A stretch of DNA of 64,000 nucleotides from assembly GCA_049517315.1 (NCBI GenBank), contig JBEKSE010000002.1, positions 17,202 to 81,201 on the forward strand, given 5' to 3'. How positions within the stretch are numbered: the stretch's first letter is position 1; each line of letters begins with the position of its first letter. Origin of the DNA: Terracidiphilus sp. (lineage in GTDB: Bacteria > Acidobacteriota > Terriglobia > Terriglobales > Acidobacteriaceae). Of the stretch, positions 1 to 64,000 are shown piece by piece. The notes beneath the pieces are model-generated. The model was given only the letters and a program-made list of their open reading frames with translations, was not told the DNA's origin and did not search any database. The translations under genes were made by a program, and so were the position numbers.

Positions 1-428
1 CCTCGAAAGCGTTCGGCTCCTAGCCTCTGGTACGCGTCAAGGACTTCCTGCATAAGCCCTCTTTTAATGCTGTGTCGGTAAAGGACAACGTACATCGGCA
101 TCAAATCAGTCTTTTGCATCTCTTCCTTGAGGGAGGTCCAAAAGGACTCGGGCCAGTAGGGCGCGCCAATGGAGCGGTTTTTGTCGACGGCCGCGATCCA
201 GCGGGCCTTGTATGCATCCAAGTCGCCACTAAGACGGAGATACTCGCGAATCTGCTCAATGGTTGCCGGATCCTTTAATGGAGGAAGTGACTCCGAAGCA
301 TCCGGCAATGCTGAAGGCACGACCGTGCTAACAAACTTGGGCGCTTGATTTCCCTGAGCATTTCCGGTGCCAGGTAATAGGATCGCAATCGCAAAAATTG
401 CTAACGTGCAAGACGCAACTCTCAGCAT
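1..428 (-). CDS. Exported hypothetical protein, possibly DUF2059-like (partial, runs off the window start)
   Basis: Not in the ORF track. Manual translation from ATG 428 gives MLRVASCTLAIFAIAILLPGTGNAQ (signal peptide-like) and an open frame to base 1 (...PATIEQIREYLRLSGDLDAYKARW...). Confidence 0.65.
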   Translation of the reverse strand, partial: MLRVASCTLAIFAIAILLPGTGNAQGNQAPKFVSTVVPSALPDASESLPPLKDPATIEQIREYLRLSGDLDAYKARWIAAVDKNRSIGAPYWPESFWTSLKEEMQKTDLMPMYVVLYRHSIKRGLMQEVLDAYQRLGAERFR

Positions 429-535
429 GGATACGGTCTCCGAATTATTCACGCCAATGTTACCAAATTGCTCGGCCCGAAAGCGGGAGATTGCATCCCA
501 TCCATTCCTGGTATTGAGCCGCTATACTGTTCCCC

Positions 536-1204
536 ATGCACGAAGACACAATCGCGGATTGGCAGAGGCTCACCCAACTTTATAGGGAGATGGGCGATGT
601 GGAATTGGAAGAGTTGGACGCAAACATCGGCGATCTGACCGAAGTGGCGCAACAGGTTCTCCGCGACGAAATGAAAAGGCGAGGACTTAATGAGCCGAGT
701 GCTACCCGAAGAGCATTCGAGCCTCCAGAACGCTTTGCACCTATCGAATCAGACGGCGACGCCGACTCGCTGACGGAGGAAGACGAATCAGAAGACGGCG
801 AACTGCCGCATGAGTACACATGGAAGACGGAGTTGTGCGAATGTGCTGAACGGGAAGAAGCGTGGCAGATCAGGGAAGTGTTGCGGCAAGCGGGAATCGA
901 GAGCTGGATCGAAGGGCCCGGAGCGCGGGTCTGGGACGGCATGAGCAATCCCCGGATACTGGTTGCCGCCGATCAGTTTGAGCGGGCACGCGAGATTGCC
1001 TCACAGCCGATTCCGCAGGCAATTGTCGAGCAATCGAAGATGCAAATTCCGGATTTCGAACCGCCGGTATGCCCAGGTTGTGGCGCCGATGATCCGATTC
1101 TCGAAGGCGCCGATCCTGTGAATTCGTGGCACTGCGAGAGATGCGGGAAGCAGTGGACAGATCCAATAGAAGATCAGAAGAACGCTCCGGAGCAGCACGA
1201 TTAA
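536..1204 (+). CDS. Hypothetical protein, DUF2007-like domain plus C-terminal zinc ribbon
   Basis: 222 aa ORF; EAWQIREVLRQAGIES segment; CPGCG...WHCERCGKQW four-Cys ribbon. Confidence 0.7.
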   Translation: MHEDTIADWQRLTQLYREMGDVELEELDANIGDLTEVAQQVLRDEMKRRGLNEPSATRRAFEPPERFAPIESDGDADSLTEEDESEDGELPHEYTWKTELCECAEREEAWQIREVLRQAGIESWIEGPGARVWDGMSNPRILVAADQFERAREIASQPIPQAIVEQSKMQIPDFEPPVCPGCGADDPILEGADPVNSWHCERCGKQWTDPIEDQKNAPEQHD

Positions 1205-1220
1205 CCACCAATGGAGGCTC

Positions 1221-1907
1221 ATGAGTCCATCCACCTCCAAAACATTCACCGCCGTGCTGGAGCCCCTGCGATCTGAGCTTCGCTGGGTAATTGTGCGAAT
1301 TCCGTTCGATGTGGCCAAGGCGTGGCCTGTGCGACGGCGCTTGCGGGTGCGCGGCGAGATCGAAGGCTTCGCCTTTCGCACGTCACTCTTCCCATTCTCG
1401 AGCGGTGAAGGTCACTTCTTGTTGGTCAACAAGAAGATGCAGGCTGGGGCGAAGGCAGCGGTAGGTTCCAAGGTGCGAATTCGGCTGGAGCCGGACCTGG
1501 AAGAACGCGCGGTGGTGATTCCGCCGGAACTGACGCGGGAGTTGAAGGGCGACCGGCGGCTGCCCAAATGGTTCGAGGGACTGAGCGACTCGATGCGCAG
1601 GGAGATTGGCAAGTGGGTCAACGAGGCAAAGAGCGCCGAGGCCCGACAAAAGCGTGCAGAACGGATGGCCGAGTGGCTGCTATTGACTCTGGAAGGCGAA
1701 ATTGAACCTCCGCCGGTGCTGCTGGCGGCATTTTTGCGCCAGCCGCTAGCGCGTGCGGGTTGGGAAGCGATGACGCCCGTGCAGCGGCGCGGCCACCTGC
1801 TGGGAATCTTTCACTATCAAACAGTTGAATCCAGGGAGAAGCGTGCGGCAAAGGCGGTCGAGGAAGCATTGCGCGTGGCCAAAAGAAGTCCGCGCGCCGC
1901 TAAATGA
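1221..1907 (+). CDS. YdeI/OmpD-associated family protein (DUF1905 plus two OmdA-like repeats)
   Basis: 228 aa; VRGEIEGFAFRTSLFP...HFLLVNKKMQ; repeated units FEGLSDSMRRE...KR and WEAMTPVQRRG...KR; GGAGG SD. Confidence 0.8.
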   Translation: MSPSTSKTFTAVLEPLRSELRWVIVRIPFDVAKAWPVRRRLRVRGEIEGFAFRTSLFPFSSGEGHFLLVNKKMQAGAKAAVGSKVRIRLEPDLEERAVVIPPELTRELKGDRRLPKWFEGLSDSMRREIGKWVNEAKSAEARQKRAERMAEWLLLTLEGEIEPPPVLLAAFLRQPLARAGWEAMTPVQRRGHLLGIFHYQTVESREKRAAKAVEEALRVAKRSPRAAK

Positions 1908-1981
1908 ACCACTTAGCCGATATCTCTCTGCTGCTGAATCGTCTTCGGAAAGTTGACTTCTGGACAGAATCCATGATTGAC

Positions 1982-2009
1982 GGAAACTTGCTGGAGAATA
2001 TGGCGTCTA
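1982..2009 (+). promoter_or_regulatory. Candidate ECF-sigma promoter (GGAAAC-N16-CGTCTA)
   Basis: Matches the AAC...CGT pattern of ECF promoters; lies directly before the ECF sigma gene. Confidence 0.6.
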
Positions 2010-2019
2010 ATTGAATGAG

Positions 2020-2715
2020 ATGAGTATAGGTTCGTCCATTCGCCCTTTCTTCGGTCAGAGCACGTCCACGATTGCAGATGAGCAGGTGCGGCAGGAGAGC
2101 CTTGCCGTATCGGCGGGGTTGAAGCGCCAGGACGCCGGGCTGCTGGATGAGCTGATCGTCCGCTACCAGCACCGGTTAATGCGTTACCTGCTTTATTTGA
2201 CCGGCAATCGCGAGATGTCCGAAGACATATTTCAAGAAGTTTGGATGCGAGTTCTGGTGAGGGGAGCGCAGTTCAACGGCAGGGCGCGGTTCGACACGTG
2301 GCTGTTTGCCATCGCGCGCAACCTGGTGATCGATCAGAAGCGCAAAAAGACCATGACCAGCCTGGACGAGCTGTTTGAAGGTGGCAGCGAAGACGACCGG
2401 CCAATGAGCTTTGAGATTACGGACGGCGAGCCAACGCCGTTTGACCGCTTTGCCAACCTCGAAGACCGGGAGCGGATTGCGGCGGGACTGCTCAAGTTGG
2501 ATATGATTTATCGCGAGGTGCTTGTGCTCCGCTTCCACGAAGAGCTGTCGCTGGAAGAGATCGCCAAGGTAACACATGCGCCGCTTTCTACCGTAAAATC
2601 AAGACTTTATCGCGGATTGGCCGCAATTAAACCGAGGCTGACGACGCCAGCTGTGCGGCCAAACGCGCCTTCGGTGCGAGCGACAGTGACCGAAGAGGCA
2701 CCGAGGACTGCATGA
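2020..2715 (+). CDS. ECF RNA polymerase sigma-70 factor
   Basis: Region 2: [26 protein letters not shown]. Region 4: [19 protein letters not shown]...[10 protein letters not shown]. Start taken as ATG 2020; the track starts at TTG 2011. Confidence 0.92.
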
Positions 2716-3065
2716 AACCAGGCGAAGGCACCGACGCAGATCGCGAGCTGATTTCGGCTCTTGCCGGGACCGATGCCGATCGCGACCGCGCCGTGGCCTA
2801 TCGCACTCGCCGCGTGGTATGCGCCTCGCAGGGCGTGATGCAGGAACAGAAGGCTGGCTGCAAGCAAGGCCGCGCTGTGGCGCTGGCGGCGACGTTGGTG
2901 CTTGTTCTTGTGCTGGGCCCGCTGGTCTGGTGGGCCGGGGAGACCCTGATCGAAGAGGAACGCCTGACCGGGCTGACCGGCCAACTCAGCGTGTTGATCT
3001 TCTTCCTTTGCGCGGCTGTCCTGGGCGCGGCAGTGTTAGCCGGCTGGGCGCGGCGCAAACCCTGA
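2712..3065 (+). CDS. Small two-TM membrane protein, putative anti-sigma partner
   Basis: ATGA overlap with the sigma stop; two C-terminal hydrophobic segments. Confidence 0.65.
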
Positions 3066-3089
3066 ATTAAAGATTCCCCCAAAACGCGC

Positions 3090-3117
3090 GCAACTTAACA
3101 AATCCCCTTTTCGTCAA
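3090..3117 (+). promoter_or_regulatory. Second candidate ECF promoter (GCAAC-N17-CGTCAA)
   Basis: Same AAC/CGTC arrangement as 1982-2009; upstream of the 3179 gene. Confidence 0.4.
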
Positions 3118-3178
3118 CTAATGCAGGAGCGGGGCAGGATTTGATATCCTGAAAGGCCCTCAGGAGTCGGGTTCGTCT

Positions 3179-3703
3179 ATGCGCAGTCCAGAATCAATCA
3201 CCGCCAACGAAGATACACGCCTGGTTCCGATGTGGTCGACTATTGCGGCCGTGGCGGCCTTTGTGCTGGTGGAGTATTACTTCTGGATAGTCTTGCCGGC
3301 CCAACAGAATCATCATCCTCCGCTCGGCTTCCGCATCTACTTCAATATTTCCTGGGGTTTGCTGGCCGCGCTCTACTTTTTGATGGTAGGTTACGTCAGT
3401 AAGGACGCCCCGCGGCGGGCCATGAGCGCGCGCTTCTGGATCGCTCTCTGCTTCGTGATGCCGGGCGGCATCGGCGCGGTGCTGTACTTCCTGCTGCGTC
3501 AGCCGGAGGTTTCGCGGTGCCCGGCGTGCTCCACGCACGTGCAGAGCGATTTCCACTTCTGCCCGCAGTGCAACTATCAGCTTGCCGCCAGTTGCGGACA
3601 TTGCTTCCGCACCGTGCGCACGACCGACCAGTTTTGCACGCGCTGTGGTCATGAGTTGTCCACGGACCACATGCCGGCGCGGCTGCGCGTGATGGGCGAG
3701 TAA
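3179..3703 (+). CDS. Membrane protein with double zinc ribbon
   Basis: Three TM segments, then CPAC/CPQC/CGHC/CTRC. Confidence 0.8.
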   Translation: MRSPESITANEDTRLVPMWSTIAAVAAFVLVEYYFWIVLPAQQNHHPPLGFRIYFNISWGLLAALYFLMVGYVSKDAPRRAMSARFWIALCFVMPGGIGAVLYFLLRQPEVSRCPACSTHVQSDFHFCPQCNYQLAASCGHCFRTVRTTDQFCTRCGHELSTDHMPARLRVMGE

Positions 3704-3780
3704 GCATCGCTCATTCAAAAAGGTCTAATTCCTGACCCAGTATTTAGACCCTGCGATTCGGTAATAGCTCTTGGAGAAGC

Positions 3781-3827
3781 GCGGGCGAGGACGCCCGCAC
3801 TACTGCCGGCCAGGAGGCCAGCGCTAC
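3781..3827. repeat. REP-like twin-hairpin element
   Basis: GCGGGCG-AGGA-CGCCCGC (7/7 pairs) and GCCGGCC-AGGA-GGCCAGC (6/7 pairs); both loops are AGGA; intergenic. Confidence 0.6.
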
Positions 3828-3957
3828 GATTCTTCCTTACCAAATCATGCGGCCACAGCAGTAATCCATTACCCCCTGCTCGACATAGCCGTCAGCGGTG
3901 TAAACTTCTTCTTCGCGCCCAAGCTGCGGTTTTAGCTGCGCGAACAGGAAAAACACC

Positions 3958-6225
3958 ATGCGCAAATTCTCGCTCGTTCTCTCCCTTGCATTTGTTCTCG
4001 CGCCATTTTGCTCCGCCCAAACCGCGCAGCCCGCTGCCGCCAAGCGCCCCATGACCTTCGAGGACATGATGCAGATGAAGCGGCTGGGCGAAACCGCTGT
4101 TTCGGCAGACGGAAAATGGCTGGCCTACTCCGTTACGACGGTCAACCTGGACAAAAACACCAAGACAGCGGAGTTGTGGTTGCAGGCGATTGCCGGTGGG
4201 GACCCGATGAAGCTGGCCGTGGCCCTGCCCGGCGACAGCGGAGTGCAGTTTGCCCCTGACGGCAAGCGCATCCTCTTTCTCAGCGGCCGCGTCGGTTCCG
4301 AGCAGATCTGGCTGGCGGACTTCGACGGCGCGACCGGCGCGACGAGCAATGCGAAGAAGCTGACAAATATTGCGACTGACGCTGGCGATGCCATCTGGTC
4401 GCCCGATGGGAAATCTGTTCTCTTTACTTCCGCGGTTTTTCCGGATTGCCCGGCGATCACGGCGACCGACAATGGTGTCGGCGACGAATGCAACTCCGAC
4501 CATGACGAAGCTCTGGCCGCCAGCAAGGTGAAGGCGCAGATCTTTACACATCTGCTCTATCGCCACTGGGACCACTTCACCGGGGACAAGCGTACGCATC
4601 TTTTCCTGGCAACGGTCGCAACCGGCGCGTTGCGCGACCTGACGCCGAACGACCCGCATGATGTTCCGCCATTTTCGCTCGAGGGCGGCGGCTGCGGTTG
4701 CGCCTTTGCGCCCGACTCGAAGGAACTGGCCTTCACCGAGAACCTCGACCGGGAGCCGGCCATCAGCACCAATACCGACATCTTCACACTCGATCTGACC
4801 AACCCCTCAGCGAAGCCGGTGAAGGTGAGCACGGCGCTTGGCGGCGATTTCAACCCCGCCTACTCGCCCGACGGCAAGTATCTGGCGTGGCGTTCACAAG
4901 CGCGGGCTGGGTATGAGAGCGATAAGTTCCGGCTGATGCTCTATGACCGTACCACCAAGCAAGAGAAGAATCTGTTGCCGGATTTTGATGCCTGGATCGA
5001 TGAATTTGCATGGGCATCGGATTCGAAATCGATCTACTTTATTTCGAATGGATCGGTAAACGGCCCGCTCAGGCAACAGACCGGGAACGGCAAAACTTGG
5101 GTATCTGTTCCTGATTCCGATCATCTATTTCAAACGGGTACGACGCGTCAAAACGTCCAGTCCATCGTATCCGTTCATCACGTTCAACGGGGTGAGTGCA
5201 GCGATCTACATATCTTGCCAGACGCAAAAACTATTCTTGTCACAAGAATGGGCGTTCGAAGCCCCTCGGAGGTTTACTCGATTAAGAACAGGCAACCTGA
5301 CTTCGTCAATCGTACTTCGGAAACTAGCGAAGGGATTCGATACGGCAGCTTCCCCTTGCAAGGCATCAATGATTCGCAGTTAACCCATCTCAATGACAAC
5401 CTCCTTGCCCAGTTGGACTTGCCCGAGCTAGAGTCTTTTGTGTTTCCTGCGAACGACAAGACTGTTCTGCAAGGCTTTCTCATTCGTCCTCCAGCTTTTG
5501 ATCCGGCAAAGAAGTATCCCGTGAAGTTCCTCATCCACGGCGGGCCGCAGGGCGCATGGGGCGATGATTGGAGCTATCGCTGGAACCCCGAACTCTTTGC
5601 CGCCAACGGCTACGTGGTCATCATGATCAATATGCGCGGCTCAACCGGCTACGGGCAGACCATCGTCGACGGCGTCAACGGCGACTGGGGCGGAAAGCCC
5701 TTTACAGACCTGATGGAAGGCCTGGACTACGCCGAGCAGCATTATCCCTTTATCGACAAGAACCGCGAGTGCGCGCTGGGCGCGAGCTACGGCGGCTACA
5801 TGGCCAACTGGGTGGAGGGCCACACCAACCGCTTCAAGTGCATCGTTTCGCACGACGGCATGTTCAACGCCGAGTCGGCCTTTGGCACCACCGAAGAAGA
5901 CTGGTTCAACATCTGGGAGTTCCGCGGCCATCCGTGGGATTATTACGGCAAGCCCGACGCGGAGAATCCCTTCCGCAAATGGTCGCCCTCGCTCGCCGCG
6001 AAGAACTTCCATACTCCCATGCTCGTCGTCCACGGCCAGCTCGACTACCGGCTCGATGTGAGCGAGGGATTCCAGCTCTTCGACACTCTGCAACTGCTCA
6101 AGGTGCCGAGCAAGATGCTCTACTTCCCCGACGAAGGCCACTGGGTGCTGAAGCCGCAGAACGCGCTGCTGTGGTACAAGACGGTAAACGACTGGGTAGA
6201 TGAGTGGACGAAAAGCAGCCACTAG
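3958..6225 (+). CDS. S9 family peptidase (dipeptidyl/acylaminoacyl peptidase), exported
   Basis: Signal peptide; PD40-like propeller repeats; IHGGPQ; nucleophile GASYGG; GQLDYR; YFPDEGHW. Confidence 0.95.
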   Translation: MRKFSLVLSLAFVLAPFCSAQTAQPAAAKRPMTFEDMMQMKRLGETAVSADGKWLAYSVTTVNLDKNTKTAELWLQAIAGGDPMKLAVALPGDSGVQFAPDGKRILFLSGRVGSEQIWLADFDGATGATSNAKKLTNIATDAGDAIWSPDGKSVLFTSAVFPDCPAITATDNGVGDECNSDHDEALAASKVKAQIFTHLLYRHWDHFTGDKRTHLFLATVATGALRDLTPNDPHDVPPFSLEGGGCGCAFAPDSKELAFTENLDREPAISTNTDIFTLDLTNPSAKPVKVSTALGGDFNPAYSPDGKYLAWRSQARAGYESDKFRLMLYDRTTKQEKNLLPDFDAWIDEFAWASDSKSIYFISNGSVNGPLRQQTGNGKTWVSVPDSDHLFQTGTTRQNVQSIVSVHHVQRGECSDLHILPDAKTILVTRMGVRSPSEVYSIKNRQPDFVNRTSETSEGIRYGSFPLQGINDSQLTHLNDNLLAQLDLPELESFVFPANDKTVLQGFLIRPPAFDPAKKYPVKFLIHGGPQGAWGDDWSYRWNPELFAANGYVVIMINMRGSTGYGQTIVDGVNGDWGGKPFTDLMEGLDYAEQHYPFIDKNRECALGASYGGYMANWVEGHTNRFKCIVSHDGMFNAESAFGTTEEDWFNIWEFRGHPWDYYGKPDAENPFRKWSPSLAAKNFHTPMLVVHGQLDYRLDVSEGFQLFDTLQLLKVPSKMLYFPDEGHWVLKPQNALLWYKTVNDWVDEWTKSSH

Positions 6226-6249
6226 CTTCTAGCTGCTAGCTGTTAGCTT
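6222..6249 (+). repeat. Heptamer tandem repeat (YTAGCTK)x4
   Basis: ctagctt ctagctg ctagctg ttagctt, overlapping the peptidase stop codon. Confidence 0.75.
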
Positions 6250-6334
6250 GTCCTTTGGTGAACCAACTCGGTGTCCCAGGTCCGGATACTGGGACCTGAG
6301 ATCACTCTGGACCATCATCAATCAAGGTGGCAAT

Positions 6335-6889
6335 ATGACCGAATTCTATGAATTTCACGATTCGGACTTGGTGCAGATTGAGCGTCTTGCACAGAAGCTT
6401 GTCTTGAAGATGGATGCCTATAAGCACGTTTGGCCGGATGGATATGAAGTGAATTCCGGCACCGGCTGGATGCAAGAGATAGAAATTACGATCGATGAGC
6501 CAATCATCGAGATTGAGCCTTCGAGCTTTCCTGTGCAAATCAGCAAAGGCAGTCTGAAGGCAAATAGCCTCCAGGCCAACCGCGAGGATATTCTCGGCAA
6601 TACTTTTGAAATTCCAGCTTCACTTTCCGGTTGTGTCGATGTCGAGATAAGCCTGGAAGGATACGACAAGACAACATCCAAACATGAATCCTTGAGAATT
6701 CGCGGGAAATCCGCCGCAATCACTCACAAGGGAGAAGCAAGATTTGTCGAGAAATTGCCCTGGTGGAATGGGAAAGGCTATGCGGAATCTAGACCCCGAC
6801 TCATTGGTGTAGGAGAATTCGATTCAGGCATTTCGGATCTGGCCACGAACAAGAAATATATGGAAGGATTTGGGAAGTGGAAAAGGTAA
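6335..6889 (+). CDS. Lower-GC hypothetical protein (FHDS N-terminal motif; possible chimeric C-terminus)
   Basis: ATG 6335 preceded by AAGGTGG; 184 aa; many A/T-ending codons. Confidence 0.65.
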   Translation: MTEFYEFHDSDLVQIERLAQKLVLKMDAYKHVWPDGYEVNSGTGWMQEIEITIDEPIIEIEPSSFPVQISKGSLKANSLQANREDILGNTFEIPASLSGCVDVEISLEGYDKTTSKHESLRIRGKSAAITHKGEARFVEKLPWWNGKGYAESRPRLIGVGEFDSGISDLATNKKYMEGFGKWKR

Positions 6890-6890
6890 C

Positions 6891-6958
6891 GCAGGTCCTT
6901 CGACTCACCACCCCCAGGCTGAAGAAAACGCCTGGGGCCCCGTTCGCTCAGGATGACA
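6891..6958. repeat. REP-like element of the GTCATCCTGAGCG...GAAGGACCTGC type
   Basis: Ends are GCAGGTCCTTCGACT and CGCTCAGGATGACA; internal 8-bp hairpin CCCCAGGC/GCCTGGGG; the minus-strand shadow ORF reads VILSE...SKDL. Confidence 0.7.
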
Positions 6959-7043
6959 GCATTTGTGGTAATTCGATTCCAGAGGCGGACTCGCAACTGT
7001 AACCCAGCCTTGGCGCTAAGCGCTAGAAGCTAGGAGATATAAG

Positions 7044-7601
7044 CTGCCCTTCCAACGCAAATCCGCAAAGCCGCGCGCCTTCCTGAACGAAGCCGGGCTC
7101 TACGACTACGGCGTGAATTCGCTCAGCCGGCAGATGCGCACGGAGGCCGATCTGCGGCGGCTGATGCAGCTGCGCGTGGAGCCGGGTGAGCGGGGCGAAG
7201 CTGCCATCGCCGCTGTTCTGGTACGGCTGCGCGATCATGGCTACCTGGACGACGCCGCCTTTGCCGAGACTTACGCGCGATTGCGCCAGCAGAATGAGAA
7301 ACTGGGCGTGCGACGCGTTCGCCAGGACTTGCAACAGAAAGGCATCGCGGGCCCGTTGATTGCCGAGACCCTCGAAGCCCGCTACGGCGAGACCAACGAG
7401 GAAACACTGGCTCGCGAGCATCTGGAGCGCAAGCGCATTCGCAAACCGGAAAACGAAAAAGAGACTGCGCGAGTGATGCGGCGGCTGGTTGCCGCCGGTT
7501 TTTCGACCAGCGTGATCTACAAGATTCTCCGCCAGTGGGATGTGCCCGACGAAGCCCTCTCTGCGCTGGACAATCTGGCAGACGAACTGCACGACGAATA
7601 G
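7044..7601 (+). CDS. recX: Regulatory protein RecX
   Basis: RQMRTEADLRR, GYLDDAAFA, GVRRVRQDLQQKGI, RRLVAAGFS. Start placed at CTG 7044 behind AGGAGA (see findings); the track starts at GTG 7113. Confidence 0.9.
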   Translation: MPFQRKSAKPRAFLNEAGLYDYGVNSLSRQMRTEADLRRLMQLRVEPGERGEAAIAAVLVRLRDHGYLDDAAFAETYARLRQQNEKLGVRRVRQDLQQKGIAGPLIAETLEARYGETNEETLAREHLERKRIRKPENEKETARVMRRLVAAGFSTSVIYKILRQWDVPDEALSALDNLADELHDE

Positions 7602-7659
7602 CGGAGCGCGCTGGGCCGTATACGCCTGGAAGACCCAAAATGCGGTATGCTGAATATGC

Positions 7660-7736
7660 GCGCCCGTAGCTCAGCTGGATAGAGCGAACGCCTCCGGAGC
7701 GTTAGGTCGGGAGTTCGAATCTCTCCGGGCGCACCA
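7660..7736 (+). tRNA. tRNA-Arg (anticodon CCG)
   Basis: Acceptor stem GCGCCCG/CGGGCGC; D arm TAGCTCAGCTGGATAGAGC; anticodon arm AACGC-CT CCG GA-GCGTT; T loop GTTCGAAT; encoded CCA; 77 nt. Confidence 0.97.
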
Positions 7737-7803
7737 TACATATAGTTCTGTCATTTCGCTTGATCCGCTTTCATTTTCTTCAATTTCAGCGAATGAGGGA
7801 ACT

Positions 7804-8343
7804 ATGGCAGACTGGAATACCGCGTACAACTGGATGATGAACAAAGAGGATGCGGCACGCGCCTGCGCGCAAGTTTCGGATGCGTGCCCCGGCGGAGTTG
7901 CCGGCCCTTGCTTTGCCATCAGCGGCATTAACTCAGGCGCATGGCCTACGGAGTTTGCGGCCATCGCGGCTCTGCCTCAGGCTCAGCGTGGACCGCTTGT
8001 TCAGCAGTTCTACCAGAACCACTTCTGGAACAATTGGTACGCGCAACTCAACTCCGACGACCTTTGCATGAGGGTCTTCGATTTTGCGGTGAACGGCGGC
8101 GCCGGCGCGTCGGTGATTTGCTTGCAGCAGGCCGTAAATAGCCTGCTTGCCGCCGGCGCGACGCAACTCAAAGAGGATGGCGGCTGGGGCCCGATGACTC
8201 TGAGCGCAGCCAATGCAGCCGACCCAACAGCGCTTGTCAGCGCATTTCAGGCCAAGCGTGCGGCTTATTACCAAACAATTGTCGCCGACAACCCAGCTAA
8301 GGCGATTTATCTGTCCGGGTGGATTAACCGCGCCAACGCGTAG
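7804..8343 (+). CDS. Glycoside hydrolase family 108-like peptidoglycan hydrolase with PG-binding C-terminus
   Basis: FYQNHFWN, VFDFAVNGG, CLQQAVN, EDGGWGPMTL, YLSGWINRA; the EGGY motif is divergent. Confidence 0.8.
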   Translation: MADWNTAYNWMMNKEDAARACAQVSDACPGGVAGPCFAISGINSGAWPTEFAAIAALPQAQRGPLVQQFYQNHFWNNWYAQLNSDDLCMRVFDFAVNGGAGASVICLQQAVNSLLAAGATQLKEDGGWGPMTLSAANAADPTALVSAFQAKRAAYYQTIVADNPAKAIYLSGWINRANA

Positions 8344-8405
8344 TCAAGCGATTAAACTGAATAGTGGCCACGCAGCACCTCACACGCGGCCCGGACAAGG
8401 TGGAG

Positions 8406-9221
8406 ATGCACTTTCATTTTGATTTTGGCGCACGCCAGGTTCTTTGGACGCTTACATTTGCAGCACAACTGGTCTTGCTAGTGGTTTTGATGGGCCGCGA
8501 CCGCATGCGGCGCTACCCTTGGTTTACCGCGGCTATTGTGTTGTCTGCGATACAGCTGATGGCCGAGGTTCTCCTTGTTGGCCGGATGGCGTTGATTCCT
8601 TTGCAAGAGGTCCTTATTACGCTGGCCGACCTGGCGGTGATTGTGAACCTGCTGGTGCTCGTTGAAGTGGCGCGGCGCGCTTTCGCCGGGGCGCAGCGCT
8701 CCCAGTGGCTTGTGAATACTGCAGGGTTGCTGGTGGTAGCCGGCGGCATATTGGCATTCTGGGGGCCGTGGCCCGCGTGGAAGCAGCTCACCGGGAACCA
8801 CTCCGTGGCGGCATTGAACCTGATGCTGCTGGTGGCAGCGCCCAAAGACTCTCTTCTGCTGATGCGCGGCCTGGACAAGGGCAATCTGCTGCTTGCGCTG
8901 CTCACGGTGGAGCTTGGACTACTGGTTGTGATCTTTGGCCGCTGCTTCAAGGCCGGTTGGCGGGGTCACACGCAGATGATTGCCATTGGGCTCTCGACGG
9001 TGGCCATTGCCTGGCTGGCAGTGCAGGGAGCGGTGCAGTTCATCATCAAAACTGCGCATCCCCAAACCCGGCCGGAGCTTGATCGCATTCTGGGTTTAAT
9101 CACGAAGTTGTGGAATGCCTACAATGTGGTGTACATTGCCGCTCTACTGTGGTGGATTGTTTGGCTGTGGCTCAACGAGCCGGGAGCGCCTGCGGTCGCC
9201 ACAACGGAAGAAAAACCCTAA
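8406..9221 (+). CDS. Multi-pass (about 7 TM) hypothetical membrane protein
   Basis: Alternating hydrophobic helices; ATG 8406 behind AAGGTGGAG. Confidence 0.7.
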   Translation: MHFHFDFGARQVLWTLTFAAQLVLLVVLMGRDRMRRYPWFTAAIVLSAIQLMAEVLLVGRMALIPLQEVLITLADLAVIVNLLVLVEVARRAFAGAQRSQWLVNTAGLLVVAGGILAFWGPWPAWKQLTGNHSVAALNLMLLVAAPKDSLLLMRGLDKGNLLLALLTVELGLLVVIFGRCFKAGWRGHTQMIAIGLSTVAIAWLAVQGAVQFIIKTAHPQTRPELDRILGLITKLWNAYNVVYIAALLWWIVWLWLNEPGAPAVATTEEKP

Positions 9222-9241
9222 AGCATGTTGTTAGTTGTCAG

Positions 9242-9721
9242 CTAGATGTGGCAGCTTGTCTGGCCGCGCTTTTCGAGGTAGCGCTGGTGGTAGTCCTCTG
9301 CACGCCAGAAGGTTTGGGCCGGCTCGACTTTGGTGACAATCCGCTTCGGCTTGAAGCGGCCTTCGGCGGTGAGCTGCTCAATTTTAGCGCGGGCCTGCGC
9401 CTCCTGCTCGGGCGAGTGGAAGAAGATGGCCGAGCGGTACTGCGTTCCCCAGTCCGGACCCTGGCGATTGAGGGTCGTGGGGTCGTGGAGGGCAAAGAAT
9501 GCGTCCAAAAGCTGCTCGAAGCTCAGCTTTTCGGGATCGAACTCGACTTCGACCACCTCGGCGTGGCCGGTCAGGTCGGTACAGACGTCCTTGTAGCTGG
9601 GCCGCTCCAGCGAGCCGCCCTCATAGCCGACGGCCGTCGCCGTGACGCCGGGGATTGCAGCAAACGCTGCTTCTACTCCCCAAAAACAGCCTGCTCCGAA
9701 AGTCGCTTTTTCCTGGCTCAT
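9242..9721 (-). CDS. msrA: Peptide-methionine (S)-S-oxide reductase
   Basis: [30 protein letters not shown]; start at MSQEKATF (9721). Confidence 0.97.
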
Positions 9722-9840
9722 GATTGTTGAGATGCGCGGCAGCGGTTCTAAGCCACAGTTTTTCTGAGTTCGAAGACCAAGCCCCATTCTAGCGGTAAAC
9801 TGCGGAGACCGTGCTTGAGGCGCGAGCAAAGCGCCACGGT

Positions 9841-10923
9841 TTATGCTCCCAACTTCTTTGCCTGCTCCTCGCCGCCTAATACGCGGAAGACTCCTTCGGC
9901 CAGAGCCTGTAGTTCATCCTCTCCGGGATAAACACGGATGGGCGCAATCCAGTCGAGGCTGCTGCGCAATAGCGATACCACTCTCTCTGAATACGCCATT
10001 CCGCCGGTCAGCAGCACAGCATCCGCCTTGCCCTTGAGCACTGCAGCCATCGCTCCCGCTTCCTTGCAAATCTGGTGGACCATCGCATCAAAGATTCGAG
10101 CGGCTTCCTCGTCACCGGCTTCAATTCGCCGTTCCACTTCGACAAGGTCGCGCGTACCCAAGTAAGCGAAGAGGCCGCCGTCGCCGAATACATGGCGGTC
10201 AAGTTGTTCCTGAGTATATTTGCCGCTGAAACAAAGTTTAACGAGCGCCCGCACCGGCAGCCCTCCGCTACGGTCAACGCCAAACGGACCTTCCTCGATG
10301 GAATTGCTATCGATCATCCGTCCGTCCTGGTGGGCCGAGACGGTAATTCCGCTGCCCAGGTGCGCCACGATCAGTCGCAGCGACGGGTAGGCGCGGCCCT
10401 GCTCACGCGCATACCTCCGCGCCACAGCCTTGGTATTCAGGGCGTGGCCCACCGACGTGCGCTGGACGAGCGGTGATCCTGTTGGACGCGCGCAGGGTTC
10501 CCATTCGTCTACTGTCACCGGGTCAACGATATAGGCGTTCACCCTGGCCGCCTGAGCGAAGCGGAGCGCGAGCAACGCGCCGAGGTTGGATGCATGCTCG
10601 CCGCGGCGAGCCAAGCGAAGCTCGGCCACCATCGCGTCATCGACCAGAAACGTACCGCAGGCGGTTGGCGGCAGGAGCCCGCCCCGGCCGGCAACGGCGG
10701 CGAATCCGTCTGTCGCGTATCCAGCCGCCGCGAGCGCTTGCCCAATCAGCTCCGCACGATAGTCCAACTGCGCCAGCATCGGCTGCCCGCGAAAACCTGC
10801 CAGCTCTTCCTGTCCATGCCGGATCGTGCGCACCAGTTCGGCGCCGTCTCTTGCGTATACTCCAAACTTTGTTGAGGTCGATCCGGGGTTGAGGACGAGC
10901 ACCCGACTGTTTTCGTTGGTCAA
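9841..10923 (-). CDS. buk: Butyrate kinase
   Basis: [43 protein letters not shown]. Confidence 0.95.
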
Positions 10924-11220
10924 GAATCATGCCTCCCAGGCCAAGACGAGTTTACTCTTCACCGGCTTCGCCACGCGTCAGGTCGAAGAACTCGCAGGGC
11001 AATTGAGCGACCCAGAAAGTCGGCGGAGTTAACAAGTCAAGGAGTCGTCGAAAAAGCTCCCGAGGCGATCCTTTGGAGCCTCTTTTTGGGCAAAGAGCGG
11101 GTCTTTCCGGTGATTTTCAGAGGCCAAATCTCATGATGCGGGAGAGTATTGCCTGTGAGACTTTCAGGAAGTGTTGATTTCAAACAGGTTATAAATTACC
11201 CGCAAGCGTTCAAGGGAAAT

Positions 11221-11292
11221 TTATACCCCCTGGGGGTATAGGGGGGTAGGGGGTCAGGTCAGGGGTACGGACCGGGCGGATGTCCGACATAT
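11221..11292. repeat. G-rich dispersed element, copy 1
   Basis: Palindrome TATACCCCC-T-GGGGGTATA and G-tracts, then 31 nt (11262-11292) matching 63269-63299 at 28/31. Confidence 0.65.
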
Positions 11293-11544
11293 TGGACCAG
11301 GGACGGACTGGCCCGCCCGAAAGGCTGGACTGAGCTCAAGGTAGCAGAATACGGGAAATAATCAGCAAGAGCTGTTCCAGATGAAGAATTCGGCAATATA
11401 TAGATGTTTTCGGCGTTTGGTCAAAGGGATGACCAGTATTCCCCTCCTTTATGGAGATGGAAATGTGGCAAAATGGCAGAATCGAAACTGGATGCAACGC
11501 AGAATGAATAATTTACCGATTATTTACCGCCGTTGGACAATCCG

Positions 11545-11553
11545 TGGTACACT
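11545..11553 (+). promoter_or_regulatory. Candidate extended -10 promoter (TGGTACACT) for the cold-shock gene
   Basis: TGn plus TAnnnT; would give a ~100-nt structured 5' UTR, as is typical of csp genes. Confidence 0.45.
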
Positions 11554-11663
11554 CTATTCAATCGTAGAATTCGATCTGAAGTTTTTGCCTGTTTCGGTTA
11601 CCGCCTACTCGCAAACTTCCACATTGCGTTCGCGGTAAATCAGTATCGAAGGAGTAGCACACA

Positions 11664-11864
11664 ATGGAAACAGGTACAGTGAAGTGGTTTAACGACGCCA
11701 AGGGTTTTGGATTTTTGAGCCGCGAAAACGGCGAAGATGTCTTTGTTCATCACACCGCCATCCAGTCGAACGGCTTCCGTTCACTGCAAGAGGGCCAACG
11801 CGTTCAGTTCAACGTGACCAAGGGTCCCAAGGGCTGGCAGGCTGAGAACGTCCAGGTTGTCTAA
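11664..11864 (+). CDS. Cold-shock protein (CspA family)
   Basis: [14 protein letters not shown] (RNP1), DVFVHHTAI (RNP2); 66 aa; GAAGGAG SD. Confidence 0.98.
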
Positions 11865-11899
11865 GGGTAACCACCCTTCCAACCGGTTCGGAATCAAAG

Positions 11900-11930
11900 A
11901 GAAAGGGACGGCGCCATGCCGTCCCTTTCT
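11900..11930 (+). terminator. Intrinsic terminator after the csp gene
   Basis: Perfect 13-bp stem AGAAAGGGACGGC/GCCGTCCCTTTCT with a 5-nt loop; the stem ends in a U-rich run. Confidence 0.85.
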
Positions 11931-11982
11931 TGCGTTTGGAGTGATTTTTCCGCCCGACCCAGAGCGATAATAATTTGCAATT

Positions 11983-12339
11983 ATGGACGATTTCCCGGAA
12001 TTCATGAAACATCCTGCAAACAGGATCGCTGGGTCAAGCCAGGCGACTCCAGGCGTTGAGGGTTATGTCTTCGACGGCAGAGACGGAAGCCAGATGGCGT
12101 TTTGGACCTGCAGTGAAACTGCGTCATCGGCGGCGCATGTCCACGATTACGACGAATACATGCTCGTTGTGCAGGGTTGCTATACCTTGATCGTCAATGA
12201 TGAGCGGATTCCGGTGAAGGCCGGAGAGGAATATCTTATTCCGCGTGGTGTACAGCATAGCGGCGAAGTTCTTGCCGGGACCAGAACGATCCACGCATTT
12301 GGCGGTCACCGGGCCGACCGGACTCAGGACTCCCTCTGA
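11983..12339 (+). CDS. Cupin domain protein
   Basis: HVHDYDEYMLVVQG and IPRGVQH cupin motifs. Confidence 0.85.
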   Translation: MDDFPEFMKHPANRIAGSSQATPGVEGYVFDGRDGSQMAFWTCSETASSAAHVHDYDEYMLVVQGCYTLIVNDERIPVKAGEEYLIPRGVQHSGEVLAGTRTIHAFGGHRADRTQDSL

Positions 12340-12755
12340 CGCTGCTTTTCTATGCGGCAGGCTTGAGGCTCTTGACGCTCACTTGAGGAACGGCGGGGTG
12401 AAGATTTTCCCTAAGGGTGACGTGGGTGCCTAAATATTGCAGCACATCGTTAATTGAATCTTCAAAACGCGAGCCTGTCTTGTGGGTAGCTTTGACGCCT
12501 TTGGAGACCAATTGGCAAACTTCAAAGCGGTTCATTCCTTGCGCGAGCGCGCGATGTATCTTGTCGGAACGCATGACGTTACTCCGAAAAACAGGTGAGA
12601 GTTGCGTGTGGTGCGGACTCGTCAGGAACGGTAGGATGGCAAGAGCCGAAGAGGCTTTTCCAATTCGAAGGCCGGATCTGATGATTCAAATCTATTCTTA
12701 TTGTACGCTGGAACTGCATTTCCCCCGAGTTTCCCGGCCGAAACTGGAGGAGCGG

Positions 12756-13598
12756 GTGAATCCGATAGCGCGTGAAGTGGACAAGTACTATCAGAAGGGC
12801 ATGGAGTCGGAGCGGCTATCCGGCGTGCTGGGCGAGCTGGAGCGCCTGCGCACACAAGCCATTCTCGCCCGGAATCTTCCTCCGGCGCCGTCGGCAATTC
12901 TCGACGTTGGTGGGGCAGCCGGAGTCTACGCGTTTCCGCTGGCCGGACAAGGCTACCGGGTGCATCTAATCGATCCGGTTGAGCTGCATCTGCAACAAGC
13001 CCGAGATCACGCAGCCAAATCAGGTGTCGCTCTGGAATCGATCACCAGGGGCGACGCTCGCAATCTGGATTTCCCTTCCGCTTGCGCCGACGCTGTTCTT
13101 CTTCTGGGGCCTCTATACCATTTAGCCGAGTATGCGGATCGCCTGCGAGCGCTTCGTGAAGCTCGCCGCGTGCTTGCACCACATGGTGTTCTTTTTGCAG
13201 CCGCAATCAGCCGCTTTGCCTCGTTGATCGACGGACTCTCGTCAGGCTACTTTCGCGATGCGGAGTTTCGCAAGATCGTTGCGACGGATTTGGCCTCCGG
13301 TCTGCACTGCAACCCAACAGACAACCCCGCGTACTTCACCTCCGCGTTTTTTCACCGCCCCGAGGACCTGGCTGCCGAACTTCGCGATGCCGGCTTCACC
13401 GATGTGCAGGTTTCTGCCGTCGAAGGTCCAGTATGGAGCGCGGCCCGCCTTCAGGAGGCATGGTCAGATCCTGTAGAGCGACAGGATCTGATGGAATTTC
13501 TCGCTTTAATCGAGCGGGAACCCTCTGTACTGGGCGCGAGCGCCCATCTTATCGCTATAGGCCGTCTCGCTCCCGCAGGGGATGCCACCCGCCCCTAG
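12756..13598 (+). CDS. Class I SAM-dependent methyltransferase
   Basis: ILDVGGAAGVY, GDARNL, LLLGPLYHL; GTG 12756 behind GGAGGAG (the track start at 12417 is over-extended). Confidence 0.9.
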   Translation: MNPIAREVDKYYQKGMESERLSGVLGELERLRTQAILARNLPPAPSAILDVGGAAGVYAFPLAGQGYRVHLIDPVELHLQQARDHAAKSGVALESITRGDARNLDFPSACADAVLLLGPLYHLAEYADRLRALREARRVLAPHGVLFAAAISRFASLIDGLSSGYFRDAEFRKIVATDLASGLHCNPTDNPAYFTSAFFHRPEDLAAELRDAGFTDVQVSAVEGPVWSAARLQEAWSDPVERQDLMEFLALIEREPSVLGASAHLIAIGRLAPAGDATRP

Positions 13599-13695
13599 CG
13601 CTGCTTTCGCAGGCACACAAACCCTGTTATTCTAGGGGTTGCATCCGCACGATTTGCGGGAAACCCTGAATAGATTGCACCGAAAGAGGTTACTA

Positions 13696-13851
13696 GTGGC
13701 AGATACCACCAAGATTGAAGATGTACAGGAACGGAAGAAGTTGAAGCGTGCCGCCCGCAAGAAGGCCGCTCCCAAGGCGAAGCGGACCGAACCGCGCGGA
13801 TCGAAGAAGAAGAAGGTCAAGAAGCTCGCACGCGGCGTCTCGAAGCGGTAA
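13696..13851 (+). CDS. Small highly basic protein (51 aa)
   Basis: GTG start behind GAAAGAGG; 22 of 51 residues are K/R; all 15 Lys codons are AAG. Confidence 0.75.
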   Translation: MADTTKIEDVQERKKLKRAARKKAAPKAKRTEPRGSKKKKVKKLARGVSKR

Positions 13852-14215
13852 GCGCTTTTCATGCAGAAACAGTGTTCCGGGCTGGCCAGCGAGGTTGCGG
13901 CAGGCCCGGAACCTTGGTTTGCCCTCGTTCAGTCTTATTAGTTTTTCTCCTCTGCCGCCAGCTTCTGGACCCGAGCGGAACAGTGCGGATTTCCATCGGG
14001 AAACCCTCACCCTGTAAACTGCGTCGAAGGCATCCTGAACCGGAAAACTCTCCACCAGAGCGTTTCTCCAATTCATTTGCTCTTGCCAGCCCCGTGCGAG
14101 GTGGCCTTTTCTTGAGGAAAAAGCCACTCCGTTGATGTGCTTTCGGGGTATAGCAATTGGAGAACCGCTGTAACCGGCGGGGCTCTGCCATTCTCAGGTC
14201 CCCGCCGACAGCGGG

Positions 14216-15781
14216 ATGAGGAGAACCTCACTGTTTAGACAGCTAGTTGCCCGCAAGTCCATCGATAAGTTGATCCGCGACTCGCAAGAGCCTGGCCACT
14301 CCCTGAAAAAATCCCTTGGGCCCTGGTCACTGACCGCGCTGGGCATCGGAGCAGTGATCGGGTCCGGCATTTTTACGGTCATAGGCACCGCCATGGCCGG
14401 CCAAAAATTCGATATGCCGAATGTCCGGGATACCCCGCTGCTGCATTACCTCATCCATCACACGGCCATGGCGGGACGGCCCGGCGCCGGACCAGCGCTC
14501 GCGCTTTCGCTCGTGCTGGTGGCCATCGTCTGCGTCTTTACGGGACTGTGTTACGCCGAACTGGCATCCATGATTCCCATCGCCGGCTCTGCTTACACTT
14601 ACACCTACGCCACGTTGGGCGAACTGGTGGCATGGATCATCGGCTGGGATCTGATCCTCGAATACGCCTTCAGCAACATGAGCGTCAGCGTGGGCCTGTC
14701 GGCCCATATCGTCGATCTGCTGGACTGGTTTGGGCTGCATCCACCGGTGCAATGGATATCCCCGGCCTATCTCCCCACCGGCCTCCAGGATTTGGCGGGC
14801 AACGACCTCTACAAGTCCGGCTGGCATTTCGGCTTCAATATTCCAGCCTTTCTTGTCGTCATGCTTCTCACCGTCATCCTGGTGCGCGGCATCCGCGAGT
14901 CGGCCCGCACCAACAACGTCCTGGTTATGATCAAGATCGCCGCGATCCTGGTCTTCATCTGTGCCGGCGCCAGCTTCATCAAGCCCCACTACTGGCACCC
15001 GTTCATGCCCAATGGCTGGACCGGCGTACTGACCGGCGGCTCAATCATCTTTTTCACCTACATCGGCTTCGACTCGGTCTCCACAGCCGCCGAGGAGTGC
15101 AAGAACCCGCAGCGCGATCTACCCTTCGGCATCATGGCCACGCTGGTGGCCTGCACCGTGCTCTACGGCGGAGTGGCGCTGGTGCTCAGCGGCATAGTTC
15201 CCTGGCAATCGGTGATGGGCGACGCGGCGCCGGTGGTCAACGCCATCAAGCGGCTCTCTCTGCTTCCTGGCGGCCACAATCTTATCTGGGTGCGGCTCTT
15301 TGTGCTCATCGGCGCCATGCTGGGCATGATCTCCTCGATTCTCGTCTTCCAGCTTGGCCAGGCGCGCGTCTGGTTCGCCATGTCGCGCGATGGCTTGCTA
15401 CCGACCGTTTTCAGCCACATCCATCCAAAATTCCGGACACCCGCCGTAGCCACGTGGGTGGCCGGTTTTGTGGTTGGCGTTCCCGCAGGATTGCTGGACA
15501 TTGGCACCGTGTCGAATCTCTCAAACATCGGCACACTATTTGCCTTTGTGCTGGTTTCGATCGCCGTGCTCATCCTGCGCTTGCGCGAGCCGGAGCGTCA
15601 TCGCAGCTTCCGCGTGCCGCTGGGTCCGCTCTTTCCTGTTCTGAGCATCATCTTCTGCGTTGTGCTGATGATGGGTTTGGAAGTGATGACCTGGATGGCC
15701 TTTTTCGCGTGGCTTGTCACAGGCCTGTTGATCTACTTTCTCTACAGCCGCCATCGTTCGGAGTTCGCTGGGCTGAAGTAG
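14216..15781 (+). CDS. APC family amino acid permease (cationic amino acid transporter-like)
   Basis: LGIGAVIGSGIF, CYAELAS, GSAYTYTY, GWDLILEY, FTYIGFDSVST; 12-14 TM. Confidence 0.93.
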   Translation: MRRTSLFRQLVARKSIDKLIRDSQEPGHSLKKSLGPWSLTALGIGAVIGSGIFTVIGTAMAGQKFDMPNVRDTPLLHYLIHHTAMAGRPGAGPALALSLVLVAIVCVFTGLCYAELASMIPIAGSAYTYTYATLGELVAWIIGWDLILEYAFSNMSVSVGLSAHIVDLLDWFGLHPPVQWISPAYLPTGLQDLAGNDLYKSGWHFGFNIPAFLVVMLLTVILVRGIRESARTNNVLVMIKIAAILVFICAGASFIKPHYWHPFMPNGWTGVLTGGSIIFFTYIGFDSVSTAAEECKNPQRDLPFGIMATLVACTVLYGGVALVLSGIVPWQSVMGDAAPVVNAIKRLSLLPGGHNLIWVRLFVLIGAMLGMISSILVFQLGQARVWFAMSRDGLLPTVFSHIHPKFRTPAVATWVAGFVVGVPAGLLDIGTVSNLSNIGTLFAFVLVSIAVLILRLREPERHRSFRVPLGPLFPVLSIIFCVVLMMGLEVMTWMAFFAWLVTGLLIYFLYSRHRSEFAGLK

Positions 15782-15787
15782 ACTCTT

Positions 15788-16807
15788 ATGACAATGGAAA
15801 TTGAAGACTTCATCCGCCGCCTGCCCAAGGCCGAGCTGCATCTGCACCTGGAGGGCACGATTCTGCCCTCCACACTGGTCGAGCTGAGCGCGCGCCACGA
15901 CTCGCGCCCACTCACTCTCGCAGAGGCTGAGGTGCTTTATGAGTTTGCAGACTTCTCCGGTTTCATGGAAGCATTCAAGGCCGTTACGCGCCTGCTGATT
16001 GGCCCGGAAGATTACGAGCTGGCTGCCTGGCGCATGATGGAGCACCTGGCTGAGCAGGGCGTGGTTCACGCCGAGGTTTACATTTCGGTGGGGGTCATCT
16101 ACCTCTGGCGCAACCACAATCCCGCCGCCTTCGAGCCGATCTTCACCGGTCTGGAACGGGCACGGGAGCGCGGCAAACGCGAGTTGGGCATCTCGCTCTA
16201 TTGGATTCTTGACGCTGTACGCCACTTCACTGTGCCGGAGGCAGAGCGGGTCTTCCTGAAGGCCGCTGAACTCAAGCCCGCGCACCCTTCGATTATTGGG
16301 ATCGGACTCGGCGGCGACGAGCGGCAGACCGGCTCAGAGGTTTTTCGTGCCCTCTATGCCCAAGCAGCACGTGCAGGCCTCCGGCTGACCAACCACGCCG
16401 GAGAAACTACCGGACCCGAGGCTATCTGGGAAGCTCTCGCCATCGGCTCGGAGCGCATCGGCCACGCGCTTTCCGCTCTTCAGGACGAAAGACTCGTCCA
16501 GGAGTTGAAAGCACGAGAAGTGCCGCTGGAGTTGTGCCCAACCTCGAACGTTCGCACCGGCGTCTGCCCCTCGTTTGCCGCGCATCCGCTACGCTGCCTA
16601 TTTGATCAGGGCCTGCTGGTCACTCTTAACTCCGACGACCCGGCATTCTTCGGCTCCGACCTGGGCAACGAATTTCGGCTGGCGCACGCTGAACAAGGAT
16701 TTACTTGCGACGAACTCCGCCAGCTCGCGCGCAACTCGTTCCGAGCGAGCTTCCTTCCCGCAGAGACGAAGACCGCGTGGCTGGCTCGCGTTGACTCCGT
16801 CGAGTGA
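15788..16807 (+). CDS. add: Adenosine deaminase
   Basis: KAELHLHLEG, HAGE, RIGH, CPTSN, LNSDDP. Confidence 0.93.
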   Translation: MTMEIEDFIRRLPKAELHLHLEGTILPSTLVELSARHDSRPLTLAEAEVLYEFADFSGFMEAFKAVTRLLIGPEDYELAAWRMMEHLAEQGVVHAEVYISVGVIYLWRNHNPAAFEPIFTGLERARERGKRELGISLYWILDAVRHFTVPEAERVFLKAAELKPAHPSIIGIGLGGDERQTGSEVFRALYAQAARAGLRLTNHAGETTGPEAIWEALAIGSERIGHALSALQDERLVQELKAREVPLELCPTSNVRTGVCPSFAAHPLRCLFDQGLLVTLNSDDPAFFGSDLGNEFRLAHAEQGFTCDELRQLARNSFRASFLPAETKTAWLARVDSVE

Positions 16808-16920
16808 GCAAAAGTGTGCGCTGGTCCGGCTACCCCAGATGGCTGAAATAAGGCTGACGGCCATCACATCCAATTCAACCGGAACCGCGATATGATGTTC
16901 TGGTAGGAGAAGGCCAGCTC

Positions 16921-17151
16921 ATGTCCACTCAACCCGAAGCATTGATCGCCGAAGAAGAAACCAAAGAGACAAAAGAGTCAAGCGCTCTGCGCGTGATTGG
17001 CTGGCTCTCGCTGGGAGTGGCAGTAGCCGCAGTCGGTGTCTTTGTGGGCCGCGAGCTCACCAAGCGCTACCAGTTCAACCATCGCACCCCTTACGACTTC
17101 TACTCCGAGGTCGGCAGGCGCCAGAGTGGCGAGTTTGGCCTGGGTATCTAG
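16921..17151 (+). CDS. Small single-TM hypothetical protein
   Basis: AGGAGA SD; one hydrophobic helix; high-GC codon usage. Confidence 0.7.
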   Translation: MSTQPEALIAEEETKETKESSALRVIGWLSLGVAVAAVGVFVGRELTKRYQFNHRTPYDFYSEVGRRQSGEFGLGI

Positions 17152-17262
17152 AGCTGTTACTAGGAATATTGTTGCGAGATGCCGCCTCTGGGCAGCATTT
17201 TACATTTGGGCCGCGTTTTCAACGGACCCCGCACTCACCCCCTGCGTTACTCTTAGAGCCGT

Positions 17263-19347
17263 ATGGGCCGCATCCGCGTTCTTCCCGATCAGGTTGCCAA
17301 TCAGATCGCCGCCGGCGAGGTGGTGGACCGGCCTGCTTCGGTGGTGAAAGAGCTGCTGGAGAATGCCCTGGACGCCGGCGCCACGCGCATTCGCGTCGAG
17401 GTTGAGGCGGGCGGGCGCAAGCTCATCCGCATCACCGATGACGGCCACGGAATGAATCGCGACGACGCCCTACTGGCCTTCGAACGCCACGCCACCTCCA
17501 AGCTCCGCACCGCTGACGACCTGCTCTCCATTGCGACCTTGGGATTCCGGGGCGAGGCACTGCCCTCCATTGCGTCGGTGGCCCGCGTAACGCTGGAGAC
17601 CTGCGCGGAGTCCTCCACGGACGGCGAACGTGCTGGAACGCGGCTGGAGATTGCAGGCGGCAAGATTCTCCACGTGGACGACGCGGCTCTGCCACGCGGA
17701 ACCACGCTGGCCGTGGCCGATCTCTTCTTCAACACTCCCGCTCGCCGTAAGTTTCTCCGCGCCGAATCCACTGAGCTGGCTCACGTGACGGCGCTGGTGA
17801 CTCATTACGCCCTGGCCCACCCGGAAAAACACTTCGAGTTGCTCTCCGCCACGCACACAATCGTCTCCGCGCCGCCGGTCGCCCGCACTGCCGAGCGGAT
17901 CTACCAAATCTTTGGCAAAGAGACGCTGGCCCAACTGCTGCCCGTGGCCGCCGAGACTCCTCTGGCCCATGTCGGCCTGCCCGAGCCGCCGCCCTGGAAA
18001 AAAGACCCCAACGAGCCAGCGCGTCTCCCAGGCACACTTCGATTAAGCGGCTTCTACTCCAAGCCCGAGTTGCAGAAGCTCAACCGCAACTCGATTTATA
18101 TATTTATCAACAAACGACTTATCCGCGACAGGCTGCTGATGCACGCCATCACAGAGGCATATCGCAACGTGATTCCGCCCACCAGCTTCCCGGTGGTGCT
18201 GCTCTTTCTGGAGATGCCGCCCGAAGAGGTGGATGTAAACGTTCATCCCGCCAAGACTGAGGTCCGTTTTCGCCAGCAAAGCCTGATCCACGACTTTGTA
18301 CGTGACAGTCTGCGCACGGCGCTCATCAAGGCGAGGCCCGCTGCCGGTTTTCTGGCCGCGCTGGATTCCGCGCCCGCAGCCAGCCCCTCGCTGATGCCAC
18401 CAGCCGCTTCGCCATTGCCCGGTTCACCAGTTTCGGTGCAATTTCCTGTCCCTGCACAGCCGGATTCGGATCCGGGCGCGTTTCAGGCATCCGGGGCTGA
18501 TGCTGAAGCCTTTACGCTGACACCTCACCTGCCCACGCCCGCTCCTGGCAAGCTACCCTTTACCGCCCAGAGCGTCCAAACGGGCGGCTGGGGCGATCGG
18601 AAAGCGTGGGGCGAGGCTGCTGCAGCGCTCTTTCAGCCACTTAGTCTGCCACCGGCCGGGGATTGTTCCCCAAATCCTGGCGAGGCAAACGGTACAAATC
18701 CTGCCGCGGAGACGGCTCTTATAGAGGCCGAGCAGGCGGCAGCCAATCTCAATCACCTGGGCTCGCTCCGGCCGCTGGGGCAGTTGCGCGAGTCGTTCAT
18801 TCTGGCCACCGGGGATGATGGGTTGTGGATTATTGACCAGCATGTGGCACACGAAAGAGTGCTTTTTGAGAAAATTTTACAAGATCGTCAAGTTGAACAG
18901 GTAATGCGTCAAAGGTTACTAATGCCCATGCTAGTGGAACTAAAGCCATCTCAGATGGTGGTATTCGCTGCCATCGCCGAGGAACTGGAACGCAACGGCT
19001 TCGAGGTGGAACCATTTGGCCCTCAAACACTTGCCGTGAAGGCGGCGCCAATTGGACTGGAGGGAGCGGCCCTGGAGCGGATGTTAGCCGAGGTAATCGA
19101 GCAATCCAGCGCCGATTCTGAAGAACATACGCATAATCATGATCTTACGGCTTTGCGCACGCGCATTGCCGCTTCCATCGCCTGTCATGCCGCCATCAAG
19201 GTCAACACCCCCCTCGACCCGGTTCGGATGGAGTGGTTACTGTTGGAACTGGGGAAAACGAGCCATCCGACCAGTTGCCCCCATGGACGGCCTATCGCTT
19301 TGCTGTATTCTTGGAAGGAGATCCAGCGGGCCTTCCATCGGATTTGA
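17263..19347 (+). CDS. mutL: DNA mismatch repair endonuclease MutL
   Basis: IAAGEVVDRPASVVKELLENALDA, LGFRGEAL, DVNVHPAK, DQHVAHERVLFE, ACHAAIK, CPHGRP. Confidence 0.99.
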   Translation: MGRIRVLPDQVANQIAAGEVVDRPASVVKELLENALDAGATRIRVEVEAGGRKLIRITDDGHGMNRDDALLAFERHATSKLRTADDLLSIATLGFRGEALPSIASVARVTLETCAESSTDGERAGTRLEIAGGKILHVDDAALPRGTTLAVADLFFNTPARRKFLRAESTELAHVTALVTHYALAHPEKHFELLSATHTIVSAPPVARTAERIYQIFGKETLAQLLPVAAETPLAHVGLPEPPPWKKDPNEPARLPGTLRLSGFYSKPELQKLNRNSIYIFINKRLIRDRLLMHAITEAYRNVIPPTSFPVVLLFLEMPPEEVDVNVHPAKTEVRFRQQSLIHDFVRDSLRTALIKARPAAGFLAALDSAPAASPSLMPPAASPLPGSPVSVQFPVPAQPDSDPGAFQASGADAEAFTLTPHLPTPAPGKLPFTAQSVQTGGWGDRKAWGEAAAALFQPLSLPPAGDCSPNPGEANGTNPAAETALIEAEQAAANLNHLGSLRPLGQLRESFILATGDDGLWIIDQHVAHERVLFEKILQDRQVEQVMRQRLLMPMLVELKPSQMVVFAAIAEELERNGFEVEPFGPQTLAVKAAPIGLEGAALERMLAEVIEQSSADSEEHTHNHDLTALRTRIAASIACHAAIKVNTPLDPVRMEWLLLELGKTSHPTSCPHGRPIALLYSWKEIQRAFHRI

Positions 19348-19427
19348 AAACAGGTGGAAGGTGGCAGCCCCCCTCTTAGGGGACGGGGCGCCCGGCGCTA
19401 ACGCCTGCCTGGAAGCGAGGTTTTTCT

Positions 19428-20933
19428 TTGACATCGGAACAATTGGAAGCATCGCGCGCCGAAAGAATGCGCCTGGACGGACATGGGACACTCACCCTGG
19501 AGGATGCCCGGACGTGGATTGAGGAGACCGGGTTGTGTCTTTTCCTGCCCAAGCGGCAGTTTTCCACCTCGATTGCGCCGTCGTTTGTTGAGGCTGTAGC
19601 CGGCAAGCGCGACGCCACTCCCGCTCGCGAACACATTGCCCTGGCCGAAGAGTTGCTGGTGCGCCTGGAGTTAGACGGCGTGGCTGTGCGGCTGAACCTG
19701 CTCGGACTGCCAGGCGAGGCACCCGACTTCGTTGTGGCTAGCTGGGTTCTGCCGTACGTTTATGCCTTGCGCGGCGATCGCGACTGGCGTCGCAGCCCGC
19801 AACTGACCGGTTCGCGCCAAGTATCTCAGCTCGCTGTTCAGGCTTACAAACTGCTGGAAGTGGGCGAAACTACAATCGGGAAGCTCACCCGTGCCCTGGG
19901 CCGGGAAGTGACGGAAGGCGCCGTTTTGCGCGCCATCACCGAGCTCTGGCAGCAGCTTCGCATTATTCCGGTCATCTCCGCTCCCGGCCAGTCTGCCCAA
20001 TGGCAGCTACTCCGCACGCGTTTCCAGAAAGCCATCGCAGAAGGCGCCTCTACCTCTCAAGTGACCGCCATCTCAGTGCTTGCCTCAATTTACCTGCAAG
20101 CGGTGATTGCCGCCAGCATGGAAGAGGTCGAGCTGTTCCTGGCCCCTCTCACTGCCCGCAGCAAGGTGCGCGAAGTGTTGCGCGGCCTGGTAGCTACACG
20201 CCAGGTGCATACCATCTCGCTCGGACACGCGCCTCATTTCTATGTTGCCGGCACGCTGCCGGAGTTCGCTACCGCTCCCACAATTTATGCCAGTGCATCG
20301 ATACCGGCTTCCGCATACTTTATGCGCTCCGATGAGGAGATGCCGGAGCCAGCGGTGGCAAAGCCGGCTGAGCCTGCCTCGACAACTCCGCTCAGGCCTG
20401 TCGAAACTCACGCAACCCGCACCCCGGCAACGCGCAAATCGGTGGCTGGCGGGAAAGCCACCGCAGCCCGGCCGCATTTCAGCCGCCCGACGACACATGT
20501 TCGCGATCGCAAGCCAGCGCAATCGTCCTCGAGCCGTCAATCCCGGCCCGCTTCTGCGGCTCGTTGGAGCCCAAAGCCAGCCGCACCCTCCAACGGCAAG
20601 CGCAACGGCGCTCATGCCGGCAACGGAAACGGCAAGCCGGCAGCCCGCCCGACGACTTCCAGCGCACATTCTGCCAAGTCTGCCTCGCCCGCATGGAATC
20701 CGGGTAACGGGAGCCCGAGCAAAGTTCATTCCAACGGCGCCAAGCCAGCCGGAAAGCCTGGCGCAACATCTCGTACCGGCGGCGCGGCGCGGAAGGATTC
20801 CCGGCCCGCCGCTCGACCAGCTCGCGCAGGCAATAACAGGAAGCCTGCAATTGCCGCTGGCGCGCGCGCCGGAAGCAGCAAGAGGTTTGGATATCCAGCA
20901 CGGCCCAGGCAAGGGGCAAAGAAGCGCGGATGA
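19428..20933 (+). CDS. Winged-helix protein distantly like YcaQ/AlkZ, with a long basic low-complexity tail
   Basis: ~290 aa globular N-terminus (GLCLFLP...PSFVEAV) plus ~200 aa A/P/S/R/K/G-rich tail; TTG start; ATGA overlap with cmk. Family call is tentative. Confidence 0.6.
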   Translation: MTSEQLEASRAERMRLDGHGTLTLEDARTWIEETGLCLFLPKRQFSTSIAPSFVEAVAGKRDATPAREHIALAEELLVRLELDGVAVRLNLLGLPGEAPDFVVASWVLPYVYALRGDRDWRRSPQLTGSRQVSQLAVQAYKLLEVGETTIGKLTRALGREVTEGAVLRAITELWQQLRIIPVISAPGQSAQWQLLRTRFQKAIAEGASTSQVTAISVLASIYLQAVIAASMEEVELFLAPLTARSKVREVLRGLVATRQVHTISLGHAPHFYVAGTLPEFATAPTIYASASIPASAYFMRSDEEMPEPAVAKPAEPASTTPLRPVETHATRTPATRKSVAGGKATAARPHFSRPTTHVRDRKPAQSSSSRQSRPASAARWSPKPAAPSNGKRNGAHAGNGNGKPAARPTTSSAHSAKSASPAWNPGNGSPSKVHSNGAKPAGKPGATSRTGGAARKDSRPAARPARAGNNRKPAIAAGARAGSSKRFGYPARPRQGAKKRG

Positions 20934-21637
20934 CTGACTGCTCGCTCCGTAATCTCGATCTGGCCCACAAGGTGATTGTCGCAATTGACGGCCCGGCAGG
21001 GGCGGGCAAGAGTACCGTCGCCCGCCATCTGGCCAGGCATTTTGGTCTGCTGAACCTGGAGACAGGAGCCATGTACCGCGCCTTTGCTTTCAAGGCGCTG
21101 CGCACTGGCCTTCCCTTGGATGAGAGTGCTGGCCTGGAAAGCCTGGCCGCAGAAACTTCCATTCGTCTTGAGCCGGGCGAAGACGGCAACCGCGTGCTGC
21201 TCGACGGCGAGGACGTAACCGGCCTTATCCGCAATCAAATGGTCACGGACGCCGCCTCCCAGGTCAGCGTGTGGCCTGCCATTCGCGCCTGGATGGTCCG
21301 GATGCAACAGCAGTTGGGCGCCAAGGGCGGAGTGGTCATGGAGGGCCGTGACATAGGCACCGTGGTCTTTCCGAAGGCCGAGGTAAAAATCTTTCTGGAT
21401 GCCGCGCCCGAAGTGCGGGGCCTGCGCCGGTACGATCAGCTTGGCCCCAAGCCCACCATTCAGCCGCAAGAGGTAATCCGTGACTTGCGCGCCCGCGACG
21501 AGCGGGATCGCAATCGCGCCGATTCACCGCTGAAGGCAGCCCCCGACGCCGTTTTGCTGGATTCGACCAATTTAACACTGGAAGAGGTCGTGGCCGCAGC
21601 CGAGGCCATCGTAGCGGCAAAACTAGCGCTCCTCTGA
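20930..21637 (+). CDS. cmk: Cytidylate kinase
   Basis: AIDGPAGAGKST, TGAMYRA, VMEGRDIGTVVFP, RDERD. Confidence 0.97.
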   Translation: MTDCSLRNLDLAHKVIVAIDGPAGAGKSTVARHLARHFGLLNLETGAMYRAFAFKALRTGLPLDESAGLESLAAETSIRLEPGEDGNRVLLDGEDVTGLIRNQMVTDAASQVSVWPAIRAWMVRMQQQLGAKGGVVMEGRDIGTVVFPKAEVKIFLDAAPEVRGLRRYDQLGPKPTIQPQEVIRDLRARDERDRNRADSPLKAAPDAVLLDSTNLTLEEVVAAAEAIVAAKLALL

Positions 21638-21699
21638 AGTAAAAGGGGATCTTCTTAGCACAGCATGCAGCAGCGTTATGTTATTGGAGATCTGGAGGA

Positions 21700-21970
21700 T
21701 CAGGACTTCTTTTCCGCAGGCGCCGGAGCCTTCGGCGGGGTTGCGGTCTTGTTGTACTTTATTTTCTTCTTCCCATTCTCGCAGCTGCCGACTAGCTTTC
21801 CTTGGGCGTCTTTGTCCTTGGCTACGACTTCGAGCGTGTAAAATTCCACTCCGATCGCTTCCAGCTTCCTTGCAATCTCGGAGGTCAGCACTTCACAGGA
21901 ATTCGTAGCTTGTGCGCTGGCTAAATACTGACGCGAATGACAGCAGGACAGCTGAGGCCACGATTCGCAT
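21700..21970 (-). pseudogene. DUF1161/YnfD-like exported small protein with a +1 frameshift
   Basis: The signal peptide MRIVASAVLLSFASV (ATG 21970) is out of frame with the mature domain SAQATNSCEVLTSEIARKL...GSCENGKKKI; the extra base falls at the TTT run, 21923-21925. Confidence 0.6.
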
Positions 21971-22250
21971 GGTGTGATCTCATTCGCTTTCGTGCCTGAG
22001 TTGGGGCTAACATTAGCCCGCCTGAGACGCCAGCGTCAATCGCCGGACGCGCAAGGCGAGCCATAGAGAGCGTCATCAGCGAATTACTTCGTAGCTCCAG
22101 ACGAACGAGTGCGCCTATTCCACGGTGGGAGGCCAGCCGTAGATTCTTGCGTTTACGAGCAGTGAGAGTTGCGCACTGGAGAAGCATTCACAAGCGGCTT
22201 GCTTGATTGCTTCACCGTGCCGCGACGAAATGCTATAGGCTCGTAGATGT

Positions 22251-22928
22251 ATGGAAATCACCTGCAACCGCTGCCACCAGGTCGTCGAGGCCGAGAACTG
22301 CTACTGCCCCGCCTGCGGCTTGCCACAACTTGTGTATGGGGCTGACCAGCCCGCCGGGCAGACTCAGCCAGTGCGTTGGGACGAAGCAGTGCGGGATGCG
22401 AGCAGTGTCGATTGGAAGCCGGCTCTGCGCGCTGCTCTGCTGCTGGCGATTCCCGCAGGTGTGCTGTCGTTTGGACTCTCGGCGGTGGGCCTTTTGGGCT
22501 TCGTGTGGATGGCTGTGGCGGGCGCCTGGGCAGTTGCAATTTACTTGCGCAGCCAGCGGCCCGCGTGGATCACCATCGGGGCCGGCGCCCGCATCGGCCT
22601 TGTCACTGGCTTGCTGGGAGCGTGGGCAGCTGCGGCAACCATGAGCGTACTGATGTTTGCAGCGCGCTTTTTTTTGCACCAAGGCAAGGGAATGGACGAC
22701 TTCTGGCAGGGCCAGTTTGTTGAGAAAGTCGGCCAGCAGTGGGCGGCCACCGGGATTGATGCGCAGACGATTCTCACTTATAAAGCAATCCTGAATTCCC
22801 CCGACGGACGCGGCGGTGTGATAATTTGCCTGATGTTTTTTCTTGTTCTGGCTCTGGTGATCTTTGCGACGCTGGGTGGAGCATTGGGTGCGCGGCTGAT
22901 GGGACGCACACGGCAGCCTGAGGTCTAA
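22251..22928 (+). CDS. Zinc-ribbon membrane protein
   Basis: CNRC...CPACG N-terminus followed by about four TM helices. Confidence 0.8.
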   Translation: MEITCNRCHQVVEAENCYCPACGLPQLVYGADQPAGQTQPVRWDEAVRDASSVDWKPALRAALLLAIPAGVLSFGLSAVGLLGFVWMAVAGAWAVAIYLRSQRPAWITIGAGARIGLVTGLLGAWAAAATMSVLMFAARFFLHQGKGMDDFWQGQFVEKVGQQWAATGIDAQTILTYKAILNSPDGRGGVIICLMFFLVLALVIFATLGGALGARLMGRTRQPEV

Positions 22929-23028
22929 GCAGCTATTTTGTGGCTGCGGGATGACTCGCTTTACGCTGCAATCTCCCCATTTCCTGCCTCGTCCGCGCCC
23001 CTCGGATTCCGTTCGATTTCTCCACAAC

Positions 23029-23057
23029 TTGCTCGCAAGACCAAACCCTCGTATCAT
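23029..23057 (+). promoter_or_regulatory. Candidate sigma70 promoter for pyrR
   Basis: TTGCTC-N17-TATCAT. Confidence 0.5.
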
Positions 23058-23099
23058 CCTGCGAGAGGCTGGCTGCGACAGCCAGGCACGAGAAGACCA

Positions 23100-23669
23100 A
23101 TGAGCGAAGCTGAAAGCAAACCCTCCCTGCGCATCAAGGGCAGGCTGATGTCCGCCTCGGAGGTCGAGCGCACGCTGGTGCGCCTGGCCCACGAGATTGT
23201 TGAAAAAAGTAATGGCAGTCAAGACCTAGCCCTGGTCGGCATCAAGCGCCGCGGCGTTCCGCTGGCCGAGCGGCTGGGCAAGCTGATCTCCGGCATCGAG
23301 AAGCGTCCAGTCGCCACCGGCGTGCTCGATATCCAGTTCTACCGCGACGATCTGACCACGGCAGACATTCGGCCCGTGGTGACCCCAGGAGCCATCGGCA
23401 TCGACATCGAAGGCCGCGACGTGGTCATCTGCGACGATGTGCTTTACACCGGCCGCACCGTCCGCGCCGCGCTTGATGCACTCTTCGATCACGGCCGTCC
23501 GCGCCGCGTACAGCTGGCCGTGCTTATCGATCGGGGCCACCGCGAGCTACCCATCGAGGCCACTTACATCGGCAAGCATGTGCCCACCAGCAGCCGCGAG
23601 ATCATTGAGGTCAAGTTCCAGGAGGTCGATAACGACGAGCAGGTTCTGCTGGTCGAACGAGTCGTTTAA
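23100..23669 (+). CDS. pyrR: Pyrimidine regulatory protein/uracil phosphoribosyltransferase PyrR
   Basis: RLAHEIVEK, GIKRRG, LDIQFYRDD, DDVLYTGRTVRAA, LIDRGHRELPI; start MSEAE at 23100. Confidence 0.96.
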   Translation: MSEAESKPSLRIKGRLMSASEVERTLVRLAHEIVEKSNGSQDLALVGIKRRGVPLAERLGKLISGIEKRPVATGVLDIQFYRDDLTTADIRPVVTPGAIGIDIEGRDVVICDDVLYTGRTVRAALDALFDHGRPRRVQLAVLIDRGHRELPIEATYIGKHVPTSSREIIEVKFQEVDNDEQVLLVERVV

Positions 23670-23847
23670 GCGGTTTTATGAGTATCCTGCCCAGAGCCGG
23701 CGTCGAGCAGTCGAACTTTCGCGTTTGCGTCCGCGAACAGAGAATCAAGCGGCTGTGATGCAGGATTTCGCAGCTCCCATCTGGGTTCTATAACTGATTC
23801 CCTTTTTTGCAGACGCCTGGCAAATGATACCGCGATGGAGAGGTGCA

Positions 23848-24453
23848 CTAAATCCAGCCGCGCACGGCATAGTAGGCAATTTTGATGGATTCCTCCATCA
23901 TGGTTTCAAAGGCGGAGAAGCGGCCGTTCCAGTGTTCGGTAGAGTGAAGCACATCGGGAACTGCCATGGGCGTGACTTCAATGCCCAGCTTGCGAAAGAC
24001 GCGAAGCGCCCTGTACATATGAAAGTCGCTGGTGAGCAGAATTTTCTTGCCGGGCATGCCCTGGATCAGTCGAGCCGTCTCGATTCCGTTTTCGCGGGTG
24101 CTTTTGGATGGCCACTCGGCTACGACGGCTTCGCGGGGAATGCCTTCAGAGAGCAGGAAGTTGAGGATGCCAGGGCCTCCGCCGCCGCTGATCACAATCT
24201 TTTTGAAGCCTCCTGTTTGCCACGCAAAAATCGCTTCGCGCGCACGCCAATAAGAGGAATAGGAGATGCCGCCCATATCGTCTCCCGCCGCGCTGAGGAG
24301 GATGAGCACATCGCCTCGTGGCCGCTCGATGGGACCGGCGTAGGTTCGCGCCCACCACGAAACGACCGGTGTGGCGATCACCAACACGGTGATCAGTCCG
24401 ATGGCCGCTAGCGCGCGTCTGAGCCAAACGCCAGCTCTAAGAAGTGCTCTCAT
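23848..24453 (-). CDS. YdcF/DUF218 family protein
   Basis: N-terminal TM; ISGGG, STRENG, LLTSDFHMYRA. Confidence 0.88.
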   Translation of the reverse strand: MRALLRAGVWLRRALAAIGLITVLVIATPVVSWWARTYAGPIERPRGDVLILLSAAGDDMGGISYSSYWRAREAIFAWQTGGFKKIVISGGGGPGILNFLLSEGIPREAVVAEWPSKSTRENGIETARLIQGMPGKKILLTSDFHMYRALRVFRKLGIEVTPMAVPDVLHSTEHWNGRFSAFETMMEESIKIAYYAVRGWI

Positions 24454-25622
24454 ACTCCGGCTTCCGGCCGCTTGGATACGAGCGATTCGAAAATCTCGAA
24501 CAACTCAGACGCGACCGCCTTCCAGGTTCGGCTTCCGTGCGCGGAGATGGCATTGGCGTCCCAGGTTTTGTCCAGGACGGATGCAAGGGCCACCGCCAGC
24601 GTCGATGGATCACGAGGCAGGACGAGGCATCCGTACTCGTTGCTCAGGATCTCAGGGATGCCGCCCACATTTGTGGCGACGACCGGCCTGCCGCTGGCGA
24701 GCGCCTCAACCACCACATTGGGGTAACCCTCCATATAACTCGGCAGAGTGACCAGGTTGGAAGCCGCCATCCAGACAGCGACATCGTCGAAAGCGCAACC
24801 GTGCAGCGCGTGGATGTAGCCAGCCGCATTGTTGGCTTGGATGACCTCTTCGATCAGATGCCTGTCCGGTCCCTCTCCGACCATAAATACCTGCAAGGCA
24901 GGGCGAAGAAAGTGCAGCGAAGCCGCTGCTTCCACCAATTCGCGCAGGCCTTTTTTCACGTCCATGCGTCCGACGTAAACAACGGCCTCCGCCGCCGGAG
25001 CGATGCCGAGTTTCTGCCGAGCCGCCAGACGGTCTGCTGGATGGAAGACAGTAACATCGCAGCCATTGAGGATGGCGCGCGTCTTCTCCGGGGGTGCGCC
25101 CATGGCTACCATTCGCGTGCGCAGATCTCCGCTGATCGCGACCAGAAAATCCGCTTCGCGCAGCACAGTGCGGGTGTGCATTGCTGTAAAGCAATCGTAA
25201 ATGCTGTGGACATCGGACCCAACGGCCATAGCGACGACAGGGACACGGAGAGCTTTGCCTATCTTGAGAGCGGCAAATCCCTCAGGGTAAAGAAAGTAGC
25301 TGAAAATGAGATCGGGCGCGAAGCTGCGAACGTGAGGCCACAGGACACGGGCAGCCATCCATCCGTTGAACGGCCGGGAAACCAGCGGCAGCGCTGGGTA
25401 ATCGTAGTAGCCAACTTTTACATCCGGCACGCCATGAGCCGCGTCAATAGTGTCGTAGGTGCGGCTCCGCGGCTTGAGCAACGAAGGGTACACCGAGTGG
25501 GGATAAAATATTCGCACATCGGCTTTCCGGGATAGGAGTCGCATCGTCTGATATGCGGATCTGCCCTGCGTGGGCTGCGCCGAACTGGGAAAATGCATCG
25601 TGACAACAGCAATCTTGAGCAT
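24450..25622 (-). CDS. Glycosyltransferase family 4
   Basis: YVGRMDVKKG, LPSYMEGYPNVVVEALASGRPVV (Ex7E). Confidence 0.93.
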   Translation of the reverse strand: MLKIAVVTMHFPSSAQPTQGRSAYQTMRLLSRKADVRIFYPHSVYPSLLKPRSRTYDTIDAAHGVPDVKVGYYDYPALPLVSRPFNGWMAARVLWPHVRSFAPDLIFSYFLYPEGFAALKIGKALRVPVVAMAVGSDVHSIYDCFTAMHTRTVLREADFLVAISGDLRTRMVAMGAPPEKTRAILNGCDVTVFHPADRLAARQKLGIAPAAEAVVYVGRMDVKKGLRELVEAAASLHFLRPALQVFMVGEGPDRHLIEEVIQANNAAGYIHALHGCAFDDVAVWMAASNLVTLPSYMEGYPNVVVEALASGRPVVATNVGGIPEILSNEYGCLVLPRDPSTLAVALASVLDKTWDANAISAHGSRTWKAVASELFEIFESLVSKRPEAGV

Positions 25623-25641
25623 GACTATTCTCCAAATCCGA

Positions 25642-27714
25642 TCACCGCGGCAAGGATGAGGACTGCAAAGCCTGCGGGACCGGAAAGGTTCGCCGCAAGC
25701 CTTCGGCGACGCCTACCCGAGGCGTCCATCCCAACTGCTGCTGCGCGGCCGCCTGGTCGAAGTTATGGAGTGGGCGGATGGAGCGGATGCGGTATCTCGA
25801 CAGGGGCACGCTGCGCTTAAGCAGACGCCCGAGCGCCTCGATTCCTATTGATGCGGTCATCAACACGAATTTTGGAATGTAACTGGCCTTGATCTTCGGC
25901 CTGGCTGCCCGGGCGATCTGGATGAACTCACGCTGCGTGACCAAGGCCGGGTCAACCAGGTTGATCAGCGCGCCTTCCAGGCCAGGACGCGAGGAACCAA
26001 GCAGAAGCGCATCCACAACGTCGTCCACGTAGACGAGCGGCAGCGGCAGAGAACCGTTGCCTACAACAATCCAGCGGCCGAACATGGCAAAGCCGCCGGC
26101 CGGGCAACTGGGTTCAACATCGGGACCGAAGATTACGCCGGGACGAATCACGACCGCGGGCAAGCCTCTCTCTTTCGCCGCAGCTATCACCATGCGCTCG
26201 GCTTCGAGTTTGGTCTGCGTATAAGCTCCGCGCAGTTCGGCGTGAGGTTCGAGCGGCCAAGCCTCGGAGACTTTGCCGGCGTGGCTCACGGCATGCTCGA
26301 GCACGCTCACCGAGCTTACGTAAACCATGCGCTCGACGTGGTGCTTGAGACAAGCATCGATTACGTTGCGGGTTCCCGCAACCGTGCCGCGCTGGAAGTC
26401 CGCCGGGCTACCCTTCATCGCAGCCCCTACATGGAAGACCGTGTCCACACCGGCGACGAGAACATCGACATATTCGGGGTCACCAAGGTCGCCCGCGAAA
26501 TAGTCGATCCCGGGACGCGGATTGCCGGGAATCCGGCGAACACCCGCGCGCACCCGCGCACCCTCTTGCAGCAGGCGGCGCACCATCGCACCACCGAGGA
26601 ATCCGCCTCCCCCGGTTACAAGAACGTCAGCCGGTGCGCGTGGCGTCAGCTGCGCCTGCCTAAGAGCATCGCGCTGGCGATCGGCTTCCTCGGACACAGG
26701 GGCCATCGCCCTGACCAGGCGCATGCCCTCCTCTGGGGTCACTGGCACTACAGTACCTTGTTCCAGCGCGGCGTAAAACTCGCGGATGTTCTGTTGAATG
26801 CCCGGCGCTCCCGGCAGTCGCTTGGTTATGAATCTCAGCACATTGCGCGGCACTTCATAGAGGCTCGCCGCGGAGTTGCGCATGGCGCAGATCACAGGAG
26901 AAGCGAACTTCGGCCCTGGAAGCAGCTTGGTCACGTAGCAGGTCTGCAACAGGCAGTCGATCTGCATCACTCCGCGAGTGCCATGTACAATCACCTGGCT
27001 GCGTATCGGGCGCACATTCCATGAAAGGTACATGCGCGCCTGTCCACGCTCACAGTTCACCCTCGCCGTCCACTCGTCGAACACAAGGTTGCTGTCGAGC
27101 CCGGTGGAGCGGAAATCGATCTCCGTCGACGTAATCTGACCCAAAAACGCCTCTGCAATGGCGAGGCCATGCACACCGATGTCTTGCAATGGATAGGAGC
27201 CTTTGCGGTACTGGGGCGGGAGTTTGCCGCCTCCAGGCCACGCCGGGTAATCGGAGCTTCGATGAAAGTCTAGCGAGAGAACCTGGCCGATCTCTCCGAC
27301 ACGAACAATTTCCACTCCGCGCTTCACGATCGGATCAAGTCTGCCGGAGTGAACCACGCCCAACGTGCGACCGCTCGAACTGGCGGCTGCCATCATTTGT
27401 TCGCATTGCTCCACGGTCTCCGCCATCGGCTTTTCGACCAGCACGTGCGCGCCCGCCTGAAGAGCTTGAACGCTGACCTGCGCATGAAAAGAGGGCGGGG
27501 TAAGCACGTGGACCACATCCACGCCGGAAGCGAGTAACTCCTTGGTGCTTCCGTAGGCGTTGGGCAGATTGAATGCTTTGGCGACAACCTCCGCCTTGTC
27601 CAGGTCAAGGTCAGCTATCCCCACAACTTGAACCGACGCAATCGACTTGAGGGCGCGAAGATGGTGCGCGCTGACATAGCCCGCACCGACAATTCCAACT
27701 CTAAACTTATTCAT
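25642..27714 (-). CDS. Fusion of a Gfo/Idh/MocA oxidoreductase and an NAD-dependent epimerase/dehydratase (SDR)
   Basis: N-terminal half: VGIVGAGYVS, HVLVEKPMA. C-terminal half: VLVTGGGGFLG, YVSS, YTQTK. One continuous 690 aa frame. Confidence 0.88.
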   Translation of the reverse strand: MNKFRVGIVGAGYVSAHHLRALKSIASVQVVGIADLDLDKAEVVAKAFNLPNAYGSTKELLASGVDVVHVLTPPSFHAQVSVQALQAGAHVLVEKPMAETVEQCEQMMAAASSSGRTLGVVHSGRLDPIVKRGVEIVRVGEIGQVLSLDFHRSSDYPAWPGGGKLPPQYRKGSYPLQDIGVHGLAIAEAFLGQITSTEIDFRSTGLDSNLVFDEWTARVNCERGQARMYLSWNVRPIRSQVIVHGTRGVMQIDCLLQTCYVTKLLPGPKFASPVICAMRNSAASLYEVPRNVLRFITKRLPGAPGIQQNIREFYAALEQGTVVPVTPEEGMRLVRAMAPVSEEADRQRDALRQAQLTPRAPADVLVTGGGGFLGGAMVRRLLQEGARVRAGVRRIPGNPRPGIDYFAGDLGDPEYVDVLVAGVDTVFHVGAAMKGSPADFQRGTVAGTRNVIDACLKHHVERMVYVSSVSVLEHAVSHAGKVSEAWPLEPHAELRGAYTQTKLEAERMVIAAAKERGLPAVVIRPGVIFGPDVEPSCPAGGFAMFGRWIVVGNGSLPLPLVYVDDVVDALLLGSSRPGLEGALINLVDPALVTQREFIQIARAARPKIKASYIPKFVLMTASIGIEALGRLLKRSVPLSRYRIRSIRPLHNFDQAAAQQQLGWTPRVGVAEGLRRTFPVPQALQSSSLPR

Positions 27715-27874
27715 AAATGAAGAAGTACGCCTCGAATTCCAGTAGTTACCGGTGTTGGGTAGCGCAGCATGGCGCGATTATACTACTTACACAGCGATGC
27801 TTTCGGCTTCCCAGCTATTTTCTTCCAGGCTTCACTGTGGAGAAGATCGCGCACCGCTGTCCGAGAGGAAATCA

Positions 27875-29029
27875 ATGGAGTTCATTTATTTTGGCAATGA
27901 CTGGTTTGCCGACAATCGCACCAGCAGCCACCACATCGCCAGGCGTCTCGGCGCCCGGTTTCCGATGCTCTATGTCGAGGTTCCCGGGCTGCGCGCGCCC
28001 AAGGCGAATGTTCGCGATCTACGTAAACTATTGAGGAAGCTCCGCATGACTTTTCAAGCACCTCAATTGGTTGCTCCACACTTCTGGCGCATGACGCTGC
28101 CGCAAATCCCATTTCGCCGCTTTGCAGCTATTCGCGCTGTGAACCGCGCTTTCTCGCAAATGCTTATTCGCAGAGCCATTAGCAAACTCGGTTTCAATGA
28201 TGCAATCGCCTGGTTTCATGTGCCGCATCCAGGGTTCCTGGCCAAACGTCTGGGGGAAAAGCTAACTGTTTTTTATTGCATCGACGAATACTCGAAACTG
28301 CCCGACGTGGATGGAATAGCCGTGCAGGCCATGGACGACCAACTTACGGCTGCGGCGGACATTGTCTTCGTTTGCAACCAGAAGTTGATGGATGCTCGCC
28401 AGTCTCTCAACGCCAACATTCATCTTTCGCCGCACGGTGTGGACACGGATCTGTTCGCGCTGGCCAATTCGCCCGACACCCAAATCCCCGAGGAAGCGAA
28501 ATCCATGTCCCGGCCGATCATCGGGTTTTGGGGGCTTCTGGATCGATGGGTGGATCTCGGCATCCTGGAAGATATTGCTCGCGCTCGACCGGAGTGGACA
28601 GTTTTGCTGATCGGGCGCGCAGCGGTGGATGTCTCAGTGCTGAAGCGTTTACCGAACGTCGTTTTCGCAGGAGTGAAGCCTTACTCTGAATTGCCTAACT
28701 GGGCCAAAGTGATCGACGTCTGCATTCTGCCATTCACGCAGACCTCGTTGATGGTGCAGTCGAGCCCCCTGAAACTGCGCGAGTATTTGGCTGCTGGAAA
28801 GCCGATCGTTTCCGTTCCACTGCCTGAAGCAAAGCTGCTCGGCAAAGCATTATTGACCGCTGAGGACGGGCCGGGGTTCGTCCGCGCGATCGAGGAGGCG
28901 CTCGTTGCTAACACGCCCGAACTGGCCGCTCTTCGCCAGAAAGCCGTCGAAAAGAACACTTGGGATGCAACAGTGGCGAATGTATTGGGCAAGTTGCAGA
29001 AAGAATTAGCCAATCGCCAGCGAAGCTAA
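27875..29029 (+). CDS. Glycosyltransferase (GT4-like, TuaH-type)
   Basis: VFYCIDEY, IGFWGLLDRWVD, SPLKLREYLAAGKPIVS; ATG 27875 behind GAGGA. Confidence 0.88.
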   Translation: MEFIYFGNDWFADNRTSSHHIARRLGARFPMLYVEVPGLRAPKANVRDLRKLLRKLRMTFQAPQLVAPHFWRMTLPQIPFRRFAAIRAVNRAFSQMLIRRAISKLGFNDAIAWFHVPHPGFLAKRLGEKLTVFYCIDEYSKLPDVDGIAVQAMDDQLTAAADIVFVCNQKLMDARQSLNANIHLSPHGVDTDLFALANSPDTQIPEEAKSMSRPIIGFWGLLDRWVDLGILEDIARARPEWTVLLIGRAAVDVSVLKRLPNVVFAGVKPYSELPNWAKVIDVCILPFTQTSLMVQSSPLKLREYLAAGKPIVSVPLPEAKLLGKALLTAEDGPGFVRAIEEALVANTPELAALRQKAVEKNTWDATVANVLGKLQKELANRQRS

Positions 29030-29203
29030 GTGCCTCGTTCAAGTCGAGCGGAATCGGCAACCGGCCTCTGTGCGAATCGCCGCGCACAGAATGCACCATG
29101 CGACCCTGACCAGGATTTTGGCTGAATTGGAATCGTATTTCATGCCCTCGAAGGCTTTGGGTATAACTTCTGCAAATGGTTCAAAAGTGGTTGACTAACG
29201 TGA

Positions 29204-30220
29204 ATGAGCGGTAGAATAGAGGCAATGCGACAGTGCATATGCGGGGAAATACGAACATCGGTGCTGGGATTCGGTTGCGAATCAGTACTGGGGCGCGTTG
29301 GCCGCAGTGACTCGCTGCGCGCAATGAACGTTGCCTGGAACCAGGGAATCACGCTCTTCGATACGGCTCGGAGTTACGGATTTGGCGAAGCAGAGGCGGT
29401 GCTGGGCGAGTTCCTTCACGGTAAACGCGCGCAAGCCGTCGTGGCGACAAAGTTTGGCATAGATCCGCAGAAACCGAACAAGTGGAAGAGTGCCGCGGTC
29501 CGCGCAGCCCGAAAAGTACCGGGAATTCGCGACCTTTTCGGTTCAGGCGAAGAAGTCGACCCAAGCACCGACAGTGAAGTCACCCGTGGGGAGTTCACTG
29601 TGGAAGGGTTGCGAGCATCGCTTGAGTGCAGCTTGCGCCAACTCCAGACCGACTACGTCGATGTGCTTTTTTTGCATGAGGCCACCGGAGACGTGCTGTA
29701 CCAGCAAGACCTGATGGAGGCGCTCGACAGGTTGGTGCAGGCAGGCAAGGTGCGTCGCGTGGGCCTGTATGCTGACGCGGAGGTGATCGCTGAAGGCATC
29801 GGTAATGGACCGGCGACACTAACTGCAATGCAGTATGGCGGCAATCCTTTTGATCAACTGGTAGCCGCAATTCCGCAGCACAACCGGCGCGGGCTATTTC
29901 TGATTGCCAATCATCCATTCGGCGGCGAGCAGCGCGTCACGCGAGTGCAGGATACTCTTGAGGCAATCTCTTTCGATGAGACTGTACCTGCCGAACTCCG
30001 CGAAAAGCTGCGCGGCGCGGACTGGGAGACAATCACTGAAGCTATCTTTGGGGCAACCTTGAACGGCACGGGGGTTCATGCGCTGGTGCTCTCAATGATG
30101 CAAGAGGATCACCTGCGCGCCAATGCCCGCGCGGTCGAAAGCGATCGCTTTTCCATCGAAGACCTGGCACTGATACGAGATCGCTTGCTGTTTTCTCCCG
30201 CAACCGTGCCCGGTGTGTAA
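29204..30220 (+). CDS. Aldo/keto reductase
   Basis: LGFGC, FDTARSYG, ATKFG, LQTDYVDVLFLH; the D/Y/K/H catalytic tetrad is present. Confidence 0.9.
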   Translation: MSGRIEAMRQCICGEIRTSVLGFGCESVLGRVGRSDSLRAMNVAWNQGITLFDTARSYGFGEAEAVLGEFLHGKRAQAVVATKFGIDPQKPNKWKSAAVRAARKVPGIRDLFGSGEEVDPSTDSEVTRGEFTVEGLRASLECSLRQLQTDYVDVLFLHEATGDVLYQQDLMEALDRLVQAGKVRRVGLYADAEVIAEGIGNGPATLTAMQYGGNPFDQLVAAIPQHNRRGLFLIANHPFGGEQRVTRVQDTLEAISFDETVPAELREKLRGADWETITEAIFGATLNGTGVHALVLSMMQEDHLRANARAVESDRFSIEDLALIRDRLLFSPATVPGV

Positions 30221-30270
30221 TTGTCTTCTAAATGAACCGCAAGCTCAGAATCAGCAAGCGAGGGACCGCG

Positions 30271-31338
30271 TCAGGCTCGATAGGCTTCAACAACCCCAGA
30301 GGGCACGGCGGGTTTGCGGCCATGTATCAGCGTATCGGCAGCCTGGTACATCTGCCAGGCGGTGGCCCAGTGAATCTCGACACCTCTTCGGCCAGCTTCT
30401 TCCGCGAGCCAACGGAATAGATTGTCAAGACCTCCGTTAAGCAACGGTTCGAGATTCCTTTCCTGCGCGCCGTGGGTGTAGAGTTTCAAAAAAATGTCTT
30501 CCCCGATGGCTGGCGCCAGATCGAACCACTGGCTCACTCGCGAGGGAGTTGGCAGATCGTAACCGGCAAGCTCGCCGGTTTCCATGCGCGGCAGAAGCCG
30601 TTCGCCGAATCGCAGACCAAGCGGTCCTGTAATCATCAGCAGGTCGCCTTGCCTGCCGCCGCCAACCGTGGCTTCTATTCCGCGATCGAAGGATTTGGGG
30701 CGATTGCCAGCGTTGTTTGTACACCAGTAAATCTGGTTCAGCACGCGCCCCTGGGTCGCCGAAGGAGCAGAGGGCATGGTGAAATCGGCGTAGCAGCCGA
30801 GATCGCGCAGTAAAGCAATCTCGCCATTCAGGCCGCACCACTTGCCATCTGGATGCGAGTTGTCCAGCGCCCAGTTGCCATGGATAAAGCCGAATACTGT
30901 TCGGCCGTCTTTCTGTCGAAGCAGACCGTGGTCGCCTGTCAAGCGGCGACAGTATTCTGTCACTTTCCGGATGAAGGAATCACGCTGCTCGTTGTCATGG
31001 TGTAGATGCACCTCCACATCGCCTACACCGAGGCGGACAATTTCCGCGATGCCGTCGAGCAGGTCGCGCCGGTACTCTTCTTGCGGGTAAAAGAAAGTGT
31101 ATTGAGGACACTGGCCTGCCGCGTCCTTAAAAGCATCGCCGGCAATGCGAGGCCACTTCTCACGCCATAGCGCTACGCGGCCAAGGGCTGTTTCAACGGA
31201 TGCGCCCATGCCCAGTGGCTCATAGTGATCGGTAATGGCAACCCAGGCGCGCTTCGGCCTTTCGGATCGCGCGATCTTTTTCAAGCGGTCCGCTAGATAT
31301 GGTAAAAGCCAAATCTCTGCATGTCGCGGGAGCTTCAT
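30271..31338 (-). CDS. Conserved hypothetical protein, possible metal-dependent deacetylase/hydrolase fold
   Basis: 355 aa from ATG 31338; His/Asp-rich motifs TDHYEP, EVHLHHD, FIHGNWALDN, YADFTMPS, KLYTHG. Confidence 0.65.
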   Translation of the reverse strand: MKLPRHAEIWLLPYLADRLKKIARSERPKRAWVAITDHYEPLGMGASVETALGRVALWREKWPRIAGDAFKDAAGQCPQYTFFYPQEEYRRDLLDGIAEIVRLGVGDVEVHLHHDNEQRDSFIRKVTEYCRRLTGDHGLLRQKDGRTVFGFIHGNWALDNSHPDGKWCGLNGEIALLRDLGCYADFTMPSAPSATQGRVLNQIYWCTNNAGNRPKSFDRGIEATVGGGRQGDLLMITGPLGLRFGERLLPRMETGELAGYDLPTPSRVSQWFDLAPAIGEDIFLKLYTHGAQERNLEPLLNGGLDNLFRWLAEEAGRRGVEIHWATAWQMYQAADTLIHGRKPAVPSGVVEAYRA

Positions 31339-31491
31339 GAAATTGACTTTCCCTTTGTAGGTTGCCATAACTTGCAGAAGTTGACCAGAATGCAGCCGGC
31401 CATGTCTGAGTATCAAATACGGTTCTATTGCCTGTCAAAGACTCCAAAATCTCTTACTGTGAGCGCCTTTTGTGCGGATGGAGACGCCAGG

Positions 31492-32571
31492 CTAATGAGC
31501 CTGGCGCGAAAGAATTTCTGCAATCCGTTCCGATGCTTTGCCATCCCATAGAGGTAGATGGCGCTTCTGGCTGTGATTGCCGCGCAACGCTTCATGAAAC
31601 TTTTCCTCGAGTAATTTCCAATTGCGGCCTATCAAGACATTTGTCCCAAGGGTCACAGTGATTGGCCGCTCGGTGTTTTCGCGCAAGGTGAGGCATGGTG
31701 TTCCCAAATACGTGGTTTCCTCTTGAATCCCGCCTGAGTCCGTGATCACAACTTTTGCGTTCTTCTGCAGCGCAAGAAACTCGAGATATCCCAAGGGCTC
31801 GATAGCTCGAAGGTCCGGATTACATTGCTCCAACTGCGCAGACCACTTTTGGCGTGTCCTTGGATGAACAGGAAAGATCAAGGGAAGCTCCCTGCTTAAC
31901 CTGTCAAGCGCCTGTAACATCGGCAAGAACGTCGATTCGTCGTCGACATTCGAAGGACGATGTAGCGTAACTAGTCCAAAAGAATCCAGGGATAGCTCTG
32001 CCTTAAGTTGCGGAAATATTTCGTCCGCTTTGGGAAGGAACTGAATCAAAGTGTCTATCATTACGTTGCCGACGAGAAACACCTTCTCCTTGGCAACGCC
32101 TTCGCGCGCAAGGTTTTCATTGCCATCGGCTGAAGGAGTGAAAAGAAGATCCGCAAGTTGGTCGGTAACCAGGCGGTTGATCTCTTCGGGCATCGCGCGA
32201 TCAAATGAGCGCAGGCCTGCCTCCACGTGTCCCACCCGAATGTCGAGCTTGGAGCATACCAGTGCCGCCGCTACGGTAGAATTCACGTCGCCATAAACAA
32301 GAACAATGTCCGGTTTATGCTTCAGTACAACTGGCTCAAATCGACTCATGATTGCCGCGGTTTGCTGCGCGTGTGAACCCGATCCAACGTTCAGGCTTTC
32401 GTCGGGATTTGGAATTCTTAATGTTTTGAAAAATACGTCCGACATGAGCGCGTCATAATGTTGGCCTGTATGCACCAGTATCTGCTCGTGCCCCTGGTCA
32501 GCCAGCGCGCGATAAACGGGAGCCGCCTTCATGAAGTTTGGCCGTGCTCCAACTACGTGTAGCACTTTCAT
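31492..32571 (-). CDS. wecB: UDP-N-acetylglucosamine 2-epimerase (non-hydrolysing)
   Basis: VVGARPNFMK, VHTGQHYD, HVEAGLRS, EEINR, TDSGGIQEE, LRENTERP. Confidence 0.96.
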   Translation of the reverse strand: MKVLHVVGARPNFMKAAPVYRALADQGHEQILVHTGQHYDALMSDVFFKTLRIPNPDESLNVGSGSHAQQTAAIMSRFEPVVLKHKPDIVLVYGDVNSTVAAALVCSKLDIRVGHVEAGLRSFDRAMPEEINRLVTDQLADLLFTPSADGNENLAREGVAKEKVFLVGNVMIDTLIQFLPKADEIFPQLKAELSLDSFGLVTLHRPSNVDDESTFLPMLQALDRLSRELPLIFPVHPRTRQKWSAQLEQCNPDLRAIEPLGYLEFLALQKNAKVVITDSGGIQEETTYLGTPCLTLRENTERPITVTLGTNVLIGRNWKLLEEKFHEALRGNHSQKRHLPLWDGKASERIAEILSRQAH

Positions 32572-32914
32572 TCTGAGATCCCTTTCCCGAACAAGCATCC
32601 CCAATGCAAAGTTCCAGCACCACTACCGACCGTAATTTCGCTTTGCGTCTTCCCCGACTTCTGAGGGGCTGCCAATCTGCAGCAATCACACTTTCCCCAC
32701 GAGTATCGAGCACTCTTCCCTTCTATGTCAAAATCATCAGAGAGAGCTATCAATTTGCAATTCGTGACCCACCTTCTCCCTAGCAAGGCGGCCTTGAGCA
32801 CAAATGCTGGCGTGATTCAGTTTCATCTATTACTATCGGGATGAATGCTGGGGTGGGTTTGATTCGGGGAACAAAGTTGAGCAATCATCGCCCTGGAATT
32901 CCGAGGAAGGTAGA

Positions 32915-33088
32915 ATGAGAGGCACGGCCGACTTCAGCAGGAACAATCTGGATTGCCTTCGCCTGATCCTGGCGTCCATTGTTGTTCTGTTTCATACGTA
33001 CGAACTGACAAATTTCGCGACTTTCTCCACCTTTGACAGGTATTTATCTCTGAATTTTGCGGCTAGGTAGTTCCTTGTGATCAGCGGA
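32915..33088 (+). pseudogene. Truncated N-terminal fragment of an acyltransferase-3 paralog
   Basis: MRGTADFSRNNLDCLRLILASIVVLFH... closely parallels the 35342 gene start (VRGSADFSRNNLDCLRLIFATMVVFVH); in-frame TAG at 33068; similarity ends after FLVISG. Confidence 0.85.
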
Positions 33089-33168
33089 ATGCGCTATCCC
33101 GCCCGAGGGAAAAATTCATGTCTTTTGCGATTAGTTCGTTGAGCCGGCGGAAAGCTTGCACTGAGACA

Positions 33169-34662
33169 ATGGGAACACCGCGCCAAGCTCGATTTTTAAC
33201 TCCTGCCGCTGTTTACGGAGGGCTGGGTTTTGCCATTCTCCTGTTCTTTTTGCAAACCCTCCCTTATCTGTCTTATCGCTGGCTTCCGGATGAGAGTTGG
33301 TATTCTGGACCGGCTTATTCCATGGTTCACGGCAACGGAATTGCGAATCCCGCATTCGGCCCCAATGAGCTGGAAAACCATATAGATGCGCGGCCACCCG
33401 GAACCGCGATTGTTATCGCCGCGGCCTTTCGACTCTTTGGAACAAGTTCGATTTCCGCCCGTCTGGGATCAATTCTTGCCGGTGTTGCAATTATCCTTCT
33501 TACTTATCGAATGGCGCGCGACGTGATCGGGGTAGAGGGCGCCCTGGTTGCCACATTCCTTGTAGCCACCGACAACCTGGTTGTGCTCACTTCCCGCAGC
33601 GCGCGGCCTGAGGCTCTTACAACTATGGCGATTCTGGCCTCTTTGCTAGCAATGAAGCAATATGCCCAGAAAGGTCGCATCGTCTGGGCGTTTTTGAGCG
33701 GCATACTCATCGCCGCGGGAACTGTATTCCATATCACACTGCTGGGATACATCGTCTCCATCGGTATTCTGGCTATTGTTCTGGATCGCGGGCGCGGCGC
33801 CTTTCCGCTGCGGGGCGCAACCGGCTACGGGATTGGGTACGGCCTCGGCCTCGTGCCCTTCGCAGCCTGGATACTTACTGCTCCTCTTGGACGCTCCGGC
33901 TTCCGCGCAGAATATCTGAGCCGCGCTGGGGGCACACCGCTCTGGTCGAAATTCCTGCATGAGGGGCTTCGCTACTCCGACCTGCTCGGCCTCAACATGT
34001 TCCACGGGCACGGGATGGAATTCATTCCTGTCAGGCTTCCCATACCGCTCTTCTTCATGGCAGCCAGTTTTCTTCTCTGGAAGCTGCGCCCGCGGTGGTT
34101 TTATCTTGAATTGCTCCTGCTCACCCCCACTGTGTTTTGGCTCATTTACACGGTGAACAAGACTTCGCGTTACTTCGCGCTGCTGGCTCCAGTCTTTGCC
34201 CTGGTTATTGGCGCTGCGGTTGCCGCCTCCAGTTCAAGCCGGAGGTTACATCGCGTCCTGCTTAGCCTATCCTGCCTGTTGGTTGCGGCGCAGATGTCGG
34301 CCAACGTTTTCTTGCTTCATGCCGCCAGCAAAGCGAATTACGACAAGGTTACGGCAGAATTGCGGAGTGTCATCCCTCCGGGCCAGACAGCGTACGGAAC
34401 CGTCACCTTCTGGCTTGCCCTTCACGATCATCCCTATATCGCTTATGAGCGCACCGATCCCTGGATGGCGGCCAACCAGTTCCACGCAAGATACTTCATC
34501 ACGGGCGACCGTGTGATGACCAGCGGATTGCAAGGTGATGAGGCATTCTATGAGAGTCTGCGTCGGAGTATGGCCGAGGTGATCGATCAAAGCACGCTGG
34601 TCGGGCGCTCTTCTGACCTATATTATGGCGACTTGAAGGTCTACAAACTGAACGAACCCTGA
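33169..34662 (+). CDS. GT-C fold membrane glycosyltransferase (ArnT/PMT, GT39/83-like)
   Basis: N-terminal TM, then DESWY loop, HIDARPPG, ARPE, RYFALL; about 11 TM. Alternative start at 33118. Confidence 0.8.
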   Translation: MGTPRQARFLTPAAVYGGLGFAILLFFLQTLPYLSYRWLPDESWYSGPAYSMVHGNGIANPAFGPNELENHIDARPPGTAIVIAAAFRLFGTSSISARLGSILAGVAIILLTYRMARDVIGVEGALVATFLVATDNLVVLTSRSARPEALTTMAILASLLAMKQYAQKGRIVWAFLSGILIAAGTVFHITLLGYIVSIGILAIVLDRGRGAFPLRGATGYGIGYGLGLVPFAAWILTAPLGRSGFRAEYLSRAGGTPLWSKFLHEGLRYSDLLGLNMFHGHGMEFIPVRLPIPLFFMAASFLLWKLRPRWFYLELLLLTPTVFWLIYTVNKTSRYFALLAPVFALVIGAAVAASSSSRRLHRVLLSLSCLLVAAQMSANVFLLHAASKANYDKVTAELRSVIPPGQTAYGTVTFWLALHDHPYIAYERTDPWMAANQFHARYFITGDRVMTSGLQGDEAFYESLRRSMAEVIDQSTLVGRSSDLYYGDLKVYKLNEP

Positions 34663-34691
34663 TCGATCGCGGCCTGCTGGCTTGAATCTGA

Positions 34692-35234
34692 GATATAGGA
34701 TTTTCTATCTTTTGGCATACAGGAGGTCACCTCAATATGGCCGCCTACATCCCGTGCTTTCTCTGCGGAGTCCTTTGCTATTCGCTTCGGAATCGCATCG
34801 GTGCGTTTATACCCTCCGCGCTCTGGCCACCATTCCTTCTCCTGCTCTTCTCCGGCTACTGCCTGGCCTAGCCCGTCCTTGGAGTCAACGAGTTTTGGAT
34901 CAGCTGGATTTTCTGCTTACTTCTTGGACTTGCGATCAACGCATTTCACAACTCCACCAATAAGCCTATCAATGCCGTGGCTGAAAAGATCGCCTTGTAT
35001 TCTTATGGTATGTATTTAATTCATGCTCTTGTCCTCTACCTCGTTTTTATGGCGCTTGGCATCAGAAATTTCGTTTTTGGACCTTTACTTTTCATTGGGC
35101 TCACGATGGTCGCGTCCTTCCTCACTTATCACTTTCTTGAACCTCCATTGATCGATCTCGGAAGAAAACTAAGCTCGCGGCTGCCGCGTAGACCAGTCGC
35201 GCTGCCGGCGCAGAAGACGCACGTGGGCTCCTGA
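34692..35234 (+). pseudogene. C-terminal fragment of an acyltransferase-3 gene with a premature stop
   Basis: Frame reads ...MAAYIPCFLCG...GYCLA* (TAG 34869) ...IALYSYGMYLIH...SFLTYHFLEPP; the N-terminal half is missing. Confidence 0.8.
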
Positions 35235-35341
35235 ATCGTTAAATGCTAGCAGAGGCTTGTCTAGGGCAAGATCCGAGAGCAGAATTGTACCCGACGGCCA
35301 CAAGCCATGATGATATTCTGAATGAGCCAGGAGGTCTTTGG

Positions 35342-36421
35342 GTGAGAGGCAGCGCTGACTTCAGTAGAAACAACCTGGATTGTCTTCGACTGATTTTTGC
35401 GACCATGGTTGTTTTTGTGCATATCTATGCTTTGACACACCTCTCTATTTTTTTTGTATTTGACAAGTACGTTTCAGCGGTAATCGCTGTCAGAGCGTTT
35501 TTTGTAATCAGCGGGCTTCTAATTTATCGCAGTTATACCCGTTCATCTTCCATAGGTTCGTACTTCGAAAAGCGGATCAGGCGCATTTATCCTGCCTACT
35601 TCACCAGCGTGATGCTAGCGGCTATTGCGTTGTGTTCGCTGAGCACGTTGCCTATATCGCAATACTTCGGCGTTGGATTCTGGAAATATCTTGGTGCAAA
35701 TCTTTTGTTTCTCAACTTTTTGGTGCCCTCGCTGCCGGGAGTGTTCACGTCGAATACCATGCCAGCCGTAAATGGTGCGCTCTGGACACTCAAGATTGAG
35801 GTCGGCTTTTATTTAATCGTTCCTTTTATCCATTATTTGACAAACCGATTCGGAACCAAGAAAGTTATTGGGATAATCTTCTGCCTTTCTTGCCTTTGGA
35901 AGTACGGCTTTGCATTGCTGGGCGCAATGTATAGATTACCTGCCATTTATACACTGGATAGTGGGCGCAGTTTTTACGCACAGATGGGGGCGCAATTTCC
36001 GGGGCAGCTCTTGTATTTCTGCGCGGGCATCTTGCTTTTGGTCTATTTCGATACGCTAAAGCTTCACTTTTTAAGCATTGCCGGAATTACGATCGGTTTA
36101 TTTCTTCTCGACCATTGGTTCATGAGGGGAAACCTTGATGTTTTCTGGATTTCCGGATTGGTATTTGTCTTTGGCTTTTGGCACTACTTCGGAAACTTTG
36201 CGAGATACGGCGATTTTTCGTATGGCGTATATATTGTTCATTTCCCGATTTTGCAGACACTGATTGCGCTCGGGCTTGCAGGGATGAACCCAGCTATTTT
36301 CCTTCTTGTCAGTCTTTCCCTTATCGGCCTGGCCGGTTTGCTCATGTGGCATCTGGTCGAAAGCAGGTTTTTGAAGAGCAGTTCCCATTACCGTCAGGAG
36401 GCCATCAAGGTACATGGGTAG
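35342..36421 (+). CDS. Acyltransferase family 3 (OafA-like O-acyltransferase)
   Basis: LDCLRL, FFVISG, NGALWTLKIE, DFSYGVYIVHFP, WHLVE; GTG 35342 behind AGGAGG. Confidence 0.9.
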   Translation: MRGSADFSRNNLDCLRLIFATMVVFVHIYALTHLSIFFVFDKYVSAVIAVRAFFVISGLLIYRSYTRSSSIGSYFEKRIRRIYPAYFTSVMLAAIALCSLSTLPISQYFGVGFWKYLGANLLFLNFLVPSLPGVFTSNTMPAVNGALWTLKIEVGFYLIVPFIHYLTNRFGTKKVIGIIFCLSCLWKYGFALLGAMYRLPAIYTLDSGRSFYAQMGAQFPGQLLYFCAGILLLVYFDTLKLHFLSIAGITIGLFLLDHWFMRGNLDVFWISGLVFVFGFWHYFGNFARYGDFSYGVYIVHFPILQTLIALGLAGMNPAIFLLVSLSLIGLAGLLMWHLVESRFLKSSSHYRQEAIKVHG

Positions 36422-36622
36422 GCATCACCGGAGCGAAGGTATTCTTCGTAAATCCGGTGCGCTGGAGGTTTTCGCCATTGTTGCGCATTTACCTCCCGAA
36501 ATGTTCAATTTACCTGCGCTGGCTAGAAATCTCGTCACCTCTCGACTGTATATATCGATGGATTCGGCCCTGCCATTTCGGTTATTCTGATTTTGCCGCC
36601 ACCTTTGATCAGGCCGTTCATT

Positions 36623-38020
36623 ATGGGCTTTGCTTTAAGCGTTTTCTATTTCGTTACGTACTACCTTACGCCCACAACCATGTTCGGGCCGCTGGCGGTT
36701 TACCGCATTGAGCTGATTCTTGCGGCACTAGTGCTGCTCGTCTCGCTGCCTGCGCTGATAAAATCATTCCTCTTCAAGACGCCGCAGTCTTTGGCTTTGA
36801 TCGGATTGGCGTTTGCCGTCTTTCTGTCTGTGCTTATCGCGGTGCATTGGCCCGGAGGAGGCGTTCAGGCATTTCTAGATTTCATCCCGTGCGCGTTCGC
36901 ATATTTTCTTGTGTGTCTGCACTGCAACACGAAGAGAAGATTGCGGGTTATCGTTCTTATGCTCCTGTTCATCTGCCTTTTTGTGATTGCTCATGGGTCT
37001 TTTGATCTGCTTCATGGTGTTCCGCGGAACGGTGCGCCCCAATCGTTAGAGCCAGGGAGTGCGGAATTGGCTTTATGGAATATGAAGCAACCTTACCTTC
37101 TCCCAATGAGGAACCCCACAGGAGAGACGATCTATCGGCTAAGGGGACTAGGAGAGATCAACGACCCGAATGACCTTGGCCAACTGATCGTCTGCGTGAT
37201 TCCGCTGATGTTCATCTTCTGGCGCCCGACGAATGTGCCCCGAAACTTTGTCTTTGTGATCTTACCGGTGTGTTTATTGCTGTACGGGGTGTTCCTGACG
37301 CACTCGCGCGGGGACCTGCTGGCCTTGGTGGCGGTGGCGGTAGTTGCGGCACGGCGGCGCATCGGCGCGCTGCCTTCATTGCTGTTGGGAGGTGGATTGT
37401 TCTTTGCCGCAATGGCCTTGAACTTCACCGGCGGGCGCGGTATCTCTGCCAGTGCGGGCGAAGACCGCACGGCTCTCTGGGGCGAAAGCCTGCAACTGCT
37501 GAAGTCTCATCCGTTTTTTGGCGTAGGATTCGGGCACTTGCCGGGCTATATCGGTCTTACAGCGCACAACTCGGTCGCAGTCTGCCTGGCAGAGCTTGGT
37601 TTATTCGGGTTCTTCTTCTGGTGCCTTTTTCTGTTTCCTACGGTGAGGGACTCCCTGGAGATTGCTTCGCCTTCGAAGATAAGTGAACCAGGACCGACTT
37701 TACCCGAGGAAAGACTCTTTCCAACGACGACATGGAAGATTGAGGATATCGACAAGGCGGAGGTGAACCGCCTGGGTCGTGTGCTGTTTTTGTCGTTGAC
37801 GGGCTTTCTGGTTTCGGCGTGGTTTCTTTCGCGCGCTTTTGTCATGACGTTCTTTCTTTTGGGCGGCATGGCCGAAGTGGTTTTCGAGATGGCTTTGCGG
37901 CGAGGGATGGTTGTTCCCCGAATGCGGCTCGTGCGCGTGCTTCCTTATGCTGGTGGATTGGTAGTCGCGCTGATACTCGTGATGTACATCATGCTTCGAA
38001 TTCTGAATCTGATGCACTAA
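36623..38020 (+). CDS. O-antigen ligase/Wzy-like polymerase family protein
   Basis: Multi-TM; DPNDLG, LTHSRG, R..LWG, HPFFGVGFG, AHNS. Start ATG 36623; the track starts at TTG 36593. Confidence 0.85.
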   Translation: MGFALSVFYFVTYYLTPTTMFGPLAVYRIELILAALVLLVSLPALIKSFLFKTPQSLALIGLAFAVFLSVLIAVHWPGGGVQAFLDFIPCAFAYFLVCLHCNTKRRLRVIVLMLLFICLFVIAHGSFDLLHGVPRNGAPQSLEPGSAELALWNMKQPYLLPMRNPTGETIYRLRGLGEINDPNDLGQLIVCVIPLMFIFWRPTNVPRNFVFVILPVCLLLYGVFLTHSRGDLLALVAVAVVAARRRIGALPSLLLGGGLFFAAMALNFTGGRGISASAGEDRTALWGESLQLLKSHPFFGVGFGHLPGYIGLTAHNSVAVCLAELGLFGFFFWCLFLFPTVRDSLEIASPSKISEPGPTLPEERLFPTTTWKIEDIDKAEVNRLGRVLFLSLTGFLVSAWFLSRAFVMTFFLLGGMAEVVFEMALRRGMVVPRMRLVRVLPYAGGLVVALILVMYIMLRILNLMH

Positions 38021-38103
38021 TTTGAACGGTCGGCAGCTCGCAGCGATCCATGTCTGAAATAGAGGCTTATCAGTGCCGTGCTGTCGGAGGCTAAACAACC
38101 TGA

Positions 38104-39204
38104 ATGAGAATTGCACATGTGGTTGACAGCATGGAGATCGGCGGGGCCGAGACGCTCGTCTCGCAGATGTGCCGCCTGCAGCGGGAGCAGGGCCACGACC
38201 CGCGCGTATACGCAATAGCGTCTCTTGGCCCGCTCGGCGAACAGATGCGAGTCGATGGTTTCGTGGTAAACGCTAACTTGGGTCAGCATTTGCCGGACGC
38301 CACGTGGAGCTTCTTCCGCACATTCAGGGAATCACATCCCGACGTGGTTCACCTTCATAACCCGACGCCGACAGTTTATGCCGCCGTTGCTGCCCGAACG
38401 GCAGGCGTGCCCAGTATTGTGTCGACCCGGCATAGTCTCGTCGGCCTACCGCGCAGGTTCATAGCGGAGTTGAAATATGCCTTTGCGGCGACATGCTGCG
38501 ACTGGGTCGCCGGTATTTGCGATGCAACCGTGAATAACATGAAAAGCATTCACAGTGTCGCGTCCAGAAAGATTGTGCGCGTTTACAACGGCGCGGTACC
38601 TGTAGTGCGCGTGCCGAAAGAACTCTGGCCTCGGAAAGAGGGATTTACGCTGGTTTACGTCGGCAGGCTTGAGCCTGTAAAGAACCATGTATTGCTGCTG
38701 AACGCCTTTCGTATTGCGCTTCGGTCCAGGCCGGACTTACGCCTTTGGATGGTGGGTGATGGAAGCGAACGAAAAGCTTTGGAGAGTTTGGCCACTGAGT
38801 TGGGCATCGATTCCCAAATTAAATTCTGGGGGCAGCAACTCGACGTGGCGCCGTTCTTTTCCGCGGCCGACGCGTTCATTATGTCGTCGAAATCGGAAGG
38901 ATTGCCCATGTCACTTTTGCAAGCCTTCTCACTGGGACTCCCGGCAATCGTGACTGATGTGGGCGGTATGGCGGAAGTTGTACGGCTGGCGCAGGCAGGG
39001 TTCACAGTGCCGGTTTCGGATTGCGCCGGAATGGCTGCGGCGATTCTTCAGCTGGCGGACAGCGACGCGGAACGGAAGCTATTCTCGATGAACGCGGAAC
39101 AGGCGTTCCACTCGCGCTTTGCTTTACAGACTATGGTCGATGCCTACATGGGCCTTTATCGGGACACTTCGCGAGCCCGGCGCGCAGCAAACAACGGAGT
39201 GTAG
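38104..39204 (+). CDS. Glycosyltransferase family 4
   Basis: IGGAET, VVHLH, VGRLEPVKNH, SSKSEGLPMSLLQA (second Glu of Ex7E replaced by Gln). Confidence 0.9.
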   Translation: MRIAHVVDSMEIGGAETLVSQMCRLQREQGHDPRVYAIASLGPLGEQMRVDGFVVNANLGQHLPDATWSFFRTFRESHPDVVHLHNPTPTVYAAVAARTAGVPSIVSTRHSLVGLPRRFIAELKYAFAATCCDWVAGICDATVNNMKSIHSVASRKIVRVYNGAVPVVRVPKELWPRKEGFTLVYVGRLEPVKNHVLLLNAFRIALRSRPDLRLWMVGDGSERKALESLATELGIDSQIKFWGQQLDVAPFFSAADAFIMSSKSEGLPMSLLQAFSLGLPAIVTDVGGMAEVVRLAQAGFTVPVSDCAGMAAAILQLADSDAERKLFSMNAEQAFHSRFALQTMVDAYMGLYRDTSRARRAANNGV

Positions 39205-39287
39205 CAATTTCCCAAAGCTCTGCCTCTATGGCAAATGCCAAAAAGCCTACGGTCTTTTTTGCCCAGAGTTTGTTCTATTGGATCTCG

Positions 39288-40643
39288 CTAGTTCGTGCCG
39301 GGGCTGCCTGTGCGGGACGCGAAGGCGGGGATTAGTCTGCCGACGTTCTCGCAAAGCCAAACAAGAGTGGCGCTCGCCAGGATAATGCACAGGCCTTCAA
39401 CCGGGTAACGAAATCGCGACGATCCCCAGAAGACCAGTGCAGTTAAGACAAAGTGGAACACTCCCAAGTGGACTATCCAGCTTGGATTGTTCGTCCTCAG
39501 GAAATAGATTGCACTAGGAAAGAAACCCAGCGCGAAAAGAACCAAAATCGGTCCCCACGACATCAGTACGCCAACCCGGTAAAGCATCGGGCTTTTCAAT
39601 TGCAGAAACGGGGTCCACGACCGGCGGAACCGTGATTCGACAAGGTACCACAGTTTCTCAGGATGACTGCGCACCCATTTAATGGCCAGCGCTGTTTCGA
39701 CATGATCGCGGATCACCTCGTTGTTTGGCGCGGTAATTTGCGCACGGTACTCTGGAAGTCCGGAGGTCGGATATATCCAGTAGCCATAGTAGAGCGGGTC
39801 GGATGCTATTACTCGGTTGTAACTGCCGAGCAAGACATCTCCTCCCCCCGTTTCGATCAGAACAAATGAATGAAATGTCCAGTAGTTGCGGATCGTCCAA
39901 GGCAGAAGCATGACCAAAGCCACAAGTGAAATGGCTAAGCCGCGGACGATTAGTTGCGGTGTCCTCCGAAATTGCCAAACCGACCACGGGACCATCAGCG
40001 CAACCATCATTATTGCGTTTCCTCGCGTCAGCATGGCAAGACCGAGAAGGACTCCCGCGGCAATAGAACGCGGCCAGCTCGCGCGATCCGCGAATTGCAG
40101 CGAGATCAGGATGAAGCAGCAGAATAGAAAAGTGTACAGTGGCTCAGATCCCAATTGACTCGCGTAAAACAACGCCGTCGGCCACACAGCGTAGATTGCA
40201 GCTGCCAGTAGCGCAACCACAGCGCTGAAGCACTTGCGCCCGATTCCGTAAACAAGCATGATCGTCAGCGTTTCCAGGACACACTGCGAAATTCGCACAA
40301 CGCCATATCGATGTCCAAAGGACCGATACAGACCCGCCCATAGCACCGATGTTCCAGGAGCACGATAGGCTGTCGGATGCTCCAGCAATTGTCCATCGGC
40401 TTTTTTCACGTCGGGGCTGATTCCGCTGAATCCATGTCCCTGGGCAAGATTCCAGGCATAAGAGTCGTATTCGCTGGCATCCGAGCCGAATACGGGCGGC
40501 GTGTCCAATCCACCATGAATCGTTATTGCCATGCGGAGCGCCAACCCCAAAACCATCAGCACAGGCAGGAGTCGTGAAGACAACCACCGTAAACTGCGTT
40601 TACTGGAGTCGTTGCCGGACTGGATTTCATTACTTTGTTTCAT
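39288..40643 (-). CDS. Second GT-C fold membrane glycosyltransferase (ArnT/PMT-like)
   Basis: DASEYD loop, AYRAPG, SEPLY, PWTIRNY, RFRYPVE; start ATG 40643. Confidence 0.8.
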   Translation of the reverse strand: MKQSNEIQSGNDSSKRSLRWLSSRLLPVLMVLGLALRMAITIHGGLDTPPVFGSDASEYDSYAWNLAQGHGFSGISPDVKKADGQLLEHPTAYRAPGTSVLWAGLYRSFGHRYGVVRISQCVLETLTIMLVYGIGRKCFSAVVALLAAAIYAVWPTALFYASQLGSEPLYTFLFCCFILISLQFADRASWPRSIAAGVLLGLAMLTRGNAIMMVALMVPWSVWQFRRTPQLIVRGLAISLVALVMLLPWTIRNYWTFHSFVLIETGGGDVLLGSYNRVIASDPLYYGYWIYPTSGLPEYRAQITAPNNEVIRDHVETALAIKWVRSHPEKLWYLVESRFRRSWTPFLQLKSPMLYRVGVLMSWGPILVLFALGFFPSAIYFLRTNNPSWIVHLGVFHFVLTALVFWGSSRFRYPVEGLCIILASATLVWLCENVGRLIPAFASRTGSPGTN

Positions 40644-40680
40644 AGTCGAGTGAGCTCCCGGATAAAACTTGGAAAACGAG

Positions 40681-41889
40681 CTATGGGACCGAACGATCTG
40701 TGATTGCCCCAACCGGTTGGCTCTGGATGACCGCATGGCGCGCCTTCATCTTGAGAAATGGCGTCTCGAAGTAGCGGTAAGACAGGGCCGCCATGAGGAC
40801 GGTCAGACCGAAGGGTATTCCGAGCTTCAATCCCCCGGTCAGAAAAGCCTGTAGAGCGTAATTGGGAATTTTGGCAAGATTGAGGCTATCAAGCCCGAGC
40901 GCATGCGTGATGGCAAGAGCAAACTCATGATAAACGTAGAGGCCGAACGATATTCGCCCTAGATAGGTGGCCCATCGAGGGAGTAGCTTCGGATCTGCGC
41001 CTAGAAATGCAACGATCAGCAAGACCGCCCCCAGCGGCGCAAGCGCATACGAACCCATGAGCGGCCAGCAACCAGGCGAAACAGATGCGTGGACATAACG
41101 GTAATGCAGTCCATAATCGGAGGCCTCCCAGCAAAGGCACCAACTGATGATCAGGATCAGTCTCTTCCAGGCGGCCATTCGGGGCACACGTCCACGAAGG
41201 ACAAGGCACAACAGGATTCCGGCGGCGAAGCACTCAAACTGAACGAATGAGTCTCCCCAAATCCGATACCATGTTGCCGATGTTCTGCCGAAGTGATAGA
41301 GTTCAGCGCTGGCAACAACAATCAGCAAAGCACAGAATCCATAGAGTAACTTGCGGTTGAAGCATTTCACGGCCCACGGGGCGAGAAGGTAGAACTGTTC
41401 CTCGACAGAGATGCTCCACAGAGGGGCGACAGGGTTGCCAATAAAACCATAAAGAGAGCTATGCCAGGCGCCCATGAAGATGGCAAACCAGCCGATGCCA
41501 ATGATTTCGCTGCGATCGCCGCCAGGCAGAAACGCAAATATCACACCGAGGGTCAGTGCAAAGTAATAGAGCGGCCAAATTCGCAAGATGCGCCGAATAT
41601 AGAACTGTTTGATCCCGACGGTACCGGCAATCTCGCGCTCACGAATCAATAGTTCGCAAATGAGGAAGGCACTGAGGGTAAAGAAGAGGCTGAGCCCGTA
41701 CCTGGTGACGGCGAGAGAACCATAGAATGCGGGAGCTAAGCCCCGAAGGAAGTGATCAACGAAGACGCTGGGATGAGTCTTCGTTGGCAACGTGTGGTTA
41801 AAGAATACAAGTAAATACGCGAGAAAGCGAAGGACATCCAGCTCCGGGCGATAATATCTGCTCACCGGCACCGATGCACCGCTTCTCAC
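40681..41889 (-). CDS. Acyltransferase family 3
   Basis: YRPELDVLRF, FFTLSAFLI, RRILRIWPLYY, LWSISVEEQFY, ISFGLYVYH, SYRYFETPF. Confidence 0.92.
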   Translation of the reverse strand: MRSGASVPVSRYYRPELDVLRFLAYLLVFFNHTLPTKTHPSVFVDHFLRGLAPAFYGSLAVTRYGLSLFFTLSAFLICELLIREREIAGTVGIKQFYIRRILRIWPLYYFALTLGVIFAFLPGGDRSEIIGIGWFAIFMGAWHSSLYGFIGNPVAPLWSISVEEQFYLLAPWAVKCFNRKLLYGFCALLIVVASAELYHFGRTSATWYRIWGDSFVQFECFAAGILLCLVLRGRVPRMAAWKRLILIISWCLCWEASDYGLHYRYVHASVSPGCWPLMGSYALAPLGAVLLIVAFLGADPKLLPRWATYLGRISFGLYVYHEFALAITHALGLDSLNLAKIPNYALQAFLTGGLKLGIPFGLTVLMAALSYRYFETPFLKMKARHAVIQSQPVGAITDRSVP

Positions 41890-42043
41890 GGAGAGGCTCC
41901 TTTCTGACCTCAGACTCCCGTAAATGGAACTGCTCGTAAACCACTTCTTAGAGGGAGAATCGGCCGATTCGATACTGACTGCGTGTTATCACGGGCATTC
42001 TGACAAACCATCTGGACCGACGGTGCTGAGCCACGGTTTATGG

Positions 42044-42829
42044 CTAACGTCCCTTCCGTTCGGCGGCGCGCTGTACGCTTCCGGCCTCAGGGAGTACGCG
42101 AAAAGAGTCATCGAGGCTGCATAGAAAGTTGAATCGCAAGATATACCAGACCGCCGCGAGGCCATCTGTCATCCCGATCTTCTTGCCCTGCTCGTAAGTT
42201 CGTCCGTGGTAGGAAATTGGCACCTCGTAGATCGAGACGCCAAGTTTGGCCACTTTCGCGGTGACTTCAATCTCGAAACCAAATCCGGAGCTAGTAATCG
42301 TCATGTTGCGAATAATCTCGCCACGAAACGCCTTATAGCAGGTTTCGACATCTGTCATGTTGACGTTCGTGCACAGGTTTGAAAGAAATGTCAGCCCTTT
42401 GTTGGCGAGGTAGTGATAGAAGTAGAGCACGCGCGATGCCTTGCGCACCAGAAAGCGCGAGCCGTAAACCACATCCGCGTAGCCTTCCACGATGGGTGCA
42501 ATCACGTCGCCGATTTCCGCGGGGTCGTATTCCAGATCGGCATCTTGCACGATGACGATCTGCCCCGTAGTCAATGCAAAACCCGTCTTCAGCGCTTCGG
42601 TCTTGCCCATATTCCTGGGATGGTGGGCGACTTTGACCGTCGGGTGCTCCGCGGCCAGCCGGTCGGCGATTGCCGGCGTTCCATCGGTGGAACAATCGTC
42701 TACGATGATGATTTCGCCGGCATTTGGAACCGCAATCAGGCGCGCCACGATTTCAGGCAACGTGGCTTCTTCGTTGAAGGCCGGAACAACAATGGAGAGT
42801 AGCGGCCGGTACTCGGCTGGAGTACTCAT
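42044..42829 (-). CDS. GT2 glycosyltransferase, polyprenol-phosphate (DPM synthase/GtrB-like)
   Basis: VVPAFNEE, VDDCSTDGT, QDADLEYDP, VVYGSRF, DVETCYK, EVPISY. Confidence 0.9.
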   Translation of the reverse strand: MSTPAEYRPLLSIVVPAFNEEATLPEIVARLIAVPNAGEIIIVDDCSTDGTPAIADRLAAEHPTVKVAHHPRNMGKTEALKTGFALTTGQIVIVQDADLEYDPAEIGDVIAPIVEGYADVVYGSRFLVRKASRVLYFYHYLANKGLTFLSNLCTNVNMTDVETCYKAFRGEIIRNMTITSSGFGFEIEVTAKVAKLGVSIYEVPISYHGRTYEQGKKIGMTDGLAAVWYILRFNFLCSLDDSFRVLPEAGSVQRAAERKGR

Positions 42830-42964
42830 TCAATATCTCCGTTCACAATATCGCTGGCACAAGAATCGTCCAGAACATACTGACTGCCTTTATTCTCAAC
42901 AGCGCGTAGCCTTCGTTCACACGGCGATTCCGCTAAGATTGAGCCGGAATAGGCTTCTTTAGCG

Positions 42965-43969
42965 TCACTGATTTAGCACGCAGTCATCGGTCAACCGGAT
43001 TGGCGTTCCCATATCGAGGACTTCAAAGTCGGTTACTTTCAGATCCTGCAAATCATGGGCGCCGAAATCCATGTCTGTGTACTTTGCAGTTGTATCTTTG
43101 TCGTTCTGGGCTGTGAGTGCCATATTGCCACCATCAGACAGGAACATGCCATATTTCTGCATGGCTCGCGCAACGACCTGTGCCGCAGGCGTCAACTGCG
43201 ACATGTCAAACGAGGCTTTCAGGCGGAAGTGAGCGCCCATGGGTGGAGCGGTAACGGGCCCACGCGGAGCGCCGGCGTGCGTGGCTGGATGCACAAAAAC
43301 GTGCGCTCGAATTCTCGGATTGGGAAGAATGAAGCGAATGGCGTGGTCGATGTGCCCTGCGGCTAATTCGTCGGCGTTGAAAAGCAGCGGAGCAATCGGG
43401 AAGCCGGCTGCGTCGGCGCTGGTACACTGATCTCCGCGCCCTGACGGTGGATAGACACGGCTGAGGTCCCATACCGCGACAAATTGTGCTGTAACGGAAT
43501 TCTCGTCAACATGGGTCGAGTAAGTTTCGTAGAGTTTGTTGTGGCTGCGGTCGACTACCATGAGCTGGCAGTCGCCCTCGCACGATTCCAAGCCGCTTCC
43601 GGGTGGAAGGGGAATGGTTGTTATGTTGTCGGAATCCCCGGCCATAAACCCCGGAGCTTTACGAAAGGGAACCCGCCGGGTGGTAGCATCCGCCCGCAAC
43701 ACCCGCATGCCGAATTCGACGTTCATCTTTCCGAATCCCCACCCGCCCGCATCCGCGAGCCAGGAAATGATTGTGGAGGACTGAGGATCGAGGGGCGCGT
43801 GACTTATGTCCTTTGTCCAGACGGAGCCTGGGGGAAAGTAGGGCTTAGGCGCAACGACATGCTCCAGCTTTGCCGCCCTGACATTGACGATGTGATTGTG
43901 AAGACCGTAGCCGGTAGCGATGGCTCCGATTCCCAATATGGAGATGAACAGAACCTTCGAGTGTTTCAT
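42965..43969 (-). CDS. Exported/anchored conserved hypothetical protein
   Basis: N-terminal hydrophobic segment; motifs GDCQLMVVD, LYETY, TSADAAG, HAIRF, YGMFLSD. Confidence 0.7.
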   Translation of the reverse strand: MKHSKVLFISILGIGAIATGYGLHNHIVNVRAAKLEHVVAPKPYFPPGSVWTKDISHAPLDPQSSTIISWLADAGGWGFGKMNVEFGMRVLRADATTRRVPFRKAPGFMAGDSDNITTIPLPPGSGLESCEGDCQLMVVDRSHNKLYETYSTHVDENSVTAQFVAVWDLSRVYPPSGRGDQCTSADAAGFPIAPLLFNADELAAGHIDHAIRFILPNPRIRAHVFVHPATHAGAPRGPVTAPPMGAHFRLKASFDMSQLTPAAQVVARAMQKYGMFLSDGGNMALTAQNDKDTTAKYTDMDFGAHDLQDLKVTDFEVLDMGTPIRLTDDCVLNQ

Positions 43970-43987
43970 AACGGCCTGATGCTCCTC

Positions 43988-45235
43988 TCATCGATTTGAG
44001 TCTTTCAAGGGAATTCTACACTGGTCATCTGCCGCGGTAGCTTCGACTGGTTCCGGCAGAGTGGGGTTCGCCGTTTCAGTAACTGAGGACAGCTCTCCTG
44101 GCTCATTAGAAGTCCATATCTTCCACAGCGGGCCGCGCGTGAAGATAAATCTGTAAAGACCTACCACAGCGGCCGCTTTGAGTACGAGCATCGCACTGGC
44201 AGGCGCCGCAACGCGATGCAGTACGGGTATCCTGTAATGCAGCCCGGCGATAGCGATAATCAAACCGAAAATCTGAAGCGCGGCGAATGCGGCAAAGAAA
44301 AGTGATCCGCCCGAAAGAGCCAATGTCGAGATGAATAGAAGAATCAAAAGGTAAGGCGCCACGAGGCGCATGACCTTGTGAGAAACAAGCTGAAAGAGAA
44401 CTGGATTCCACGGAGAAAGCGTCCAGGGCGCAAGACGAAAGAGCTGGAAGTTCCCCGCAAGCGTGCGCACCTTGCGATGAAACTCTTCTCCAATTTTCTC
44501 GGGCCAGACGTCGTAGACATAAGCATGCGCGTCAAGGACAGACCGATAACCCTGGCGGATAATCGAAAGCGGCTGAAACATGTCATCGAGGATCATCCCG
44601 GTTGGCTGCTGCACGGCAAGCTCGCGGCGAATCGCGTAGAAGCCACCATACACGCCTACCGGAGAACCGCAAATCGACTCACATGTCCTGATCCACTTTT
44701 CATAACGCCAATAGAACCCGCTGACAGCCGCGGATGCCTCGTCGTGAGTTCCACTGCGCAGAATCAGTTCACCGGCTACGCAACCGACCTTCGGGTCGGC
44801 GAAGTTACTGACTAGTTGTTGAATCGCGCCTGGAGCAATCTCCGGCCGGATGTCCACGAAGAGGATCACTTCTGCCGTGGCTTTCGCTACTCCGGCGTTT
44901 ACGGCAGCCGCCTTGCCGCGATGCTCAGCAAGAATGACCGTGGTGAGACGCGGATGGTGCTGGCAGGCCAGCAACTCCATCGTGCCGTCGGTCGAGCCGT
45001 CTGAAACGATGATGATCTCTTTGATGCCGGGATAATCAAGACCGAGCAGATGCTCGATCTTGCGCGGGAGCAGCGCGGCGCCATTGTGCACCGCAAGCAC
45101 CACACTCACGCTGGGAGAGATCGTGCTGACAAGCCAGGGCCGTGGGCACAACCGAGCTAGCATCCACATCAGCACGGGATAGCCCACGTAGGTGTAGAGG
45201 ATGCCGATCATCGACAGCCAGAAGACAATCCTCAC
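43988..45235 (-). CDS. GT2 glycosyltransferase with C-terminal TM helices
   Basis: VSDGSTDGT, GKAAA, FVD, GGFYAIRR, DDMFQP, RKVR. Confidence 0.9.
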   Translation of the reverse strand: MRIVFWLSMIGILYTYVGYPVLMWMLARLCPRPWLVSTISPSVSVVLAVHNGAALLPRKIEHLLGLDYPGIKEIIIVSDGSTDGTMELLACQHHPRLTTVILAEHRGKAAAVNAGVAKATAEVILFVDIRPEIAPGAIQQLVSNFADPKVGCVAGELILRSGTHDEASAAVSGFYWRYEKWIRTCESICGSPVGVYGGFYAIRRELAVQQPTGMILDDMFQPLSIIRQGYRSVLDAHAYVYDVWPEKIGEEFHRKVRTLAGNFQLFRLAPWTLSPWNPVLFQLVSHKVMRLVAPYLLILLFISTLALSGGSLFFAAFAALQIFGLIIAIAGLHYRIPVLHRVAAPASAMLVLKAAAVVGLYRFIFTRGPLWKIWTSNEPGELSSVTETANPTLPEPVEATAADDQCRIPLKDSNR

Positions 45236-46605
45236 TGCGCGCCTCTTCGCAGAATGATGGTTTTAATTGTCTCGAACATAATGAGCAGATCGAGACCGAT
45301 CGACTGGTGCTTGACGTAATAAAGATCGAATTCGAGTTTGCGCTTTGTTTCTTCCAGGCTTGCGCCGTACCGGTAGCGCACCTGCGCCCAGCCGGTAATC
45401 CCTGGTCGAATCATGTGGCGAAGGTCGTAAAAGGGAATTTCGTCACTGAGCCATTTCACGAATTCCGGGCGCTCAGGGCGGGGTCCGACAAAGGCCATAT
45501 CTCCGCGAAGAACGTTCCAGAGTTGCGGAATTTCGTCGAGCCTGGTATTGCGCAAATACCTGCCGGCCCGAGTGACGCGCGGGTCGTCTTTGGACGCCCA
45601 CACGGCTCCTTGCGCTTCAGAGTCTTGCCGCATGGTGCGGAACTTGTAGGCGGTAAACAAACGCCCGCGTTGCCCGACACGTGTCTGGCTGAAAAAAATC
45701 GGTCCCGGCGAAGATAGGCGCACCGCAAGAATGATCAACGGAAGGAATGGCAGGCAGATAGTCAGCGCGACAAAGGAGACCACGAAGGAAAGCAGACGCC
45801 GGAAGAGCTGCTGCGACGTGCTCATGCGGAAGCCTTCAGTGAAGATAAGAACGCTCGGATTGAGTCCGTCCAGCGGCAATTTGCCCGATAGCCGCTCCAT
45901 AAGCGAACTGGAATTCTCAATGACGACACCGCAGAGGCGAAGGTCAAGCAGTTCCCGAACAGGCATCGATTCGCGACGGTCCTCCATGGCAACCACAACG
46001 CGATCAACTCCGGGCCGAGGACCGCGAAAGCCACGAAGGTCGGCCGAGAAACGATCTGCTTGACTGGGGCCTTCGCTTGCGCCTTGCCATCCTACGACTT
46101 CCATGCCGGCATCGCGACTGCCCCGTAGTTGATCGACAACTGCGCGAGCTCGTTCGCCGCAACCCAGAACATAAACCCGTTCCCTAAACATGGGGAGACC
46201 AATAATCCACTCATAGGCCCCGCGCCAGAGGACAAGGAGAACCGCAAGAATGGAAACCCCAACGGACAAAACATAAGGGCCGACATCCAGGTCCGGGAAG
46301 CAATAGACGAGTCCAGCGAGGACAAAAGACAGCACGCTGAGAACCAGCAGCAGACGAAAATAAATCTCCCAGTCCTCGGAGATGCGCCGTGGTTCGTACA
46401 GGTCGAAGTAATATGTGAGTAGCAGTGTGAGCACAGTTATGCCGGCAATCTTCAGCAAGCCGGCCTCATAAATTAGAACAATGTATGCATCCGGACCCAT
46501 GAGGAAAGTGGTGGCCAGCAGAAATGAACTGCCAACGAGGAGCACCTCGCAAATAAGAAGCACCAAAGTCCGAGTTGGATAATAGACATTGAAAAGTCTG
46601 ATCAT
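45232..46605 (-). CDS. Priming undecaprenyl-phosphate sugar transferase (exosortase/PEP-CTERM-system type)
   Basis: Four N-terminal TM; Rossmann-like middle region; KFRTM, DPRVT, DEIPQLWNVLRGDMAFVGPRPER, RPGITGWAQ. Confidence 0.93.
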   Translation of the reverse strand: MIRLFNVYYPTRTLVLLICEVLLVGSSFLLATTFLMGPDAYIVLIYEAGLLKIAGITVLTLLLTYYFDLYEPRRISEDWEIYFRLLLVLSVLSFVLAGLVYCFPDLDVGPYVLSVGVSILAVLLVLWRGAYEWIIGLPMFRERVYVLGCGERARAVVDQLRGSRDAGMEVVGWQGASEGPSQADRFSADLRGFRGPRPGVDRVVVAMEDRRESMPVRELLDLRLCGVVIENSSSLMERLSGKLPLDGLNPSVLIFTEGFRMSTSQQLFRRLLSFVVSFVALTICLPFLPLIILAVRLSSPGPIFFSQTRVGQRGRLFTAYKFRTMRQDSEAQGAVWASKDDPRVTRAGRYLRNTRLDEIPQLWNVLRGDMAFVGPRPERPEFVKWLSDEIPFYDLRHMIRPGITGWAQVRYRYGASLEETKRKLEFDLYYVKHQSIGLDLLIMFETIKTIILRRGAQ

Positions 46606-47522
46606 CCTTGCCGCCGCTTATCCTTTCGTGTGGGCGATCCGATGCTCGCGTCCTGCTTGCCATAGTCGTAGTAATACGAAGTGCGGCGCGGAGAATCCTT
46701 GACCGCATTCAGCACAAACCCCAGGATGCGCGAATTGGCGAAGGCGGCCTGCGCGCGCTGCGCAACATCGTAAGGCGTGGCTGCTCCGCGGGCAACAAGC
46801 AGCACTGCATCGGCGGCGCGAGCCACGTCGATTGCGTCCGCAAACGCGAGCACCGGCGGAGAGTCGATCAGGATCCAGTCAAAGTGCGGTGAAAGGGCGG
46901 CTACCAGTTCTTCGATGCGATGATTGGCAACGAGTTCCGACGAGTTGTCGCCACCCGCACCAGCGGGAATAAACGCGAGATCCGGAATGCCTCGCGTGAC
47001 GCCCCCTTCAACAATTCGGGGATTCTCGTTGCGCTGCAGGATGTCGGTCACCTCTGCGGGTCCAGCGAGATACTCCGTGAGTCCAGGCGCGCTTGGCGCG
47101 CCCAAAATTGCATGGAGTGCTGGCCTGCGCAGATCGGCGTCAATGAGCAAAACAGTGTTATTCCGGTTGCGCGCCAGGCTCACCGCCAGATTCGCCACTA
47201 CATAGGTCTTGCCCTCCGCCGGCATACCGCTGCTGACAAGGATTGTCTTGAGCGGATTCTGATCGCGAAACTGGTAGATTTGCGAGCGCAGGGCGCGAAA
47301 TTGCTCGATGCTTTCGCCGCGGTCTCCGAGCGTCGGAAGTGAGACCAGGGATGGTTTCCATGAATGCAGAACCGTGTTCTCAAGGCTGACACCGGCCTCG
47401 ATCGGCGGCAAATCCTCTGGGCCGGACTCAAAGTACGGTTCAGGATTTTCAGGGGCGTCCTTTCCCTGGGCGGCTTGCCGCTCAAGATCAGCCCTTTGAA
47501 GTGCATCGTATATGCGGCTCAT
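46602..47522 (-). CDS. CpsD/CapB family BY-kinase (standalone tyrosine kinase)
   Basis: EGKT (Walker A), LIDADLRRP, LIDSPP, C-terminal Tyr cluster SYYYDY. Confidence 0.92.
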   Translation of the reverse strand: MSRIYDALQRADLERQAAQGKDAPENPEPYFESGPEDLPPIEAGVSLENTVLHSWKPSLVSLPTLGDRGESIEQFRALRSQIYQFRDQNPLKTILVSSGMPAEGKTYVVANLAVSLARNRNNTVLLIDADLRRPALHAILGAPSAPGLTEYLAGPAEVTDILQRNENPRIVEGGVTRGIPDLAFIPAGAGGDNSSELVANHRIEELVAALSPHFDWILIDSPPVLAFADAIDVARAADAVLLVARGAATPYDVAQRAQAAFANSRILGFVLNAVKDSPRRTSYYYDYGKQDASIGSPTRKDKRRQG

Positions 47523-48451
47523 ATTTCACGTTCCTTCAATGAATCCATGCCGTCGGCGACGGGCGTTATGCTGTTGAGCATATTGGTTTGCATGGTGCGC
47601 TTCATCAACACTTGCATAGCGGGAAACGAGATCATAAAAGGATGCTCGGCAAGGTCGAGTTCCAGGCCAACCGATTCGACAATGTGCGACGGAATCGGCT
47701 TGACCTGTTCGGCATAAGCGTCGATCAAGGCGTGTTCGCAGATCAAATTGATGATGCGGGGAATTCCCTTCGAGTAGCGATAGACAAGCTCCGCAGCCTC
47801 CGGCAAAAACACAAGCTCCCTGGCTCCTGCGATGCGCAATCTCTCTTCCATGTAAGCCTGCGTCTCCTCGCCATTCAGCGGCTTGGTTCTGCACCACAGA
47901 GAGACACGCTGGCGAAGCTGACGAAGGTTGGCGTTGTAAAGTTTCTCTTCAAACTCAGGCTGGCCGGATAGAACGATCTGAACAAGTTTCTCTGAAGCGG
48001 TCTCGAGATTGGTCAGCAAGCGAATCTCCTCGAGAAGTTCCCAGGAAAGGTCTTGCGCTTCATCAACCACGATGGCGCATAACTGACGGGCGCGGAAGCG
48101 TTCGATGAGCCAGCTATTGAGCTGCAAGAGCATTGCCGACTTCGTCCTTGTCTGAGGAGGAATACCAAAGTCAGTCAGCACCATCTCAAAAAAATCGAGT
48201 ACATCGAGACGAGGATTGGAAATGAAAGCTGTTGAGATGCGCCCCTTGGCGAACGTGTCCAGGACCGACCTGAGCAAGGTTGTCTTTCCTGTTCCAACTT
48301 CTCCTGTCAACACCACAAAGCCCTTGCGTGCCGCAATGCCGTATTGCAGGCAGGCGAGGGCTTCCTTGATCTGCGGTCTCAGGAAGAGAAATCGCGGATC
48401 TGGACTGGCTCCGAAAGGAAGGGCGCGAAGGCCGAAGAAGGATCTATACAT
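47519..48451 (-). CDS. ExeA-like AAA ATPase (exosortase-system associated)
   Basis: FFGLRALPF...PDPRF, GEVGTGKT, VDEAQ, LSGQPE, GIPRIIN. Confidence 0.9.
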   Translation of the reverse strand: MYRSFFGLRALPFGASPDPRFLFLRPQIKEALACLQYGIAARKGFVVLTGEVGTGKTTLLRSVLDTFAKGRISTAFISNPRLDVLDFFEMVLTDFGIPPQTRTKSAMLLQLNSWLIERFRARQLCAIVVDEAQDLSWELLEEIRLLTNLETASEKLVQIVLSGQPEFEEKLYNANLRQLRQRVSLWCRTKPLNGEETQAYMEERLRIAGARELVFLPEAAELVYRYSKGIPRIINLICEHALIDAYAEQVKPIPSHIVESVGLELDLAEHPFMISFPAMQVLMKRTMQTNMLNSITPVADGMDSLKEREI

Positions 48452-48453
48452 AG

Positions 48454-49992
48454 CTATCCGGACGCGCTTTCAATGGGTTCGGTAGTTCGAGAGAATAGCT
48501 TTCCCCGCTTGCGGCGTGCGTGCGGGTGATCCAGTTCGTTGACGTAAGAGATGACGGCTAGCGTTGGCAGCTTGGTAAAGGCCCAAACATCGCCTTCATT
48601 ACGCAGGGAAATATCGCGGTACTCTAGCCACCCAGCGAGCATCAAACCTAGAAAAAGACCAGATGCAAGGCCCCCGCCGGCAAACATCAAATGGTTAGGA
48701 AAACTAGGCGCGTCCGGAAGGTTGGGAGCATCCATCACGCGGAACTGTTCGCCCTGCTGCCGGTGTTCAAGAGCGGTTGCCATGGACGACTCGTTCATCT
48801 TGGTCAGAAGAGTGTTGTAGAACTGGAGGGCCGTTTCATGGTCGCGCGTGATCTGCTTGTACTGCTCCTCGACCATTGGGCTTGACTCAATCCTCGCTTC
48901 GTAGGTGCGAACCTGCTGCTCAATTCGATTCTGTTCCTGCTTGGCGAGGGACAGCGATTGTCTTTCACCGCGAAGTTGCGCCTTCAACTGCTGGAGTTGC
49001 GGCGAATCGGGACGAACCGTAGCAGGCTTGCCTTTCACTGGTTTGGCTGTGTCTTGCGCTGGCTCCTTGGCCGTGTCTTGCGCCATCTCCGCGCGCAGAT
49101 TGTCAATCCTTCGCTTCATCGCTACTACATCCGGATAATCGGGCGTGTAGAGCGCCTCCAATTCTTTCTCCTGCTTGAGCGCATCCTTGAGCTGAGAACT
49201 TAGTGAGTCAGGCGAGGAGCCCGTAAAGGGATCGGCGTTGGACGAATCCTGCGGCTGCTGGGCAATCATGGTCTCTATGAATGTCACATTCTGCTGCAGG
49301 CGATTCACCGACTGCGTTGCGGCGTCAAGCTGGGTCGTGAGTGCTGTAAGAGTGTTCGTATTCGCCGATTCCTGTTCGGGAAGTTTGCCAATGTACTGGC
49401 GCTCGAAGGCCGCGAGCTTTGCGTCCTGTTCGTCAAGATTCCTTTTCGAATCCGCGAGTTGCTGCCTCAGAAAATCTGTGGTGCCCTCGGCGGACTCCTC
49501 GCGCGCGCTTAAATTCGCGCTGATAAAGAGCGATGTGATCTCGCCACATACCTGCTGGGCAGTGCGCGCGTCCTGCGCCTTGAATGTGATATAAAAACCC
49601 GGCATTCCATGAGACGACTGGCCGGCAGGGATCGGATCCACCTTAATTGCTCTTCGCGTCATATCGACACGGTCATCCATGGTGTACTTATTGCCGGCAT
49701 ACAAGCCAAATCGCTCGATGATCGGCTCAATGCGCGAGCGGCTCAGTATCTGTTCCTGCATCGACGCCAGCCGCGCGCCCAGATCTTCATCGACGACCGG
49801 CTTCACATAGTCTTCCGGAACCTTCTGCTGCTCAATGAGCACCAGCGTCTTTGACACGTACTGCGGCGGCAGGGTGTAGCTGACGCCGAGACCAATCGCC
49901 AGAAGGAGGATCGCGGAAATCGAAATCAGCCAGAACCGCCGTTTCAATATTTCCTCGTAGTCCTGCATTGTCAGTTCACGATGCCCGAGCAT
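48454..49992 (-). CDS. Polysaccharide co-polymerase (Wzz/Wzc-N, GumC family)
   Basis: Two terminal TM helices around a coiled-coil periplasmic region; YTPDYPDV; GEQFRVMD. Confidence 0.9.
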   Translation of the reverse strand: MLGHRELTMQDYEEILKRRFWLISISAILLLAIGLGVSYTLPPQYVSKTLVLIEQQKVPEDYVKPVVDEDLGARLASMQEQILSRSRIEPIIERFGLYAGNKYTMDDRVDMTRRAIKVDPIPAGQSSHGMPGFYITFKAQDARTAQQVCGEITSLFISANLSAREESAEGTTDFLRQQLADSKRNLDEQDAKLAAFERQYIGKLPEQESANTNTLTALTTQLDAATQSVNRLQQNVTFIETMIAQQPQDSSNADPFTGSSPDSLSSQLKDALKQEKELEALYTPDYPDVVAMKRRIDNLRAEMAQDTAKEPAQDTAKPVKGKPATVRPDSPQLQQLKAQLRGERQSLSLAKQEQNRIEQQVRTYEARIESSPMVEEQYKQITRDHETALQFYNTLLTKMNESSMATALEHRQQGEQFRVMDAPNLPDAPSFPNHLMFAGGGLASGLFLGLMLAGWLEYRDISLRNEGDVWAFTKLPTLAVISYVNELDHPHARRKRGKLFSRTTEPIESASG

Positions 49993-50008
49993 AGTCCTCC
50001 CTGATGAG

Positions 50009-51256
50009 TTACTTCTTCAAGTTGATATCCCGCGGAGAGTAGGCGACGCCGAATCCGACCACCTGCGACAGCCCGTTGACAATATTTGCCGAGAGCCCGG
50101 CGTTCGATGACTGCTGAATTGCCGTGTAATTTGCAAACACCGTGAAGTATCTGCCAAATCGCCGCGTAGCCGACACCTCTCCAAGCTCCGTGTTCGTTGC
50201 GACGGTTTCATCGAGCTGCAGTGCCAGGCCCTGGGTGCGCATGTACGAGCCCGTTGCGCTGACGGTCCATCTCCTTCCGAACAGTTGCGTGATCGCTCCG
50301 GAGACATCGTCGTTGTGTATGGCAACCTCAGTTGCCTCCCCGGCGCCTCCGGTAACTCCCCTGATATAGCTGACCGTTGCCGTCGTTGAGGTCCTTAGGG
50401 CGTAGGTCGCATTCGCATTGGCAGTGAGACTCGTCGACGGAGGAACGAGTGGGTTGTTAGAGGTCTGTACCCACTCCGGCCCAGCCGAAACGCTCGTCTT
50501 GAACTGCCTGTTCCATGTGCGAAGGTAGCCAAACAGCGCGGATTGTGTGTCCATGGTCAGCTGGGGGTACGCTGGATAGCTGAATTCCCCATAAATGTAC
50601 TGGCCGAAAAGTGAATTCCGCGCGTCCAGCCGCCTGGTCATTTGTCCGTTCGCCTGCACCGAATCGGTAGCCAGTCCAATCCCATCCGGAAACCTGAGGA
50701 TCGAGTATCTGCCGCCGAGATCAAGGCTTGTTGCATGGCCGATAGTGTGCGTGAAATCCGGACCGACGGTGTTAGAAACGCTTCTCAGGTTTTGTGTCAG
50801 AATCGGCTGGGTCGGGTAGCCCGGCTCGCCCGGCAGGGTGCCCACGCCAATGATTCCCGAAAATCCAGTGACTGGCGCTTGAGGCATGTAGCTCGCTTCA
50901 TCCATCAGCTTCAGCGACCAGTCGCGCCTGACTAACCCTTCTGAAACCAACATGTGCTGGAACACCCCGGTTTCATTTGGCGGGCCGGATATGGTCCAGC
51001 TATCGCCGCCGGTATAGACCAGGGCAAGGGGATGCACTGCGCTTGTATTTGCGTAGGCCAACTCTCCGGAAGCTACGCCCATCTGCTCTGTGTATCCGTC
51101 GTAGAACTGCGCGGTCTGCGTGTAGCGCAAATCGTAGTGAAGGGTCCCGCTGATCGGCAGCCGGTAGTAAGGACCTTCAATCGAGGGTACAACCTGCGCT
51201 CCTGCCGCGGAGCTAACAACGAAGAAAATTGCCCAGAGTGTGCTGCTTGCTTTCAT
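50009..51256 (-). CDS. Outer-membrane beta-barrel protein (EPS export-associated)
   Basis: Signal peptide; alternating hydrophobic/aromatic strand pattern; located between the OPX and co-polymerase genes. Confidence 0.7.
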   Translation of the reverse strand: MKASSTLWAIFFVVSSAAGAQVVPSIEGPYYRLPISGTLHYDLRYTQTAQFYDGYTEQMGVASGELAYANTSAVHPLALVYTGGDSWTISGPPNETGVFQHMLVSEGLVRRDWSLKLMDEASYMPQAPVTGFSGIIGVGTLPGEPGYPTQPILTQNLRSVSNTVGPDFTHTIGHATSLDLGGRYSILRFPDGIGLATDSVQANGQMTRRLDARNSLFGQYIYGEFSYPAYPQLTMDTQSALFGYLRTWNRQFKTSVSAGPEWVQTSNNPLVPPSTSLTANANATYALRTSTTATVSYIRGVTGGAGEATEVAIHNDDVSGAITQLFGRRWTVSATGSYMRTQGLALQLDETVATNTELGEVSATRRFGRYFTVFANYTAIQQSSNAGLSANIVNGLSQVVGFGVAYSPRDINLKK

Positions 51257-51265
51257 TTGGCACCC

Positions 51266-51853
51266 CTACGGTACAACAATCGTATCGCCCGGATTCAAAT
51301 CGAGATTGAGTGAGATGTCGCCCTTCAACGCTCGCTTGTATTGCATGGGAATCTTCTTTTCTTTCCCGTCATCAATGCGCAAAATATAAATCCTCTTTGA
51401 GTTGGCGAACTGCGTGAGTCCGCCGGCGGTGGCAATTGCCTGAAGGAAGGTCATGCCGGGAGTCATTTCCTCCGGCCCGGGTTTTGCAACTTCGCCGAGC
51501 AGGTAAATCTTCTTGCTGTTCACCTGGGCCAGGACAACCGTGACATTAGGATCCTGAATGAACTTCTTGAGCATGACCGTAATTTCGTCGGCCAACTGCT
51601 GCGTTGTCCTTCCGGCAGCCCTGACATCGCCGAGAAGAGGCATCGAAATCATTCCGTCAGGCCGGACGAGCAAACTGCTCGACAAGGTTGGCTCTTTGAA
51701 TACGGTTACGGTGATATTGTCGGACGCGCCGATGATGTAGCTTTCGGGCACAGCCGACTTGGCCGCGTCTTTTGCAGCAGGCATTTTGTCCTGAGCGGGG
51801 CAGAATAGTGCCGGAAAAAGAACTGCCGCCGCGAGAAGGCTTCCAGATTTCAT
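51266..51853 (-). CDS. Short polysaccharide export (OPX/Wza-like) protein
   Basis: YIIGASD, VRPDGMISMPLLG, IYLLGEV, LNPGDTIVVP; only 195 aa with no C-terminal helix. Confidence 0.9.
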   Translation of the reverse strand: MKSGSLLAAAVLFPALFCPAQDKMPAAKDAAKSAVPESYIIGASDNITVTVFKEPTLSSSLLVRPDGMISMPLLGDVRAAGRTTQQLADEITVMLKKFIQDPNVTVVLAQVNSKKIYLLGEVAKPGPEEMTPGMTFLQAIATAGGLTQFANSKRIYILRIDDGKEKKIPMQYKRALKGDISLNLDLNPGDTIVVP

Positions 51854-52785
51854 TGTGCGACTCCGTTCCTGCAGAACGCGGAGTGGTTTTCCGCTTCGAT
51901 CTGCTTGAGTTTGTAAAGCAAGGCCTTATAGCTGATTCCCAAATCGGCCGCTGCGCGCTTCCGATTGCCGCCGGTGGAAATCAGAACCTCTGAGATCAAC
52001 TGGCGTTCGAGCTGGATCGAGGAGGCCCGCGTGGCTTCCTTCAACAGCAAATGCCTGCGATTTTCATTCGGCCGGCCAGATTGCGCCGCCGCGTTGATGG
52101 CCGCGAGAGAAATTGCCTGGTCTCCGATGGCCACGAATGTCTTGATTGCGGTTTGAAGTTCAGACAGATTGCCGGGCCACCTATGCTCCATCAGGTGACC
52201 GATGATTTCCTTGCAGAGAACCGGCTTGGGGCGGTCAAACTGTTTGGAGTACTGCGCCAAAAGCTCATCGGCAATGGGAAGAATCTCCGACTTACGGCAG
52301 CGTAGCGGGGGAACCTGGAGCGTCACGGCTGAGATGAAGTAGTAGAAATCCTCTCTCAGGCGCCATGACTTCACTTCTCTTGGCAGGTCGCGGCTTGAAC
52401 CAAACAAGAGACGGCAGGTTTGCACCTGCTCGGAGCGAAAATACGAGTTGACGATCAGCTCTTGCATGGAAAGGCTAAGGTCCGTTATTTCAGAAAGATA
52501 CACCGTGCCGGGAGTTGATAGCGCAGCCTGCAGGGCCTGCGCGTCCGCATCAAAGCAACGAATCTCCTGAAAAGCGTTGCGGGATAGATGCGATTGTGCG
52601 TGGATCTGCGCGGCAACAAACCGCTTCCCGGCGCCGCGCTCGCCCAGAATCAAGACAGGGCAATCGGTTTCGGCAATCCGGGCGATCGCGTTTTGAGCGC
52701 GCGTCTCGGAAGCATGGGCGGCTCTCGCCTGCCTTTTTCCATTGTGGATCATTGCAATTGTTGCCATTTGGGGACCAAACTTCAC
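51850..52785 (-). CDS. Degenerate sigma54-interaction (bEBP-like) regulator with Fis-type HTH
   Basis: PVLILGERGAGK, WPGN, GGNRKRAAADLGISYKALLYKLK; no GAFTGA, no receiver domain. Alternative start at 52767. Confidence 0.8.
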   Translation of the reverse strand: MKFGPQMATIAMIHNGKRQARAAHASETRAQNAIARIAETDCPVLILGERGAGKRFVAAQIHAQSHLSRNAFQEIRCFDADAQALQAALSTPGTVYLSEITDLSLSMQELIVNSYFRSEQVQTCRLLFGSSRDLPREVKSWRLREDFYYFISAVTLQVPPLRCRKSEILPIADELLAQYSKQFDRPKPVLCKEIIGHLMEHRWPGNLSELQTAIKTFVAIGDQAISLAAINAAAQSGRPNENRRHLLLKEATRASSIQLERQLISEVLISTGGNRKRAAADLGISYKALLYKLKQIEAENHSAFCRNGVAQ

Positions 52786-52951
52786 GTCGTCTTTTCAACG
52801 CAGGTTCCAAACCTGACTGTGGAATACGCGGAATATACTGCAATTGCAGGGTATGGGCTTGGGGGAGGGGAAACGCTCTCTTGGACAACGCTGACCAAGG
52901 GGGTGGAATCGTTCCCTCCTATAGGAAAACAGTGTACCATTAATTGTCTTG

Positions 52952-52977
52952 GATAGTGGAACTCATTTTCCACTATC
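52952..52977. promoter_or_regulatory. Perfect inverted repeat, candidate operator in the divergent promoter
   Basis: GATAGTGGAA-N6-TTCCACTATC (10-bp arms). Confidence 0.55.
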
Positions 52978-53108
52978 GCCGGAAGACGGATTCCCAATTG
53001 AGAGGGAGTTCATAGGGGCATTTCCCTGAATCGAAACGTTTTGTTTTCGGCCCCCGATTGCGTAATGTAAGGGTGGTACGGACCCTGTCAGGCTCAAGGA
53101 CGAGGAAA

Positions 53109-53996
53109 ATGGCTCAAGGCGTACAGACTTCAACGGCTCCCCCGTGGAACTGGCGATCGAGCCATGCCCAATTTGCGATTGGCGCGGCAGTGATATGCCT
53201 GCTGATCGCGGCGGTTTATTACAGGGTGCTCGGCAAACTGGTCGCCGACTGGTGGAATATACCGGACTTCTCCCACGGATTTCTGGTGCCCTTGTTCGCC
53301 GCATATCTTGTGTGGGAAAAGAGAGAGACCCTGCGCGGTATAAAACTCGCGCCTTCCTGGGGCGGAATTGCCGTAATGGTTCTTGGGCTGGTCGTGCTCG
53401 CTCTTGGCGTTTACGGATCAGACCTTTTTCTCTCGCGATTCTCACTGGTCATTTTGTTGGCAGGAGTGGTTCTGTGCTTTGGCGGACGGCAGTTCTTGAA
53501 GGAGCTCCGCTTCCCCTTGCTGGTCCTGTTGCTGGCCATACCGATTCCTGCCATCATCTTCAACCAGATCACTTTCCCACTCCAGATCCTTGCTTCCAAG
53601 CTTGCCAGCGGCCTGCTTCCTTTATTCGGCGTGCCCGTTCTGCGGGAGGGCAACGTCATCGAACTTCCCGCGATGAAGCTTGAGGTAGCGGAGGCCTGCA
53701 GCGGCATCCGTTCCCTGATGAGCCTGTTCACGCTGGCGGTTTTTTATGGATACTTCCTGGAGAAGTCCAATTTGCGGCGAACAGTGCTCGCAGTGGCAAG
53801 CATTCCGATCGCGATTGCCGCCAACGCAGTGCGCATTCTCGGCACCGGACTCTGCGTTCAATATTGGGACCCGGACAAAGCTATGGGCTTTTTTCACGAA
53901 TTCTCAGGCTGGGTGGTCTTCCTGGTTTCCCTGACATTTTTGTATCTTGTTCATCGCGCGATGAGCCTCATCCCGGGCAAAAGGCGGCAGATATGA
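53109..53996 (+). CDS. Exosortase (EpsH/Xrt family)
   Basis: DFSHG, VAEACSGIRSL (Cys), ANAVRI (Arg), FHEFSG (His); multi-TM; ATG 53109 behind GAGGA. Confidence 0.95.
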   Translation: MAQGVQTSTAPPWNWRSSHAQFAIGAAVICLLIAAVYYRVLGKLVADWWNIPDFSHGFLVPLFAAYLVWEKRETLRGIKLAPSWGGIAVMVLGLVVLALGVYGSDLFLSRFSLVILLAGVVLCFGGRQFLKELRFPLLVLLLAIPIPAIIFNQITFPLQILASKLASGLLPLFGVPVLREGNVIELPAMKLEVAEACSGIRSLMSLFTLAVFYGYFLEKSNLRRTVLAVASIPIAIAANAVRILGTGLCVQYWDPDKAMGFFHEFSGWVVFLVSLTFLYLVHRAMSLIPGKRRQI

Positions 53997-54634
53997 AGAA
54001 TCTTCGTTTTTGGACTGCGGTTCTGCTGCTTGCAGGAACGGCATTTTTGCTGCATACGCGCTCGAGCACAGATCGGAATCCTTTTAGTGAGCCGTTGGCG
54101 CAGTTGCCTAGCAATATCGATGGATGGACGGGAAGCGACCAGGAAATCGATCAAGATACGCTCGATGTTCTTGGAGCCGGCGACTTTCTTTCGCGCATTT
54201 ATTCACACGACGCGCAAACGGCGCCAATTGGCCTCTTCATCGGTTATTTTCCCACGCAGAGAACTGGCCAATCCATCCATTCTCCAAAGCATTGCCTGCC
54301 AGGCGCTGGATGGGTTTTTGAGTCGTCGGACTACGTCGATTTGGTCGATGTGAACGGCAAGCCGCATCGCTTGGGCGAATATATCATTAGCAACGGCGCG
54401 GCCAGGCAGTTTGTAATCTACTGGTACCAGGCGCACGGACGCAGCATAGCAAATGAATACACGGCAAAGTTTTATTTGATCGCGGATGCAATGCGGTTGA
54501 ATCGCACGGATGGGGCGCTGGTCCGAGTGATCACGCCGATTGTTCCCAACGAAGAGGTATCGGCGGCAAGAAAGCGCGCCGAGGAGTTCACTATGCGGCT
54601 TGCTCCCCTGCTGCCGCGATTTATTCCCGACTAA
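53993..54634 (+). CDS. epsI: EpsI family protein
   Basis: IHSPKHCLPGAGW, YWYQAHG, DGALVR; ATGA overlap with the exosortase. Confidence 0.92.
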   Translation: MKNLRFWTAVLLLAGTAFLLHTRSSTDRNPFSEPLAQLPSNIDGWTGSDQEIDQDTLDVLGAGDFLSRIYSHDAQTAPIGLFIGYFPTQRTGQSIHSPKHCLPGAGWVFESSDYVDLVDVNGKPHRLGEYIISNGAARQFVIYWYQAHGRSIANEYTAKFYLIADAMRLNRTDGALVRVITPIVPNEEVSAARKRAEEFTMRLAPLLPRFIPD

Positions 54635-54768
54635 GCGCATGCAACAGTTAACGTCGTGCAACTGGTAGCTTCGAGTATCAGGGCTTGAAAGACAGCCTGA
54701 AAGGATGTAGGAAAATGGAAAGCGGGTTCAAGGCATTCCTGTCCGGTTTCGATGGCGCGTGGAGACCC

Positions 54769-57048
54769 ATGAGACGCAACGCAGCTTTGGCGGTAGTTGC
54801 ATTCTTTCTGTCGCTTACTTTATTGACCGGGTGCTTTCGCGACTCCAATGTGCGCAAACATAAATATCTCGAAAGCGGCCAGCGGTATAGCGCACAAGGT
54901 AAAGACAGGGAAGCTGTCATCCAGTTTTCCAACGCTTTGAAAATTGACAAAAACTTTGCTGATGCGCATTATGCCCTGGCGCAGACCTACCTTCATATGG
55001 GTGCTTTTGGCTCCGCTTATGGCGAGCTGCAGCGGACGGTCAGTCTACAACCGACAAATTACAAGGCGCGGATTGATCTGGGAGACATACTTCTTGCCGG
55101 GGGCAAGATCGATGACGCGCAGGCGCAGGCTAACGCAGTGATGGCGGCACAACCGAACAATGCCGATGTTCACGCCTTGCTTTCCCGCATCGCAGCCAGG
55201 CGCGGACAAAAGGACCTGGCACTGTCTGAAATTCACCGTGCGCTGGAACTCGCTCCGAACAAGGCAGTGCTGCATGAGACCCTTGCACTGCTTGAAGTGA
55301 GCGACTCCGCGCAGGCATCTTCTGTTGAAGACGAATTGAAAAAGTCCGTGGCGCTCGATCCTAAGTCTGTGAGCGCCAAGCTGCTGCTCGCCTCTTTTTA
55401 TGCGAAAAGCAACCGGTTGCAGGACGCCGAGCAGGTGTGCTGGAAAGCCGTAGCTACCGACCCAAAAAACCTGAGCGCGCGCGAAGCTCTTGTTCAGATG
55501 GTTCTGAGGCAGGGTGATCAGCCTCGGGCCGAGCAAGTGCTTCGTCAGACCTCCAATGATCTTGCAGACAGTCCGCAGGGTGTGCGCATACTGGCCGATT
55601 ACTATGCGGCTTCTGGGCAAACTGACAAAGCCAGGGCGGAATTTGCCAGCCTGGCTCATAAATATCCCAAGAATGTTTCCGTACAAGAGGGGTATGTCCG
55701 GATTCTCCTCGAGGTCAAGGACTTTACGACCGCGCAGGCTGTAATAACCGAGCTGATGAAGAAGAACGCCAAGGATCCCCAGGTTGCCGTACTGAATGGA
55801 ATTGTATTGCTTAACAGCGGCAAGCTGGCTGACTCTGTAAACGCCCTTCAAAGTGCCGCCAATAATGCCCCGAAGGACGACTTTATTCAGTATTGGCTGG
55901 GCAAGGCAGCTTTGGCCAAGGGCGACAGCAGCCTTGCAGAAAGAAGCTTTCGCCAGGCGGCGCAACTGAATCCGCGTCGTATCGAAGCTCAGGAGGAGCT
56001 TGCTCGCATTGCAGGTCAGCGCGGTGACATGAACACGCTGTCTGATGTGGCGAACAAGACGATTGCCGCCGCTCCTCGCTTTCCAGGCGGTTATCTATGG
56101 CGGGCAGCGGTCGAGTTGAATCATAACTTGCCGGACAAGGCGGAAGATGACATGAAGGCTGCAATGGCCATTGCTCCGCAAAGCCCGCAGGCATATCTTA
56201 TGCTTGGCCAGGTTCGCTTCTCGCAAAAGCGATACCCCGAAGGAGCAACGCTTCTGGAGCAGGCTTTGCAGTACGACCCTAATTCGATTCGTGCCTTGCG
56301 CGGTTTGGTAAATTACGATCTACTCAAAAAGCAGCCGGCTCAGGCGCTTGCTCGCATCAACGCGCAAATCACGAAGAGTCCGAAGAATAGCGGCTTCTAC
56401 ATTTTGCTGGCGGAGTTACAGTTAGCGAACAAGGAGTTTGACCAAGCTGCCATTACCGCTAAAAAGGCCATGGATGCGAATCCTGACGATGGCGAGGCGG
56501 TTGCACTTTATGCGCAGCTTCAAAGTCAAAGTGGTCAGTCTGCGAATGCGATCGGGGCCTGGGAGCAATGGCTGAAGACTCATCCCAACAATGCCGGCGC
56601 CTTGGCCATTATTGGGACTCTTGAGGAATCGAGCGGAGATACGCGGAAGGCGGAAGACTATTACAAACAGGCTCTCGCAATCCAGCCCACGCAGCCTGTA
56701 GCGTCTAACAATCTTGCTTATCTCATGCTCATGAACGGCGAAAATGCCGACGTGGCCTTGTCGCTTGCGGAAACTGCGCGCCGGAGCATGCCAAATTCCA
56801 CCAATACTGCCGACACGCTGGCGTGGGCTTACTACTATAAGGGAACCTATGCGTTTGCCCGTGACCTTCTGGAAGATGCAATCAAGGTCAATCCAAACAG
56901 TGCGACAATGCAGTATCACTTGGGAATGGTATACAGAAAGCTCGGAGATCGAACAAACGCCGCGATGCATTTGAAGAAGGCCATTACGCTGTCTCCTGGC
57001 TCTTCCACGGCCAAGGACAGCCAGACAGCGCTTCAGGGCCTCGGTTAA
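54769..57048 (+). CDS. TPR-repeat lipoprotein (PrsT-like)
   Basis: Lipobox LLTGC; many TPR repeats; NNLAY...DTLAWAYY; ATG 54769 behind GGAGA. Confidence 0.9.
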   Translation: MRRNAALAVVAFFLSLTLLTGCFRDSNVRKHKYLESGQRYSAQGKDREAVIQFSNALKIDKNFADAHYALAQTYLHMGAFGSAYGELQRTVSLQPTNYKARIDLGDILLAGGKIDDAQAQANAVMAAQPNNADVHALLSRIAARRGQKDLALSEIHRALELAPNKAVLHETLALLEVSDSAQASSVEDELKKSVALDPKSVSAKLLLASFYAKSNRLQDAEQVCWKAVATDPKNLSAREALVQMVLRQGDQPRAEQVLRQTSNDLADSPQGVRILADYYAASGQTDKARAEFASLAHKYPKNVSVQEGYVRILLEVKDFTTAQAVITELMKKNAKDPQVAVLNGIVLLNSGKLADSVNALQSAANNAPKDDFIQYWLGKAALAKGDSSLAERSFRQAAQLNPRRIEAQEELARIAGQRGDMNTLSDVANKTIAAAPRFPGGYLWRAAVELNHNLPDKAEDDMKAAMAIAPQSPQAYLMLGQVRFSQKRYPEGATLLEQALQYDPNSIRALRGLVNYDLLKKQPAQALARINAQITKSPKNSGFYILLAELQLANKEFDQAAITAKKAMDANPDDGEAVALYAQLQSQSGQSANAIGAWEQWLKTHPNNAGALAIIGTLEESSGDTRKAEDYYKQALAIQPTQPVASNNLAYLMLMNGENADVALSLAETARRSMPNSTNTADTLAWAYYYKGTYAFARDLLEDAIKVNPNSATMQYHLGMVYRKLGDRTNAAMHLKKAITLSPGSSTAKDSQTALQGLG

Positions 57049-57160
57049 GTTGCGATAGCATCTTGATGACTCCCGGCGGCGCGCTGTTGGCCGCCGGCTG
57101 AAGGTCTACGTGGATTGGCCGGCGCGCGGACAGCGTACACATACCTTTTGAATCAGAGTA

Positions 57161-58690
57161 ATGTCCAATATGACCAACACCAAGACCATCGCCCGCAACA
57201 CCGGCTGGTTCAGCATCGAAAACATAATTAACGCCGTTGTTTTGTTTACTACTTCGATAGCGATTAATCGCTATCTAGGACCCGAGAAGAACGCCTATCT
57301 CGTTTATGTCTCCTATATCGCCAGCCTGGTCAGCAGCCTGGGCAGTATGGGCATTCCTGCAACCACCCGGAAATACATGGCTGAGTTTATTGGCATGGGC
57401 GACCGGGGCACCGCGCGGTATATTTACCTGCGGACTCTTGTATTGCAGATTGGTTTGGCGACGCTGGCTACCTGCGGCTTTCTTTTCTGGGTAATCAGGT
57501 CTGCTGCGCCAGAATATAGGCTGGCATCGGTTCTTATTGTACTCAGCATTTGGCCGGCAATGATCAACTTCATCTCGGCCCAGGCCAACGCCGCCGCGGA
57601 AGATTTGGCGAAGAACCTGCCAGGCTCGATTGCCTCGGCCGTGACTTACTTCATGGCCATTGCGGCAACGGTAGTGCTTCATTGGGGGGTTGTCGGAATC
57701 GGCGCATCGCTGCTCTTGATGCGCTCTGTCGATTTTCTTGTGCGGTTTTTCCCAACCATGAAGCGTGCGCTGGCCTGGGAGACGACACATGTTCACCCGC
57801 CCGGACTGCGCCAGCGCATGATACCGTTCGCATCGCAGGCTGTTGGCAGCATGTTTGTTGCGCAGATAGTCTGGGGCCGCTCAGAGATTATTTTGCTGAA
57901 GATGCTTTGCTCGGATGTTAAACAAGTGTCTTTTTATTCCGTGGCGTTCACCATGGCTGAACAGCTACTGCTTGCGGCGATCATTTTCGGTACGGCGGCC
58001 GGCACCACGATTTTCGCGCAGTACGGACGGGACAAATCCAGGCTGCCCGAACTTGGCGCCTCCACATTCCGCTATATCGTCATGATGTCGATTCCGCTGC
58101 ACTTTATCGCAGCGTCGCTCGCGTATCCCGCGCTACTGCTCTTCTACGGTCACAAGTTTGAAGGCGCAGCGATGGTGGTTACACTGGCCCCACTGTTGTG
58201 CATGTTCAAAGCCTTTCTAGCGCCGGCGCAGAACCTGCTGGAAAGTTTCGAACGGCAGCGATATGTGATTGCCGCGACAGTCATAGCGGGGGTGATCGAT
58301 ATCAGCGTCGCGTGGTGCCTGATTCCTTCTTATGGCGCGGTTGGCGCTTGTATCGGCAACGGTGCGGCTCAGTTGGCGGCCGTCAGCTTGATGTGGATGG
58401 CAGCAATCCGCCTATACAAGGTAAGACTTCCCTGGTTGCTGGTGGCCAAGATTGTTTTTTGCAGCGCACTGGCATCCTTGACCGCGCATTATATTGCCAT
58501 GCTGATGGCGCCGTGGTTGGCCATTCTTTGCGGTGGAAGCGCCGCACTTGCCGTTTTCTTTGGCTTCTTCTATCTAACGCGAGTGGGCGAGCCGAGCGAC
58601 CACGATCGACTCAAGATTTTGGTCGGGATCCTGCCTAAGCCGTTGGCGAGCCCCGCCGGAAGAGTACTATCTTCGTTGTTTCGTGTGTAA
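57161..58690 (+). CDS. Wzx-like polysaccharide flippase (MOP superfamily)
   Basis: IARNTGW start; about 12-14 TM; LIPSYGAVGA. Confidence 0.88.
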   Translation: MSNMTNTKTIARNTGWFSIENIINAVVLFTTSIAINRYLGPEKNAYLVYVSYIASLVSSLGSMGIPATTRKYMAEFIGMGDRGTARYIYLRTLVLQIGLATLATCGFLFWVIRSAAPEYRLASVLIVLSIWPAMINFISAQANAAAEDLAKNLPGSIASAVTYFMAIAATVVLHWGVVGIGASLLLMRSVDFLVRFFPTMKRALAWETTHVHPPGLRQRMIPFASQAVGSMFVAQIVWGRSEIILLKMLCSDVKQVSFYSVAFTMAEQLLLAAIIFGTAAGTTIFAQYGRDKSRLPELGASTFRYIVMMSIPLHFIAASLAYPALLLFYGHKFEGAAMVVTLAPLLCMFKAFLAPAQNLLESFERQRYVIAATVIAGVIDISVAWCLIPSYGAVGACIGNGAAQLAAVSLMWMAAIRLYKVRLPWLLVAKIVFCSALASLTAHYIAMLMAPWLAILCGGSAALAVFFGFFYLTRVGEPSDHDRLKILVGILPKPLASPAGRVLSSLFRV

Positions 58691-58767
58691 TACACGACGC
58701 AATTCAAAGCGAAAAGCTTACGTGAGTGGTCCGCTTGCGCTGATTCGGCTTTTGGAGCTTCTTACAG

Positions 58768-60468
58768 GTGGCCCTGATGAGTGACACTTCGATGATGCGA
58801 ATGAAGGTGCTGGTCCTGGATGCCGAAAGCGCGGCAGGTTTGGAGACGGTCCAAAGCCTTGGCAGATACGGTTGTACCGTACATACTGCCGCTTTCCAAG
58901 CTCGGCAGAGATTCCGCAGTTCCCGTTTTGTTCGCAGACATTTTCTTTTGGGTACCTTGAAAGACGAAGCCATTCATGACCTGGTCTCTCTTTTCGAGGC
59001 AGAGAAGTATGATCTTGTAGTTCCGGCTACTGAAGTATCGCTGCTTGCAATGCTCTCGCCGGAGATCCCGGATAGTTTGTACCAGCGTGCAGCATTGGCT
59101 CCGCGACCAAGCGTGCAGACCGCATTGGACAAGCAGGCAGTCTGGGAGCTGGCGCAGCGCATTGGCGTCCGAGTTCCCACATCTGAGTTAGTTTGCTCTT
59201 CAAGTTCTCAGCCAGATACTTTTCCTGTCGTACTCAAGCCTGTGCATAGCAAAAGAAATGCCGACGGAGTTGTGAAAGAGTTTGGAGTAACTATCGTCCG
59301 TGACTTGACGCAGTGGAGGGCGGCGCTGACAACGACATATCAGGGCATCCCCGTTCAGCAACAGCAATACATCCCAGGAAAGGGTTTGGGCGTGGAGATG
59401 CTGTTCCAGCACGGAAAGCCCCAATGGGCCTTTCTTCACGAACGAGTGCATGAGCTTCCGCTCACCGGCGGCGGCAGCAGTTATCGCGTATCACTCGCGT
59501 TAAGAGACGACCTGGTTGAGAGCGCAACCCTGCTACTGTCTGCGCTTGATTGGCACGGTGTCGCGATGGTCGAGTTTAAGGTCACGCCGAGTGGCGATGC
59601 TTATCTCATGGAGATCAATCCTCGATTGTGGGGATCGCTCGCGCTTGCAATTGATTGTGGAGTTGACTTTCCTGTTGGCTTGCTCCGCCTTGCCACTGGA
59701 CAGCCAATTCCGCCTCAACCCAGGTACCGCACTGGTTATTACACCCGAAATTTATATCGTGATATTGAATGGCTCAAGACTAACTGGAAGGCTGACCATT
59801 CAGACCCTTTGCTGCTGACAAAACCCATAATCCCCTCTATTCTAGGCTGGTTGCGGCCGCTGATCGGAAAAGAGAGCTGGGACTTCTTTTGCTGGACCGA
59901 TTTGGGGGTGGTGCTCGTCGAAGTGAAAACCCTTATCGTTGAACATTGGCGAAGGGTTGTCAATGTTGTCAGGCGTCGTACCCGCCGTCTATACCTGGAG
60001 CATATTCAGCAACCGTTAATGATTCGAAGGCTGCGCGGGCGGCAAATCGACAAGGTACTGATTCTCTGCTACGGCAATATCTGCCGCAGCCCACTCGCCG
60101 CCGCTTTGGGAGCCCGGCGGTTCCCGAACGTCTCTTTCTCATCTGCGGGATTCTACTCGGAAACCGGCAGGCAAAGTCCTGATTTCGTGATCGCCGCAGC
60201 CGGGCAGCTCGGAGTTGACCTTGCTGAGCACCGTTCAAAGTGTGTCGATGTGAAGATGATCGATGAGGCGGATCTGATCGTAATTATGGATATGCGCAAC
60301 TACGAGCTTCTCGAAAAAGCATTTCCTGGCGCGCTTGAAAAAACACTGTTTCTCGGAATGTTGCTGCCTGCCCCACAGCTTGAGATCAAGGACCCATACG
60401 ATAGCCCGGCGTCGATGCCGGCAACAGCTCTTGAATTGGATTGCGCAATCGGGCTGATGTGGAAATAA
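58768..60468 (+). CDS. Fusion of an ATP-grasp carboxylate-amine ligase and a low-molecular-weight protein tyrosine phosphatase
   Basis: ATP-grasp: PVVLKP, QQYIPG, AMVEFK, LMEINPRLWGS. LMW-PTP: CYGNICRSP, HRSK, IKDPY. Start position uncertain (58768-58801). Confidence 0.88.
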   Translation: MALMSDTSMMRMKVLVLDAESAAGLETVQSLGRYGCTVHTAAFQARQRFRSSRFVRRHFLLGTLKDEAIHDLVSLFEAEKYDLVVPATEVSLLAMLSPEIPDSLYQRAALAPRPSVQTALDKQAVWELAQRIGVRVPTSELVCSSSSQPDTFPVVLKPVHSKRNADGVVKEFGVTIVRDLTQWRAALTTTYQGIPVQQQQYIPGKGLGVEMLFQHGKPQWAFLHERVHELPLTGGGSSYRVSLALRDDLVESATLLLSALDWHGVAMVEFKVTPSGDAYLMEINPRLWGSLALAIDCGVDFPVGLLRLATGQPIPPQPRYRTGYYTRNLYRDIEWLKTNWKADHSDPLLLTKPIIPSILGWLRPLIGKESWDFFCWTDLGVVLVEVKTLIVEHWRRVVNVVRRRTRRLYLEHIQQPLMIRRLRGRQIDKVLILCYGNICRSPLAAALGARRFPNVSFSSAGFYSETGRQSPDFVIAAAGQLGVDLAEHRSKCVDVKMIDEADLIVIMDMRNYELLEKAFPGALEKTLFLGMLLPAPQLEIKDPYDSPASMPATALELDCAIGLMWK

Positions 60469-60504
60469 TTGGCTATTTCCTCCGGCCTATTATCTTCCGG
60501 TAGG

Positions 60505-61542
60505 TCAAGGCCAATACTTGCCGGTGAATCTGCAAACATCCGTTTGAACCCGGAAGCGGCTCCAGCTTGGGTGGTCTATGCCGATTCGATTCACATCATA
60601 AGGAGTTGTCTCGCCAGGTAAATTTGTGCCGCCATACTTTGAAAAGGCTGCGCGATAACCCGCGTCTTGTGCCGTCCTCTGTGTCTCACCTGTGAAGCTG
60701 GTCCTGGCGCCGACCGGATAGGCAAGCACATCGGCTTCTACACCAAGATTTTCCCTCAGGATTTGCCTGGACCTGGATAGCTCTTCGTATTGCATATCCG
60801 GCTCCAGTTGGCTCAACACATGGTGCGAATGTGTGTGGGACCCGATCACCATGCCGCTTCTGTGCATCTCCCGAGCTTCATCCCAATCCAAAAAGCGCCG
60901 CAGAGTCACGGGCGGCACGTTGCCTTCTGAACTTTCCCCTAGCTCCCGAATGAAACGCGCAGAATCGAAATTCTCAGGCCTCTTATATAACTTCAGTACG
61001 GTCCGCAAGCTCTCCGTCAAGCCGTTCCCGTCAATATCGACAGCCAAATCAGACGGGTAGCGGAGAGAGAATCGGCGCCTGCGCGCGGTTTTCATCAGAT
61101 AGGCAATGTGATCCCACCAGGGAAGTTGACAGGATCCCACCATGCTGGTGGCCAGGAAGAAAACACCTTGTGCGACGTGCGTTCGCAGAATAGGGTAAGC
61201 GATTTCGTAGTTATCAAGGTAGCCGTCGTCGAAGGTGATCAACACCCGGCAGCGGCGAGTCTTCTCCTTGATCGTGCCTTCAACAAAAGACAACGCTTCA
61301 TCTAGTGTCACCAGAAAATCGCCGTGCTTTAGATAGGATATCTGATCGTTAAATTGGTCGGCAGTCGCCGAGAAAACGCCGGGATCGAAGAGATCGTCCT
61401 CGGGATTCCCAATGCGATGATAATTCAAAACTAATAGAGAATCTCGTGCTGGGAGTTGTGAAAACAAGTAGGCGGCGCCGCTCCAGTGCAACCCGCGCGC
61501 CAGCAACTCTCTCTTCCCGTTGAAACTCAGGCCGCCTGCCAT
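60505..61542 (-). CDS. Polysaccharide deacetylase (CE4/NodB)
   Basis: LNYHRI, ITFDDGY, IGSHTHSH, LAYPVG. Confidence 0.93.
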   Translation of the reverse strand: MAGGLSFNGKRELLARGLHWSGAAYLFSQLPARDSLLVLNYHRIGNPEDDLFDPGVFSATADQFNDQISYLKHGDFLVTLDEALSFVEGTIKEKTRRCRVLITFDDGYLDNYEIAYPILRTHVAQGVFFLATSMVGSCQLPWWDHIAYLMKTARRRRFSLRYPSDLAVDIDGNGLTESLRTVLKLYKRPENFDSARFIRELGESSEGNVPPVTLRRFLDWDEAREMHRSGMVIGSHTHSHHVLSQLEPDMQYEELSRSRQILRENLGVEADVLAYPVGARTSFTGETQRTAQDAGYRAAFSKYGGTNLPGETTPYDVNRIGIDHPSWSRFRVQTDVCRFTGKYWP

Positions 61543-61596
61543 ATTCCCCCAGTCATAGCTAATTGAAACCTGCCGAACTGATTGAAGTCGATAGAC

Positions 61597-62283
61597 TTAT
61601 GACGTCATCTTTTCGGTCCTTGCGCGAGCCACAAACTCCCGCACCTTAGCAATGTCTTTGTGACCTGGAGCGCATTCGACGCCGGAGACAACATCCACAC
61701 CCCAGGGATGCAGCGTGGCAATTGCGTTCGCCACGTTATCTGGGTTAAGGCCGCCGGCAGCGATTAGGCGCTTCCGCCCTTCCGCGTTTTGGAAGAGCGC
61801 TTTGCGCGCCTCGACCCAGTCAAAAGTTACACCGGTTCCACCAACGGCTAATTTCGTCCGAGAGTCCACCAGCACCGCGTCCACATGCAGGTTCCGAACA
61901 TGTTCGGCCATTCTAGCTGCTTGCTGCTCGCCATTGCCAGCGTCGAAATGCAACACACCCAGTATTCGCAGTTCCGGCCCAAGACGCTCGTGAAGCTGGG
62001 CCGTCAACTCGGAGGCCGCGTCAAAGTGCAATTGCACCCCAGTCAGGCCGCAGGTTTCAACGGTGGACACAATTTCCTCTAGGGTGGCATCAACAAAGAC
62101 GCCAGTCTTCTCAATGGTTGCAGGCAGGTGCGGAACAATGGCTGCTACCTGTGCCGCCGTCACTCTGCGCGGGCTAGGCGCAAAAACGAAACCCACCGCG
62201 TCGGCTCCCGCCTCAGCAGCCATCATCGCGTCTTCCAGCGAGGTGTTGGCACAGATCTTTATCCAAATAGGCGTAAGGCTCAT
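61597..62283 (-). CDS. trpF: Phosphoribosylanthranilate isomerase
   Basis: WIKICA, ADAVGFVF, GVQLH, VLVDS, GGTGVTFDW, AGGLNPDNV, GVDVVSGVE. Confidence 0.96.
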   Translation of the reverse strand: MSLTPIWIKICANTSLEDAMMAAEAGADAVGFVFAPSPRRVTAAQVAAIVPHLPATIEKTGVFVDATLEEIVSTVETCGLTGVQLHFDAASELTAQLHERLGPELRILGVLHFDAGNGEQQAARMAEHVRNLHVDAVLVDSRTKLAVGGTGVTFDWVEARKALFQNAEGRKRLIAAGGLNPDNVANAIATLHPWGVDVVSGVECAPGHKDIAKVREFVARARTEKMTS

Positions 62284-63089
62284 CGCGCGGCAACTCCAGT
62301 GAGCAGCGCGGCCAGCGCCGCACCGGGGTCTGGCTGACGCATCAAGCTCTCGCCAATCAGGAAGGCATCGAAGCCGGCTGCCCGCAGGCGAACCATATCT
62401 TCAGTCGTGGCGATGCCGCTCTCGGCCACGCGCACCACGCCGCGCGGAATCCGCCCTGCGAGTTCGAGCGAAGTTTCGAGCCGCACATCAAATGTTCCCA
62501 GGTCGCGGTTGTTCACGCCAATGGCGTCCGCGCCGCTCTCGCCCAGTGTATCGAGTACGCGGTCCAGTTCGCCAGCCATGTGCACCTCGACCAGCACATC
62601 GAGTGAAAGGCCATGCGCCAACTGGGTAAAGCGGCGAAGCTTATCATCGGTGAGCGCGGCGGCGATCAGTAGAATTGCATCTCCACAATGCGCGCGTGCC
62701 TCCACAATCTGGTATTCGTCCACCATAAAGTCCTTGCGAAGGCAAGGCAGCGGAACTGCTGCCGAGGCCAGTTCCAGATTGCGCAGGCTGCCCTGAAAAA
62801 ACGGCTCGTCGGTCAACACAGAAAGCGCCGCCGCGCCGCCCGCGAAATAGCTTTGGGCTAGTTTCGCCGCGTCGAAATCCGCGCGAATCAGCCCCTTCGA
62901 GGGTGAGGCTTTCTTGATCTCTGCAATGACGGCAGGGCCCGCGGCAGCCCGTTGACGCAATGCCGCAGCCCAGCCGCGCGGCTGATGAGCAGCAGCCATC
63001 CGCTCCAGTTCCGCCACGGGGACACGCGCCTTGGCCGCGACGACCGTGGCCCGCGTTGTGGCCACAATTTTGTCGAGGTGAGTAGACAT
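62280..63089 (-). CDS. trpC: Indole-3-glycerol phosphate synthase
   Basis: IAEIKKASPSKG, LSVLTD, LRKDF, LVEVH, GVNNRDL, AESGI, LIGE. Confidence 0.97.
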   Translation of the reverse strand: MSTHLDKIVATTRATVVAAKARVPVAELERMAAAHQPRGWAAALRQRAAAGPAVIAEIKKASPSKGLIRADFDAAKLAQSYFAGGAAALSVLTDEPFFQGSLRNLELASAAVPLPCLRKDFMVDEYQIVEARAHCGDAILLIAAALTDDKLRRFTQLAHGLSLDVLVEVHMAGELDRVLDTLGESGADAIGVNNRDLGTFDVRLETSLELAGRIPRGVVRVAESGIATTEDMVRLRAAGFDAFLIGESLMRQPDPGAALAALLTGVAAR

Positions 63090-63216
63090 ACTCTGCGTTG
63101 AGTATACGAAAGAAGCCGCAACACCTGGCCGTCAGCAGCAGAATGGTCCTATTAGGGGCAGCTTCAGGATTGCAGATCCCTGATGAACAGCGAGATCAGC
63201 CAGTGGATGCGATGAA

Positions 63217-63299
63217 GTTCACAGTCTCACAGTTTCACAGAAAATAGGGGGGAGGGGGTACCTTGGGGGGGGTACGGACCGGGCGGGTGCCTGACATAT
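63217..63299. repeat. (NYTCACAG)x3 tandem octamer plus G-rich dispersed element, copy 2
   Basis: gttcacag tctcacag tttcacag (63217-63240), G-tracts, then 63269-63299 matching 11262-11292 at 28/31. Confidence 0.65.
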
Positions 63300-63402
63300 C
63301 GAACCGCAGCAGGTTGACCTCTTTGCGCACTCTAACCTCCAATGAACATTGTGCGCCGAGGAGCAGTAATTATCCGCATGTGTTTTGACAAGTCGGATTC
63401 CG

Positions 63403-63963
63403 TCAGCTCCCAACCACCATCCGCACACCATCTTCCGCATTCGCAGCCACGCGGACTAGCTCCCGGTTCTTCGGTTTCACGAACCCCGCAGTCACAGAGG
63501 AATCGAAAAACTTCAGAAGCCCGTCCCAATACCCGGCAGTGTTGATGAGAATGCACGGCTTGGCGTGCAGGCCGATTTGCGCCCAGGTCACCACTTCGAC
63601 CATTTCGTCCATCGTGCCGTAGCCGCCCGGCAAAACCAAAAACGCATCGGCCAGCTCGAACTCGCGCGCCTTGCGCTCGTGCATGGTTTCCACCAGTTCC
63701 AGCTTGGTCAAGTTGGGATGAGCAATTTCCTTTCGCGTCAGCACCGCGGGCAGCACGCCAATTACTTCAGCCCCACCGGCCAGAGCAGCATTGGCCACCG
63801 CGCCCATCAGCCCCGCGCTTGCCCCGCCATAAACCAACCCCAAACCGGCGGAGGCAATCGCCGCGCCCAGCGCCCGAGCCTCGGCTACAAATGCGGGGTT
63901 GTTTCCGCTGGCCGATCCACAGTAAACCGCCACGCGGCGAAGAGATTTCTTGGAAGGTGTCAT
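63403..63963 (-). CDS. LOG family protein (TIGR00730-type Rossmann fold)
   Basis: VAVYCGS, LVYGGA..GLMG, MHERK, PGGYGTMDE. Confidence 0.93.
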   Translation of the reverse strand: MTPSKKSLRRVAVYCGSASGNNPAFVAEARALGAAIASAGLGLVYGGASAGLMGAVANAALAGGAEVIGVLPAVLTRKEIAHPNLTKLELVETMHERKAREFELADAFLVLPGGYGTMDEMVEVVTWAQIGLHAKPCILINTAGYWDGLLKFFDSSVTAGFVKPKNRELVRVAANAEDGVRMVVGS

Positions 63964-64000
63964 GGTGTCTATAGGATAAACGCTGGGCGCCTGATTTTAT

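Follow-up and report, generated by a model that had tools for sequence, protein, structure and literature searches.

A probable XrtA-associated exopolysaccharide locus with a conserved core and exchangeable tailoring genes in Terracidiphilus

Overall organisation of the locus

The ~38-kb island at 23848-61542 of the window (the whole 64,000-nucleotide stretch of DNA analysed here) serves slime polysaccharide synthesis and export and surface-protein sorting, and we read it, with a probability of about 85%, as an XrtA/PEP-CTERM-associated Wzx/Wzy-type exopolysaccharide (EPS) locus comprising a conserved core and a hypervariable, cassette-exchanged repeat-unit/tailoring region. The machinery is of an already known type, and the tailoring genes are a patchwork of enzyme cassettes that can be exchanged for others; they do not amount to a coherent system of a new kind. 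Families were assigned by scoring Pfam and NCBIfam/TIGRFAM profiles against curated cut-offs, and the genes are present at the coordinates given by an earlier inspection of this DNA (the sequence-only reading). Four markers of the XrtA system (XrtA, EpsI, PrsT and the TIGR03013 transferase) scored above their curated cut-offs, in favour of an XrtA-type EPS locus, and they lie within an EPS gene cluster; the link to an exosortase made in the sequence-only reading is borne out.

The host is Terracidiphilus (Acidobacteriaceae), a soil acidobacterium, and the nearest loci all belong to Terracidiphilus or other Acidobacteriaceae. Housekeeping genes border the island: pyrR (22938-23669) to its left, trpF (61597-62283) and then trpC to its right, with ~30 genes between pyrR and trpF. 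Its GC content is 0.55 (genome 0.58), with a minimum of 0.46 in the acyltransferase-3 gene at 35243-36421. For comparison we used 80 related core-containing loci, most with 10-kb flanks that do not reach the outermost tailoring genes; for the latter, the evidence comes from the extended flanks of the nearest related genome, G001, and, for the ATP-grasp/phosphatase fusion, also from a whole-genome search.

Exosortase unit, cargo and flippase

The exosortase unit and the gene that follows it are:

53058/53109-53996, +, XrtA exosortase (TIGR03109, 215.4 bits, cut-off 208)
53993-54634, +, EpsI (TIGR02914, 131.9 against 42.8)
54685-57048, +, PrsT TPR lipoprotein (TIGR02917, 343.4 against 312.2)
57161-58690, +, polytopic membrane protein, probable MOP-superfamily (Wzx-like) flippase (SpoVB 24.9 bits, MATE WgkD 16 bits)

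The catalytic Cys/Arg/His of XrtA (Cys214, Arg259 and His280) are invariant across 61 homologues, EpsI is a separate gene joined to XrtA by an ATGA overlap, and XrtA-EpsI-PrsT are syntenic in 55-62 of the 80 related loci. An ORF at 52963-53445, antisense to the 5' end of XrtA and rich in R, S and P, is probably spurious. No PEP-CTERM-tailed gene had been seen in the window by the sequence-only reading, which had proposed a proteome scan; the genome scan agrees, placing 13 genes above the TIGR02595 cut-off elsewhere in the genome and none inside the window. The 13 tails, when read, show the classic PEP-TM-basic layout, and Ser+Thr account for 15-24% of these cargo proteins.

The protein encoded at 57161-58690 has ~10-12 hydrophobic segments and an 81% identical counterpart at the same place in G001, and gave no match to Pfam Polysacc_synt; we regard it as a probable, weakly supported MOP-family Wzx-like flippase. 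The Wzx/Wzy core had been called complete. That description stands for the priming transferase, Wzy_C protein, PCP and OPX, while its Wzx component depends on the SpoVB match and the hydrophobic segments.

The export and assembly operon

Twelve co-directional genes, running from 52785 down to 39288 with overlaps or gaps of <160 nt, encode a degenerate sigma-54-type regulator, a short OPX, an 18-stranded beta-barrel, a PCP, a TIGR03015-like ATPase, a BY-kinase, the TIGR03013 priming transferase, GT2s and others. The first ten are:

51850-52785, -, receiver-less degenerate enhancer-binding-protein (EBP) homologue (Sigma54_activ_2 74 bits, HTH_8 41 bits)
51266-51853, -, short class-3 OPX, 195 aa (Poly_export + SLBB only; NCBIfam EpsY 130 bits)
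50009-51256, -, 18-stranded outer-membrane beta-barrel by AF2 model, 415 aa, with signal peptide
48454-49992, -, PCP chain-length determinant (TIGR03007, below cut-off)
47519-48451, -, TIGR03015-like AAA ATPase (below cut-off)
46602-47522, -, BY-kinase with SYYYDY tail (TIGR01007, 128 bits against 108)
45232-46605, -, TIGR03013 XrtA-system priming polyprenyl glycosylphosphotransferase (427.8 bits against 393)
43988-45235, -, membrane GT2 (by family assignment)
42965-43969, -, membrane-anchored periplasmic protein, 334 aa (unannotated domain family)
42044-42829, -, soluble GT2, polyprenyl-phosphate sugar synthase-like, 261 aa (AglJ 109, ArnC 68, PpgS 63 bits, all below cut-offs)

Of the 80 loci, 79 have the priming transferase, 68-76 the BY-kinase, AAA ATPase and PCP, and 42 the membrane GT2 at 43988-45235. 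TIGR03015, 03007, 03018 and 03027 are best matches in the expected order, all below their cut-offs (283/324.5, 219/279, 132/231 and 154/180, respectively).

The 415-aa protein, one of the earlier unknowns, was rejected as an enzyme: its AF2 model (pLDDT 85.7, pTM 0.80) is an outer-membrane beta-barrel of 18 strands, the best Foldseek matches of which are 18-stranded OprD/Occ porins, and a sequence search detected no similarity to any library family. As modelled, the OPX (without Wza_C) and the adjacent barrel match the class-3 OPX/beta-barrel composite translocon design described for Myxococcus EpsY/EpsX (PMC9601211, PMC9603273), and the barrel is, on its predicted fold, an EpsX-type partner of a class-3 OPX, a kind already described. 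With the M. xanthus EPS pathway (PMC9601211, PMC9603273, PMC12819527) the locus shares a short OPX (Poly_export + SLBB) beside an 18-stranded barrel with a signal peptide, the Wzx/Wzy type, a PCP and a separate BY-kinase, but the Terracidiphilus barrel is without detectable family similarity, its pathway is exosortase-linked and its host belongs to another phylum.

The 334-aa protein, with one N-terminal hydrophobic segment, is encoded at the end of the conserved part of the core operon in Terracidiphilus and occurs in 26 of the 80 loci at ~69% identity. It gave no Pfam, NCBIfam or PDB match, profile search included, and its AF2 model is poor (pLDDT 49); its domain family has 7072 representatives, and long relatives fuse the domain to Kelch, beta-helix or Golvesin_C. 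The GT2 at 42044-42829 has no hydrophobic segment and is 90% identical in L003, the nearest relative; on its sub-threshold matches it is putatively specific for polyprenyl-P.

Regulation

The EBP homologue is the first gene of the export operon, a position conserved in 44 of the 80 loci. An alignment with four canonical paralogues showed that its GAFTGA segment is deleted and that Walker B (D->S), the Arg-finger (R->F) and sensor II (R->S) are substituted, with Walker A and an intact Fis-type HTH (HTH_8) retained; the post-Walker-A residues that we take to bind c-di-GMP in FleQ are not conserved in it either. As a functional sigma-54-dependent EBP it was rejected, since the GAFTGA loop, the Walker B Asp-Glu, the arginine finger and the sensor II arginine are all altered. 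Among EBP homologues, atypical ones (VpsR of Vibrio cholerae; TyrR-type) control EPS genes and make no contact with sigma-54. The Terracidiphilus protein has in common with them the AAA+ domain and Fis-type HTH, the lack of a functional GAFTGA loop and its encoding with polysaccharide genes, but it is also receiver-less and carries mutations in each of Walker B, the Arg-finger and sensor II. The recognition-helix motif of its HTH recurs only in an EBP-like gene that does have a receiver and that adjoins a second exosortase and a second PrsT of this genome.

In Proteobacteria, PrsT shares a phylogenetic profile with PrsK/PrsR (Haft et al. 2006; PMC1569441). Neither PrsK nor PrsR was found in the whole-genome search (best scores 95 bits against a cut-off of 300 and 386 bits against 502.6, respectively), and a PrsK match above cut-off occurs in one of 61 genera of Acidobacteriaceae; judged by these profile scores, the lack of PrsK/PrsR holds family-wide. 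The sequence-only reading was right that PrsK and a receiver-containing PrsR are missing from the window, and its suggestion of non-standard regulation is supported by this absence together with the degenerate homologue. Like the Proteobacterial XrtA/PEP-CTERM-EpsH loci, the Terracidiphilus locus has XrtA, EpsI, PrsT and TIGR03013 above cut-offs, cargo in the genome and an EPS-cluster setting, and it keeps the usual order of the TIGR03015, 03007, 03018 and 03027 homologues, but with scores below the cut-offs; it further differs in lacking PrsK/PrsR, in the receiver-less, ATPase-dead EBP homologue at the head of its export operon, in holding no cargo gene, and in that the window shows no excess of sigma-54 motifs.

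Tailoring cassettes

The middle of the island and its right end carry the following genes:

32912-33067, +, acyltransferase-3 N-terminal fragment (Acyl_transf_3 positions 2-38)
33118-34662, +, GT-C glycosyltransferase 1 (PMT_2, 66.4 bits)
34692-35234, +, acyltransferase-3 C-terminal fragment with an in-frame TAG at 34869 (Acyl_transf_3 positions 242-325)
35243-36421, +, acyltransferase-3 no. 1, intact (Acyl_transf_3)
36593-38020, +, Wzy_C polymerase/ligase-like protein (Wzy_C, 39.1 against 31.7, weak but passing)
38104-39204, +, stp2-like GT4 (by family assignment)
39288-40736, -, GT-C glycosyltransferase 2 (PMT_2, 54.8 bits)
40681-41889, -, acyltransferase-3 no. 2 (Acyl_transf_3, 89.7 bits)
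58768-60468, +, ATP-grasp/LMW-PTP fusion (CYGNICRS and DPY motifs)
60505-61542, -, NodB-type polysaccharide deacetylase (TFDDG and HTHSHH motifs)

The two intact and two broken acyltransferases of the sequence-only reading were recovered, the broken pair being one N-terminal and one C-terminal fragment that flank GT-C gene 1. The N-terminal fragment shares 59% identity with residues 34-92 of the neighbouring intact acyltransferase, and the two fragments may derive from the opposite ends of a single ancestral acyltransferase gene or of two. The segment 33092-35343 is missing in L003, and GT-C gene 1 shows 73-78% nt identity to genes in two further loci (L010, L011). L003 also has 147 nt in place of the window's 2.9 kb at 39161-42063 that hold GT-C 2 and acyltransferase 2, a pair which is, by this alignment, an inserted cassette. 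At the right end, G001 carries a GT4 in place of the ATP-grasp-PTP/deacetylase pair. The fusion was not found in 19 related genomes by whole-genome search and has >1300 homologues in metagenomes; no LMW-PTP domain other than its own was found in this genome.

Three-component periplasmic glycosylation of the GtrA/GtrB/GtrC or ArnC/ArnT type employs a polyprenyl-P sugar synthase GT2, a small flippase and a GT-C enzyme. The island resembles it in the polyprenyl-phosphate-synthase-like GT2 beside PMT_2/ArnT-clan GT-C enzymes; it differs in that its GT2 is without membrane segments and is kept in the nearest relative, whereas the GT-C genes are not. No GtrA-like flippase gene was found in the island, where the only unassigned gaps big enough hold the acyltransferase fragments. 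This GT2 and the two GT-C enzymes might instead glycosylate proteins, likely the Ser/Thr-rich PEP-CTERM cargo, and so produce a glycoprotein-EPS matrix, a reading otherwise compatible with our main explanation. PMT_2 is the protein O-mannosyltransferase family, the cargo is rich in Ser+Thr, as given above, and the Wzy_C protein has weak matches (24-27 bits) to the O-oligosaccharyltransferase TfpM and to TIGR03097, an XrtA-associated putative O-glycosylation ligase. However, PMT_2 also includes ArnT-like lipid/glycan modifiers, the scores to protein-glycosylating families are far under the cut-offs, and the GT-C genes are accessory, being absent from the nearest relative that keeps XrtA and the GT2; we consider protein glycosylation unlikely.

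The left arm

The left arm (23848-32604) contains:

23848-24453, -, DUF218 protein, at the left end of the island (Pfam DUF218, 60.9 bits)
24450-25622, -, GT4 (best matches TuaC and stp2, below cut-offs)
25642-27714, -, Gfo/Idh/MocA dehydrogenase + extended SDR epimerase/reductase fusion, 690 aa (GFO_IDH_MocA 99 bits, residues 4-121; Epimerase 99 bits, residues 364-572)
27752-29029, +, TuaH-like GT4 (by family assignment; not conserved in G001)
29204-30220, +, aldo-keto reductase (domain match; 77% conserved in G001)
30271-31341/31416, -, uncharacterised cytoplasmic protein, 356-381 aa (no family match)
31492-32604, -, WecB UDP-GlcNAc 2-epimerase (TIGR00236, 326 bits against 210)

The DUF218 protein and the GT4 at 24450-25622 have counterparts in G001 at 77-82% aa identity. 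The Gfo-SDR fusion, assigned by its domains a putative role in nucleotide-sugar modification, is absent at this place in G001; the island of G001 has distant Gfo and SDR genes at other places, not fused to one another. The 356-381-aa protein gave no Pfam, NCBIfam or PDB match; it has >4000 homologues (up to 93% identity), all unannotated, and its gene adjoins the XrtA core in loci of the Granulicella and Edaphobacter types as well.

Most of the gene families named by the sequence-only reading withstood profile scoring: both GT-C enzymes are PMT_2 proteins, the deacetylase is of the NodB type, the ATP-grasp ligase is fused to an LMW-PTP domain, and the three redox domains are Gfo/Idh/MocA and SDR (in one fusion protein) and the aldo-keto reductase. 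Its five GT2/GT4 enzymes plus a polyprenol-P GT2 became three GT4, one membrane GT2 and the polyprenol-P-type GT2 (4+1, not 5+1), and the 381-aa and 334-aa proteins remain without a family match.

The left arm could serve another glycan. At least two independent glycan loci would then lie side by side, with the exosortase EPS confined to 35-61 kb and the left arm devoted to LPS O-antigen or to some other glycan of the surface; the arm does form separate, divergent transcription units with its own GT4s and sugar-nucleotide enzymes, and the genome has at least one further PCP-ATPase-BY-kinase-PGT cluster (contig C5). Yet the arm is without a second priming transferase, flippase, polymerase or ligase, the 381-aa gene and the GT4 at 24450 directly adjoin XrtA cores in three Granulicella-/Edaphobacter-type loci (L030, L032, L042), and G001 encloses the whole island in the same flanks, which leaves two adjacent loci a small chance of being correct.

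Core and mosaic among related loci

The core is syntenic in ~60 of the 80 Acidobacteriaceae loci. Tailoring genes occur in 0-31 of them overall, the Wzy_C protein in 20 and the stp2-like GT4 in 31; the GT-C genes, acyltransferase 2, Gfo-SDR, TuaH-like GT4, ATP-grasp-PTP and deacetylase are each seen in 0-5 of the 80, the outermost often lying beyond the 10-kb flanks. In the closest relative, which shares the pyrR/trpF flanks and is 85% identical at the nt level, four indel/replacement blocks lie inside the island. This relative lacks, or has other genes in place of, both GT-C genes, acyltransferase 2, Gfo-SDR, the TuaH-like GT4, ATP-grasp-PTP and the deacetylase; the cassettes that it has instead are other GT4s, a GMC oxidoreductase and an additional acyltransferase. 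By these comparisons, cassette exchange generates diversity at the strain level. The toolkit is also not unusually large, as had been claimed, the pyrR-trpF island measuring 37.9 kb here and 34.2 kb in the nearest relative.

Enterobacterial O-antigen and K capsule loci are hypervariable and held between conserved flanking genes. The Terracidiphilus locus likewise combines a conserved export/initiation module with a low-GC, cassette-exchanged GT/acyltransferase region at a fixed chromosomal site, with gene remnants marking past exchanges, but its conserved module includes an exosortase for protein sorting and its host is a soil acidobacterium.

A further reading, which we hold to be improbable, combines several of these features into a lineage-specific exosortase system of Terracidiphilus-type Acidobacteriaceae, in which the dead EBP homologue replaces PrsK/PrsR control and the polyprenyl-P GT2/GT-C cassettes and ATP-grasp-phosphatase fusion decorate PEP-CTERM cargo or a cargo-polymer linkage; if true, it would imply a strain-specific glycoprotein-polysaccharide matrix. 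A single coherent and undescribed system of tailoring genes that has evolved together with the exosortase core and makes a heavily decorated polymer or glycoprotein coat, as the sequence-only reading proposed, is very improbable: all genes do lie in one island between housekeeping flanks and several components come from uncharacterised families, but the tailoring genes and the core are not conserved together, an outcome that the sequence-only reading had itself named as refuting it and that leaves this reading unsupported; each of those missing or replaced in the closest relative occurs in at most five of the 80 loci (most covered for only 10 kb), and the ATP-grasp-PTP fusion is absent from the 19 related genomes.

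Proposed pathway

For the XrtA-associated EPS locus that we favour, we propose two layers; apart from the OPX domain content and the predicted barrel fold, which were shown, the steps follow from family membership. The first layer, probably conserved vertically, would consist of two divergent units, XrtA-EpsI-PrsT(-flippase) and EBP-OPX-barrel-PCP-AAA ATPase-BY-kinase-priming transferase-GT2; the second would be the hypervariable repeat-unit/tailoring region, in which cassettes are gained, lost and replaced, as happens in O-antigen/capsule loci. The TIGR03013 transferase would prime undecaprenyl phosphate, on which GT4 and GT2 enzymes would build the repeat unit, probably with ManNAc (WecB) and a keto- or epimerised sugar (Gfo-SDR), and acyltransferase-3 proteins would O-acetylate it. 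Flipping by the MOP-like protein and polymerisation by the Wzy-like protein would follow, with chain length and flux set by the PCP, the BY-kinase and the fused LMW-phosphatase, and the polymer would exit through an OPX ring that sits in the periplasm, docked beneath the beta-barrel. Periplasmic steps may include side branching by the polyprenyl-P-sugar GT2 and GT-C enzymes and removal of N-acetyl groups by the NodB enzyme, while XrtA, EpsI and PrsT would process the 13 PEP-CTERM proteins encoded elsewhere. Expression would probably be controlled via DNA binding by the ATPase-dead EBP homologue and not by PrsK/PrsR. From this enzyme content one would predict a branched heteropolysaccharide, acetylated and in part de-N-acetylated, in keeping with the decorated polymer that the sequence-only reading expected.

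Biological meaning

XrtA/PEP-CTERM EPS loci have been tied to floc formation in Zoogloea/Aquincola (PMC9850573), and our literature search found no paper linking an exosortase to Acidobacteriaceae.

Acidic soils and peat count the Acidobacteriaceae among their most abundant bacteria, and the slime of these organisms probably matters for survival and for the aggregation of soil; to our knowledge, the genetics of their EPS is essentially unstudied. The map presented here separates the conserved machinery of an Acidobacteriaceae EPS locus from its variable region, and it offers widespread uncharacterised targets, namely the periplasmic domain family (~7000 representatives), the highly conserved cytoplasmic protein, the ATP-grasp/LMW-phosphatase fusions and the dead EBP regulator.

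Gene content of the island

ORF listing and profile searches confirmed a gene island at window positions 23848-61542, flanked by housekeeping genes on the left (mutL, cmk, pyrR) and on the right (trpF, trpC).

Genes of the island
Left end, minus strand: DUF218 protein, GT4, 690-aa Gfo/Idh/MocA-SDR fusion
Plus strand: TuaH-like GT4, aldo-keto reductase
Minus strand: uncharacterised protein of 356-381 aa (30271-31341), WecB (326 bits, over cut-off)
Plus strand: GT-C 1 (a PMT_2 glycosyltransferase), acyltransferase-3, Wzy_C protein, stp2-like GT4
Minus strand, 12 genes with overlaps or gaps <160 nt, in transcription order: (1) degenerate enhancer-binding protein (EBP), (2) OPX, (3) 415-aa protein, (4) PCP, (5) TIGR03015-like ATPase, (6) BY-kinase, (7) TIGR03013 priming transferase, (8) membrane GT2, (9) 334-aa uncharacterised protein, (10) polyprenyl-P-type GT2, (11) acyltransferase-3, (12) GT-C 2
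Plus strand, divergent from the 12-gene string: XrtA, EpsI, PrsT, polytopic MOP-like protein, ATP-grasp/LMW-PTP fusion
Convergent with the plus-strand genes from XrtA to the fusion: NodB deacetylase

The sequence-only reading had listed five GT2/GT4 enzymes in addition to a polyprenol-P GT2; we counted four, plus the polyprenol-P-type GT2. The two acyltransferases that it described as broken are an N-terminal and a C-terminal fragment that flank GT-C 1. The Wzx that it assigned is less secure: the identification of the polytopic MOP-like protein as a flippase is weak, and PDB sequence and profile searches with this candidate gave no match. A frameshifted, fused XrtD-type exosortase-EpsI was rejected because the two genes are distinct, overlapping by ATGA, and the XrtA model scored over its cut-off. 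The ORF at 52963-53445 was also rejected as a gene and is probably spurious. Two long ORFs near cmk and pyrR (19428-20933, 501 aa; 22233-23222, 329 aa) had no NCBIfam match; the shorter, which lies antisense to part of pyrR, may be spurious. A motif scan lent no support to sigma-54 promoters in the window (35 matches vs 40 expected by chance), and scans for sigma-70 promoters and terminators were likewise at chance level.

Predicted export route and polymer assembly

The 415-aa protein carries a signal peptide and was modelled by AlphaFold2 (52-sequence alignment) as an 18-stranded beta-barrel (pLDDT 85.7, pTM 0.80), the closest structural matches of which are the 18-stranded OprD/Occ porins; PDB sequence and profile searches with the protein gave no match. 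The adjoining OPX gene encodes only 195 aa, comprising Poly_export and SLBB domains, and matches Myxococcus EpsY at 130 bits. A composite class-3 OPX/beta-barrel translocon has been described for Myxococcus (PMC9601211, PMC9603273), and the barrel and the OPX of the island are predicted to form a translocon of this type.

Our tool results provide family memberships, gene order and the predicted barrel fold, and the functions that these families have elsewhere suggest the following pathway. Undecaprenyl phosphate would be primed, a repeat unit containing ManNAc-type and oxidised or epimerised sugars would be built and O-acetylated, and the unit would then be flipped and polymerised by Wzy. The PCP, the BY-kinase and the phosphatase would exert control, and the OPX/barrel pair would serve as export route. 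In the periplasm the GT-C enzymes may branch the polymer using a polyprenyl-P sugar, de-N-acetylation would follow, and PEP-CTERM proteins would be processed by XrtA. It is possible, though we regard it as unlikely, that the GT-C enzymes act on the PEP-CTERM proteins, which would be compatible with the pathway proposed here. Equally doubtful to us is that the left arm of the island serves a different glycan.

The phosphatase of this pathway is part of the ATP-grasp/LMW-PTP fusion (58768-60468), in which the CX5R(S) and DPY motifs are intact and which contains the only LMW-PTP domain found in the genome by tblastn. A whole-genome search did not find the fusion in 19 related genomes, yet it is common in metagenomes, so that we rejected the idea of a protein unique to this genome: it has more than 1300 homologues, and the same architecture occurs in more than 100 clusters among the matches listed. 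Some relatives (P0011, P0027, P0038, P0104) are longer and joined to GT2, GT4 or methyltransferase domains, so that the BY-kinase may not be a target of the 'phosphatase' domain.

A conserved core and a variable remainder

Using the priming transferase as a query over one genome per prokaryotic species we obtained 80 loci, the best of which all belong to Terracidiphilus or other Acidobacteriaceae (Tunturiibacter, Granulicella, Edaphobacter, Terriglobus), the nearest being from a Terracidiphilus MAG (91% amino acid identity). All island proteins were then searched by tblastn against these loci, 10 kb to each side of the priming transferase. The core has the same gene order in most of the 80 loci and comprises PrsT (55/80), EpsI (62/80), XrtA (61/80), OPX (63/80), the 415-aa barrel protein (62/80), PCP (69/80), the ATPase (68/80), the BY-kinase (76/80) and the priming transferase (79/80). 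Conservation is partial for the degenerate EBP (44/80), the membrane GT2 (42/80), the stp2-like GT4 (31/80), the 334-aa protein (26/80) and Wzy (20/80). The GT-C genes, both acyltransferases, the polyprenyl-P GT2 and the deacetylase are rare (0-8 of the 80 loci each). Low counts are less informative for the outermost genes, which most loci, at 10 kb to each side, are too short to include, and their conservation was judged from one relative with extended flanks (G001) and, for the fusion gene, from the whole-genome search. In one uncultured member of the Acidobacteriaceae (L012, contig_1248), the OPX-barrel-PCP export operon directly follows pyrR, and its upstream 10 kb contain no XrtA, EpsI or PrsT; the exosortase unit can thus be separated from the export operon.

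A DNA-level comparison with the nearest relative (L003 and flanks from the same contig) showed common pyrR and trpF flanks, about 85% identity between the two islands, and four blocks that are extra or replaced in the window.

Blocks extra or replaced in the window relative to the nearest relative
25631-29079: Gfo-SDR fusion and TuaH-like GT4
33092-35343: GT-C 1 and C-terminal acyltransferase fragment
39161-42063: GT-C 2 and acyltransferase 2
58731-61614: ATP-grasp-PTP fusion and deacetylase

Instead, the nearest relative has another acyltransferase, a GMC oxidoreductase, two different GT4s, and Gfo and SDR as separate genes. The N-terminal acyltransferase fragment is an orthologue of the 5' end of an intact gene there. 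GT-C 1 shows 73-78% nucleotide identity to genes in two other relatives. GC content is 0.55 in the island and 0.58 in the genome, with one acyltransferase at 0.46. The sequence comparisons thus display the pattern of a polysaccharide locus that is hypervariable in content but fixed in chromosomal position, evolving like an O-antigen or capsule locus. The toolkit had been called unusually large; with an island of 34.2 kb in the nearest relative vs 37.9 kb here, it is not so for the clade. That the tailoring genes are one co-evolved, undescribed system, as had been proposed, is very improbable, since neither across the 80 loci nor in the nearest relative are they conserved together with the export core, an outcome that the sequence-only reading had itself named as refuting.

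Regulators and exosortase systems of the genome

The degenerate EBP that heads the export operon lacks a receiver domain. Aligned with four canonical paralogues of the same genome, it retains Walker A and a Fis-type HTH; the GAFTGA segment is absent, and substitutions affect Walker B (D to S), the arginine finger (R to F) and sensor II (R to S). Distant members of its syntenic family keep the arginine-finger and sensor II arginines and likewise lack the loop. FleQ-type c-di-GMP binding is unlikely: the post-Walker-A residues that bind c-di-GMP in FleQ are not conserved.

The genome (4.34 Mb, 69 contigs) encodes 13 ORFs with PEP-CTERM tails of the classic type; four of these ORFs form a tandem array (contig C6:104700-108110, L088) and have nearly identical tails (PEPSSLLLLGTGLLGLAF). 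No genome match to PrsK or PrsR scored over cut-off. XrtA-like genes occur in 35 of the 61 genera of the family, and PrsK exceeds its cut-off in only 1 of the 61, so that its absence is a lineage trait. A second exosortase module (contig C52:1-15000, L085) includes an untyped exosortase (best matches XrtC/XrtA, below cut-offs), a FemAB-like XrtA-associated protein, a second PrsT (326.5 vs cut-off 312.2) and an EBP-like, receiver-containing regulator, likewise without GAFTGA, which is the only other ORF of the genome with the recognition-helix motif of the degenerate EBP, [IV]SY[KR][AS][LV]LYK. A paralogous EPS cluster (contig C5:7000-25000, L086 and L087) has a PCP, a TIGR03015-like ATPase (44% identical), a BY-kinase and a priming transferase; next to these are a GT-C gene and genes for Gfo and SDR that are not fused. 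A literature search for exosortases in Acidobacteria found no paper with both terms.

Apart from PrsK/PrsR, and from four partner families that score below curated cut-offs, the locus shares the tested features of the XrtA/PEP-CTERM system. Its genes predict a pathway of the Wzx/Wzy kind that exports through a class-3 OPX translocon.

Uncharacterised protein families

The 334-aa protein (42965-43969) is membrane-anchored and periplasmic, and relaxed Pfam/NCBIfam scans and PDB sequence and profile searches found no Pfam or PDB relative. It belongs to a family (7072 representatives) defined by an unannotated periplasmic domain of about 300 aa, which in long relatives (P0371, P0392, P0398, P0419) is joined to Kelch propellers, right-handed beta-helices or Golvesin_C. 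These partners fit a carbohydrate-active role without proving one, and the domain is a candidate for a new carbohydrate-active domain family. Across the 61 genera a strong orthologue was found only in this genus; the AlphaFold2 model from 25 close relatives was unusable (pLDDT 49). The cytoplasmic 381-aa protein (30271-31341/31416) represents a family of over 4000 proteins without annotation (up to 93% identity), for which PDB searches and relaxed Pfam/NCBIfam scans gave nothing; with 80-93% identity across more than 100 metagenomic clusters, its conservation exceeds that of the core export proteins. The interest of the locus lies in widespread, uncharacterised single-gene families and a dead regulator, and not in the 'toolkit' as a whole.

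What the first reader, a model, noticed from the sequence alone, without database searches (positions are those of the whole stretch)
25642..27714. Double-Rossmann fusion: Gfo/Idh/MocA dehydrogenase plus SDR epimerase/reductase
Seen: both halves retain their motifs (GAGYVS and EKP; TGGGGFLG, S and YTQTK) in one 690-aa frame, in an operon with a GT4 and a DUF218 gene. Known: Gfo/Idh/MocA members such as WlbA/WbpB oxidise NDP-sugar C3, and extended SDRs epimerise or reduce. Inference: channelled oxidation-reduction producing a rare sugar epimer, possibly with the divergently encoded aldo-keto reductase and WecB. No aminotransferase is present, which argues against a diamino-sugar route.
Basis: partly seen in the sequence, partly recalled or inferred. 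Interest (0 to 1): 0.6.

Follow-up and report, generated by a model that had tools for sequence, protein, structure and literature searches.

The report
Fused two-step sugar-flipping enzyme, uncharacterised
This soil bacterium's slime-synthesis cluster encodes one protein made of two intact sugar redox enzymes, which probably oxidise and then re-reduce one sugar hydroxyl to flip it; the pairing is widespread and I found no test of it, but the chemical logic is already known from other two-enzyme systems.

Summary
In detail: 25642-27714(-) is one 690-aa ORF, Gfo/Idh/MocA plus extended SDR, both halves folding well (pLDDT 92.5) with catalytic residues essentially invariant in 127 homologues. It is not rare. 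Relatives include Gfo-SDR fusions, reverse SDR-Gfo fusions of at least two origins (p-AU 0.0005), split coupled pairs (one elsewhere in this genome) and glycosyltransferase fusions; 42 of 49 loci have an adjacent glycosyltransferase. The Gfo half has the NAD signature (D35). The SDR half has the NADP signature (R393) and lacks the dehydratase acid, so it looks like a ketoreductase, not a GalE-type epimerase. Best reading (0.45; about 0.6 with a lipid-linked substrate): NAD+ oxidation then NADPH reduction at one carbon, probably C3, supplying an epimeric sugar to the neighbouring TuaH-like GT4. This works like ElaA/ElaC and DprE1/DprE2. Not supported: the aldo-keto reductase link (0 of 48 loci); WecB is occasional (6 of 48); channelling is unshown; the substrate is unknown. 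This scan noted such fusions many times before on other DNA, some with the same NAD/NADPH reading. No paper on the family was found. New variant of a known kind; interest 0.38.

The parts
25642..27714 (-). Gfo/Idh/MocA + extended-SDR fusion gene, 690 aa
   Evidence: AF2 model pLDDT 92.5, pTM 0.87
26674..27714 (-). N-terminal Gfo/Idh/MocA domain (aa 1-347): NAD-type D35, H77, E94-K95-P96, D178, H182; inserted helix 271-296
   Evidence: VIA Z 33-34 to GenD2, WlbA and 1,5-AF reductase, Z 31 to GnnA
25669..26637 (-). C-terminal extended SDR (aa 360-682): TGxxGxxG, NADP-type R389/R393/R394, S467, Y498, K502; no acid at 469; joined to the Gfo half by helix 327-355
27875..29029 (+). TuaH-like GT4, divergent; the best-conserved partner (likely start ATG at 27875 after a Shine-Dalgarno-like sequence)
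   Evidence: 30 of 48 close-subfamily loci; directly 5' and co-oriented in Bryobacteraceae, Burkholderiales and Polyangia; fused to this SDR type in P0233
24450..25622 (-). TuaC-like GT4, co-transcribed downstream
   Evidence: 28 of 48 loci, directly 3' in nearly all Acidobacteriaceae loci
23848..24453 (-). DUF218/ElyC-like gene, coupled to the GT4
   Evidence: 15 of 48 loci, Acidobacteriaceae only in the genome loci
30271..31338 (-). Pfam-less His/Asp-rich protein (D37-H38, H111/H113/H114, H153, H289 invariant); frequent neighbour and possible metal-dependent deacylase
   Evidence: 25 of 48 loci including Polyangia; alignment; Atlas lead to Polysacc_deac_1 clusters at 0.82-0.83 only
31492..32604 (-). 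WecB UDP-GlcNAc 2-epimerase; occasional neighbour and possible source of a ManNAc substrate here
   Evidence: TIGR00236 above cut-off; 6 of 48 loci
29204..30220 (+). Aldo-keto reductase; neighbour in this genome only, not part of the conserved module
   Evidence: 0 of 48 loci
33118..61542 (.). Rest of the Wzx/Wzy-type, exosortase-associated polysaccharide cluster (Wzy_C, priming sugar transferase, export genes, EpsH exosortase, DUF3485/EpsI, flippase-like gene, deacetylase, acyltransferases, GT-C genes)

Best explanation
The protein is a cytoplasmic two-step redox epimerase for a nucleotide sugar. Step 1 (inferred): the Gfo half oxidises one ring hydroxyl to a ketone with NAD+. C3 is the most likely carbon, by analogy with WlbA, GnnA, KanD2 and GenD2. 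Step 2 (inferred): the SDR half reduces that ketone from the opposite face with NADPH. Using two cofactor pools would pull the reaction towards the otherwise minor epimer, for example allo from gluco, altro from manno, or gulo from galacto; which one is not determined. Step 3 (inferred): the adjacent TuaH-like GT4 adds the product to the lipid-linked repeat unit of the exosortase-associated polysaccharide. Shown by sequence: intact catalytic residues, the opposite cofactor signatures, persistent pairing of the two halves, and linkage to glycosyltransferases. Not shown: activity, substrate, carbon, or channelling.
For: Catalytic residues are invariant or nearly so in 127 close sequences: D178, H182, S467, Y498, K502 and R389 in 127/127; D35 and K95 in 126/127. 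Across 50%-cluster representatives, Gfo D35 is kept in 95/96 Gfo-SDR and 12/12 SDR-Gfo fusions; SDR R393 is kept in 91/97 (His in the other 6) and 12/12, never D or E. Acid after beta-2 means NAD, base means NADP (PMC2792337). Position 469 is hydrophobic, so the dehydratase/decarboxylase acid is absent (its role in those enzymes is my own knowledge). The top sequence matches of the SDR half are OleD/HpnA models and Gox2253/NSDHL, with GalE far weaker. The halves stay together through order swaps of at least two origins (0 of 200 bootstrap trees with one; p-AU 0.0005) and as coupled split genes. In L057 a stand-alone SDR of this subfamily overlaps an FAD-binding oxidoreductase gene instead of a Gfo gene. 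A glycosyltransferase is adjacent in 42/49 loci; GT4-Gfo-SDR and GT4-SDR fusions exist; in Paracoccus only a GT2 sits directly beside the fusion. Precedent: Gfo ElaA oxidation plus SDR ElaC reduction is proposed for C8 epimerisation (PMC13656337). The two halves folded as separate chains gave weak support for an interface: 0.44 against a best control of 0.02, contact agreement at least 87%, partner pLDDT at least 88. The mark was reached by 58/80 solved and 2/110 mismatched pairs, but at 0.60 or under by only 7 solved pairs and both mismatches.
Against: No member has been assayed as far as I could find. NADP binding does not exclude self-contained chemistry: GDP-mannose dehydratase uses NADP+ (PMC2792337) and, from my own knowledge, so does HldD. 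Seven of 97 distant fusions lack the SDR Ser or Tyr. P0233 (GT4-SDR) has no Gfo gene on its 6.8-kb contig. Neighbouring precursor genes vary (WecB, AlgD-like or TviB-like 6-dehydrogenases, GDP-heptose genes), so no single substrate emerges. EPS of two cultured Acidobacteria showed only common sugars (PMC5259719), though whether those strains carry this gene was not checked. Many loci are close kin and are not independent.
Confidence: 0.45

Rival explanations
1. Same oxidise-then-reduce inversion, but on a lipid-linked sugar (undecaprenyl-PP repeat unit or polyprenyl-P sugar) at the membrane, after the adjacent glycosyltransferase has acted, as in DprE1/DprE2.
For: The tightest link is to a glycosyltransferase rather than to nucleotide-sugar supply genes. 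The SDR half is closest to reductases of lipidic substrates (OleD, HpnA, NSDHL). Both halves carry conserved basic amphipathic helices: 271-296 in 107/109, net charge +2.5, and 615-632 in 110/110, net +2.1. An FAD oxidoreductase replaces the Gfo in L057. DprE1/DprE2 precedent: PMC9993113.
Against: The helix moments are only slightly above those of ordinary helices and longer segments inflate them; they may instead be the domain or dimer interface. Solved Gfo relatives act on soluble sugars or nucleotide sugars.
Confidence: 0.17
2. Oxidation and reduction hit different carbons. The keto sugar tautomerises, epimerises at a neighbouring carbon or eliminates (possibly helped by the His/Asp-rich neighbour at 30271-31338), and the SDR reduces the rearranged ketone to a 2- or 4-epimer or a deoxy sugar.
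For: Extended SDR nucleotide-sugar reductases usually act at C4 while Gfo enzymes act at C3 (own knowledge). The closest Gfo sequences are DgpA-type 3-oxidases, whose 3-keto products rearrange (own knowledge). The unknown protein co-occurs in 25 of 48 loci.
Against: The unknown protein also occurs in 15 of 120 family genomes, only one of which has the fusion. I noticed no RmlC-like epimerase or 2,3-dehydratase as a constant neighbour.
Confidence: 0.16
3. The halves do unrelated steps and are fused only for co-expression. The Gfo half makes a 3-keto sugar for an aminotransferase encoded elsewhere, and the SDR half is a self-contained NADP-bound epimerase or reduces another pathway's 4-keto sugar.
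For: The genome has four DegT-type genes. Some homologue loci contain DegT genes, although beside their own separate Gfo gene. Stand-alone SDRs of this subfamily occur without an adjacent Gfo.
Against: The same two subfamilies re-pair in both orders and as split genes. No aminotransferase is a conserved neighbour.
Confidence: 0.14
4. The substrate is not the sugar ring but a substituent or linker of the polymer (polyol, inositol or oxo-acyl group), whose hydroxyl is inverted or reduced.
For: Similarity to inositol dehydrogenases and to OleD/NSDHL beta-keto-acid enzymes. Acyltransferases, CapK-like ligases and ATP-grasp genes occur in some loci.
Against: Adjacency and direct fusion are with glycosyltransferases, not acyl-handling genes.
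Confidence: 0.08

Closest known systems
ElaA (Gfo/Idh/MocA) + ElaC (SDR), CMP-legionaminate C8 epimerisation, Acinetobacter baumannii KL49 (PMC13656337)
   Same: The same two superfamilies, proposed to oxidise and then face-selectively re-reduce one hydroxyl of a nucleotide sugar for a surface polysaccharide; Lys/His catalytic pair in the Gfo enzyme.
   Different: ElaA and ElaC are separate proteins. ElaA binds NADP+ and ElaC is a KAR-like SDR bound to NAD+; here the signatures are reversed and the SDR is extended. No cytidylyltransferase or nonulosonate genes were seen in this locus.
DprE1/DprE2 decaprenylphosphoryl-ribose 2'-epimerase (PMC9993113)
   Same: Two-step epimerisation through a keto intermediate, ending in a NAD(P)H reductase, for a cell-envelope glycan; the two enzymes form a complex.
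   Different: The oxidase is a flavoprotein, not Gfo; the substrate is a lipid-linked pentose; the proteins are not fused.
WlbA/WbpB, GnnA and archaeal UDP-GlcNAc 3-dehydrogenase; KanD2/GenD2
   Same: Gfo fold (VIA Z 31-34, 16-22% identity), NAD-type Asp, EKP and catalytic His; best Gfo NCBIfam hit is NF040723, far below its cut-off.
   Different: They hand the 3-keto sugar to a PLP aminotransferase (own knowledge); here the constant partner is an SDR and no aminotransferase is linked.
OleD / HpnA / Gox2253 / NSDHL-like extended SDRs
   Same: Best sequence matches of the C-terminal half; Arg after beta-2, Ser-Tyr-Lys triad.
   Different: Scores are far below the family cut-offs (140 against 580 bits for OleD; 119 against 368 for HpnA), and the gene context is polysaccharide rather than olefin, hopanoid or sterol synthesis.
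EpaA (aldo-keto reductase domain) + EpaB (SDR), pseudaminate 8-epimerisation (PMC12053666)
   Same: Another two-oxidoreductase epimerisation; shows that an AKR can in principle take part.
   Different: Different first enzyme; the AKR beside this fusion is not conserved (0 of 48 loci).

Membership tests
Gfo/Idh/MocA oxidoreductases (N-terminal half) | N-terminal Rossmann domain (PF01408) plus C-terminal alpha/beta domain | tested here: met
   PF01408 99 bits against cut-off 24; PF22725 35 bits against 27; fold Z 31-34 over about 300-325 residues
Gfo/Idh/MocA oxidoreductases (N-terminal half) | EKP motif and catalytic D/N-x-x-x-H | tested here: met
   E94-K95-P96 and D178/H182 present and essentially invariant in 127 sequences
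Extended SDR (C-terminal half) | [ST]GxxGxxG, Ser and YxxxK, extra C-terminal domain | tested here: met
   definition in PMC2792337; Z about 29-30 to extended SDRs
GalE-type NAD-bound 4-epimerases | Acidic residue after beta-2 that binds NAD+ | tested here: not met
   Arg393 (or His) in all 127 close and 109 distant sequences; TIGR01179 40 bits against cut-off 262
NDP-sugar 4,6-dehydratases and decarboxylases (RmlB, Gmd, PseB, UXS) | Acidic general acid just after the catalytic Ser/Thr | tested here: not met
   Positions 468-470 read S-hydrophobic-S/A; family scores far below cut-off; the motif definition is my own knowledge
WlbA/WbpB/GnnA route to 3-amino sugars | Linked DegT-type aminotransferase | tested here: not met
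   None in the window and not a conserved neighbour; four unlinked DegT genes in the genome
WlbA/WbpB/GnnA route to 3-amino sugars | Oxidation of C3 of UDP-GlcNAc(A); uronate-binding Arg/Tyr | tested here: inconclusive
   R152 and Y156 are near-invariant in the close subfamily, but I could not obtain a residue-level alignment to WlbA and the paper was not held
ElaA/ElaC-type nonulosonate epimerisation system | Gfo dehydrogenase paired with an SDR in a surface-glycan locus | tested here: met
ElaA/ElaC-type nonulosonate epimerisation system | KAR-like NAD-binding SDR, NADP-binding Gfo, linked CMP-transferase and nonulosonate genes | tested here: not met
   Extended NADP-type SDR and NAD-type Gfo; no such genes seen among the ORFs of 12000-64000; Ela features
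ElaA/ElaC-type or DprE1/DprE2-type two-step epimerases | Net inversion of one hydroxyl through a keto intermediate | not testable with these tools
   Needs an enzyme assay with NMR or isotope labelling
OleD (NF042422) and HpnA (TIGR03466) | Curated HMM cut-off | tested here: not met
   140 against 580 bits and 119 against 368 bits

The most novel reading that the evidence does not exclude
This is the type member of a widespread, undescribed family of single-chain, cofactor-driven (NAD+ in, NADPH out) sugar epimerases, each paired with its own glycosyltransferase. They would put rare allo-, altro- or gulo-configured sugars into the exopolysaccharides of many uncultured soil and aquatic bacteria, possibly acting on the lipid-linked repeat unit.
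Probability: 0.4. Interest if true: 0.6.

Novelty: new variant of a known kind. Interest (0 to 1): 0.38.

Why it matters
Databases label these proteins 'NAD-dependent epimerase/dehydratase', which hides a probable distinct chemistry. If the reading is right, one purifiable protein would drive a nucleotide sugar to an unfavoured epimer by drawing on two cofactor pools. That would assign a function to a family of thousands of genes (one Atlas cluster alone has 2,285 members), predict rare sugars in the exopolysaccharides of Acidobacteriota, Myxococcota, Planctomycetota and Proteobacteria, and give a compact biocatalyst for rare NDP-sugars. Cultured carriers of distant members (Paracoccus, Shinella, Ruegeria, Aquisphaera) make it testable. 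The principle itself has precedent (ElaA/ElaC, DprE1/DprE2), so a specialist would find it a useful target rather than a surprise.

Tried and rejected
Artefact or chance read-through: rejected (full-length homologues; even GC3). AKR as partner: rejected (0 of 48 loci). WecB as obligate partner: rejected (6 of 48). GDP-heptose as the general substrate: heptose genes flank the fusion in only a few loci (L010, L024, L040, L041, L070) and were not found in this genome by the queries used. Literature searches for the fusion found nothing relevant; the library lacks most subscription papers, so this does not show absence. No solved chain covers both halves. A residue-level comparison with WlbA could not be obtained (papers not held). 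The neighbour at 30271-31338 was folded without an alignment and failed (pLDDT 37); its profile found no PDB match, so its fold is untested. Promoter and terminator counts were at or near chance level. A phylum-wide search with a stand-alone SDR query found 0 of 400 other genomes, but only 5 candidates were scored per genome. Congruence of the Gfo and SDR trees (Spearman 0.81) is expected for fused halves and was given little weight.

Full report
Observation. The interval 25642-27714(-) is one 690-aa ORF. It has a Gfo/Idh/MocA Rossmann domain at 4-121, the Gfo C-terminal domain at 135-250 and an extended SDR at 364-572. AlphaFold2 with 81 sequences gives pLDDT 92.5 and pTM 0.87, with both halves well folded and joined by helix 327-355. 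The N half matches GenD2, WlbA, GnnA and related enzymes at Z 31-34 and the C half matches extended SDRs at Z about 29-30; no solved chain spans both. About 110 of the 120 best homologues listed are full length at 51-91% identity, and GC3 is even across the junction, so the fusion is real.

Setting. Closest relatives are from Terracidiphilus and other Acidobacteriaceae, up to 92% identical. The gene is followed after 19 nt by a TuaC-like GT4 that overlaps a DUF218 gene. It is divergent from a TuaH-like GT4 (likely start 27875) at the left end of a Wzx/Wzy-type cluster with a priming transferase, export genes and an exosortase. A DegT query finds no aminotransferase in the window but four elsewhere in the genome.

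The family is large and flexible. An unfiltered search of 50%-cluster representatives gave 754 hits at E up to 1e-30. Of the 149 new ones listed, 110 are Gfo-SDR fusions, 12 are reverse SDR-Gfo fusions, and 27 hold one half, many of them fragments. The nearest Atlas cluster has 2,285 members, commonest Pseudomonadota. Named carriers include Polyangia, Burkholderiales, Bryobacteraceae, Planctomycetota and KSB1, and at 25-28% identity cultured Paracoccus, Shinella and Ruegeria; Aquisphaera was found with a more distant member. The reverse fusions fall in two clades: 0 of 200 bootstrap trees give one origin and the one-clade tree is rejected (p-AU 0.0005). Split, coupled pairs exist, including one in a second polysaccharide cluster of this genome, SDR then Gfo, and several next to a fusion. 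There is a GT4-Gfo-SDR triple fusion and a fusion of the TuaH-like GT4 (37% identical to the window's) to this SDR type. Distribution is patchy: 3 of 120 family genomes at E up to 1e-60 (one of the three, G002, is unpublished and is used only in this count).

Both halves look active and carry opposite cofactor signatures. In 127 close sequences D178, H182, R389, S467, Y498 and K502 are invariant, and D35 and K95 are kept in 126. In the distant set D35 is kept in 95/96 and 12/12, and R393 in 91/97 (His otherwise) and 12/12. An acid after beta-2 indicates NAD and a base indicates NADP (PMC2792337). So the Gfo half is NAD-type and the SDR half NADP-type, whatever the domain order, and three of the four split pairs examined show the same pattern. 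The SDR lacks both the GalE acid and the dehydratase acid, and scores best with OleD, HpnA, Gox2253 and NSDHL, all far below family cut-offs. It therefore looks like a ketoreductase. Seven of 97 distant members have lost the Ser or Tyr.

Partners. A glycosyltransferase is adjacent in 42 of 49 loci examined, and two of the seven exceptions end at a contig edge; many of these loci are kin. In the close subfamily (48 loci) the TuaH-like GT4 occurs in 30, the TuaC-like GT4 in 28, the Pfam-less protein 30271-31338 in 25, DUF218 in 15, WecB in 6 and the aldo-keto reductase in 0. The TuaH-like gene is directly upstream and co-oriented outside Acidobacteriaceae. In eight Acidobacteriaceae loci an stp1-like GT4 takes its place, seven of them with an AlgD-like nucleotide-sugar dehydrogenase. 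In Paracoccus only a GT2 sits directly beside the fusion. In L057 a stand-alone SDR of this subfamily follows an AlgD-like gene and an stp1-like GT4 and overlaps an FAD-binding oxidoreductase gene cut by the contig end. This suggests the SDR needs an oxidising partner but not necessarily a Gfo; it is a single, truncated case.

Mechanism. The simplest reading is NAD+ oxidation of one hydroxyl by the Gfo half, then NADPH reduction from the other face by the SDR half, with the epimer passed to the adjacent GT4 (0.45 for a nucleotide sugar, 0.17 more for a lipid-linked sugar). C3 is inferred only from the known Gfo sugar dehydrogenases. Precursor genes vary between loci, so the substrate is not determined; WecB makes a ManNAc derivative possible here. 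Folding the halves as separate chains gave weak support for an interface: 0.44 against 0.02 for the best control, agreement at least 87%, pLDDT at least 88, and passes at 0.60 or under came from 7 of 80 solved and 2 of 110 mismatched pairs. My model and the Atlas model of the nearest cluster agree at TM 0.74, rmsd 5.8 A, which suggests an uncertain domain angle. Channelling is therefore not shown. Basic amphipathic helices are conserved in both halves, a weak hint of membrane association. The remaining rivals are reduction at a different carbon after tautomerisation (0.16), unrelated steps (0.14) and a non-ring substrate (0.08).

Comparison with what is known. A Gfo enzyme that oxidises and an SDR that re-reduces with face selectivity is the proposed mechanism of ElaA/ElaC in Acinetobacter capsule synthesis (PMC13656337). 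DprE1/DprE2 (PMC9993113) and EpaA/EpaB (PMC12053666) follow similar two-enzyme logic. This protein works like them but is not a member: it is fused, its SDR is extended, its cofactor signatures are the reverse of Ela's, and no nonulosonate genes were seen. It is not a WlbA/WbpB amino-sugar pathway at locus level. Searches of the held literature found no description of the family, and databases give only automatic names.

Earlier notes of this scan. Three first-reader notes describe look-alike fusions in other genomes, and a word search returned 22 findings, including follow-ups on shorter SDR-Gfo fusions that reached the same NAD/NADPH reading and the DprE comparison. I recorded my cofactor reading before seeing them. 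They are AI notes and add no support.

Verdict. Observation confirmed; interpretation partly supported. This is a real, widespread, apparently uncharacterised two-domain sugar-tailoring enzyme with a specific and testable mechanism whose principle has precedent. New variant of a known kind; interest 0.38.

Noticed in passing
L038:9943-12208 (G000:C5:12945-15207): The same genome carries a split SDR + Gfo pair of the same wider family (30% and 24% identical; N-x-x-x-H instead of D-x-x-x-H) in a second polysaccharide cluster with a DegT aminotransferase, another Gfo and an amidotransferase.
   Followed up: partly
window 30271-31338: Pfam-less protein with invariant D37-H38, H111/H113/H114, H153 and H289; a frequent neighbour of the fusion across phyla, also present in genomes lacking it. 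Possible CE4-like deacylase; fold untested.
   Followed up: partly
window 31409-31438 and 32702-32731 (- strand): Identical promoter-like pairs TTGACA-N18-GATACT lie upstream of both wecB and the unknown gene, with different spacers.
   Followed up: no
window 32916-33091: Truncated acyltransferase-3 remnant with an in-frame stop, 72% identical over 127 nt to the intact gene at 35343.
   Followed up: no
L057:1716-3031: A stand-alone SDR of this subfamily is coupled to an FAD-binding oxidoreductase rather than a Gfo gene, downstream of AlgD-like and stp1-like genes: a possible replacement of the oxidising half.
   Followed up: partly
L001, L002, L004, L005, L011, L012, L017 against L006-L010 and the window: Upstream of the fusion, the divergent TuaH-like GT4 and a co-oriented stp1-like GT4 with an AlgD-like dehydrogenase are mutually exclusive cassettes in Acidobacteriaceae.
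   Followed up: partly
proteins P0122-P0270: Seven of 97 distant fusions replace the SDR catalytic Ser or Tyr while keeping the Lys: possibly a subclade with an inactive or altered SDR half.
   Followed up: no
L040, L041, L024, L010, L070: The fusion sits beside GDP-heptose genes (HddA, NTP transferase, GmhA, GmhB) and a transaldolase-like gene in some loci.
   Followed up: no
window 58768-60468: ATP-grasp domain fused to a low-molecular-weight phosphatase domain inside the polysaccharide cluster; no full-length match in the related loci.
   Followed up: no
L039:7554-11177 (G000:C3): A third glycan cluster has a Zn-ADH-like + Gfo fusion of 700 aa followed by a heparinase-II/III-like gene, judged by eye from the translation.
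   Followed up: no

Follow-up and report, generated by a model that had tools for sequence, protein, structure and literature searches.

The regulator gene (REG) that heads an exopolysaccharide (EPS) export operon in a Terracidiphilus sp. appears, with good support from its sequence, to encode a conserved pseudo-ATPase, a relative of the enhancer-binding proteins (EBPs) that would be unable to contact sigma-54. We propose that REG is a non-ATPase regulator that occupies enhancer sites, that it was once the partner or antagonist of a sigma-54 activator, and that it now stands alone and is sigma-54-independent, a reading to which we would give an even chance. A wider interpretation, which we offer more tentatively and think somewhat less probable, is that the locus represents a sigma-factor hand-over in progress in one clade of the genus, from an enhancer-dependent sigma-54 circuit (canonical activator, two divergent -24/-12 promoters, shared palindromes) to a sigma-54-independent one in which a loop-less, ATPase-dead paralog inherits the binding boxes. 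The window, as the term is used here, is the whole stretch of DNA that was analysed (64,000 nucleotides of contig JBEKSE010000002.1), and all coordinates without a contig name are counted from its first letter.

The genes on which the argument is built are the following:

51266-51853, minus strand: XrtA-system polysaccharide export gene (Poly_export plus SLBB), translationally coupled to REG
51850-52767, minus strand: REG, 305 amino acids with an AAA+ core, a lid and a Fis-type HTH, as judged from homologue lengths and Pfam
53109-53996, plus strand: exosortase XrtA gene, divergent from REG and followed by epsI and prsT

The stop codon of REG and the ATG of the export gene overlap by 4 bp (ATGA at 51850-51853) and because of this overlap REG heads the export operon, as had been predicted originally. 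After the export gene, and on the same strand, come a 415-aa protein of unknown family, a chain-length determinant, a system ATPase and a tyrosine autokinase, and then a priming glycosyltransferase and further glycosyltransferases. The exosortase start, ATG 53109, was placed from conservation and lies 342 bp away from REG in the divergent orientation; the PrsT of the exosortase operon scores 343 bits against a cut-off of 312. The open reading frame that holds REG extends from 51850 to 52785 on the minus strand and gives 311 amino acids if read from GTG 52785. Because 72 of the 120 closest database homologues (the best 120 of about 1,600 matching proteins, 71-99% identical to REG) are 305 amino acids long with a MATIA start, the REG start is most likely ATG 52767, with GTG 52785 as the alternative. 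Pfam recognises Sigma54_activ_2 (residues 29-161), AAA_lid_14 (162-242) and HTH_8 (258-295, E=1.5e-10), with PF14532 scoring 73.9 bits and PF00158 scoring 61.9 bits in two separate stretches. Ahead of the AAA+ core there are only about 22 poorly conserved residues (pLDDT below 50, dN/dS 0.32), for which the Pfam scan returned no domain and hence no sensor or receiver.

Within REG, the segments that relate to ATP hydrolysis, sigma-54 contact and DNA binding are:

52621-52644, minus strand: Walker A, GERGAGKR, with G..GK invariant in the family and an Arg after the Lys where canonical proteins have Glu (GKE)
52510-52554, minus strand: short linker FDADAQALQAALSTP, standing for the GAFTGA/L1 segment of about 36 residues (net deletion 21 amino acids)
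52486-52509, minus strand: Walker B, GTVYLSEI, Asp replaced by Ser and Glu kept, read from the DNA
52333-52356, minus strand: Arg-finger region, REDFYYFI, first Arg kept and second Arg replaced by Phe, read from the DNA
52156-52179, minus strand: sensor II, WPGNLSEL, Arg replaced by Ser, read from the DNA
51901-52014, minus strand: HTH_8 DNA-binding domain with recognition helix DLGISYKALLYKLKQ, dN/dS 0.09

Alignments of REG with ZraR, NifA and NtrC1 made with phmmer break exactly where the GAFTGA loop would be expected. When REG is aligned pairwise with the canonical activator of a relative, a 21-residue gap falls exactly at 'FGYEPGAFTGAIKSKPGKFEICNN', which is the L1 loop including GAFTGA, and a second gap of 9 residues falls in the pre-sensor-I (L2) region. 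GAFTGA is found in none of the 121 members of the REG family. In the AAA+ alpha/beta core of the AlphaFold model of REG (pLDDT 75), helix 76-84 leads directly to the Walker B strand and the hairpin is missing, and the fold is that of a bEBP AAA+ domain plus HTH, with ZraR, NtrX (second-best), FlrC, NtrC1, PspF and VpsR as the best matches in the PDB. Across the 121 sequences the Walker B Asp position is occupied by V, A, I, S or T, with the Glu retained, the second Arg-finger position by L, F, H or Y, and the sensor II position by T, S, P, M or A; the flanks of these three variable positions are invariant, as are the Walker A G..GK-R, Glu99 and Ser130. REG is therefore a protein that bEBP profiles recognise but that has neither the GAFTGA/L1 and L2 loops nor the catalytic set, and it combines EBP homology, a missing GAFTGA and a retained DNA-binding domain, as do atypical EBPs (VpsR, NtrX, TyrR, HupR, PhhR and HsfA). 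Much of this had been anticipated in the original prediction, which described a deleted GAFTGA loop, altered Walker B (YLSEI), Arg-finger (YYFI) and sensor II (WPGNLSEL) motifs, and an intact Fis-type HTH without a receiver or sensor domain. The loop deletion is borne out by the 21-residue gap and is accompanied by the further loss in L2, the three motifs read as described in the DNA, and Pfam agrees on the domains, so that the two loop deletions and the replaced catalytic residues together argue for the pseudo-ATPase that had been suggested.

A REG relative with an intact frame is present in about 180 species-level genomes, and 80 of the loci were retrieved, every one of them belonging to Terracidiphilus or to an Acidobacteriaceae MAG. 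The export gene follows REG in 79 of these 80 loci and the exosortase is divergently upstream in 73. The order XRT / REG / export ... ATPase is also present in all of the 10 loci taken from ten other Acidobacteriaceae genera, in which the REG homologues have 38-46% identity and likewise no GAFTGA. Since the Arg finger and the Arg of sensor II are still present in many of these more distant homologues, the sequences indicate that degeneration of the ATP site is progressive and is furthest along in Terracidiphilus. Delimited at this similarity, the family is restricted to the Acidobacteriaceae (12 of 62 genera; 5 of the 301 genomes in a phylum-wide sample), and a broader set, reaching down to 32% identity, is made up of EBP-like proteins of about 300 amino acids with no REC and no GAFTGA.

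The intergenic region between REG and the exosortase contains the following elements:

52795-52809, minus strand: decayed sigma-54 promoter facing REG, TGGAACCTGCGTTGA, in which the -12 GC is now GA (most relatives have TGGAAsCnGCATTGCT)
52926-52946, minus strand: invariant block TAATGGTACACTGTTTT, between the palindromes and the REG promoter
52952-52977: perfect palindrome GATAGTGGAA-N6-TTCCACTATC, with its core GGAA-N6-TTCC at 52958-52971, better conserved than any other intergenic element and a putative binding site
52981-52994: second GGAA-N6-TTCC palindrome, offset from the first by 23 bp
53048-53062, plus strand: decayed sigma-54 promoter facing the exosortase, CGGCCCCCGATTGCG, spaced GG-N9-GC (relatives have CGGCAyTCCGATTGCT, spaced GG-N10-GC)

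In an alignment of 68 exosortase/REG intergenic regions, perfect GGAA-N6-TTCC palindromes occur 2.18 times per region, compared to 0.004 in shuffles, and their positions are fixed. They are flanked in 52 of the 68 relatives by two divergent sigma-54 promoters, whose -24/-12 signal derives only from positional conservation across loci, a scan of the whole window having given -24/-12 matches no more numerous than in shuffles. The REG-facing promoter of the relatives stands 43-45 nt upstream of the ATG. In other genera a canonical TGGCAC-N5-TTGC is found upstream of REG (TGGCACAAGCCGTGCA and TGGCACTCGCCTTGCA are examples), and this promoter is in turn preceded by a GGnAAA-N-TTTTCC palindrome. A scan of the window's intergenic region for sigma-70-type promoters gave one weak match, which is not conserved, and none that was convincing, and no riboswitch or structured leader was detected (no Rfam match; fold z-score -0.5).

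PEP-CTERM genes have been described as having sigma-54 promoters with upstream enhancer boxes (Haft et al., 2006; PMC1569441). The local layout is the enhancer layout of those genes, yet the local EBP-like protein is one without sigma-54 contact. A regulon that extends beyond the locus was considered and rejected on the sites examined, as the 8 PEP-CTERM genes of the same genome lack both the palindromes and clear -24/-12 sites and the other palindrome matches examined are mostly inside reading frames. Specifically, with the stringent form TGGAA-N6-TTCCA the only clear intergenic cluster in the genome is the REG locus, and four of the five other stringent matches examined lie inside long ORFs, while the one at C3:84473 may be intergenic.

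A comparison of recognition helices suggests that REG is the partner or paralog of a sigma-54 activator and has been left alone only in the window's clade. In a search of the Terracidiphilus genomes behind 30 of the loci, 19 were found to encode a REC-AAA+-HTH protein of about 500 amino acids with an intact GAFTGA and a Walker B DE, and in these 19 relatives its helix is ISYKALLYKIKQ. The recognition helix of the relatives' canonical activator (DLQISYKALLYKIKQ) is the same as that of REG (DLGISYKALLYKLKQ); put more narrowly, the activator's DLQISYKALLYKIKQYNL is essentially the DLGISYKALLYKLKQIE of REG (ISYKALLYK), and the HTH of REG is itself invariant among relatives. The activator often shares a contig with REG in the relatives, 12-27 kb away, and in one syntenic relative it is placed at the distal end of the EPS cluster, immediately past the homologues of window positions 23851-24453. 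In other genera, three loci have a GAFTGA-positive activator within 7 kb of REG, and its helix reads ISY(R/K)ALLYKI. This activator is not PrsR, as it scores 332 bits against the PrsR model, for which the cut-off is 502.6. REG itself scores 111.4 bits with that model (TIGR02915; same cut-off) and has no REC domain, and PrsR was found in only 1 of 61 genera of the Acidobacteriaceae. The suggestion that REG replaces PrsK/PrsR can thus be followed part of the way: neither protein is present above the family cut-offs in the window's own genome, but REG coexists with a canonical activator in most relatives, where it can hardly be a substitute for one.

In the REG tree the window falls within a clade of 12 species in which no locus has both promoters, while 52 of 68 have both overall. 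Both promoters are intact in 18 of the 19 genomes with the activator and in 1 of the 12 without it (Fisher p 1.6e-6), although this p value is not one for independent events, because loss of the activator and decay of the promoters amount in essence to a single evolutionary event and provide no more than 2-3 independent contrasts. Most of the relatives are incomplete MAGs. The assembly of the window is 100% complete and contains rpoN and about ten other bEBPs, and in this genome there is no canonical GAFTGA activator with the ISYKALLYK helix. The only frames in it that carry the helix are REG and a 526-aa REC-AAA-HTH protein, likewise without GAFTGA, from a second exosortase locus on contig C52. 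The helix of the latter, VSYRSVLYKIEQ, is similar to that of REG, and the protein could bind the palindrome sites as well. No remnant of the lost activator was detected in the window using tblastn. Inside the activator-less clade REG has a dN/dS of 0.155 at a median dS of 0.67, every locus of the decayed clade has at least one perfect palindrome, and no other intergenic block is as invariant as the two palindromes in the six closest loci. Because both of the local -24/-12 promoters are decayed, we infer that REG acts independently of sigma-54 in the window's lineage. The original prediction of sigma54-independence therefore holds for this lineage but not for most relatives, in which REG is found behind an intact sigma-54 promoter.

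We suggest that REG is a functional DNA-binding regulator which descended from a sigma-54 activator and lost the ATP-hydrolysing residues as well as the two loops that contact sigma-54. Its unchanged Fis-type helix would bind the GGAA-N6-TTCC palindromes between two divergent operons, as co-conservation of helix and sites suggests, and these operons, xrtA-epsI-prsT and REG-export, would be its targets. REG would then work by occupancy and oligomerisation, and not by remodelling RNA polymerase. In most relatives the palindromes lie where the enhancer of the two divergent sigma-54 promoters is to be expected, and REG lies behind one of these promoters; there REG would share, or compete for, this enhancer with the activator and tune its output, most likely by limiting it. 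Because REG would be expressed from an activator-dependent promoter, the relatives would possess an autoregulatory feedback loop. In the window REG would be alone and would act on sigma-54-independent promoters, in the manner of the atypical EBPs NtrX, TyrR and VpsR, and we lean towards a net effect of REG that is negative and autoregulatory.

A serious rival, although one that we consider rather unlikely, is that REG is a positive regulator like VpsR, which once bound to the palindromes, and possibly loaded with a small ligand in its degenerate nucleotide pocket, would recruit or isomerise RNA polymerase carrying the housekeeping sigma factor and so switch on both operons. VpsR, an EBP with neither GAFTGA nor ATPase activity, turns on EPS genes together with sigma-70 and c-di-GMP (PMC6158489). 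REG differs from it in having no REC, which VpsR possesses, and none of the FleQ-type c-di-GMP motifs for which it was tested. The distance from the palindromes to the decayed exosortase promoter downstream of them is about 55-105 bp, but a sigma-70-type promoter was not recognised in the intergenic region. Retention of REG where the sigma-54 activator is missing does imply that something must still drive the locus, and the invariant Walker A G..GK-R can be counted on the same side; in the relatives, however, REG is behind a sigma-54 promoter and beside a genuine activator, an arrangement more in keeping with a modulator than with a further activator. The nature of any ligand is relevant here, as sensing of c-di-GMP had been proposed and finds no support in our analysis. 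The motifs in question are the KExxxRN after Walker A and the LFRS R-switch, and both are absent from REG, the first reading KRFVAAQ, while the leader contains no c-di-GMP riboswitch; a FleQ-type c-di-GMP receptor is rejected on the grounds of these two motifs. The pocket is nonetheless conserved though non-catalytic, which suggests that it binds something, and a modulating ligand may be held by G..GK-R, Glu99 and Ser130.

It is improbable, in our judgement, that REG is the DNA-tethering subunit of a mixed ring, in which it would recruit HTH-less GAFTGA bEBPs, or the activator in the case of the relatives, to the enhancer. HrpR/HrpS offers a resemblance to such a hetero-oligomer. The HTH, lid and AAA+ core of REG have dN/dS values of 0.09, 0.11 and 0.17, respectively, and such purifying selection on lid and core would be compatible with a ring, as would the two GAFTGA-positive HTH-less bEBPs of the same genome (C13:26811-27563 and C28:39770-40510). 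A sigma-54-remodelling ring would however be without a target in the window, because both sigma-54 promoters are decayed, and in PspF the L1 loops from several subunits contact the transcription complex (PMC3467059). Small, too, is the chance that REG is purely a decoy or anti-activator, which does no more than titrate the enhancer or poison the hexamer of the canonical activator. Such a role could be read from the recognition helix and sites that REG and the activator have in common, and from the activator-dependent promoter behind which REG is transcribed in relatives, but REG has survived the loss of the activator, whereas a pure antagonist should have decayed, and in the activator-less clade both REG (dN/dS 0.155, median dS 0.67) and the palindromes have been kept. 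Finally, the missing catalytic motifs and deleted loops might suggest a functionless bEBP remnant, but a decaying pseudogene is refuted by a dN/dS against the window of about 0.16, far from the value near 1 that decay would give and like the 0.13-0.23 of neighbouring genes, by intact frames in about 180 species, by the invariant HTH and by conserved synteny, and we give this explanation almost no weight.

Atypical EBPs are already known, as is sigma-54 control of exosortase loci. In the literature searched, EPS regulation in the Acidobacteriaceae is undescribed, and we found no paper on a family that has no sensor and neither loop and is a constant part of the acidobacterial XrtA locus, none that pairs such a protein with a helix-identical activator at a shared enhancer, and none on a clade in which only the dead paralog and the boxes are left.

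Among known systems, PrsK/PrsR/PrsT is similar in its exosortase/EPS locus with PrsT, its sigma-54 promoters with upstream enhancer boxes, and a regulator of the NtrC family with a Fis-type HTH. It differs in that REG has no REC or GAFTGA, PrsK is absent, and the PEP-CTERM genes of the window's genome are without the cis elements. FleQ of Pseudomonas aeruginosa is likewise an EPS regulator of the bEBP family, can work through occupancy and has its AAA+ domain as the site of modulation, but it has kept GAFTGA and its ATPase and binds c-di-GMP through LFRS, KExxxRN and ExxxR, where REG has KRFVAAQ and no LFRS. PspF, which is also a PDB match, and HrpR/HrpS share with REG an architecture of AAA+ plus HTH and no regulatory domain, but these are active ATPases with GAFTGA, which REG is without.

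Other parallels come from the atypical EBPs. Of the NCBIfam models, only NtrX, PgtA and TyrR align to REG without a break across the L1 region. NtrX and TyrR (the latter from E. coli) are atypical EBPs that function as repressors or dual regulators, NtrX of Brucella abortus acting as a repressor, and neither is tied to an exosortase locus, as REG is. The N-terminal sensor of TyrR is ACT/PAS. NtrX has an N-terminal REC, while REG is sensor-less, and binding of ATP by NtrX has been shown by crystal structures with ATP and ADP (5m7n, 5m7p). VpsR of Vibrio cholerae, in which GAFTGA is missing, Walker B is non-catalytic and ATPase activity is absent, controls EPS without sigma-54 (PMC6158489). REG is like it in lacking GAFTGA, in its Fis-type HTH and in its EPS locus, and VpsR is a PDB match by sequence and by fold (7v2b). 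However, VpsR has a REC domain, a full-length L1 region and c-di-GMP binding, whereas REG is sensor-less with L1 and L2 deleted, and in relatives REG is found behind a sigma-54 promoter together with a real activator.

Up to now VpsR, TyrR and NtrX have been isolated cases, whereas the REG family provides a comparative series within one genus, in which some species have the activator, the dead paralog and the sigma-54 promoters, and others only the dead paralog and the enhancer boxes. Such a series opens to testing the questions of what role a loop-less EBP has at a shared enhancer and how a regulon leaves sigma-54. REG and the palindromes are likely, on present sequence evidence, to be the locus-specific regulator and operator for exosortase-linked exopolysaccharide in the Acidobacteriaceae, which are abundant bacteria of soil and peat. 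If the hand-over is true, 'dead' EBP paralogs would be pre-adapted stepping stones to atypical EBPs such as VpsR and NtrX.

Between the exosortase gene and REG, the GAFTGA-less EBP homolog that heads the EPS export operon, the alignment places a conserved block beside the candidate GGAA-N6-TTCC palindromes, and the operon itself encodes a secreted protein:

Window 52926-52946: block TAATGGTACACTGTTTT (sense of the REG strand), flanked by the palindromes on one side and REG's promoter on the other
Window 50009-51256, (-) strand: secreted 415-aa protein

The block does not vary among the six closest loci, is recognisable in all 68 aligned intergenic regions, and could be a site for a DNA-bending protein. 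The mechanical ORFs on the other side of this region (53058-53996 and 53864-54634, both on the (+) strand) have starts set too early; conservation places the exosortase start at ATG 53109, and the probable EpsI start, ATG 53993, shares bases with the stop codon of the exosortase gene. In 76 of the 80 fetched REG loci the 415-aa protein, which has no match in Pfam or NCBIfam, is kept with the export gene on one side and the chain-length determinant on the other; from this position our guess is that it forms the outer-membrane part of the export machinery.

Elsewhere in the window, a sigma-54-like sequence, TGGAACAGCTCTTGCT, lies at 11364-11379 on the (-) strand, within a 1.5-kb stretch (10924-12416) containing no ORF of at least 150 aa.

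Outside the window, the same genome carries a second exosortase locus:

C52:5144-14553: exosortase, deacetylase-like, FemAB-like, PrsT-like TPR protein, REC-AAA-HTH regulator

This 526-aa regulator has also lost GAFTGA, with GCEKKDTSAPARTK there; its Walker B reads FLEEI and its helix is VSYRSVLYKIEQ. A further EBP-like protein of 318 aa (C61:~467-1420, (-) strand) is without REC and GAFTGA and includes the motifs GEHGVGKQ and WPGNVREL, and two GAFTGA-containing bEBPs (C13:26811-27563 and C28:39770-40510, both (+)) terminate without an HTH domain.

In the relative G073, the EPS cluster's far end (C1:65997-68523, L152/L153) carries two adjacent, divergently transcribed bEBP genes, one of which encodes the GAFTGA-positive REC-AAA+-HTH activator sharing REG's recognition helix. 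The scanned flanking ORFs included no histidine kinase, which makes this activator a possible orphan response regulator.

Follow-up and report, generated by a model that had tools for sequence, protein, structure and literature searches.

In the 64,000-nucleotide stretch of Terracidiphilus sp. DNA analysed here (the window), one gene joins an ATP-grasp ligase to a low-molecular-weight protein tyrosine phosphatase (LMW-PTP). Its product is probably a bifunctional cytoplasmic, membrane-associated enzyme of a conserved, undescribed glycan-tailoring module (CE4 deacetylase, ATP-grasp ligase and LMW-PTP), which would work by deacetylation followed by re-acylation or amidation. The strongest conserved partner of the fusion is the CE4 polysaccharide deacetylase, not the BY-kinase. 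The fusion sits in a Wzx/Wzy-type XrtA/PEP-CTERM exopolysaccharide (EPS) locus with a stand-alone BY-kinase. The features are as follows.

46602..47522, minus strand: stand-alone BY-kinase (TIGR01007, 128 bits, over the cut-off; TIGR03018, 131.8 bits, below the cut-off)
47519..48451, minus strand: XrtA/PEP-CTERM-associated AAA ATPase (profile search)
57161..58690, plus strand: multi-TM protein, putative Wzx/MOP-like flippase, directly upstream of the fusion
58768..60468, plus strand: ATP-grasp::LMW-PTP fusion gene, one open frame of 566 aa, stop codon ending at 60468
58801..59895, plus strand: ATP-grasp ligase domain (Pfam, alignments) with the conserved C-terminal extension R316..D321..W324..ESWD
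59902..60033, plus strand: basic amphipathic helix of 44 residues that joins both domains (DSSP helix 368-411 in the AF2 model)
60046..60447, plus strand: LMW-PTP (LMWPc) domain (Pfam PF01451, E 1.3e-15)
60067..60090, plus strand: phosphatase P-loop CYGNICRS (C-X5-R-S); C423, G425, N426 and R429 invariant in alignments of 30 and 71 sequences
60391..60399, plus strand: DPY general-acid loop; D531 and P532 invariant in the same two alignments
60505..61542, minus strand: CE4 polysaccharide deacetylase (Polysacc_deac_1, Pfam, E 8e-24), convergent with the fusion

The fusion is almost certainly real. The order within the protein is ATP-grasp domain, 44-residue basic helix, LMW-PTP domain, and the same single-frame architecture is found in hundreds of independent homologues at 32-89% identity. 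A frameshift or sequencing artefact is thereby ruled out. In the 30- and 71-sequence alignments, neither half shows any variation at its catalytic residues; the AF2 model (pLDDT 90.2) is confident over both domains, and both halves look catalytically competent from their motifs. That close relatives without the phosphatase domain exist could be taken to mean that the fusion arose in assembly or annotation, or that the domain is a decaying remnant. Against the architecture shared by more than 1,000 cluster representatives, the invariant residues and the confident model, this explanation is effectively refuted. The original prediction of a full ATP-grasp domain followed in frame by CYGNICRSP...DPY agrees with the 566-aa frame, the Pfam matches and the intact motifs. 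It had also suggested a domain-architecture survey. At 50% clustering we found 1,126 relatives with E<=1e-30, and the best 150 almost all extend over both domains; they come from Acidobacteriota, Pseudomonadota, Nitrospirota and Myxococcota.

The start codon is ambiguous. It may be GTG 58768, ATG 58777, where relatives begin MSDTS..., or ATG 58801, which matches the database copy P0001 of 555 aa. The numbers of the ATP/Mg residues of the fusion follow the 555-aa form. Hydropathy analysis showed no signal peptide or TM segment in the fusion or the CE4 protein. A promoter and terminator scan gave nothing informative.

The N-terminal part of the fusion matches two Pfam profiles, ATPgrasp_Ter (PF15632, 38.1 bits against a cut-off of 29.1) and ATP-grasp_3 (PF02655, 23.6 bits against 23.2). 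Its ATP/Mg residues K146, E258, E271, N273 and R275 are conserved; K146 sits in VLKP, and E271-I-N273-P-R275 (MEINPR) is invariant or nearly so in both alignments. With the profile, the fold, the ATP-binding Lys, the Mg-binding Glu/Asn and the catalytic Arg all present, this half belongs with the ATP-grasp carboxylate-amine ligases. A Foldseek search with the AF2 model returned L-amino acid ligase 3vot as the best match (E 2e-17), within a group of 3vot, RizA, PylC and biotin carboxylases at E 1e-14 to 2e-17. The fusion shares the ATP-grasp fold and the ATP/Mg residues with B. licheniformis Lal (3vot), RizA (4wd3) and PylC (4ffl). However, it is only 13-17% identical to them, it adds the family-specific conserved C-terminal extension and the basic helix, and its partner is a CE4 deacetylase. 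The 49-residue linker region (residues 366-414), which contains the helix, has a net charge of +8 in the window and a median of +9 in 71 family members. Its hydrophobic moment in the window is 0.77. The linker helix may thus serve for attachment to the membrane surface or for oligomerisation.

In the window, the CE4 gene adjoins the fusion with a gap of 36 bp. The original prediction overlooked this neighbour. Of 18 fusion loci, 12 have the deacetylase gene immediately beside the fusion and 15 have it within 3.5 kb. In comparison, a BY-kinase was found within 10 kb in only 4 of 18. At three of the 18 loci, the CE4 gene and the fusion form an isolated pair far from any polysaccharide or kinase gene. 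A CE4 gene also adjoins unfused orthologous ATP-grasp genes in Gemmatimonadota, Steroidobacteraceae, Desulfuromonadales and a Methanocellaceae archaeon. In Betaproteobacteria, three genes abut in the order CE4, LMWPc, ATP-grasp, and the cultured isolate Duganella sp. 1224 carries the CE4, LMWPc and ATP-grasp activities as separate genes. Fused or as an adjacent gene, this LMW-PTP clade is tied to ATP-grasp in at least five phyla. The CE4 partner suggests that the amine comes from the sugar, which would provide it instead of the carboxylate or in addition to it. Because the partner is a CE4 deacetylase, one substrate of the ATP-grasp half is probably a sugar.

Close relatives (P0045-P0053 and the syntenic L012) lack the phosphatase domain. 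Since these relatives and many CE4 plus ATP-grasp pairs do without it, the phosphatase is dispensable for the ligase. Among 103 proteins encoded near unfused ATP-grasp relatives, the 25 commonest families included no phosphatase family, in a survey in which singletons would not show. Replacement of LMWPc by another phosphatase family was rejected on this result. Some family members have gained domains: a glycosyltransferase or methyltransferase is part of the same polypeptide in P0011, P0038, P0027 and P0104. A FemAB-like gene (Acetyltransf_6) is near the fusion in L018 and L129.

The phosphatase half belongs to the LMW-PTP superfamily (LMWPc, PF01451; 58.3 bits against a cut-off of 23.2, residues 430-546). 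At the level of sequence, it appears to be a Cys/Arg/Asp phosphatase of the phosphotyrosine type, with Ile in the P-loop and an aromatic residue in DPY. A P-loop Thr, as in the CTGNTCRS of YwlE, selects phosphoarginine. The fusion has CYGNICRS, with Ile where arginine phosphatases have Thr, and is not a YwlE-type protein arginine phosphatase; I427 is kept in at least 90% of the family. Nor is it an ArsC of the pI258 family, as TIGR02691 scored 26 bits against a cut-off of 174. In the 30-sequence alignment, the stretch aligned with the second Cys pair of ArsC-type proteins holds no Cys. Its best matches, by HMM and among solved structures, are to Wzb (2wmy, 2wja, 2fek) and AmsI (4d74, E 5e-14). 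The domain scored 52 bits on the Wzb equivalog model (NCBIfam NF007520), whose cut-off is 243. In the tree, all 41 fused and 6 ATP-grasp-adjacent LMW-PTP domains fell into one clade (SH-aLRT 81). The Wzb clade (SH-aLRT 97) consists of 17 BY-kinase-adjacent proteins and one other, and contains no fused domain. The fused clade carries its own conserved Arg, R457 (GRxSP), in the stretch that matches the substrate-entrance variable loop of other LMW-PTPs.

Wzb, AmsI and Etp, the partners of the BY-kinases Wzc, AmsA and Etk, share the PF01451 fold, the C-X5-R-S P-loop and DPY with the fusion. Like it, they are found in a Wzx/Wzy-type polysaccharide locus with a BY-kinase. Those enzymes are stand-alone proteins of ∼150 aa, whereas the phosphatase of the fusion is half of a larger protein. 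In contrast to Wzb and AmsI, it is not kinase-adjacent, its score is far under the cut-off of the Wzb equivalog model, and it branches outside the Wzb clade; it is co-inherited with ATP-grasp and the CE4 deacetylase instead of wza/wzc.

We found the BY-kinase of the locus as described earlier. It has the Walker A motif GMPAEGKT and the tail SYYYDY, RRTSYYYDYGKQD. With 11 kb between them and opposite strands, kinase and fusion are not neighbours in the manner of a Wzb-type pair. The genome has three BY-kinases. As originally noted, the fusion holds the sole Wzb-like (LMWPc) domain in the window. One other LMWPc domain occurs in the genome, on contig C34; it was considered as a hidden Wzb and rejected, as it is an ArsC-type arsenate reductase (CTGNSARS). 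The fusion is thus the only LMW-PTP of the genome apart from this ArsC. However, contig C24 encodes a CpsB/CapC PHP-type tyrosine phosphatase, so the fusion is not the sole candidate BY-kinase phosphatase. This CpsB/PHP enzyme is present in single copy in 14 of 16 genomes from this genus and relatives of it, whether or not they carry the fusion, and its conservation in the lineage rules out an argument from the only phosphatase available. The annotation of the XrtA locus shows no other phosphatase encoded there.

The syntenic relative G353 keeps the ATP-grasp gene and three BY-kinases without an LMW-PTP, and its only LMWPc domain is an ArsC. Relocation of the domain elsewhere in G353 was ruled out, as tblastn found only the linker helix, at the end of the ATP-grasp gene. 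BY-kinase-like genes are present in all 13 other module-carrying genomes that we checked, several of them on the same contig at 2-32 kb. The fusion lies inside a BY-kinase operon in L010 and L127 and directly upstream of an ATPase-kinase pair in L018 and L030. Proteobacterial carriers also have a canonical LMW-PTP elsewhere; these were considered as kinase-adjacent Wzb proteins and rejected, being orphans.

Other genes of the locus were also compared. The fusion had been described as lying next to a flippase gene. A multi-TM gene does lie directly upstream, and it holds this position upstream of the ATP-grasp gene in the close relatives L012 and L029. Its identity as a flippase is less certain, as it matches MOP/SpoVB-like proteins only weakly (E 8e-6) and has no match in Pfam. 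The AAA ATPase and the kinase are directly downstream of the fusion in some relatives. A UDP-GlcNAc 2-epimerase gene at 31492..32604 suggests that N-acetyl amino sugars are available in the locus. The split exosortase was considered as a frameshift and this was ruled out, since in relatives, too, XrtA and EpsI are encoded by separate genes.

From these data we propose the following route. The CE4 enzyme would strip the N-acetyl group off an amino sugar in the EPS repeat unit, probably at a stage when the unit is on its lipid carrier at the inner membrane face. The ATP-grasp half, judged by its fold and motifs, would then activate a carboxylate as an acyl-phosphate and make a new amide. This could place an amino acid or organic acid on the freed sugar amine, or an amine on a uronic acid. 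The basic amphipathic helix between the domains would keep the protein at the membrane. The C-terminal half may act as an accessory, local protein-tyrosine phosphatase on the BY-kinase of the locus or on enzymes phosphorylated by it. It would then be a second reset activity beside the conserved PHP-type phosphatase of the lineage.

This last step, action on the BY-kinase or another phosphotyrosine, is a tentative assignment held at a little below even confidence. It is favoured because the fusion is the sole LMW-PTP in a genome with three BY-kinases and the XrtA locus encodes no other phosphatase, because some relatives place the fusion in a BY-kinase operon or before an ATPase-kinase pair, and because all 13 other module-carrying genomes checked have BY-kinase-like genes. 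An accessory regulatory role also fits a phosphatase that is dispensable for the ligase. It is disfavoured because the clade is co-inherited with ATP-grasp and not with BY-kinases and lies outside the Wzb clade, because the Betaproteobacterial gene order looks like a pathway operon, and because isolated CE4 plus fusion pairs exist while a nearby kinase is rare. The conserved PHP phosphatase, the state of G353 and the canonical LMW-PTPs of the proteobacterial carriers weigh on the same side. The original prediction was that the fusion couples amide decoration to the BY-kinase cycle. Its structural part stands: the fusion is real, its motifs are intact and it sits in an EPS locus with a kinase. 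The coupling itself may occur, but the comparative data do not favour it: the conserved neighbour is CE4, a kinase is within 10 kb in 4 of 18 loci, the clade is outside that of Wzb, the PHP phosphatase is conserved and G353 has no LMW-PTP.

The phosphatase half may instead act on a non-protein substrate, as the last step of a three-enzyme tailoring pathway with a phosphorylated intermediate, a possibility that we take seriously while leaning against it. Here CE4 would free the sugar amine, ATP-grasp would ligate a phosphorylated building block, such as a phospho-amino acid, a phospho-hydroxy acid or an aminoalkyl phosphate, and the LMW-PTP-fold domain would remove the phosphate. By analogy, the logic would match that of Cj1438 and then Cj1435 in C. 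jejuni, or that of MshA2 in the making of mycothiol. The link of the clade to ATP-grasp in at least five phyla, the operon of Betaproteobacteria and the isolated two-gene modules without kinase or EPS genes point this way. So do the coexistence of the domain with canonical LMW-PTPs and a conserved PHP tyrosine phosphatase, the glycosyltransferase or methyltransferase added to the polypeptide, as in multi-step pathway enzymes, and R457 in the variable-loop stretch. However, apart from arsenate reductases, we know of no member of the LMW-PTP family for which a physiological substrate other than a protein has been proven. None of the phosphotyrosine-type features has been lost from the active site (Ile in the P-loop, DPY). 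Close relatives and many CE4 plus ATP-grasp pairs evidently have a working ligase although the domain is absent, and no replacement phosphatase family recurs nearby. Within the window, no gene for a phosphorylated amine or acid donor lies next to the fusion. It is conceivable, at a similarly guarded level, that the fused clade is an LMW-PTP lineage recruited from phosphotyrosine to a glycan or metabolite phospho-intermediate, and that the module swaps the N-acetyl of an envelope amino sugar for an initially phosphorylated acyl or aminoacyl group. Polysaccharide enzymes, among them UDP-sugar dehydrogenases and priming transferases, are established substrates of BY-kinases. The phosphatase could then act in cis or within an oligomer on the ligase, or on CE4, removing tyrosine phosphate placed by a BY-kinase. 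On this view, the fusion is not a regulator of the kinase: it would be a tailoring enzyme that the kinase regulates and that resets itself. Tight ligase-phosphatase coupling and the dispensability of the domain both fit, and Y228 (GGGSSYR), in the conserved Gly-rich loop of the ATP-grasp domain, is near-invariant in both alignments. We consider this unlikely: a phosphatase permanently tethered to its own substrate would make phosphorylation futile unless it is itself gated, and Y228 may simply bind substrate.

Known systems offer partial parallels. In the C. jejuni HS:2 capsule, the ATP-dependent amidoligase Cj1438 (ATP-grasp-type) reportedly adds a phosphorylated amine to a sugar, and the phosphatase Cj1435 then removes the phosphate. 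A ligase and a phosphatase can thus form a tailoring pathway, as may be the case with the fusion. The systems differ in that Cj1435 is HAD-type and a separate protein, and no CE4 deacetylase takes part. Mycothiol and bacillithiol are made by a glycosyltransferase, the phosphatase MshA2, the deacetylase MshB/BshB and the ATP-dependent ligase MshC/BshC. Counting the glycosyltransferase-fused members, the fusion family would have the same four activities, but by analogy only: the enzyme families are unrelated and the products there are small-molecule thiols, whereas the fusion family is mostly in polysaccharide loci. XrtA/PEP-CTERM loci are said to pair a polysaccharide deacetylase (TIGR03006) with a FemAB-family protein (TIGR03019), as reported by Haft et al. 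2006. Like CE4 plus the fusion, that pair sets a deacetylase beside an expected aminoacyl-adding enzyme in exosortase EPS loci. However, the fusion ligase is ATP-grasp, ATP-dependent and not tRNA-dependent, and has a phosphatase domain. The CE4 deacetylase of the window gave no match to TIGR03006.

If the phosphotyrosine role is true, tyrosine-phosphatase activity would be wired in a new way into the repeat-unit assembly line. In many bacterial capsules and slimes, polymer length and export are under the control of BY-kinase/phosphatase cycles, and N-acyl and amide decorations determine polymer charge, antigenicity and material properties. If the small-phosphoester role is true, the domain would give the first non-protein, non-arsenate substrate of the LMW-PTP fold and a new three-step sugar-tailoring pathway. 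The system is tractable by experiment, with a soluble-looking protein, a confident model and Duganella sp. 1224 in culture with the genes separate.

A full-text search found no literature on the fusion, in line with the earlier remark that no characterised example was known, and the family has no curated model. The fusion was present in none of the 24 other sampled species of the same genus (GTDB). Its family is found mostly in soil Acidobacteriota and also in several other phyla. Across the phylum, its distribution is sporadic, with the fusion in 2 of 301 sampled genomes (GTDB), this genome included.

The gene at 58768..60468 (+) is one uninterrupted frame of 566 aa. It has three candidate starts (58768 GTG, 58777 ATG and 58801 ATG), the last of which is used by P0001, the database copy of the fusion; the N-terminus of the relatives is MSDTS. 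The features of the fusion and of two other genes in its locus are as follows.

N-terminal two thirds of the fusion: ATPgrasp_Ter, Pfam 38.1 bits
N-terminal two thirds of the fusion: ATP-grasp_3, Pfam 23.6 bits
Fusion residues 430-546: LMWPc, Pfam 58.3 bits (cut-off 23.2)
60067-60090 (+): P-loop CYGNICRS of the phosphatase domain
60391-60399 (+): DPY of the phosphatase domain
46602..47522 (-): BY-kinase with the tail SYYYDY
60505..61542, convergent with the fusion: CE4 polysaccharide deacetylase

The single frame, the Pfam matches and the presence of CYGNICRS and DPY confirmed the original prediction of an ATP-grasp domain fused in frame to an intact LMW phosphatase. The SYYYDY tail reported for the BY-kinase of the locus was also confirmed. 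All NCBIfam matches of the fusion were below threshold: Wzb scored 52 bits against a cut-off of 243, ArsC 26 bits against 174, and a further match was to "carbamoyl phosphate synthase-like" ATP-grasp proteins. The nearest solved structures to the C-terminal domain were AmsI (4d74, E 5e-14), the Vibrio and E. coli Wzb-type phosphatases and YwlE.

A word-indexed search with the fusion gave 1,342 matches, and nearly all of the best 120 were proteins of 555-600 aa that shared 43-89% identity with it and contained both Pfam domains. When representatives clustered at 50% identity were searched exhaustively, 1,126 proteins reached E<=1e-30, so the architecture recurs as a family; most of the top 150 aligned across both domains, with identity down to 32%. 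In alignments of 30 and 71 sequences, numbered from the 58801 start, phosphatase residues C423, G425, N426, R429, D531 and P532 were invariant, and K146, E258, E271, N273 and R275 of the ATP-grasp were invariant or nearly so. Also conserved was an extension specific to this family, R316..D321..W324..ESWD. That the fusion is real, with purifying selection on both its active sites, is secure.

Distribution of the family is sporadic. Sampling of 24 other species representatives of the genus gave no fusion, and a phylum-wide sample of 301 genomes gave 2, one of them the genome of the window. Named hosts of full-length fusions include Terracidiphilus, Edaphobacter, Acidobacteriaceae, Ca. Angelobacter, Porticoccus, Nitrospira, Stellaceae, Allosphingosinicella and a myxococcal "Deltaproteobacteria" MAG. 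Some members (P0011, P0038, P0104 and P0027) carry an extra N-terminal GT2, GT1 or methyltransferase. The longer proteins of 800-990 aa (P0011, P0038, P0027/P0122, P0104, P0146 and P0151) consist of the ATP-grasp::LMWPc core with such an N-terminal domain or with added C-terminal sequence. Close relatives P0045-P0053 (about 70% identity) have no phosphatase domain. Database names are generic only, such as "ATP-grasp domain-containing protein" at NCBI; JGI uses "protein-tyrosine-phosphatase/predicted ATP-grasp...". A full-text literature search found no paper on the ATP-grasp + LMW-PTP architecture, in agreement with the earlier statement that no characterised example was known.

In an AF2 model based on the alignment of 71 sequences (pLDDT 90.2, pTM 0.74), a 44-residue helix, residues 368-411, separates the two domains. 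The top Foldseek PDB matches were the L-amino acid ligase 3vot (E 2e-17), RizA, PylC, PurK and biotin carboxylases, all of which are carboxylate-activating ATP-grasp enzymes. The strongly basic linker region (residues 366-414) has a median net charge of +9 across the 71 members, and its amphipathic character shows in the hydrophobic moment of 0.77 calculated for the window fusion. TM segments and signal peptides are absent from both the fusion and the CE4 protein. These features suggest that both are cytoplasmic proteins working on lipid-linked intermediates at the membrane surface.

The original prediction called the phosphatase domain Wzb-like. We compared 109 LMW-PTP domains by phylogeny with SH-aLRT support, in which ArsC proteins formed the outgroup. 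BY-kinase-adjacent Wzb proteins formed one clade (97%), and orphan canonical LMW-PTPs, including those of module-carrying proteobacterial genomes, formed another (96%). The 41 fused domains and the 6 ATP-grasp-adjacent ones fell without exception in a third clade with moderate support (81%), sister to the orphan clade. The label therefore holds at the family level only, as the fused domains lie outside the Wzb clade. The tree suggests that the evolutionary partner of the fused domain is the ATP-grasp.

Gene context was counted in 18 full-length-fusion loci (the window, L010, L016-L018, L029-L034, L056, L123-L125 and L127-L129). A CE4 deacetylase was the next gene in 12 loci and lay within 3.5 kb in 15, and a BY-kinase lay within 10 kb in 4. 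Three loci (L017, L123 and L124) contained an isolated CE4 + fusion pair amid unrelated genes. In 17 canonical wza-wzb-wzc loci the phmmer screen detected BY-kinases without difficulty, so its negatives are meaningful. In L029, from a Terracidiphilus sp. MAG, the CE4 downstream of the fusion consists only of two short overlapping ORF fragments (L029:15032-15492), which may mean that the deacetylase gene is disrupted or wrongly assembled.

The unfused orthologous ATP-grasp adjoins CE4 in Gemmatimonadota, Steroidobacteraceae, Desulfuromonadales and a Methanocellaceae archaeon. The unfused ATP-grasp of L037 and L040 has a stand-alone LMWPc gene directly abutting it, and in Betaproteobacteria (L055 and L046) CE4, LMWPc and ATP-grasp are three abutting genes in this order. 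L046 comes from the cultured isolate Duganella sp. 1224, a tractable organism for testing the module. Its cluster (L046:8883-12702) comprises CE4, a separate LMWPc and an ATP-grasp protein with an N-terminal membrane acyltransferase-3 domain; it adjoins a purine nucleoside permease gene, and no BY-kinase was found within 10 kb.

Functional statements on the module are drawn from sequence, predicted structure and gene neighbourhood. That ATP-grasp and CE4 deacetylase form a functional pair is well supported by this context. The most economical chemistry would be removal of the N-acetyl group from an amino sugar and then an ATP-dependent re-acylation or amidation. Amidation of a uronic acid is kept alive as an alternative because UDP-sugar dehydrogenase genes adjoin the fusion in L016 and L125.

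A natural loss was found in the relative genome G353. Its locus L012 is syntenic with the window (exosortase, EpsI, PrsT, multi-TM protein, ATP-grasp ... CE4, trpF, trpC), and its ATP-grasp protein of 416 aa, 72% identical, terminates within the linker helix. G353 has no LMWPc gene besides one ArsC, and it has a PHP phosphatase and three BY-kinases, one of them in L012. It follows that the ligase should function without the phosphatase domain and that BY-kinases should function without any LMW-PTP. Between ATP-grasp and CE4 of L012, four genes are inserted (L012:9387-13850): GT2, a second ATP-grasp (433 aa), GT1 and GT2. In the window, the phosphatase domain and a gap of 36 bp are all that occupies this interval. 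The tailoring end of the locus appears to be a hot spot for cassette exchange.

Besides the fusion, the genome of the window contains one further LMWPc gene, an ArsC. A Wzb-type identity of this second gene was ruled out by its motif CTGNSARS; this 163-aa protein belongs to an arsenic resistance cluster (C34:45804-48337), where its gene is flanked by genes of 362 aa and 310 aa. In the equivalent G353 cluster, the neighbours resemble by sequence an ACR3-type arsenite transporter and a SAM methyltransferase. Three BY-kinases exceeded the TIGR01007 cut-off: the window copy, a Wzc-like 749-aa protein beside Wza (C44) and the kinase of a second ATPase-kinase pair (C5). An orphan CpsB/CapC PHP-type tyrosine phosphatase (E 1e-50) is encoded outside the window at C24:59390-60355 (-), equal to L026:7391-8356, next to a YebC-family gene and at a distance from each of the three BY-kinase loci. 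Of 16 genomes of the genus and relatives, 14 have exactly one copy, with or without the fusion. This type is usually associated with Gram-positives; here it is likely a general BY-kinase phosphatase of a Gram-negative lineage.

The fused phosphatase may act on phosphotyrosine in a BY-kinase circuit, a tentative assignment that we rate somewhat below an even chance. Every motif-level feature of the domain is of the phosphotyrosine type, it is the only LMW-PTP in the genome, and the EPS locus encodes no further phosphatase. In several Acidobacteria the fusion gene lies within the kinase operon or beside the kinase. The phosphatase domain is dispensable for the ligase, and modules without it have no recurring substitute phosphatase. 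A non-protein substrate internal to the pathway is only slightly less likely. It would fit the co-inheritance of the domain with the ligase and not with kinases, the three-gene operon form in Betaproteobacteria, the isolated two-gene modules, the coexistence of the domain with other tyrosine phosphatases, and the additional fusions that put transferases on the same polypeptide. A self-resetting variant of the fusion is improbable. The proposed coupling of decoration to the polymerisation cycle is possible, but the comparative data do not point there most strongly.

The region at 28-62 kb is an XrtA/PEP-CTERM-type Wzx/Wzy exopolysaccharide locus. Its left part contains genes for UDP-GlcNAc 2-epimerase, GT4 enzymes, a Wzy-like protein, two acyltransferase-3 proteins, a polyprenyl-phosphate-sugar synthase-like GT2 and two GT-C enzymes. 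The minus-strand operon encodes, in order, a short sigma-54-activator-like protein, a Wza-like export protein, a 415-aa protein, a chain-length determinant, the PEP-CTERM AAA ATPase, the BY-kinase, the priming transferase TIGR03013 and GT2 proteins. The plus strand carries exosortase, EpsI, PrsT, a multi-TM protein and the fusion; assignment of the multi-TM protein as a MOP-like flippase is weak.

The first gene of the export operon (51850-52785 (-), ∼310 aa) matches only the C-terminal half of sigma-54 activators, with AAA+ and HTH and without the receiver domain. This short form is kept at the same position in L010, L012, L029 and L127, as is the 415-aa gene (50009-51256 (-)), which has no match in Pfam or NCBIfam and is probably a core component of the XrtA operon. 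At 53058-54634 (+), the longest exosortase and EpsI ORFs share about 130 bp, and either one covers a single half of the fused XrtD/XrtW models. A frameshift was ruled out, since two abutting genes are present in L012 and L128; XrtA and EpsI are thus arranged in the normal way, as two genes.
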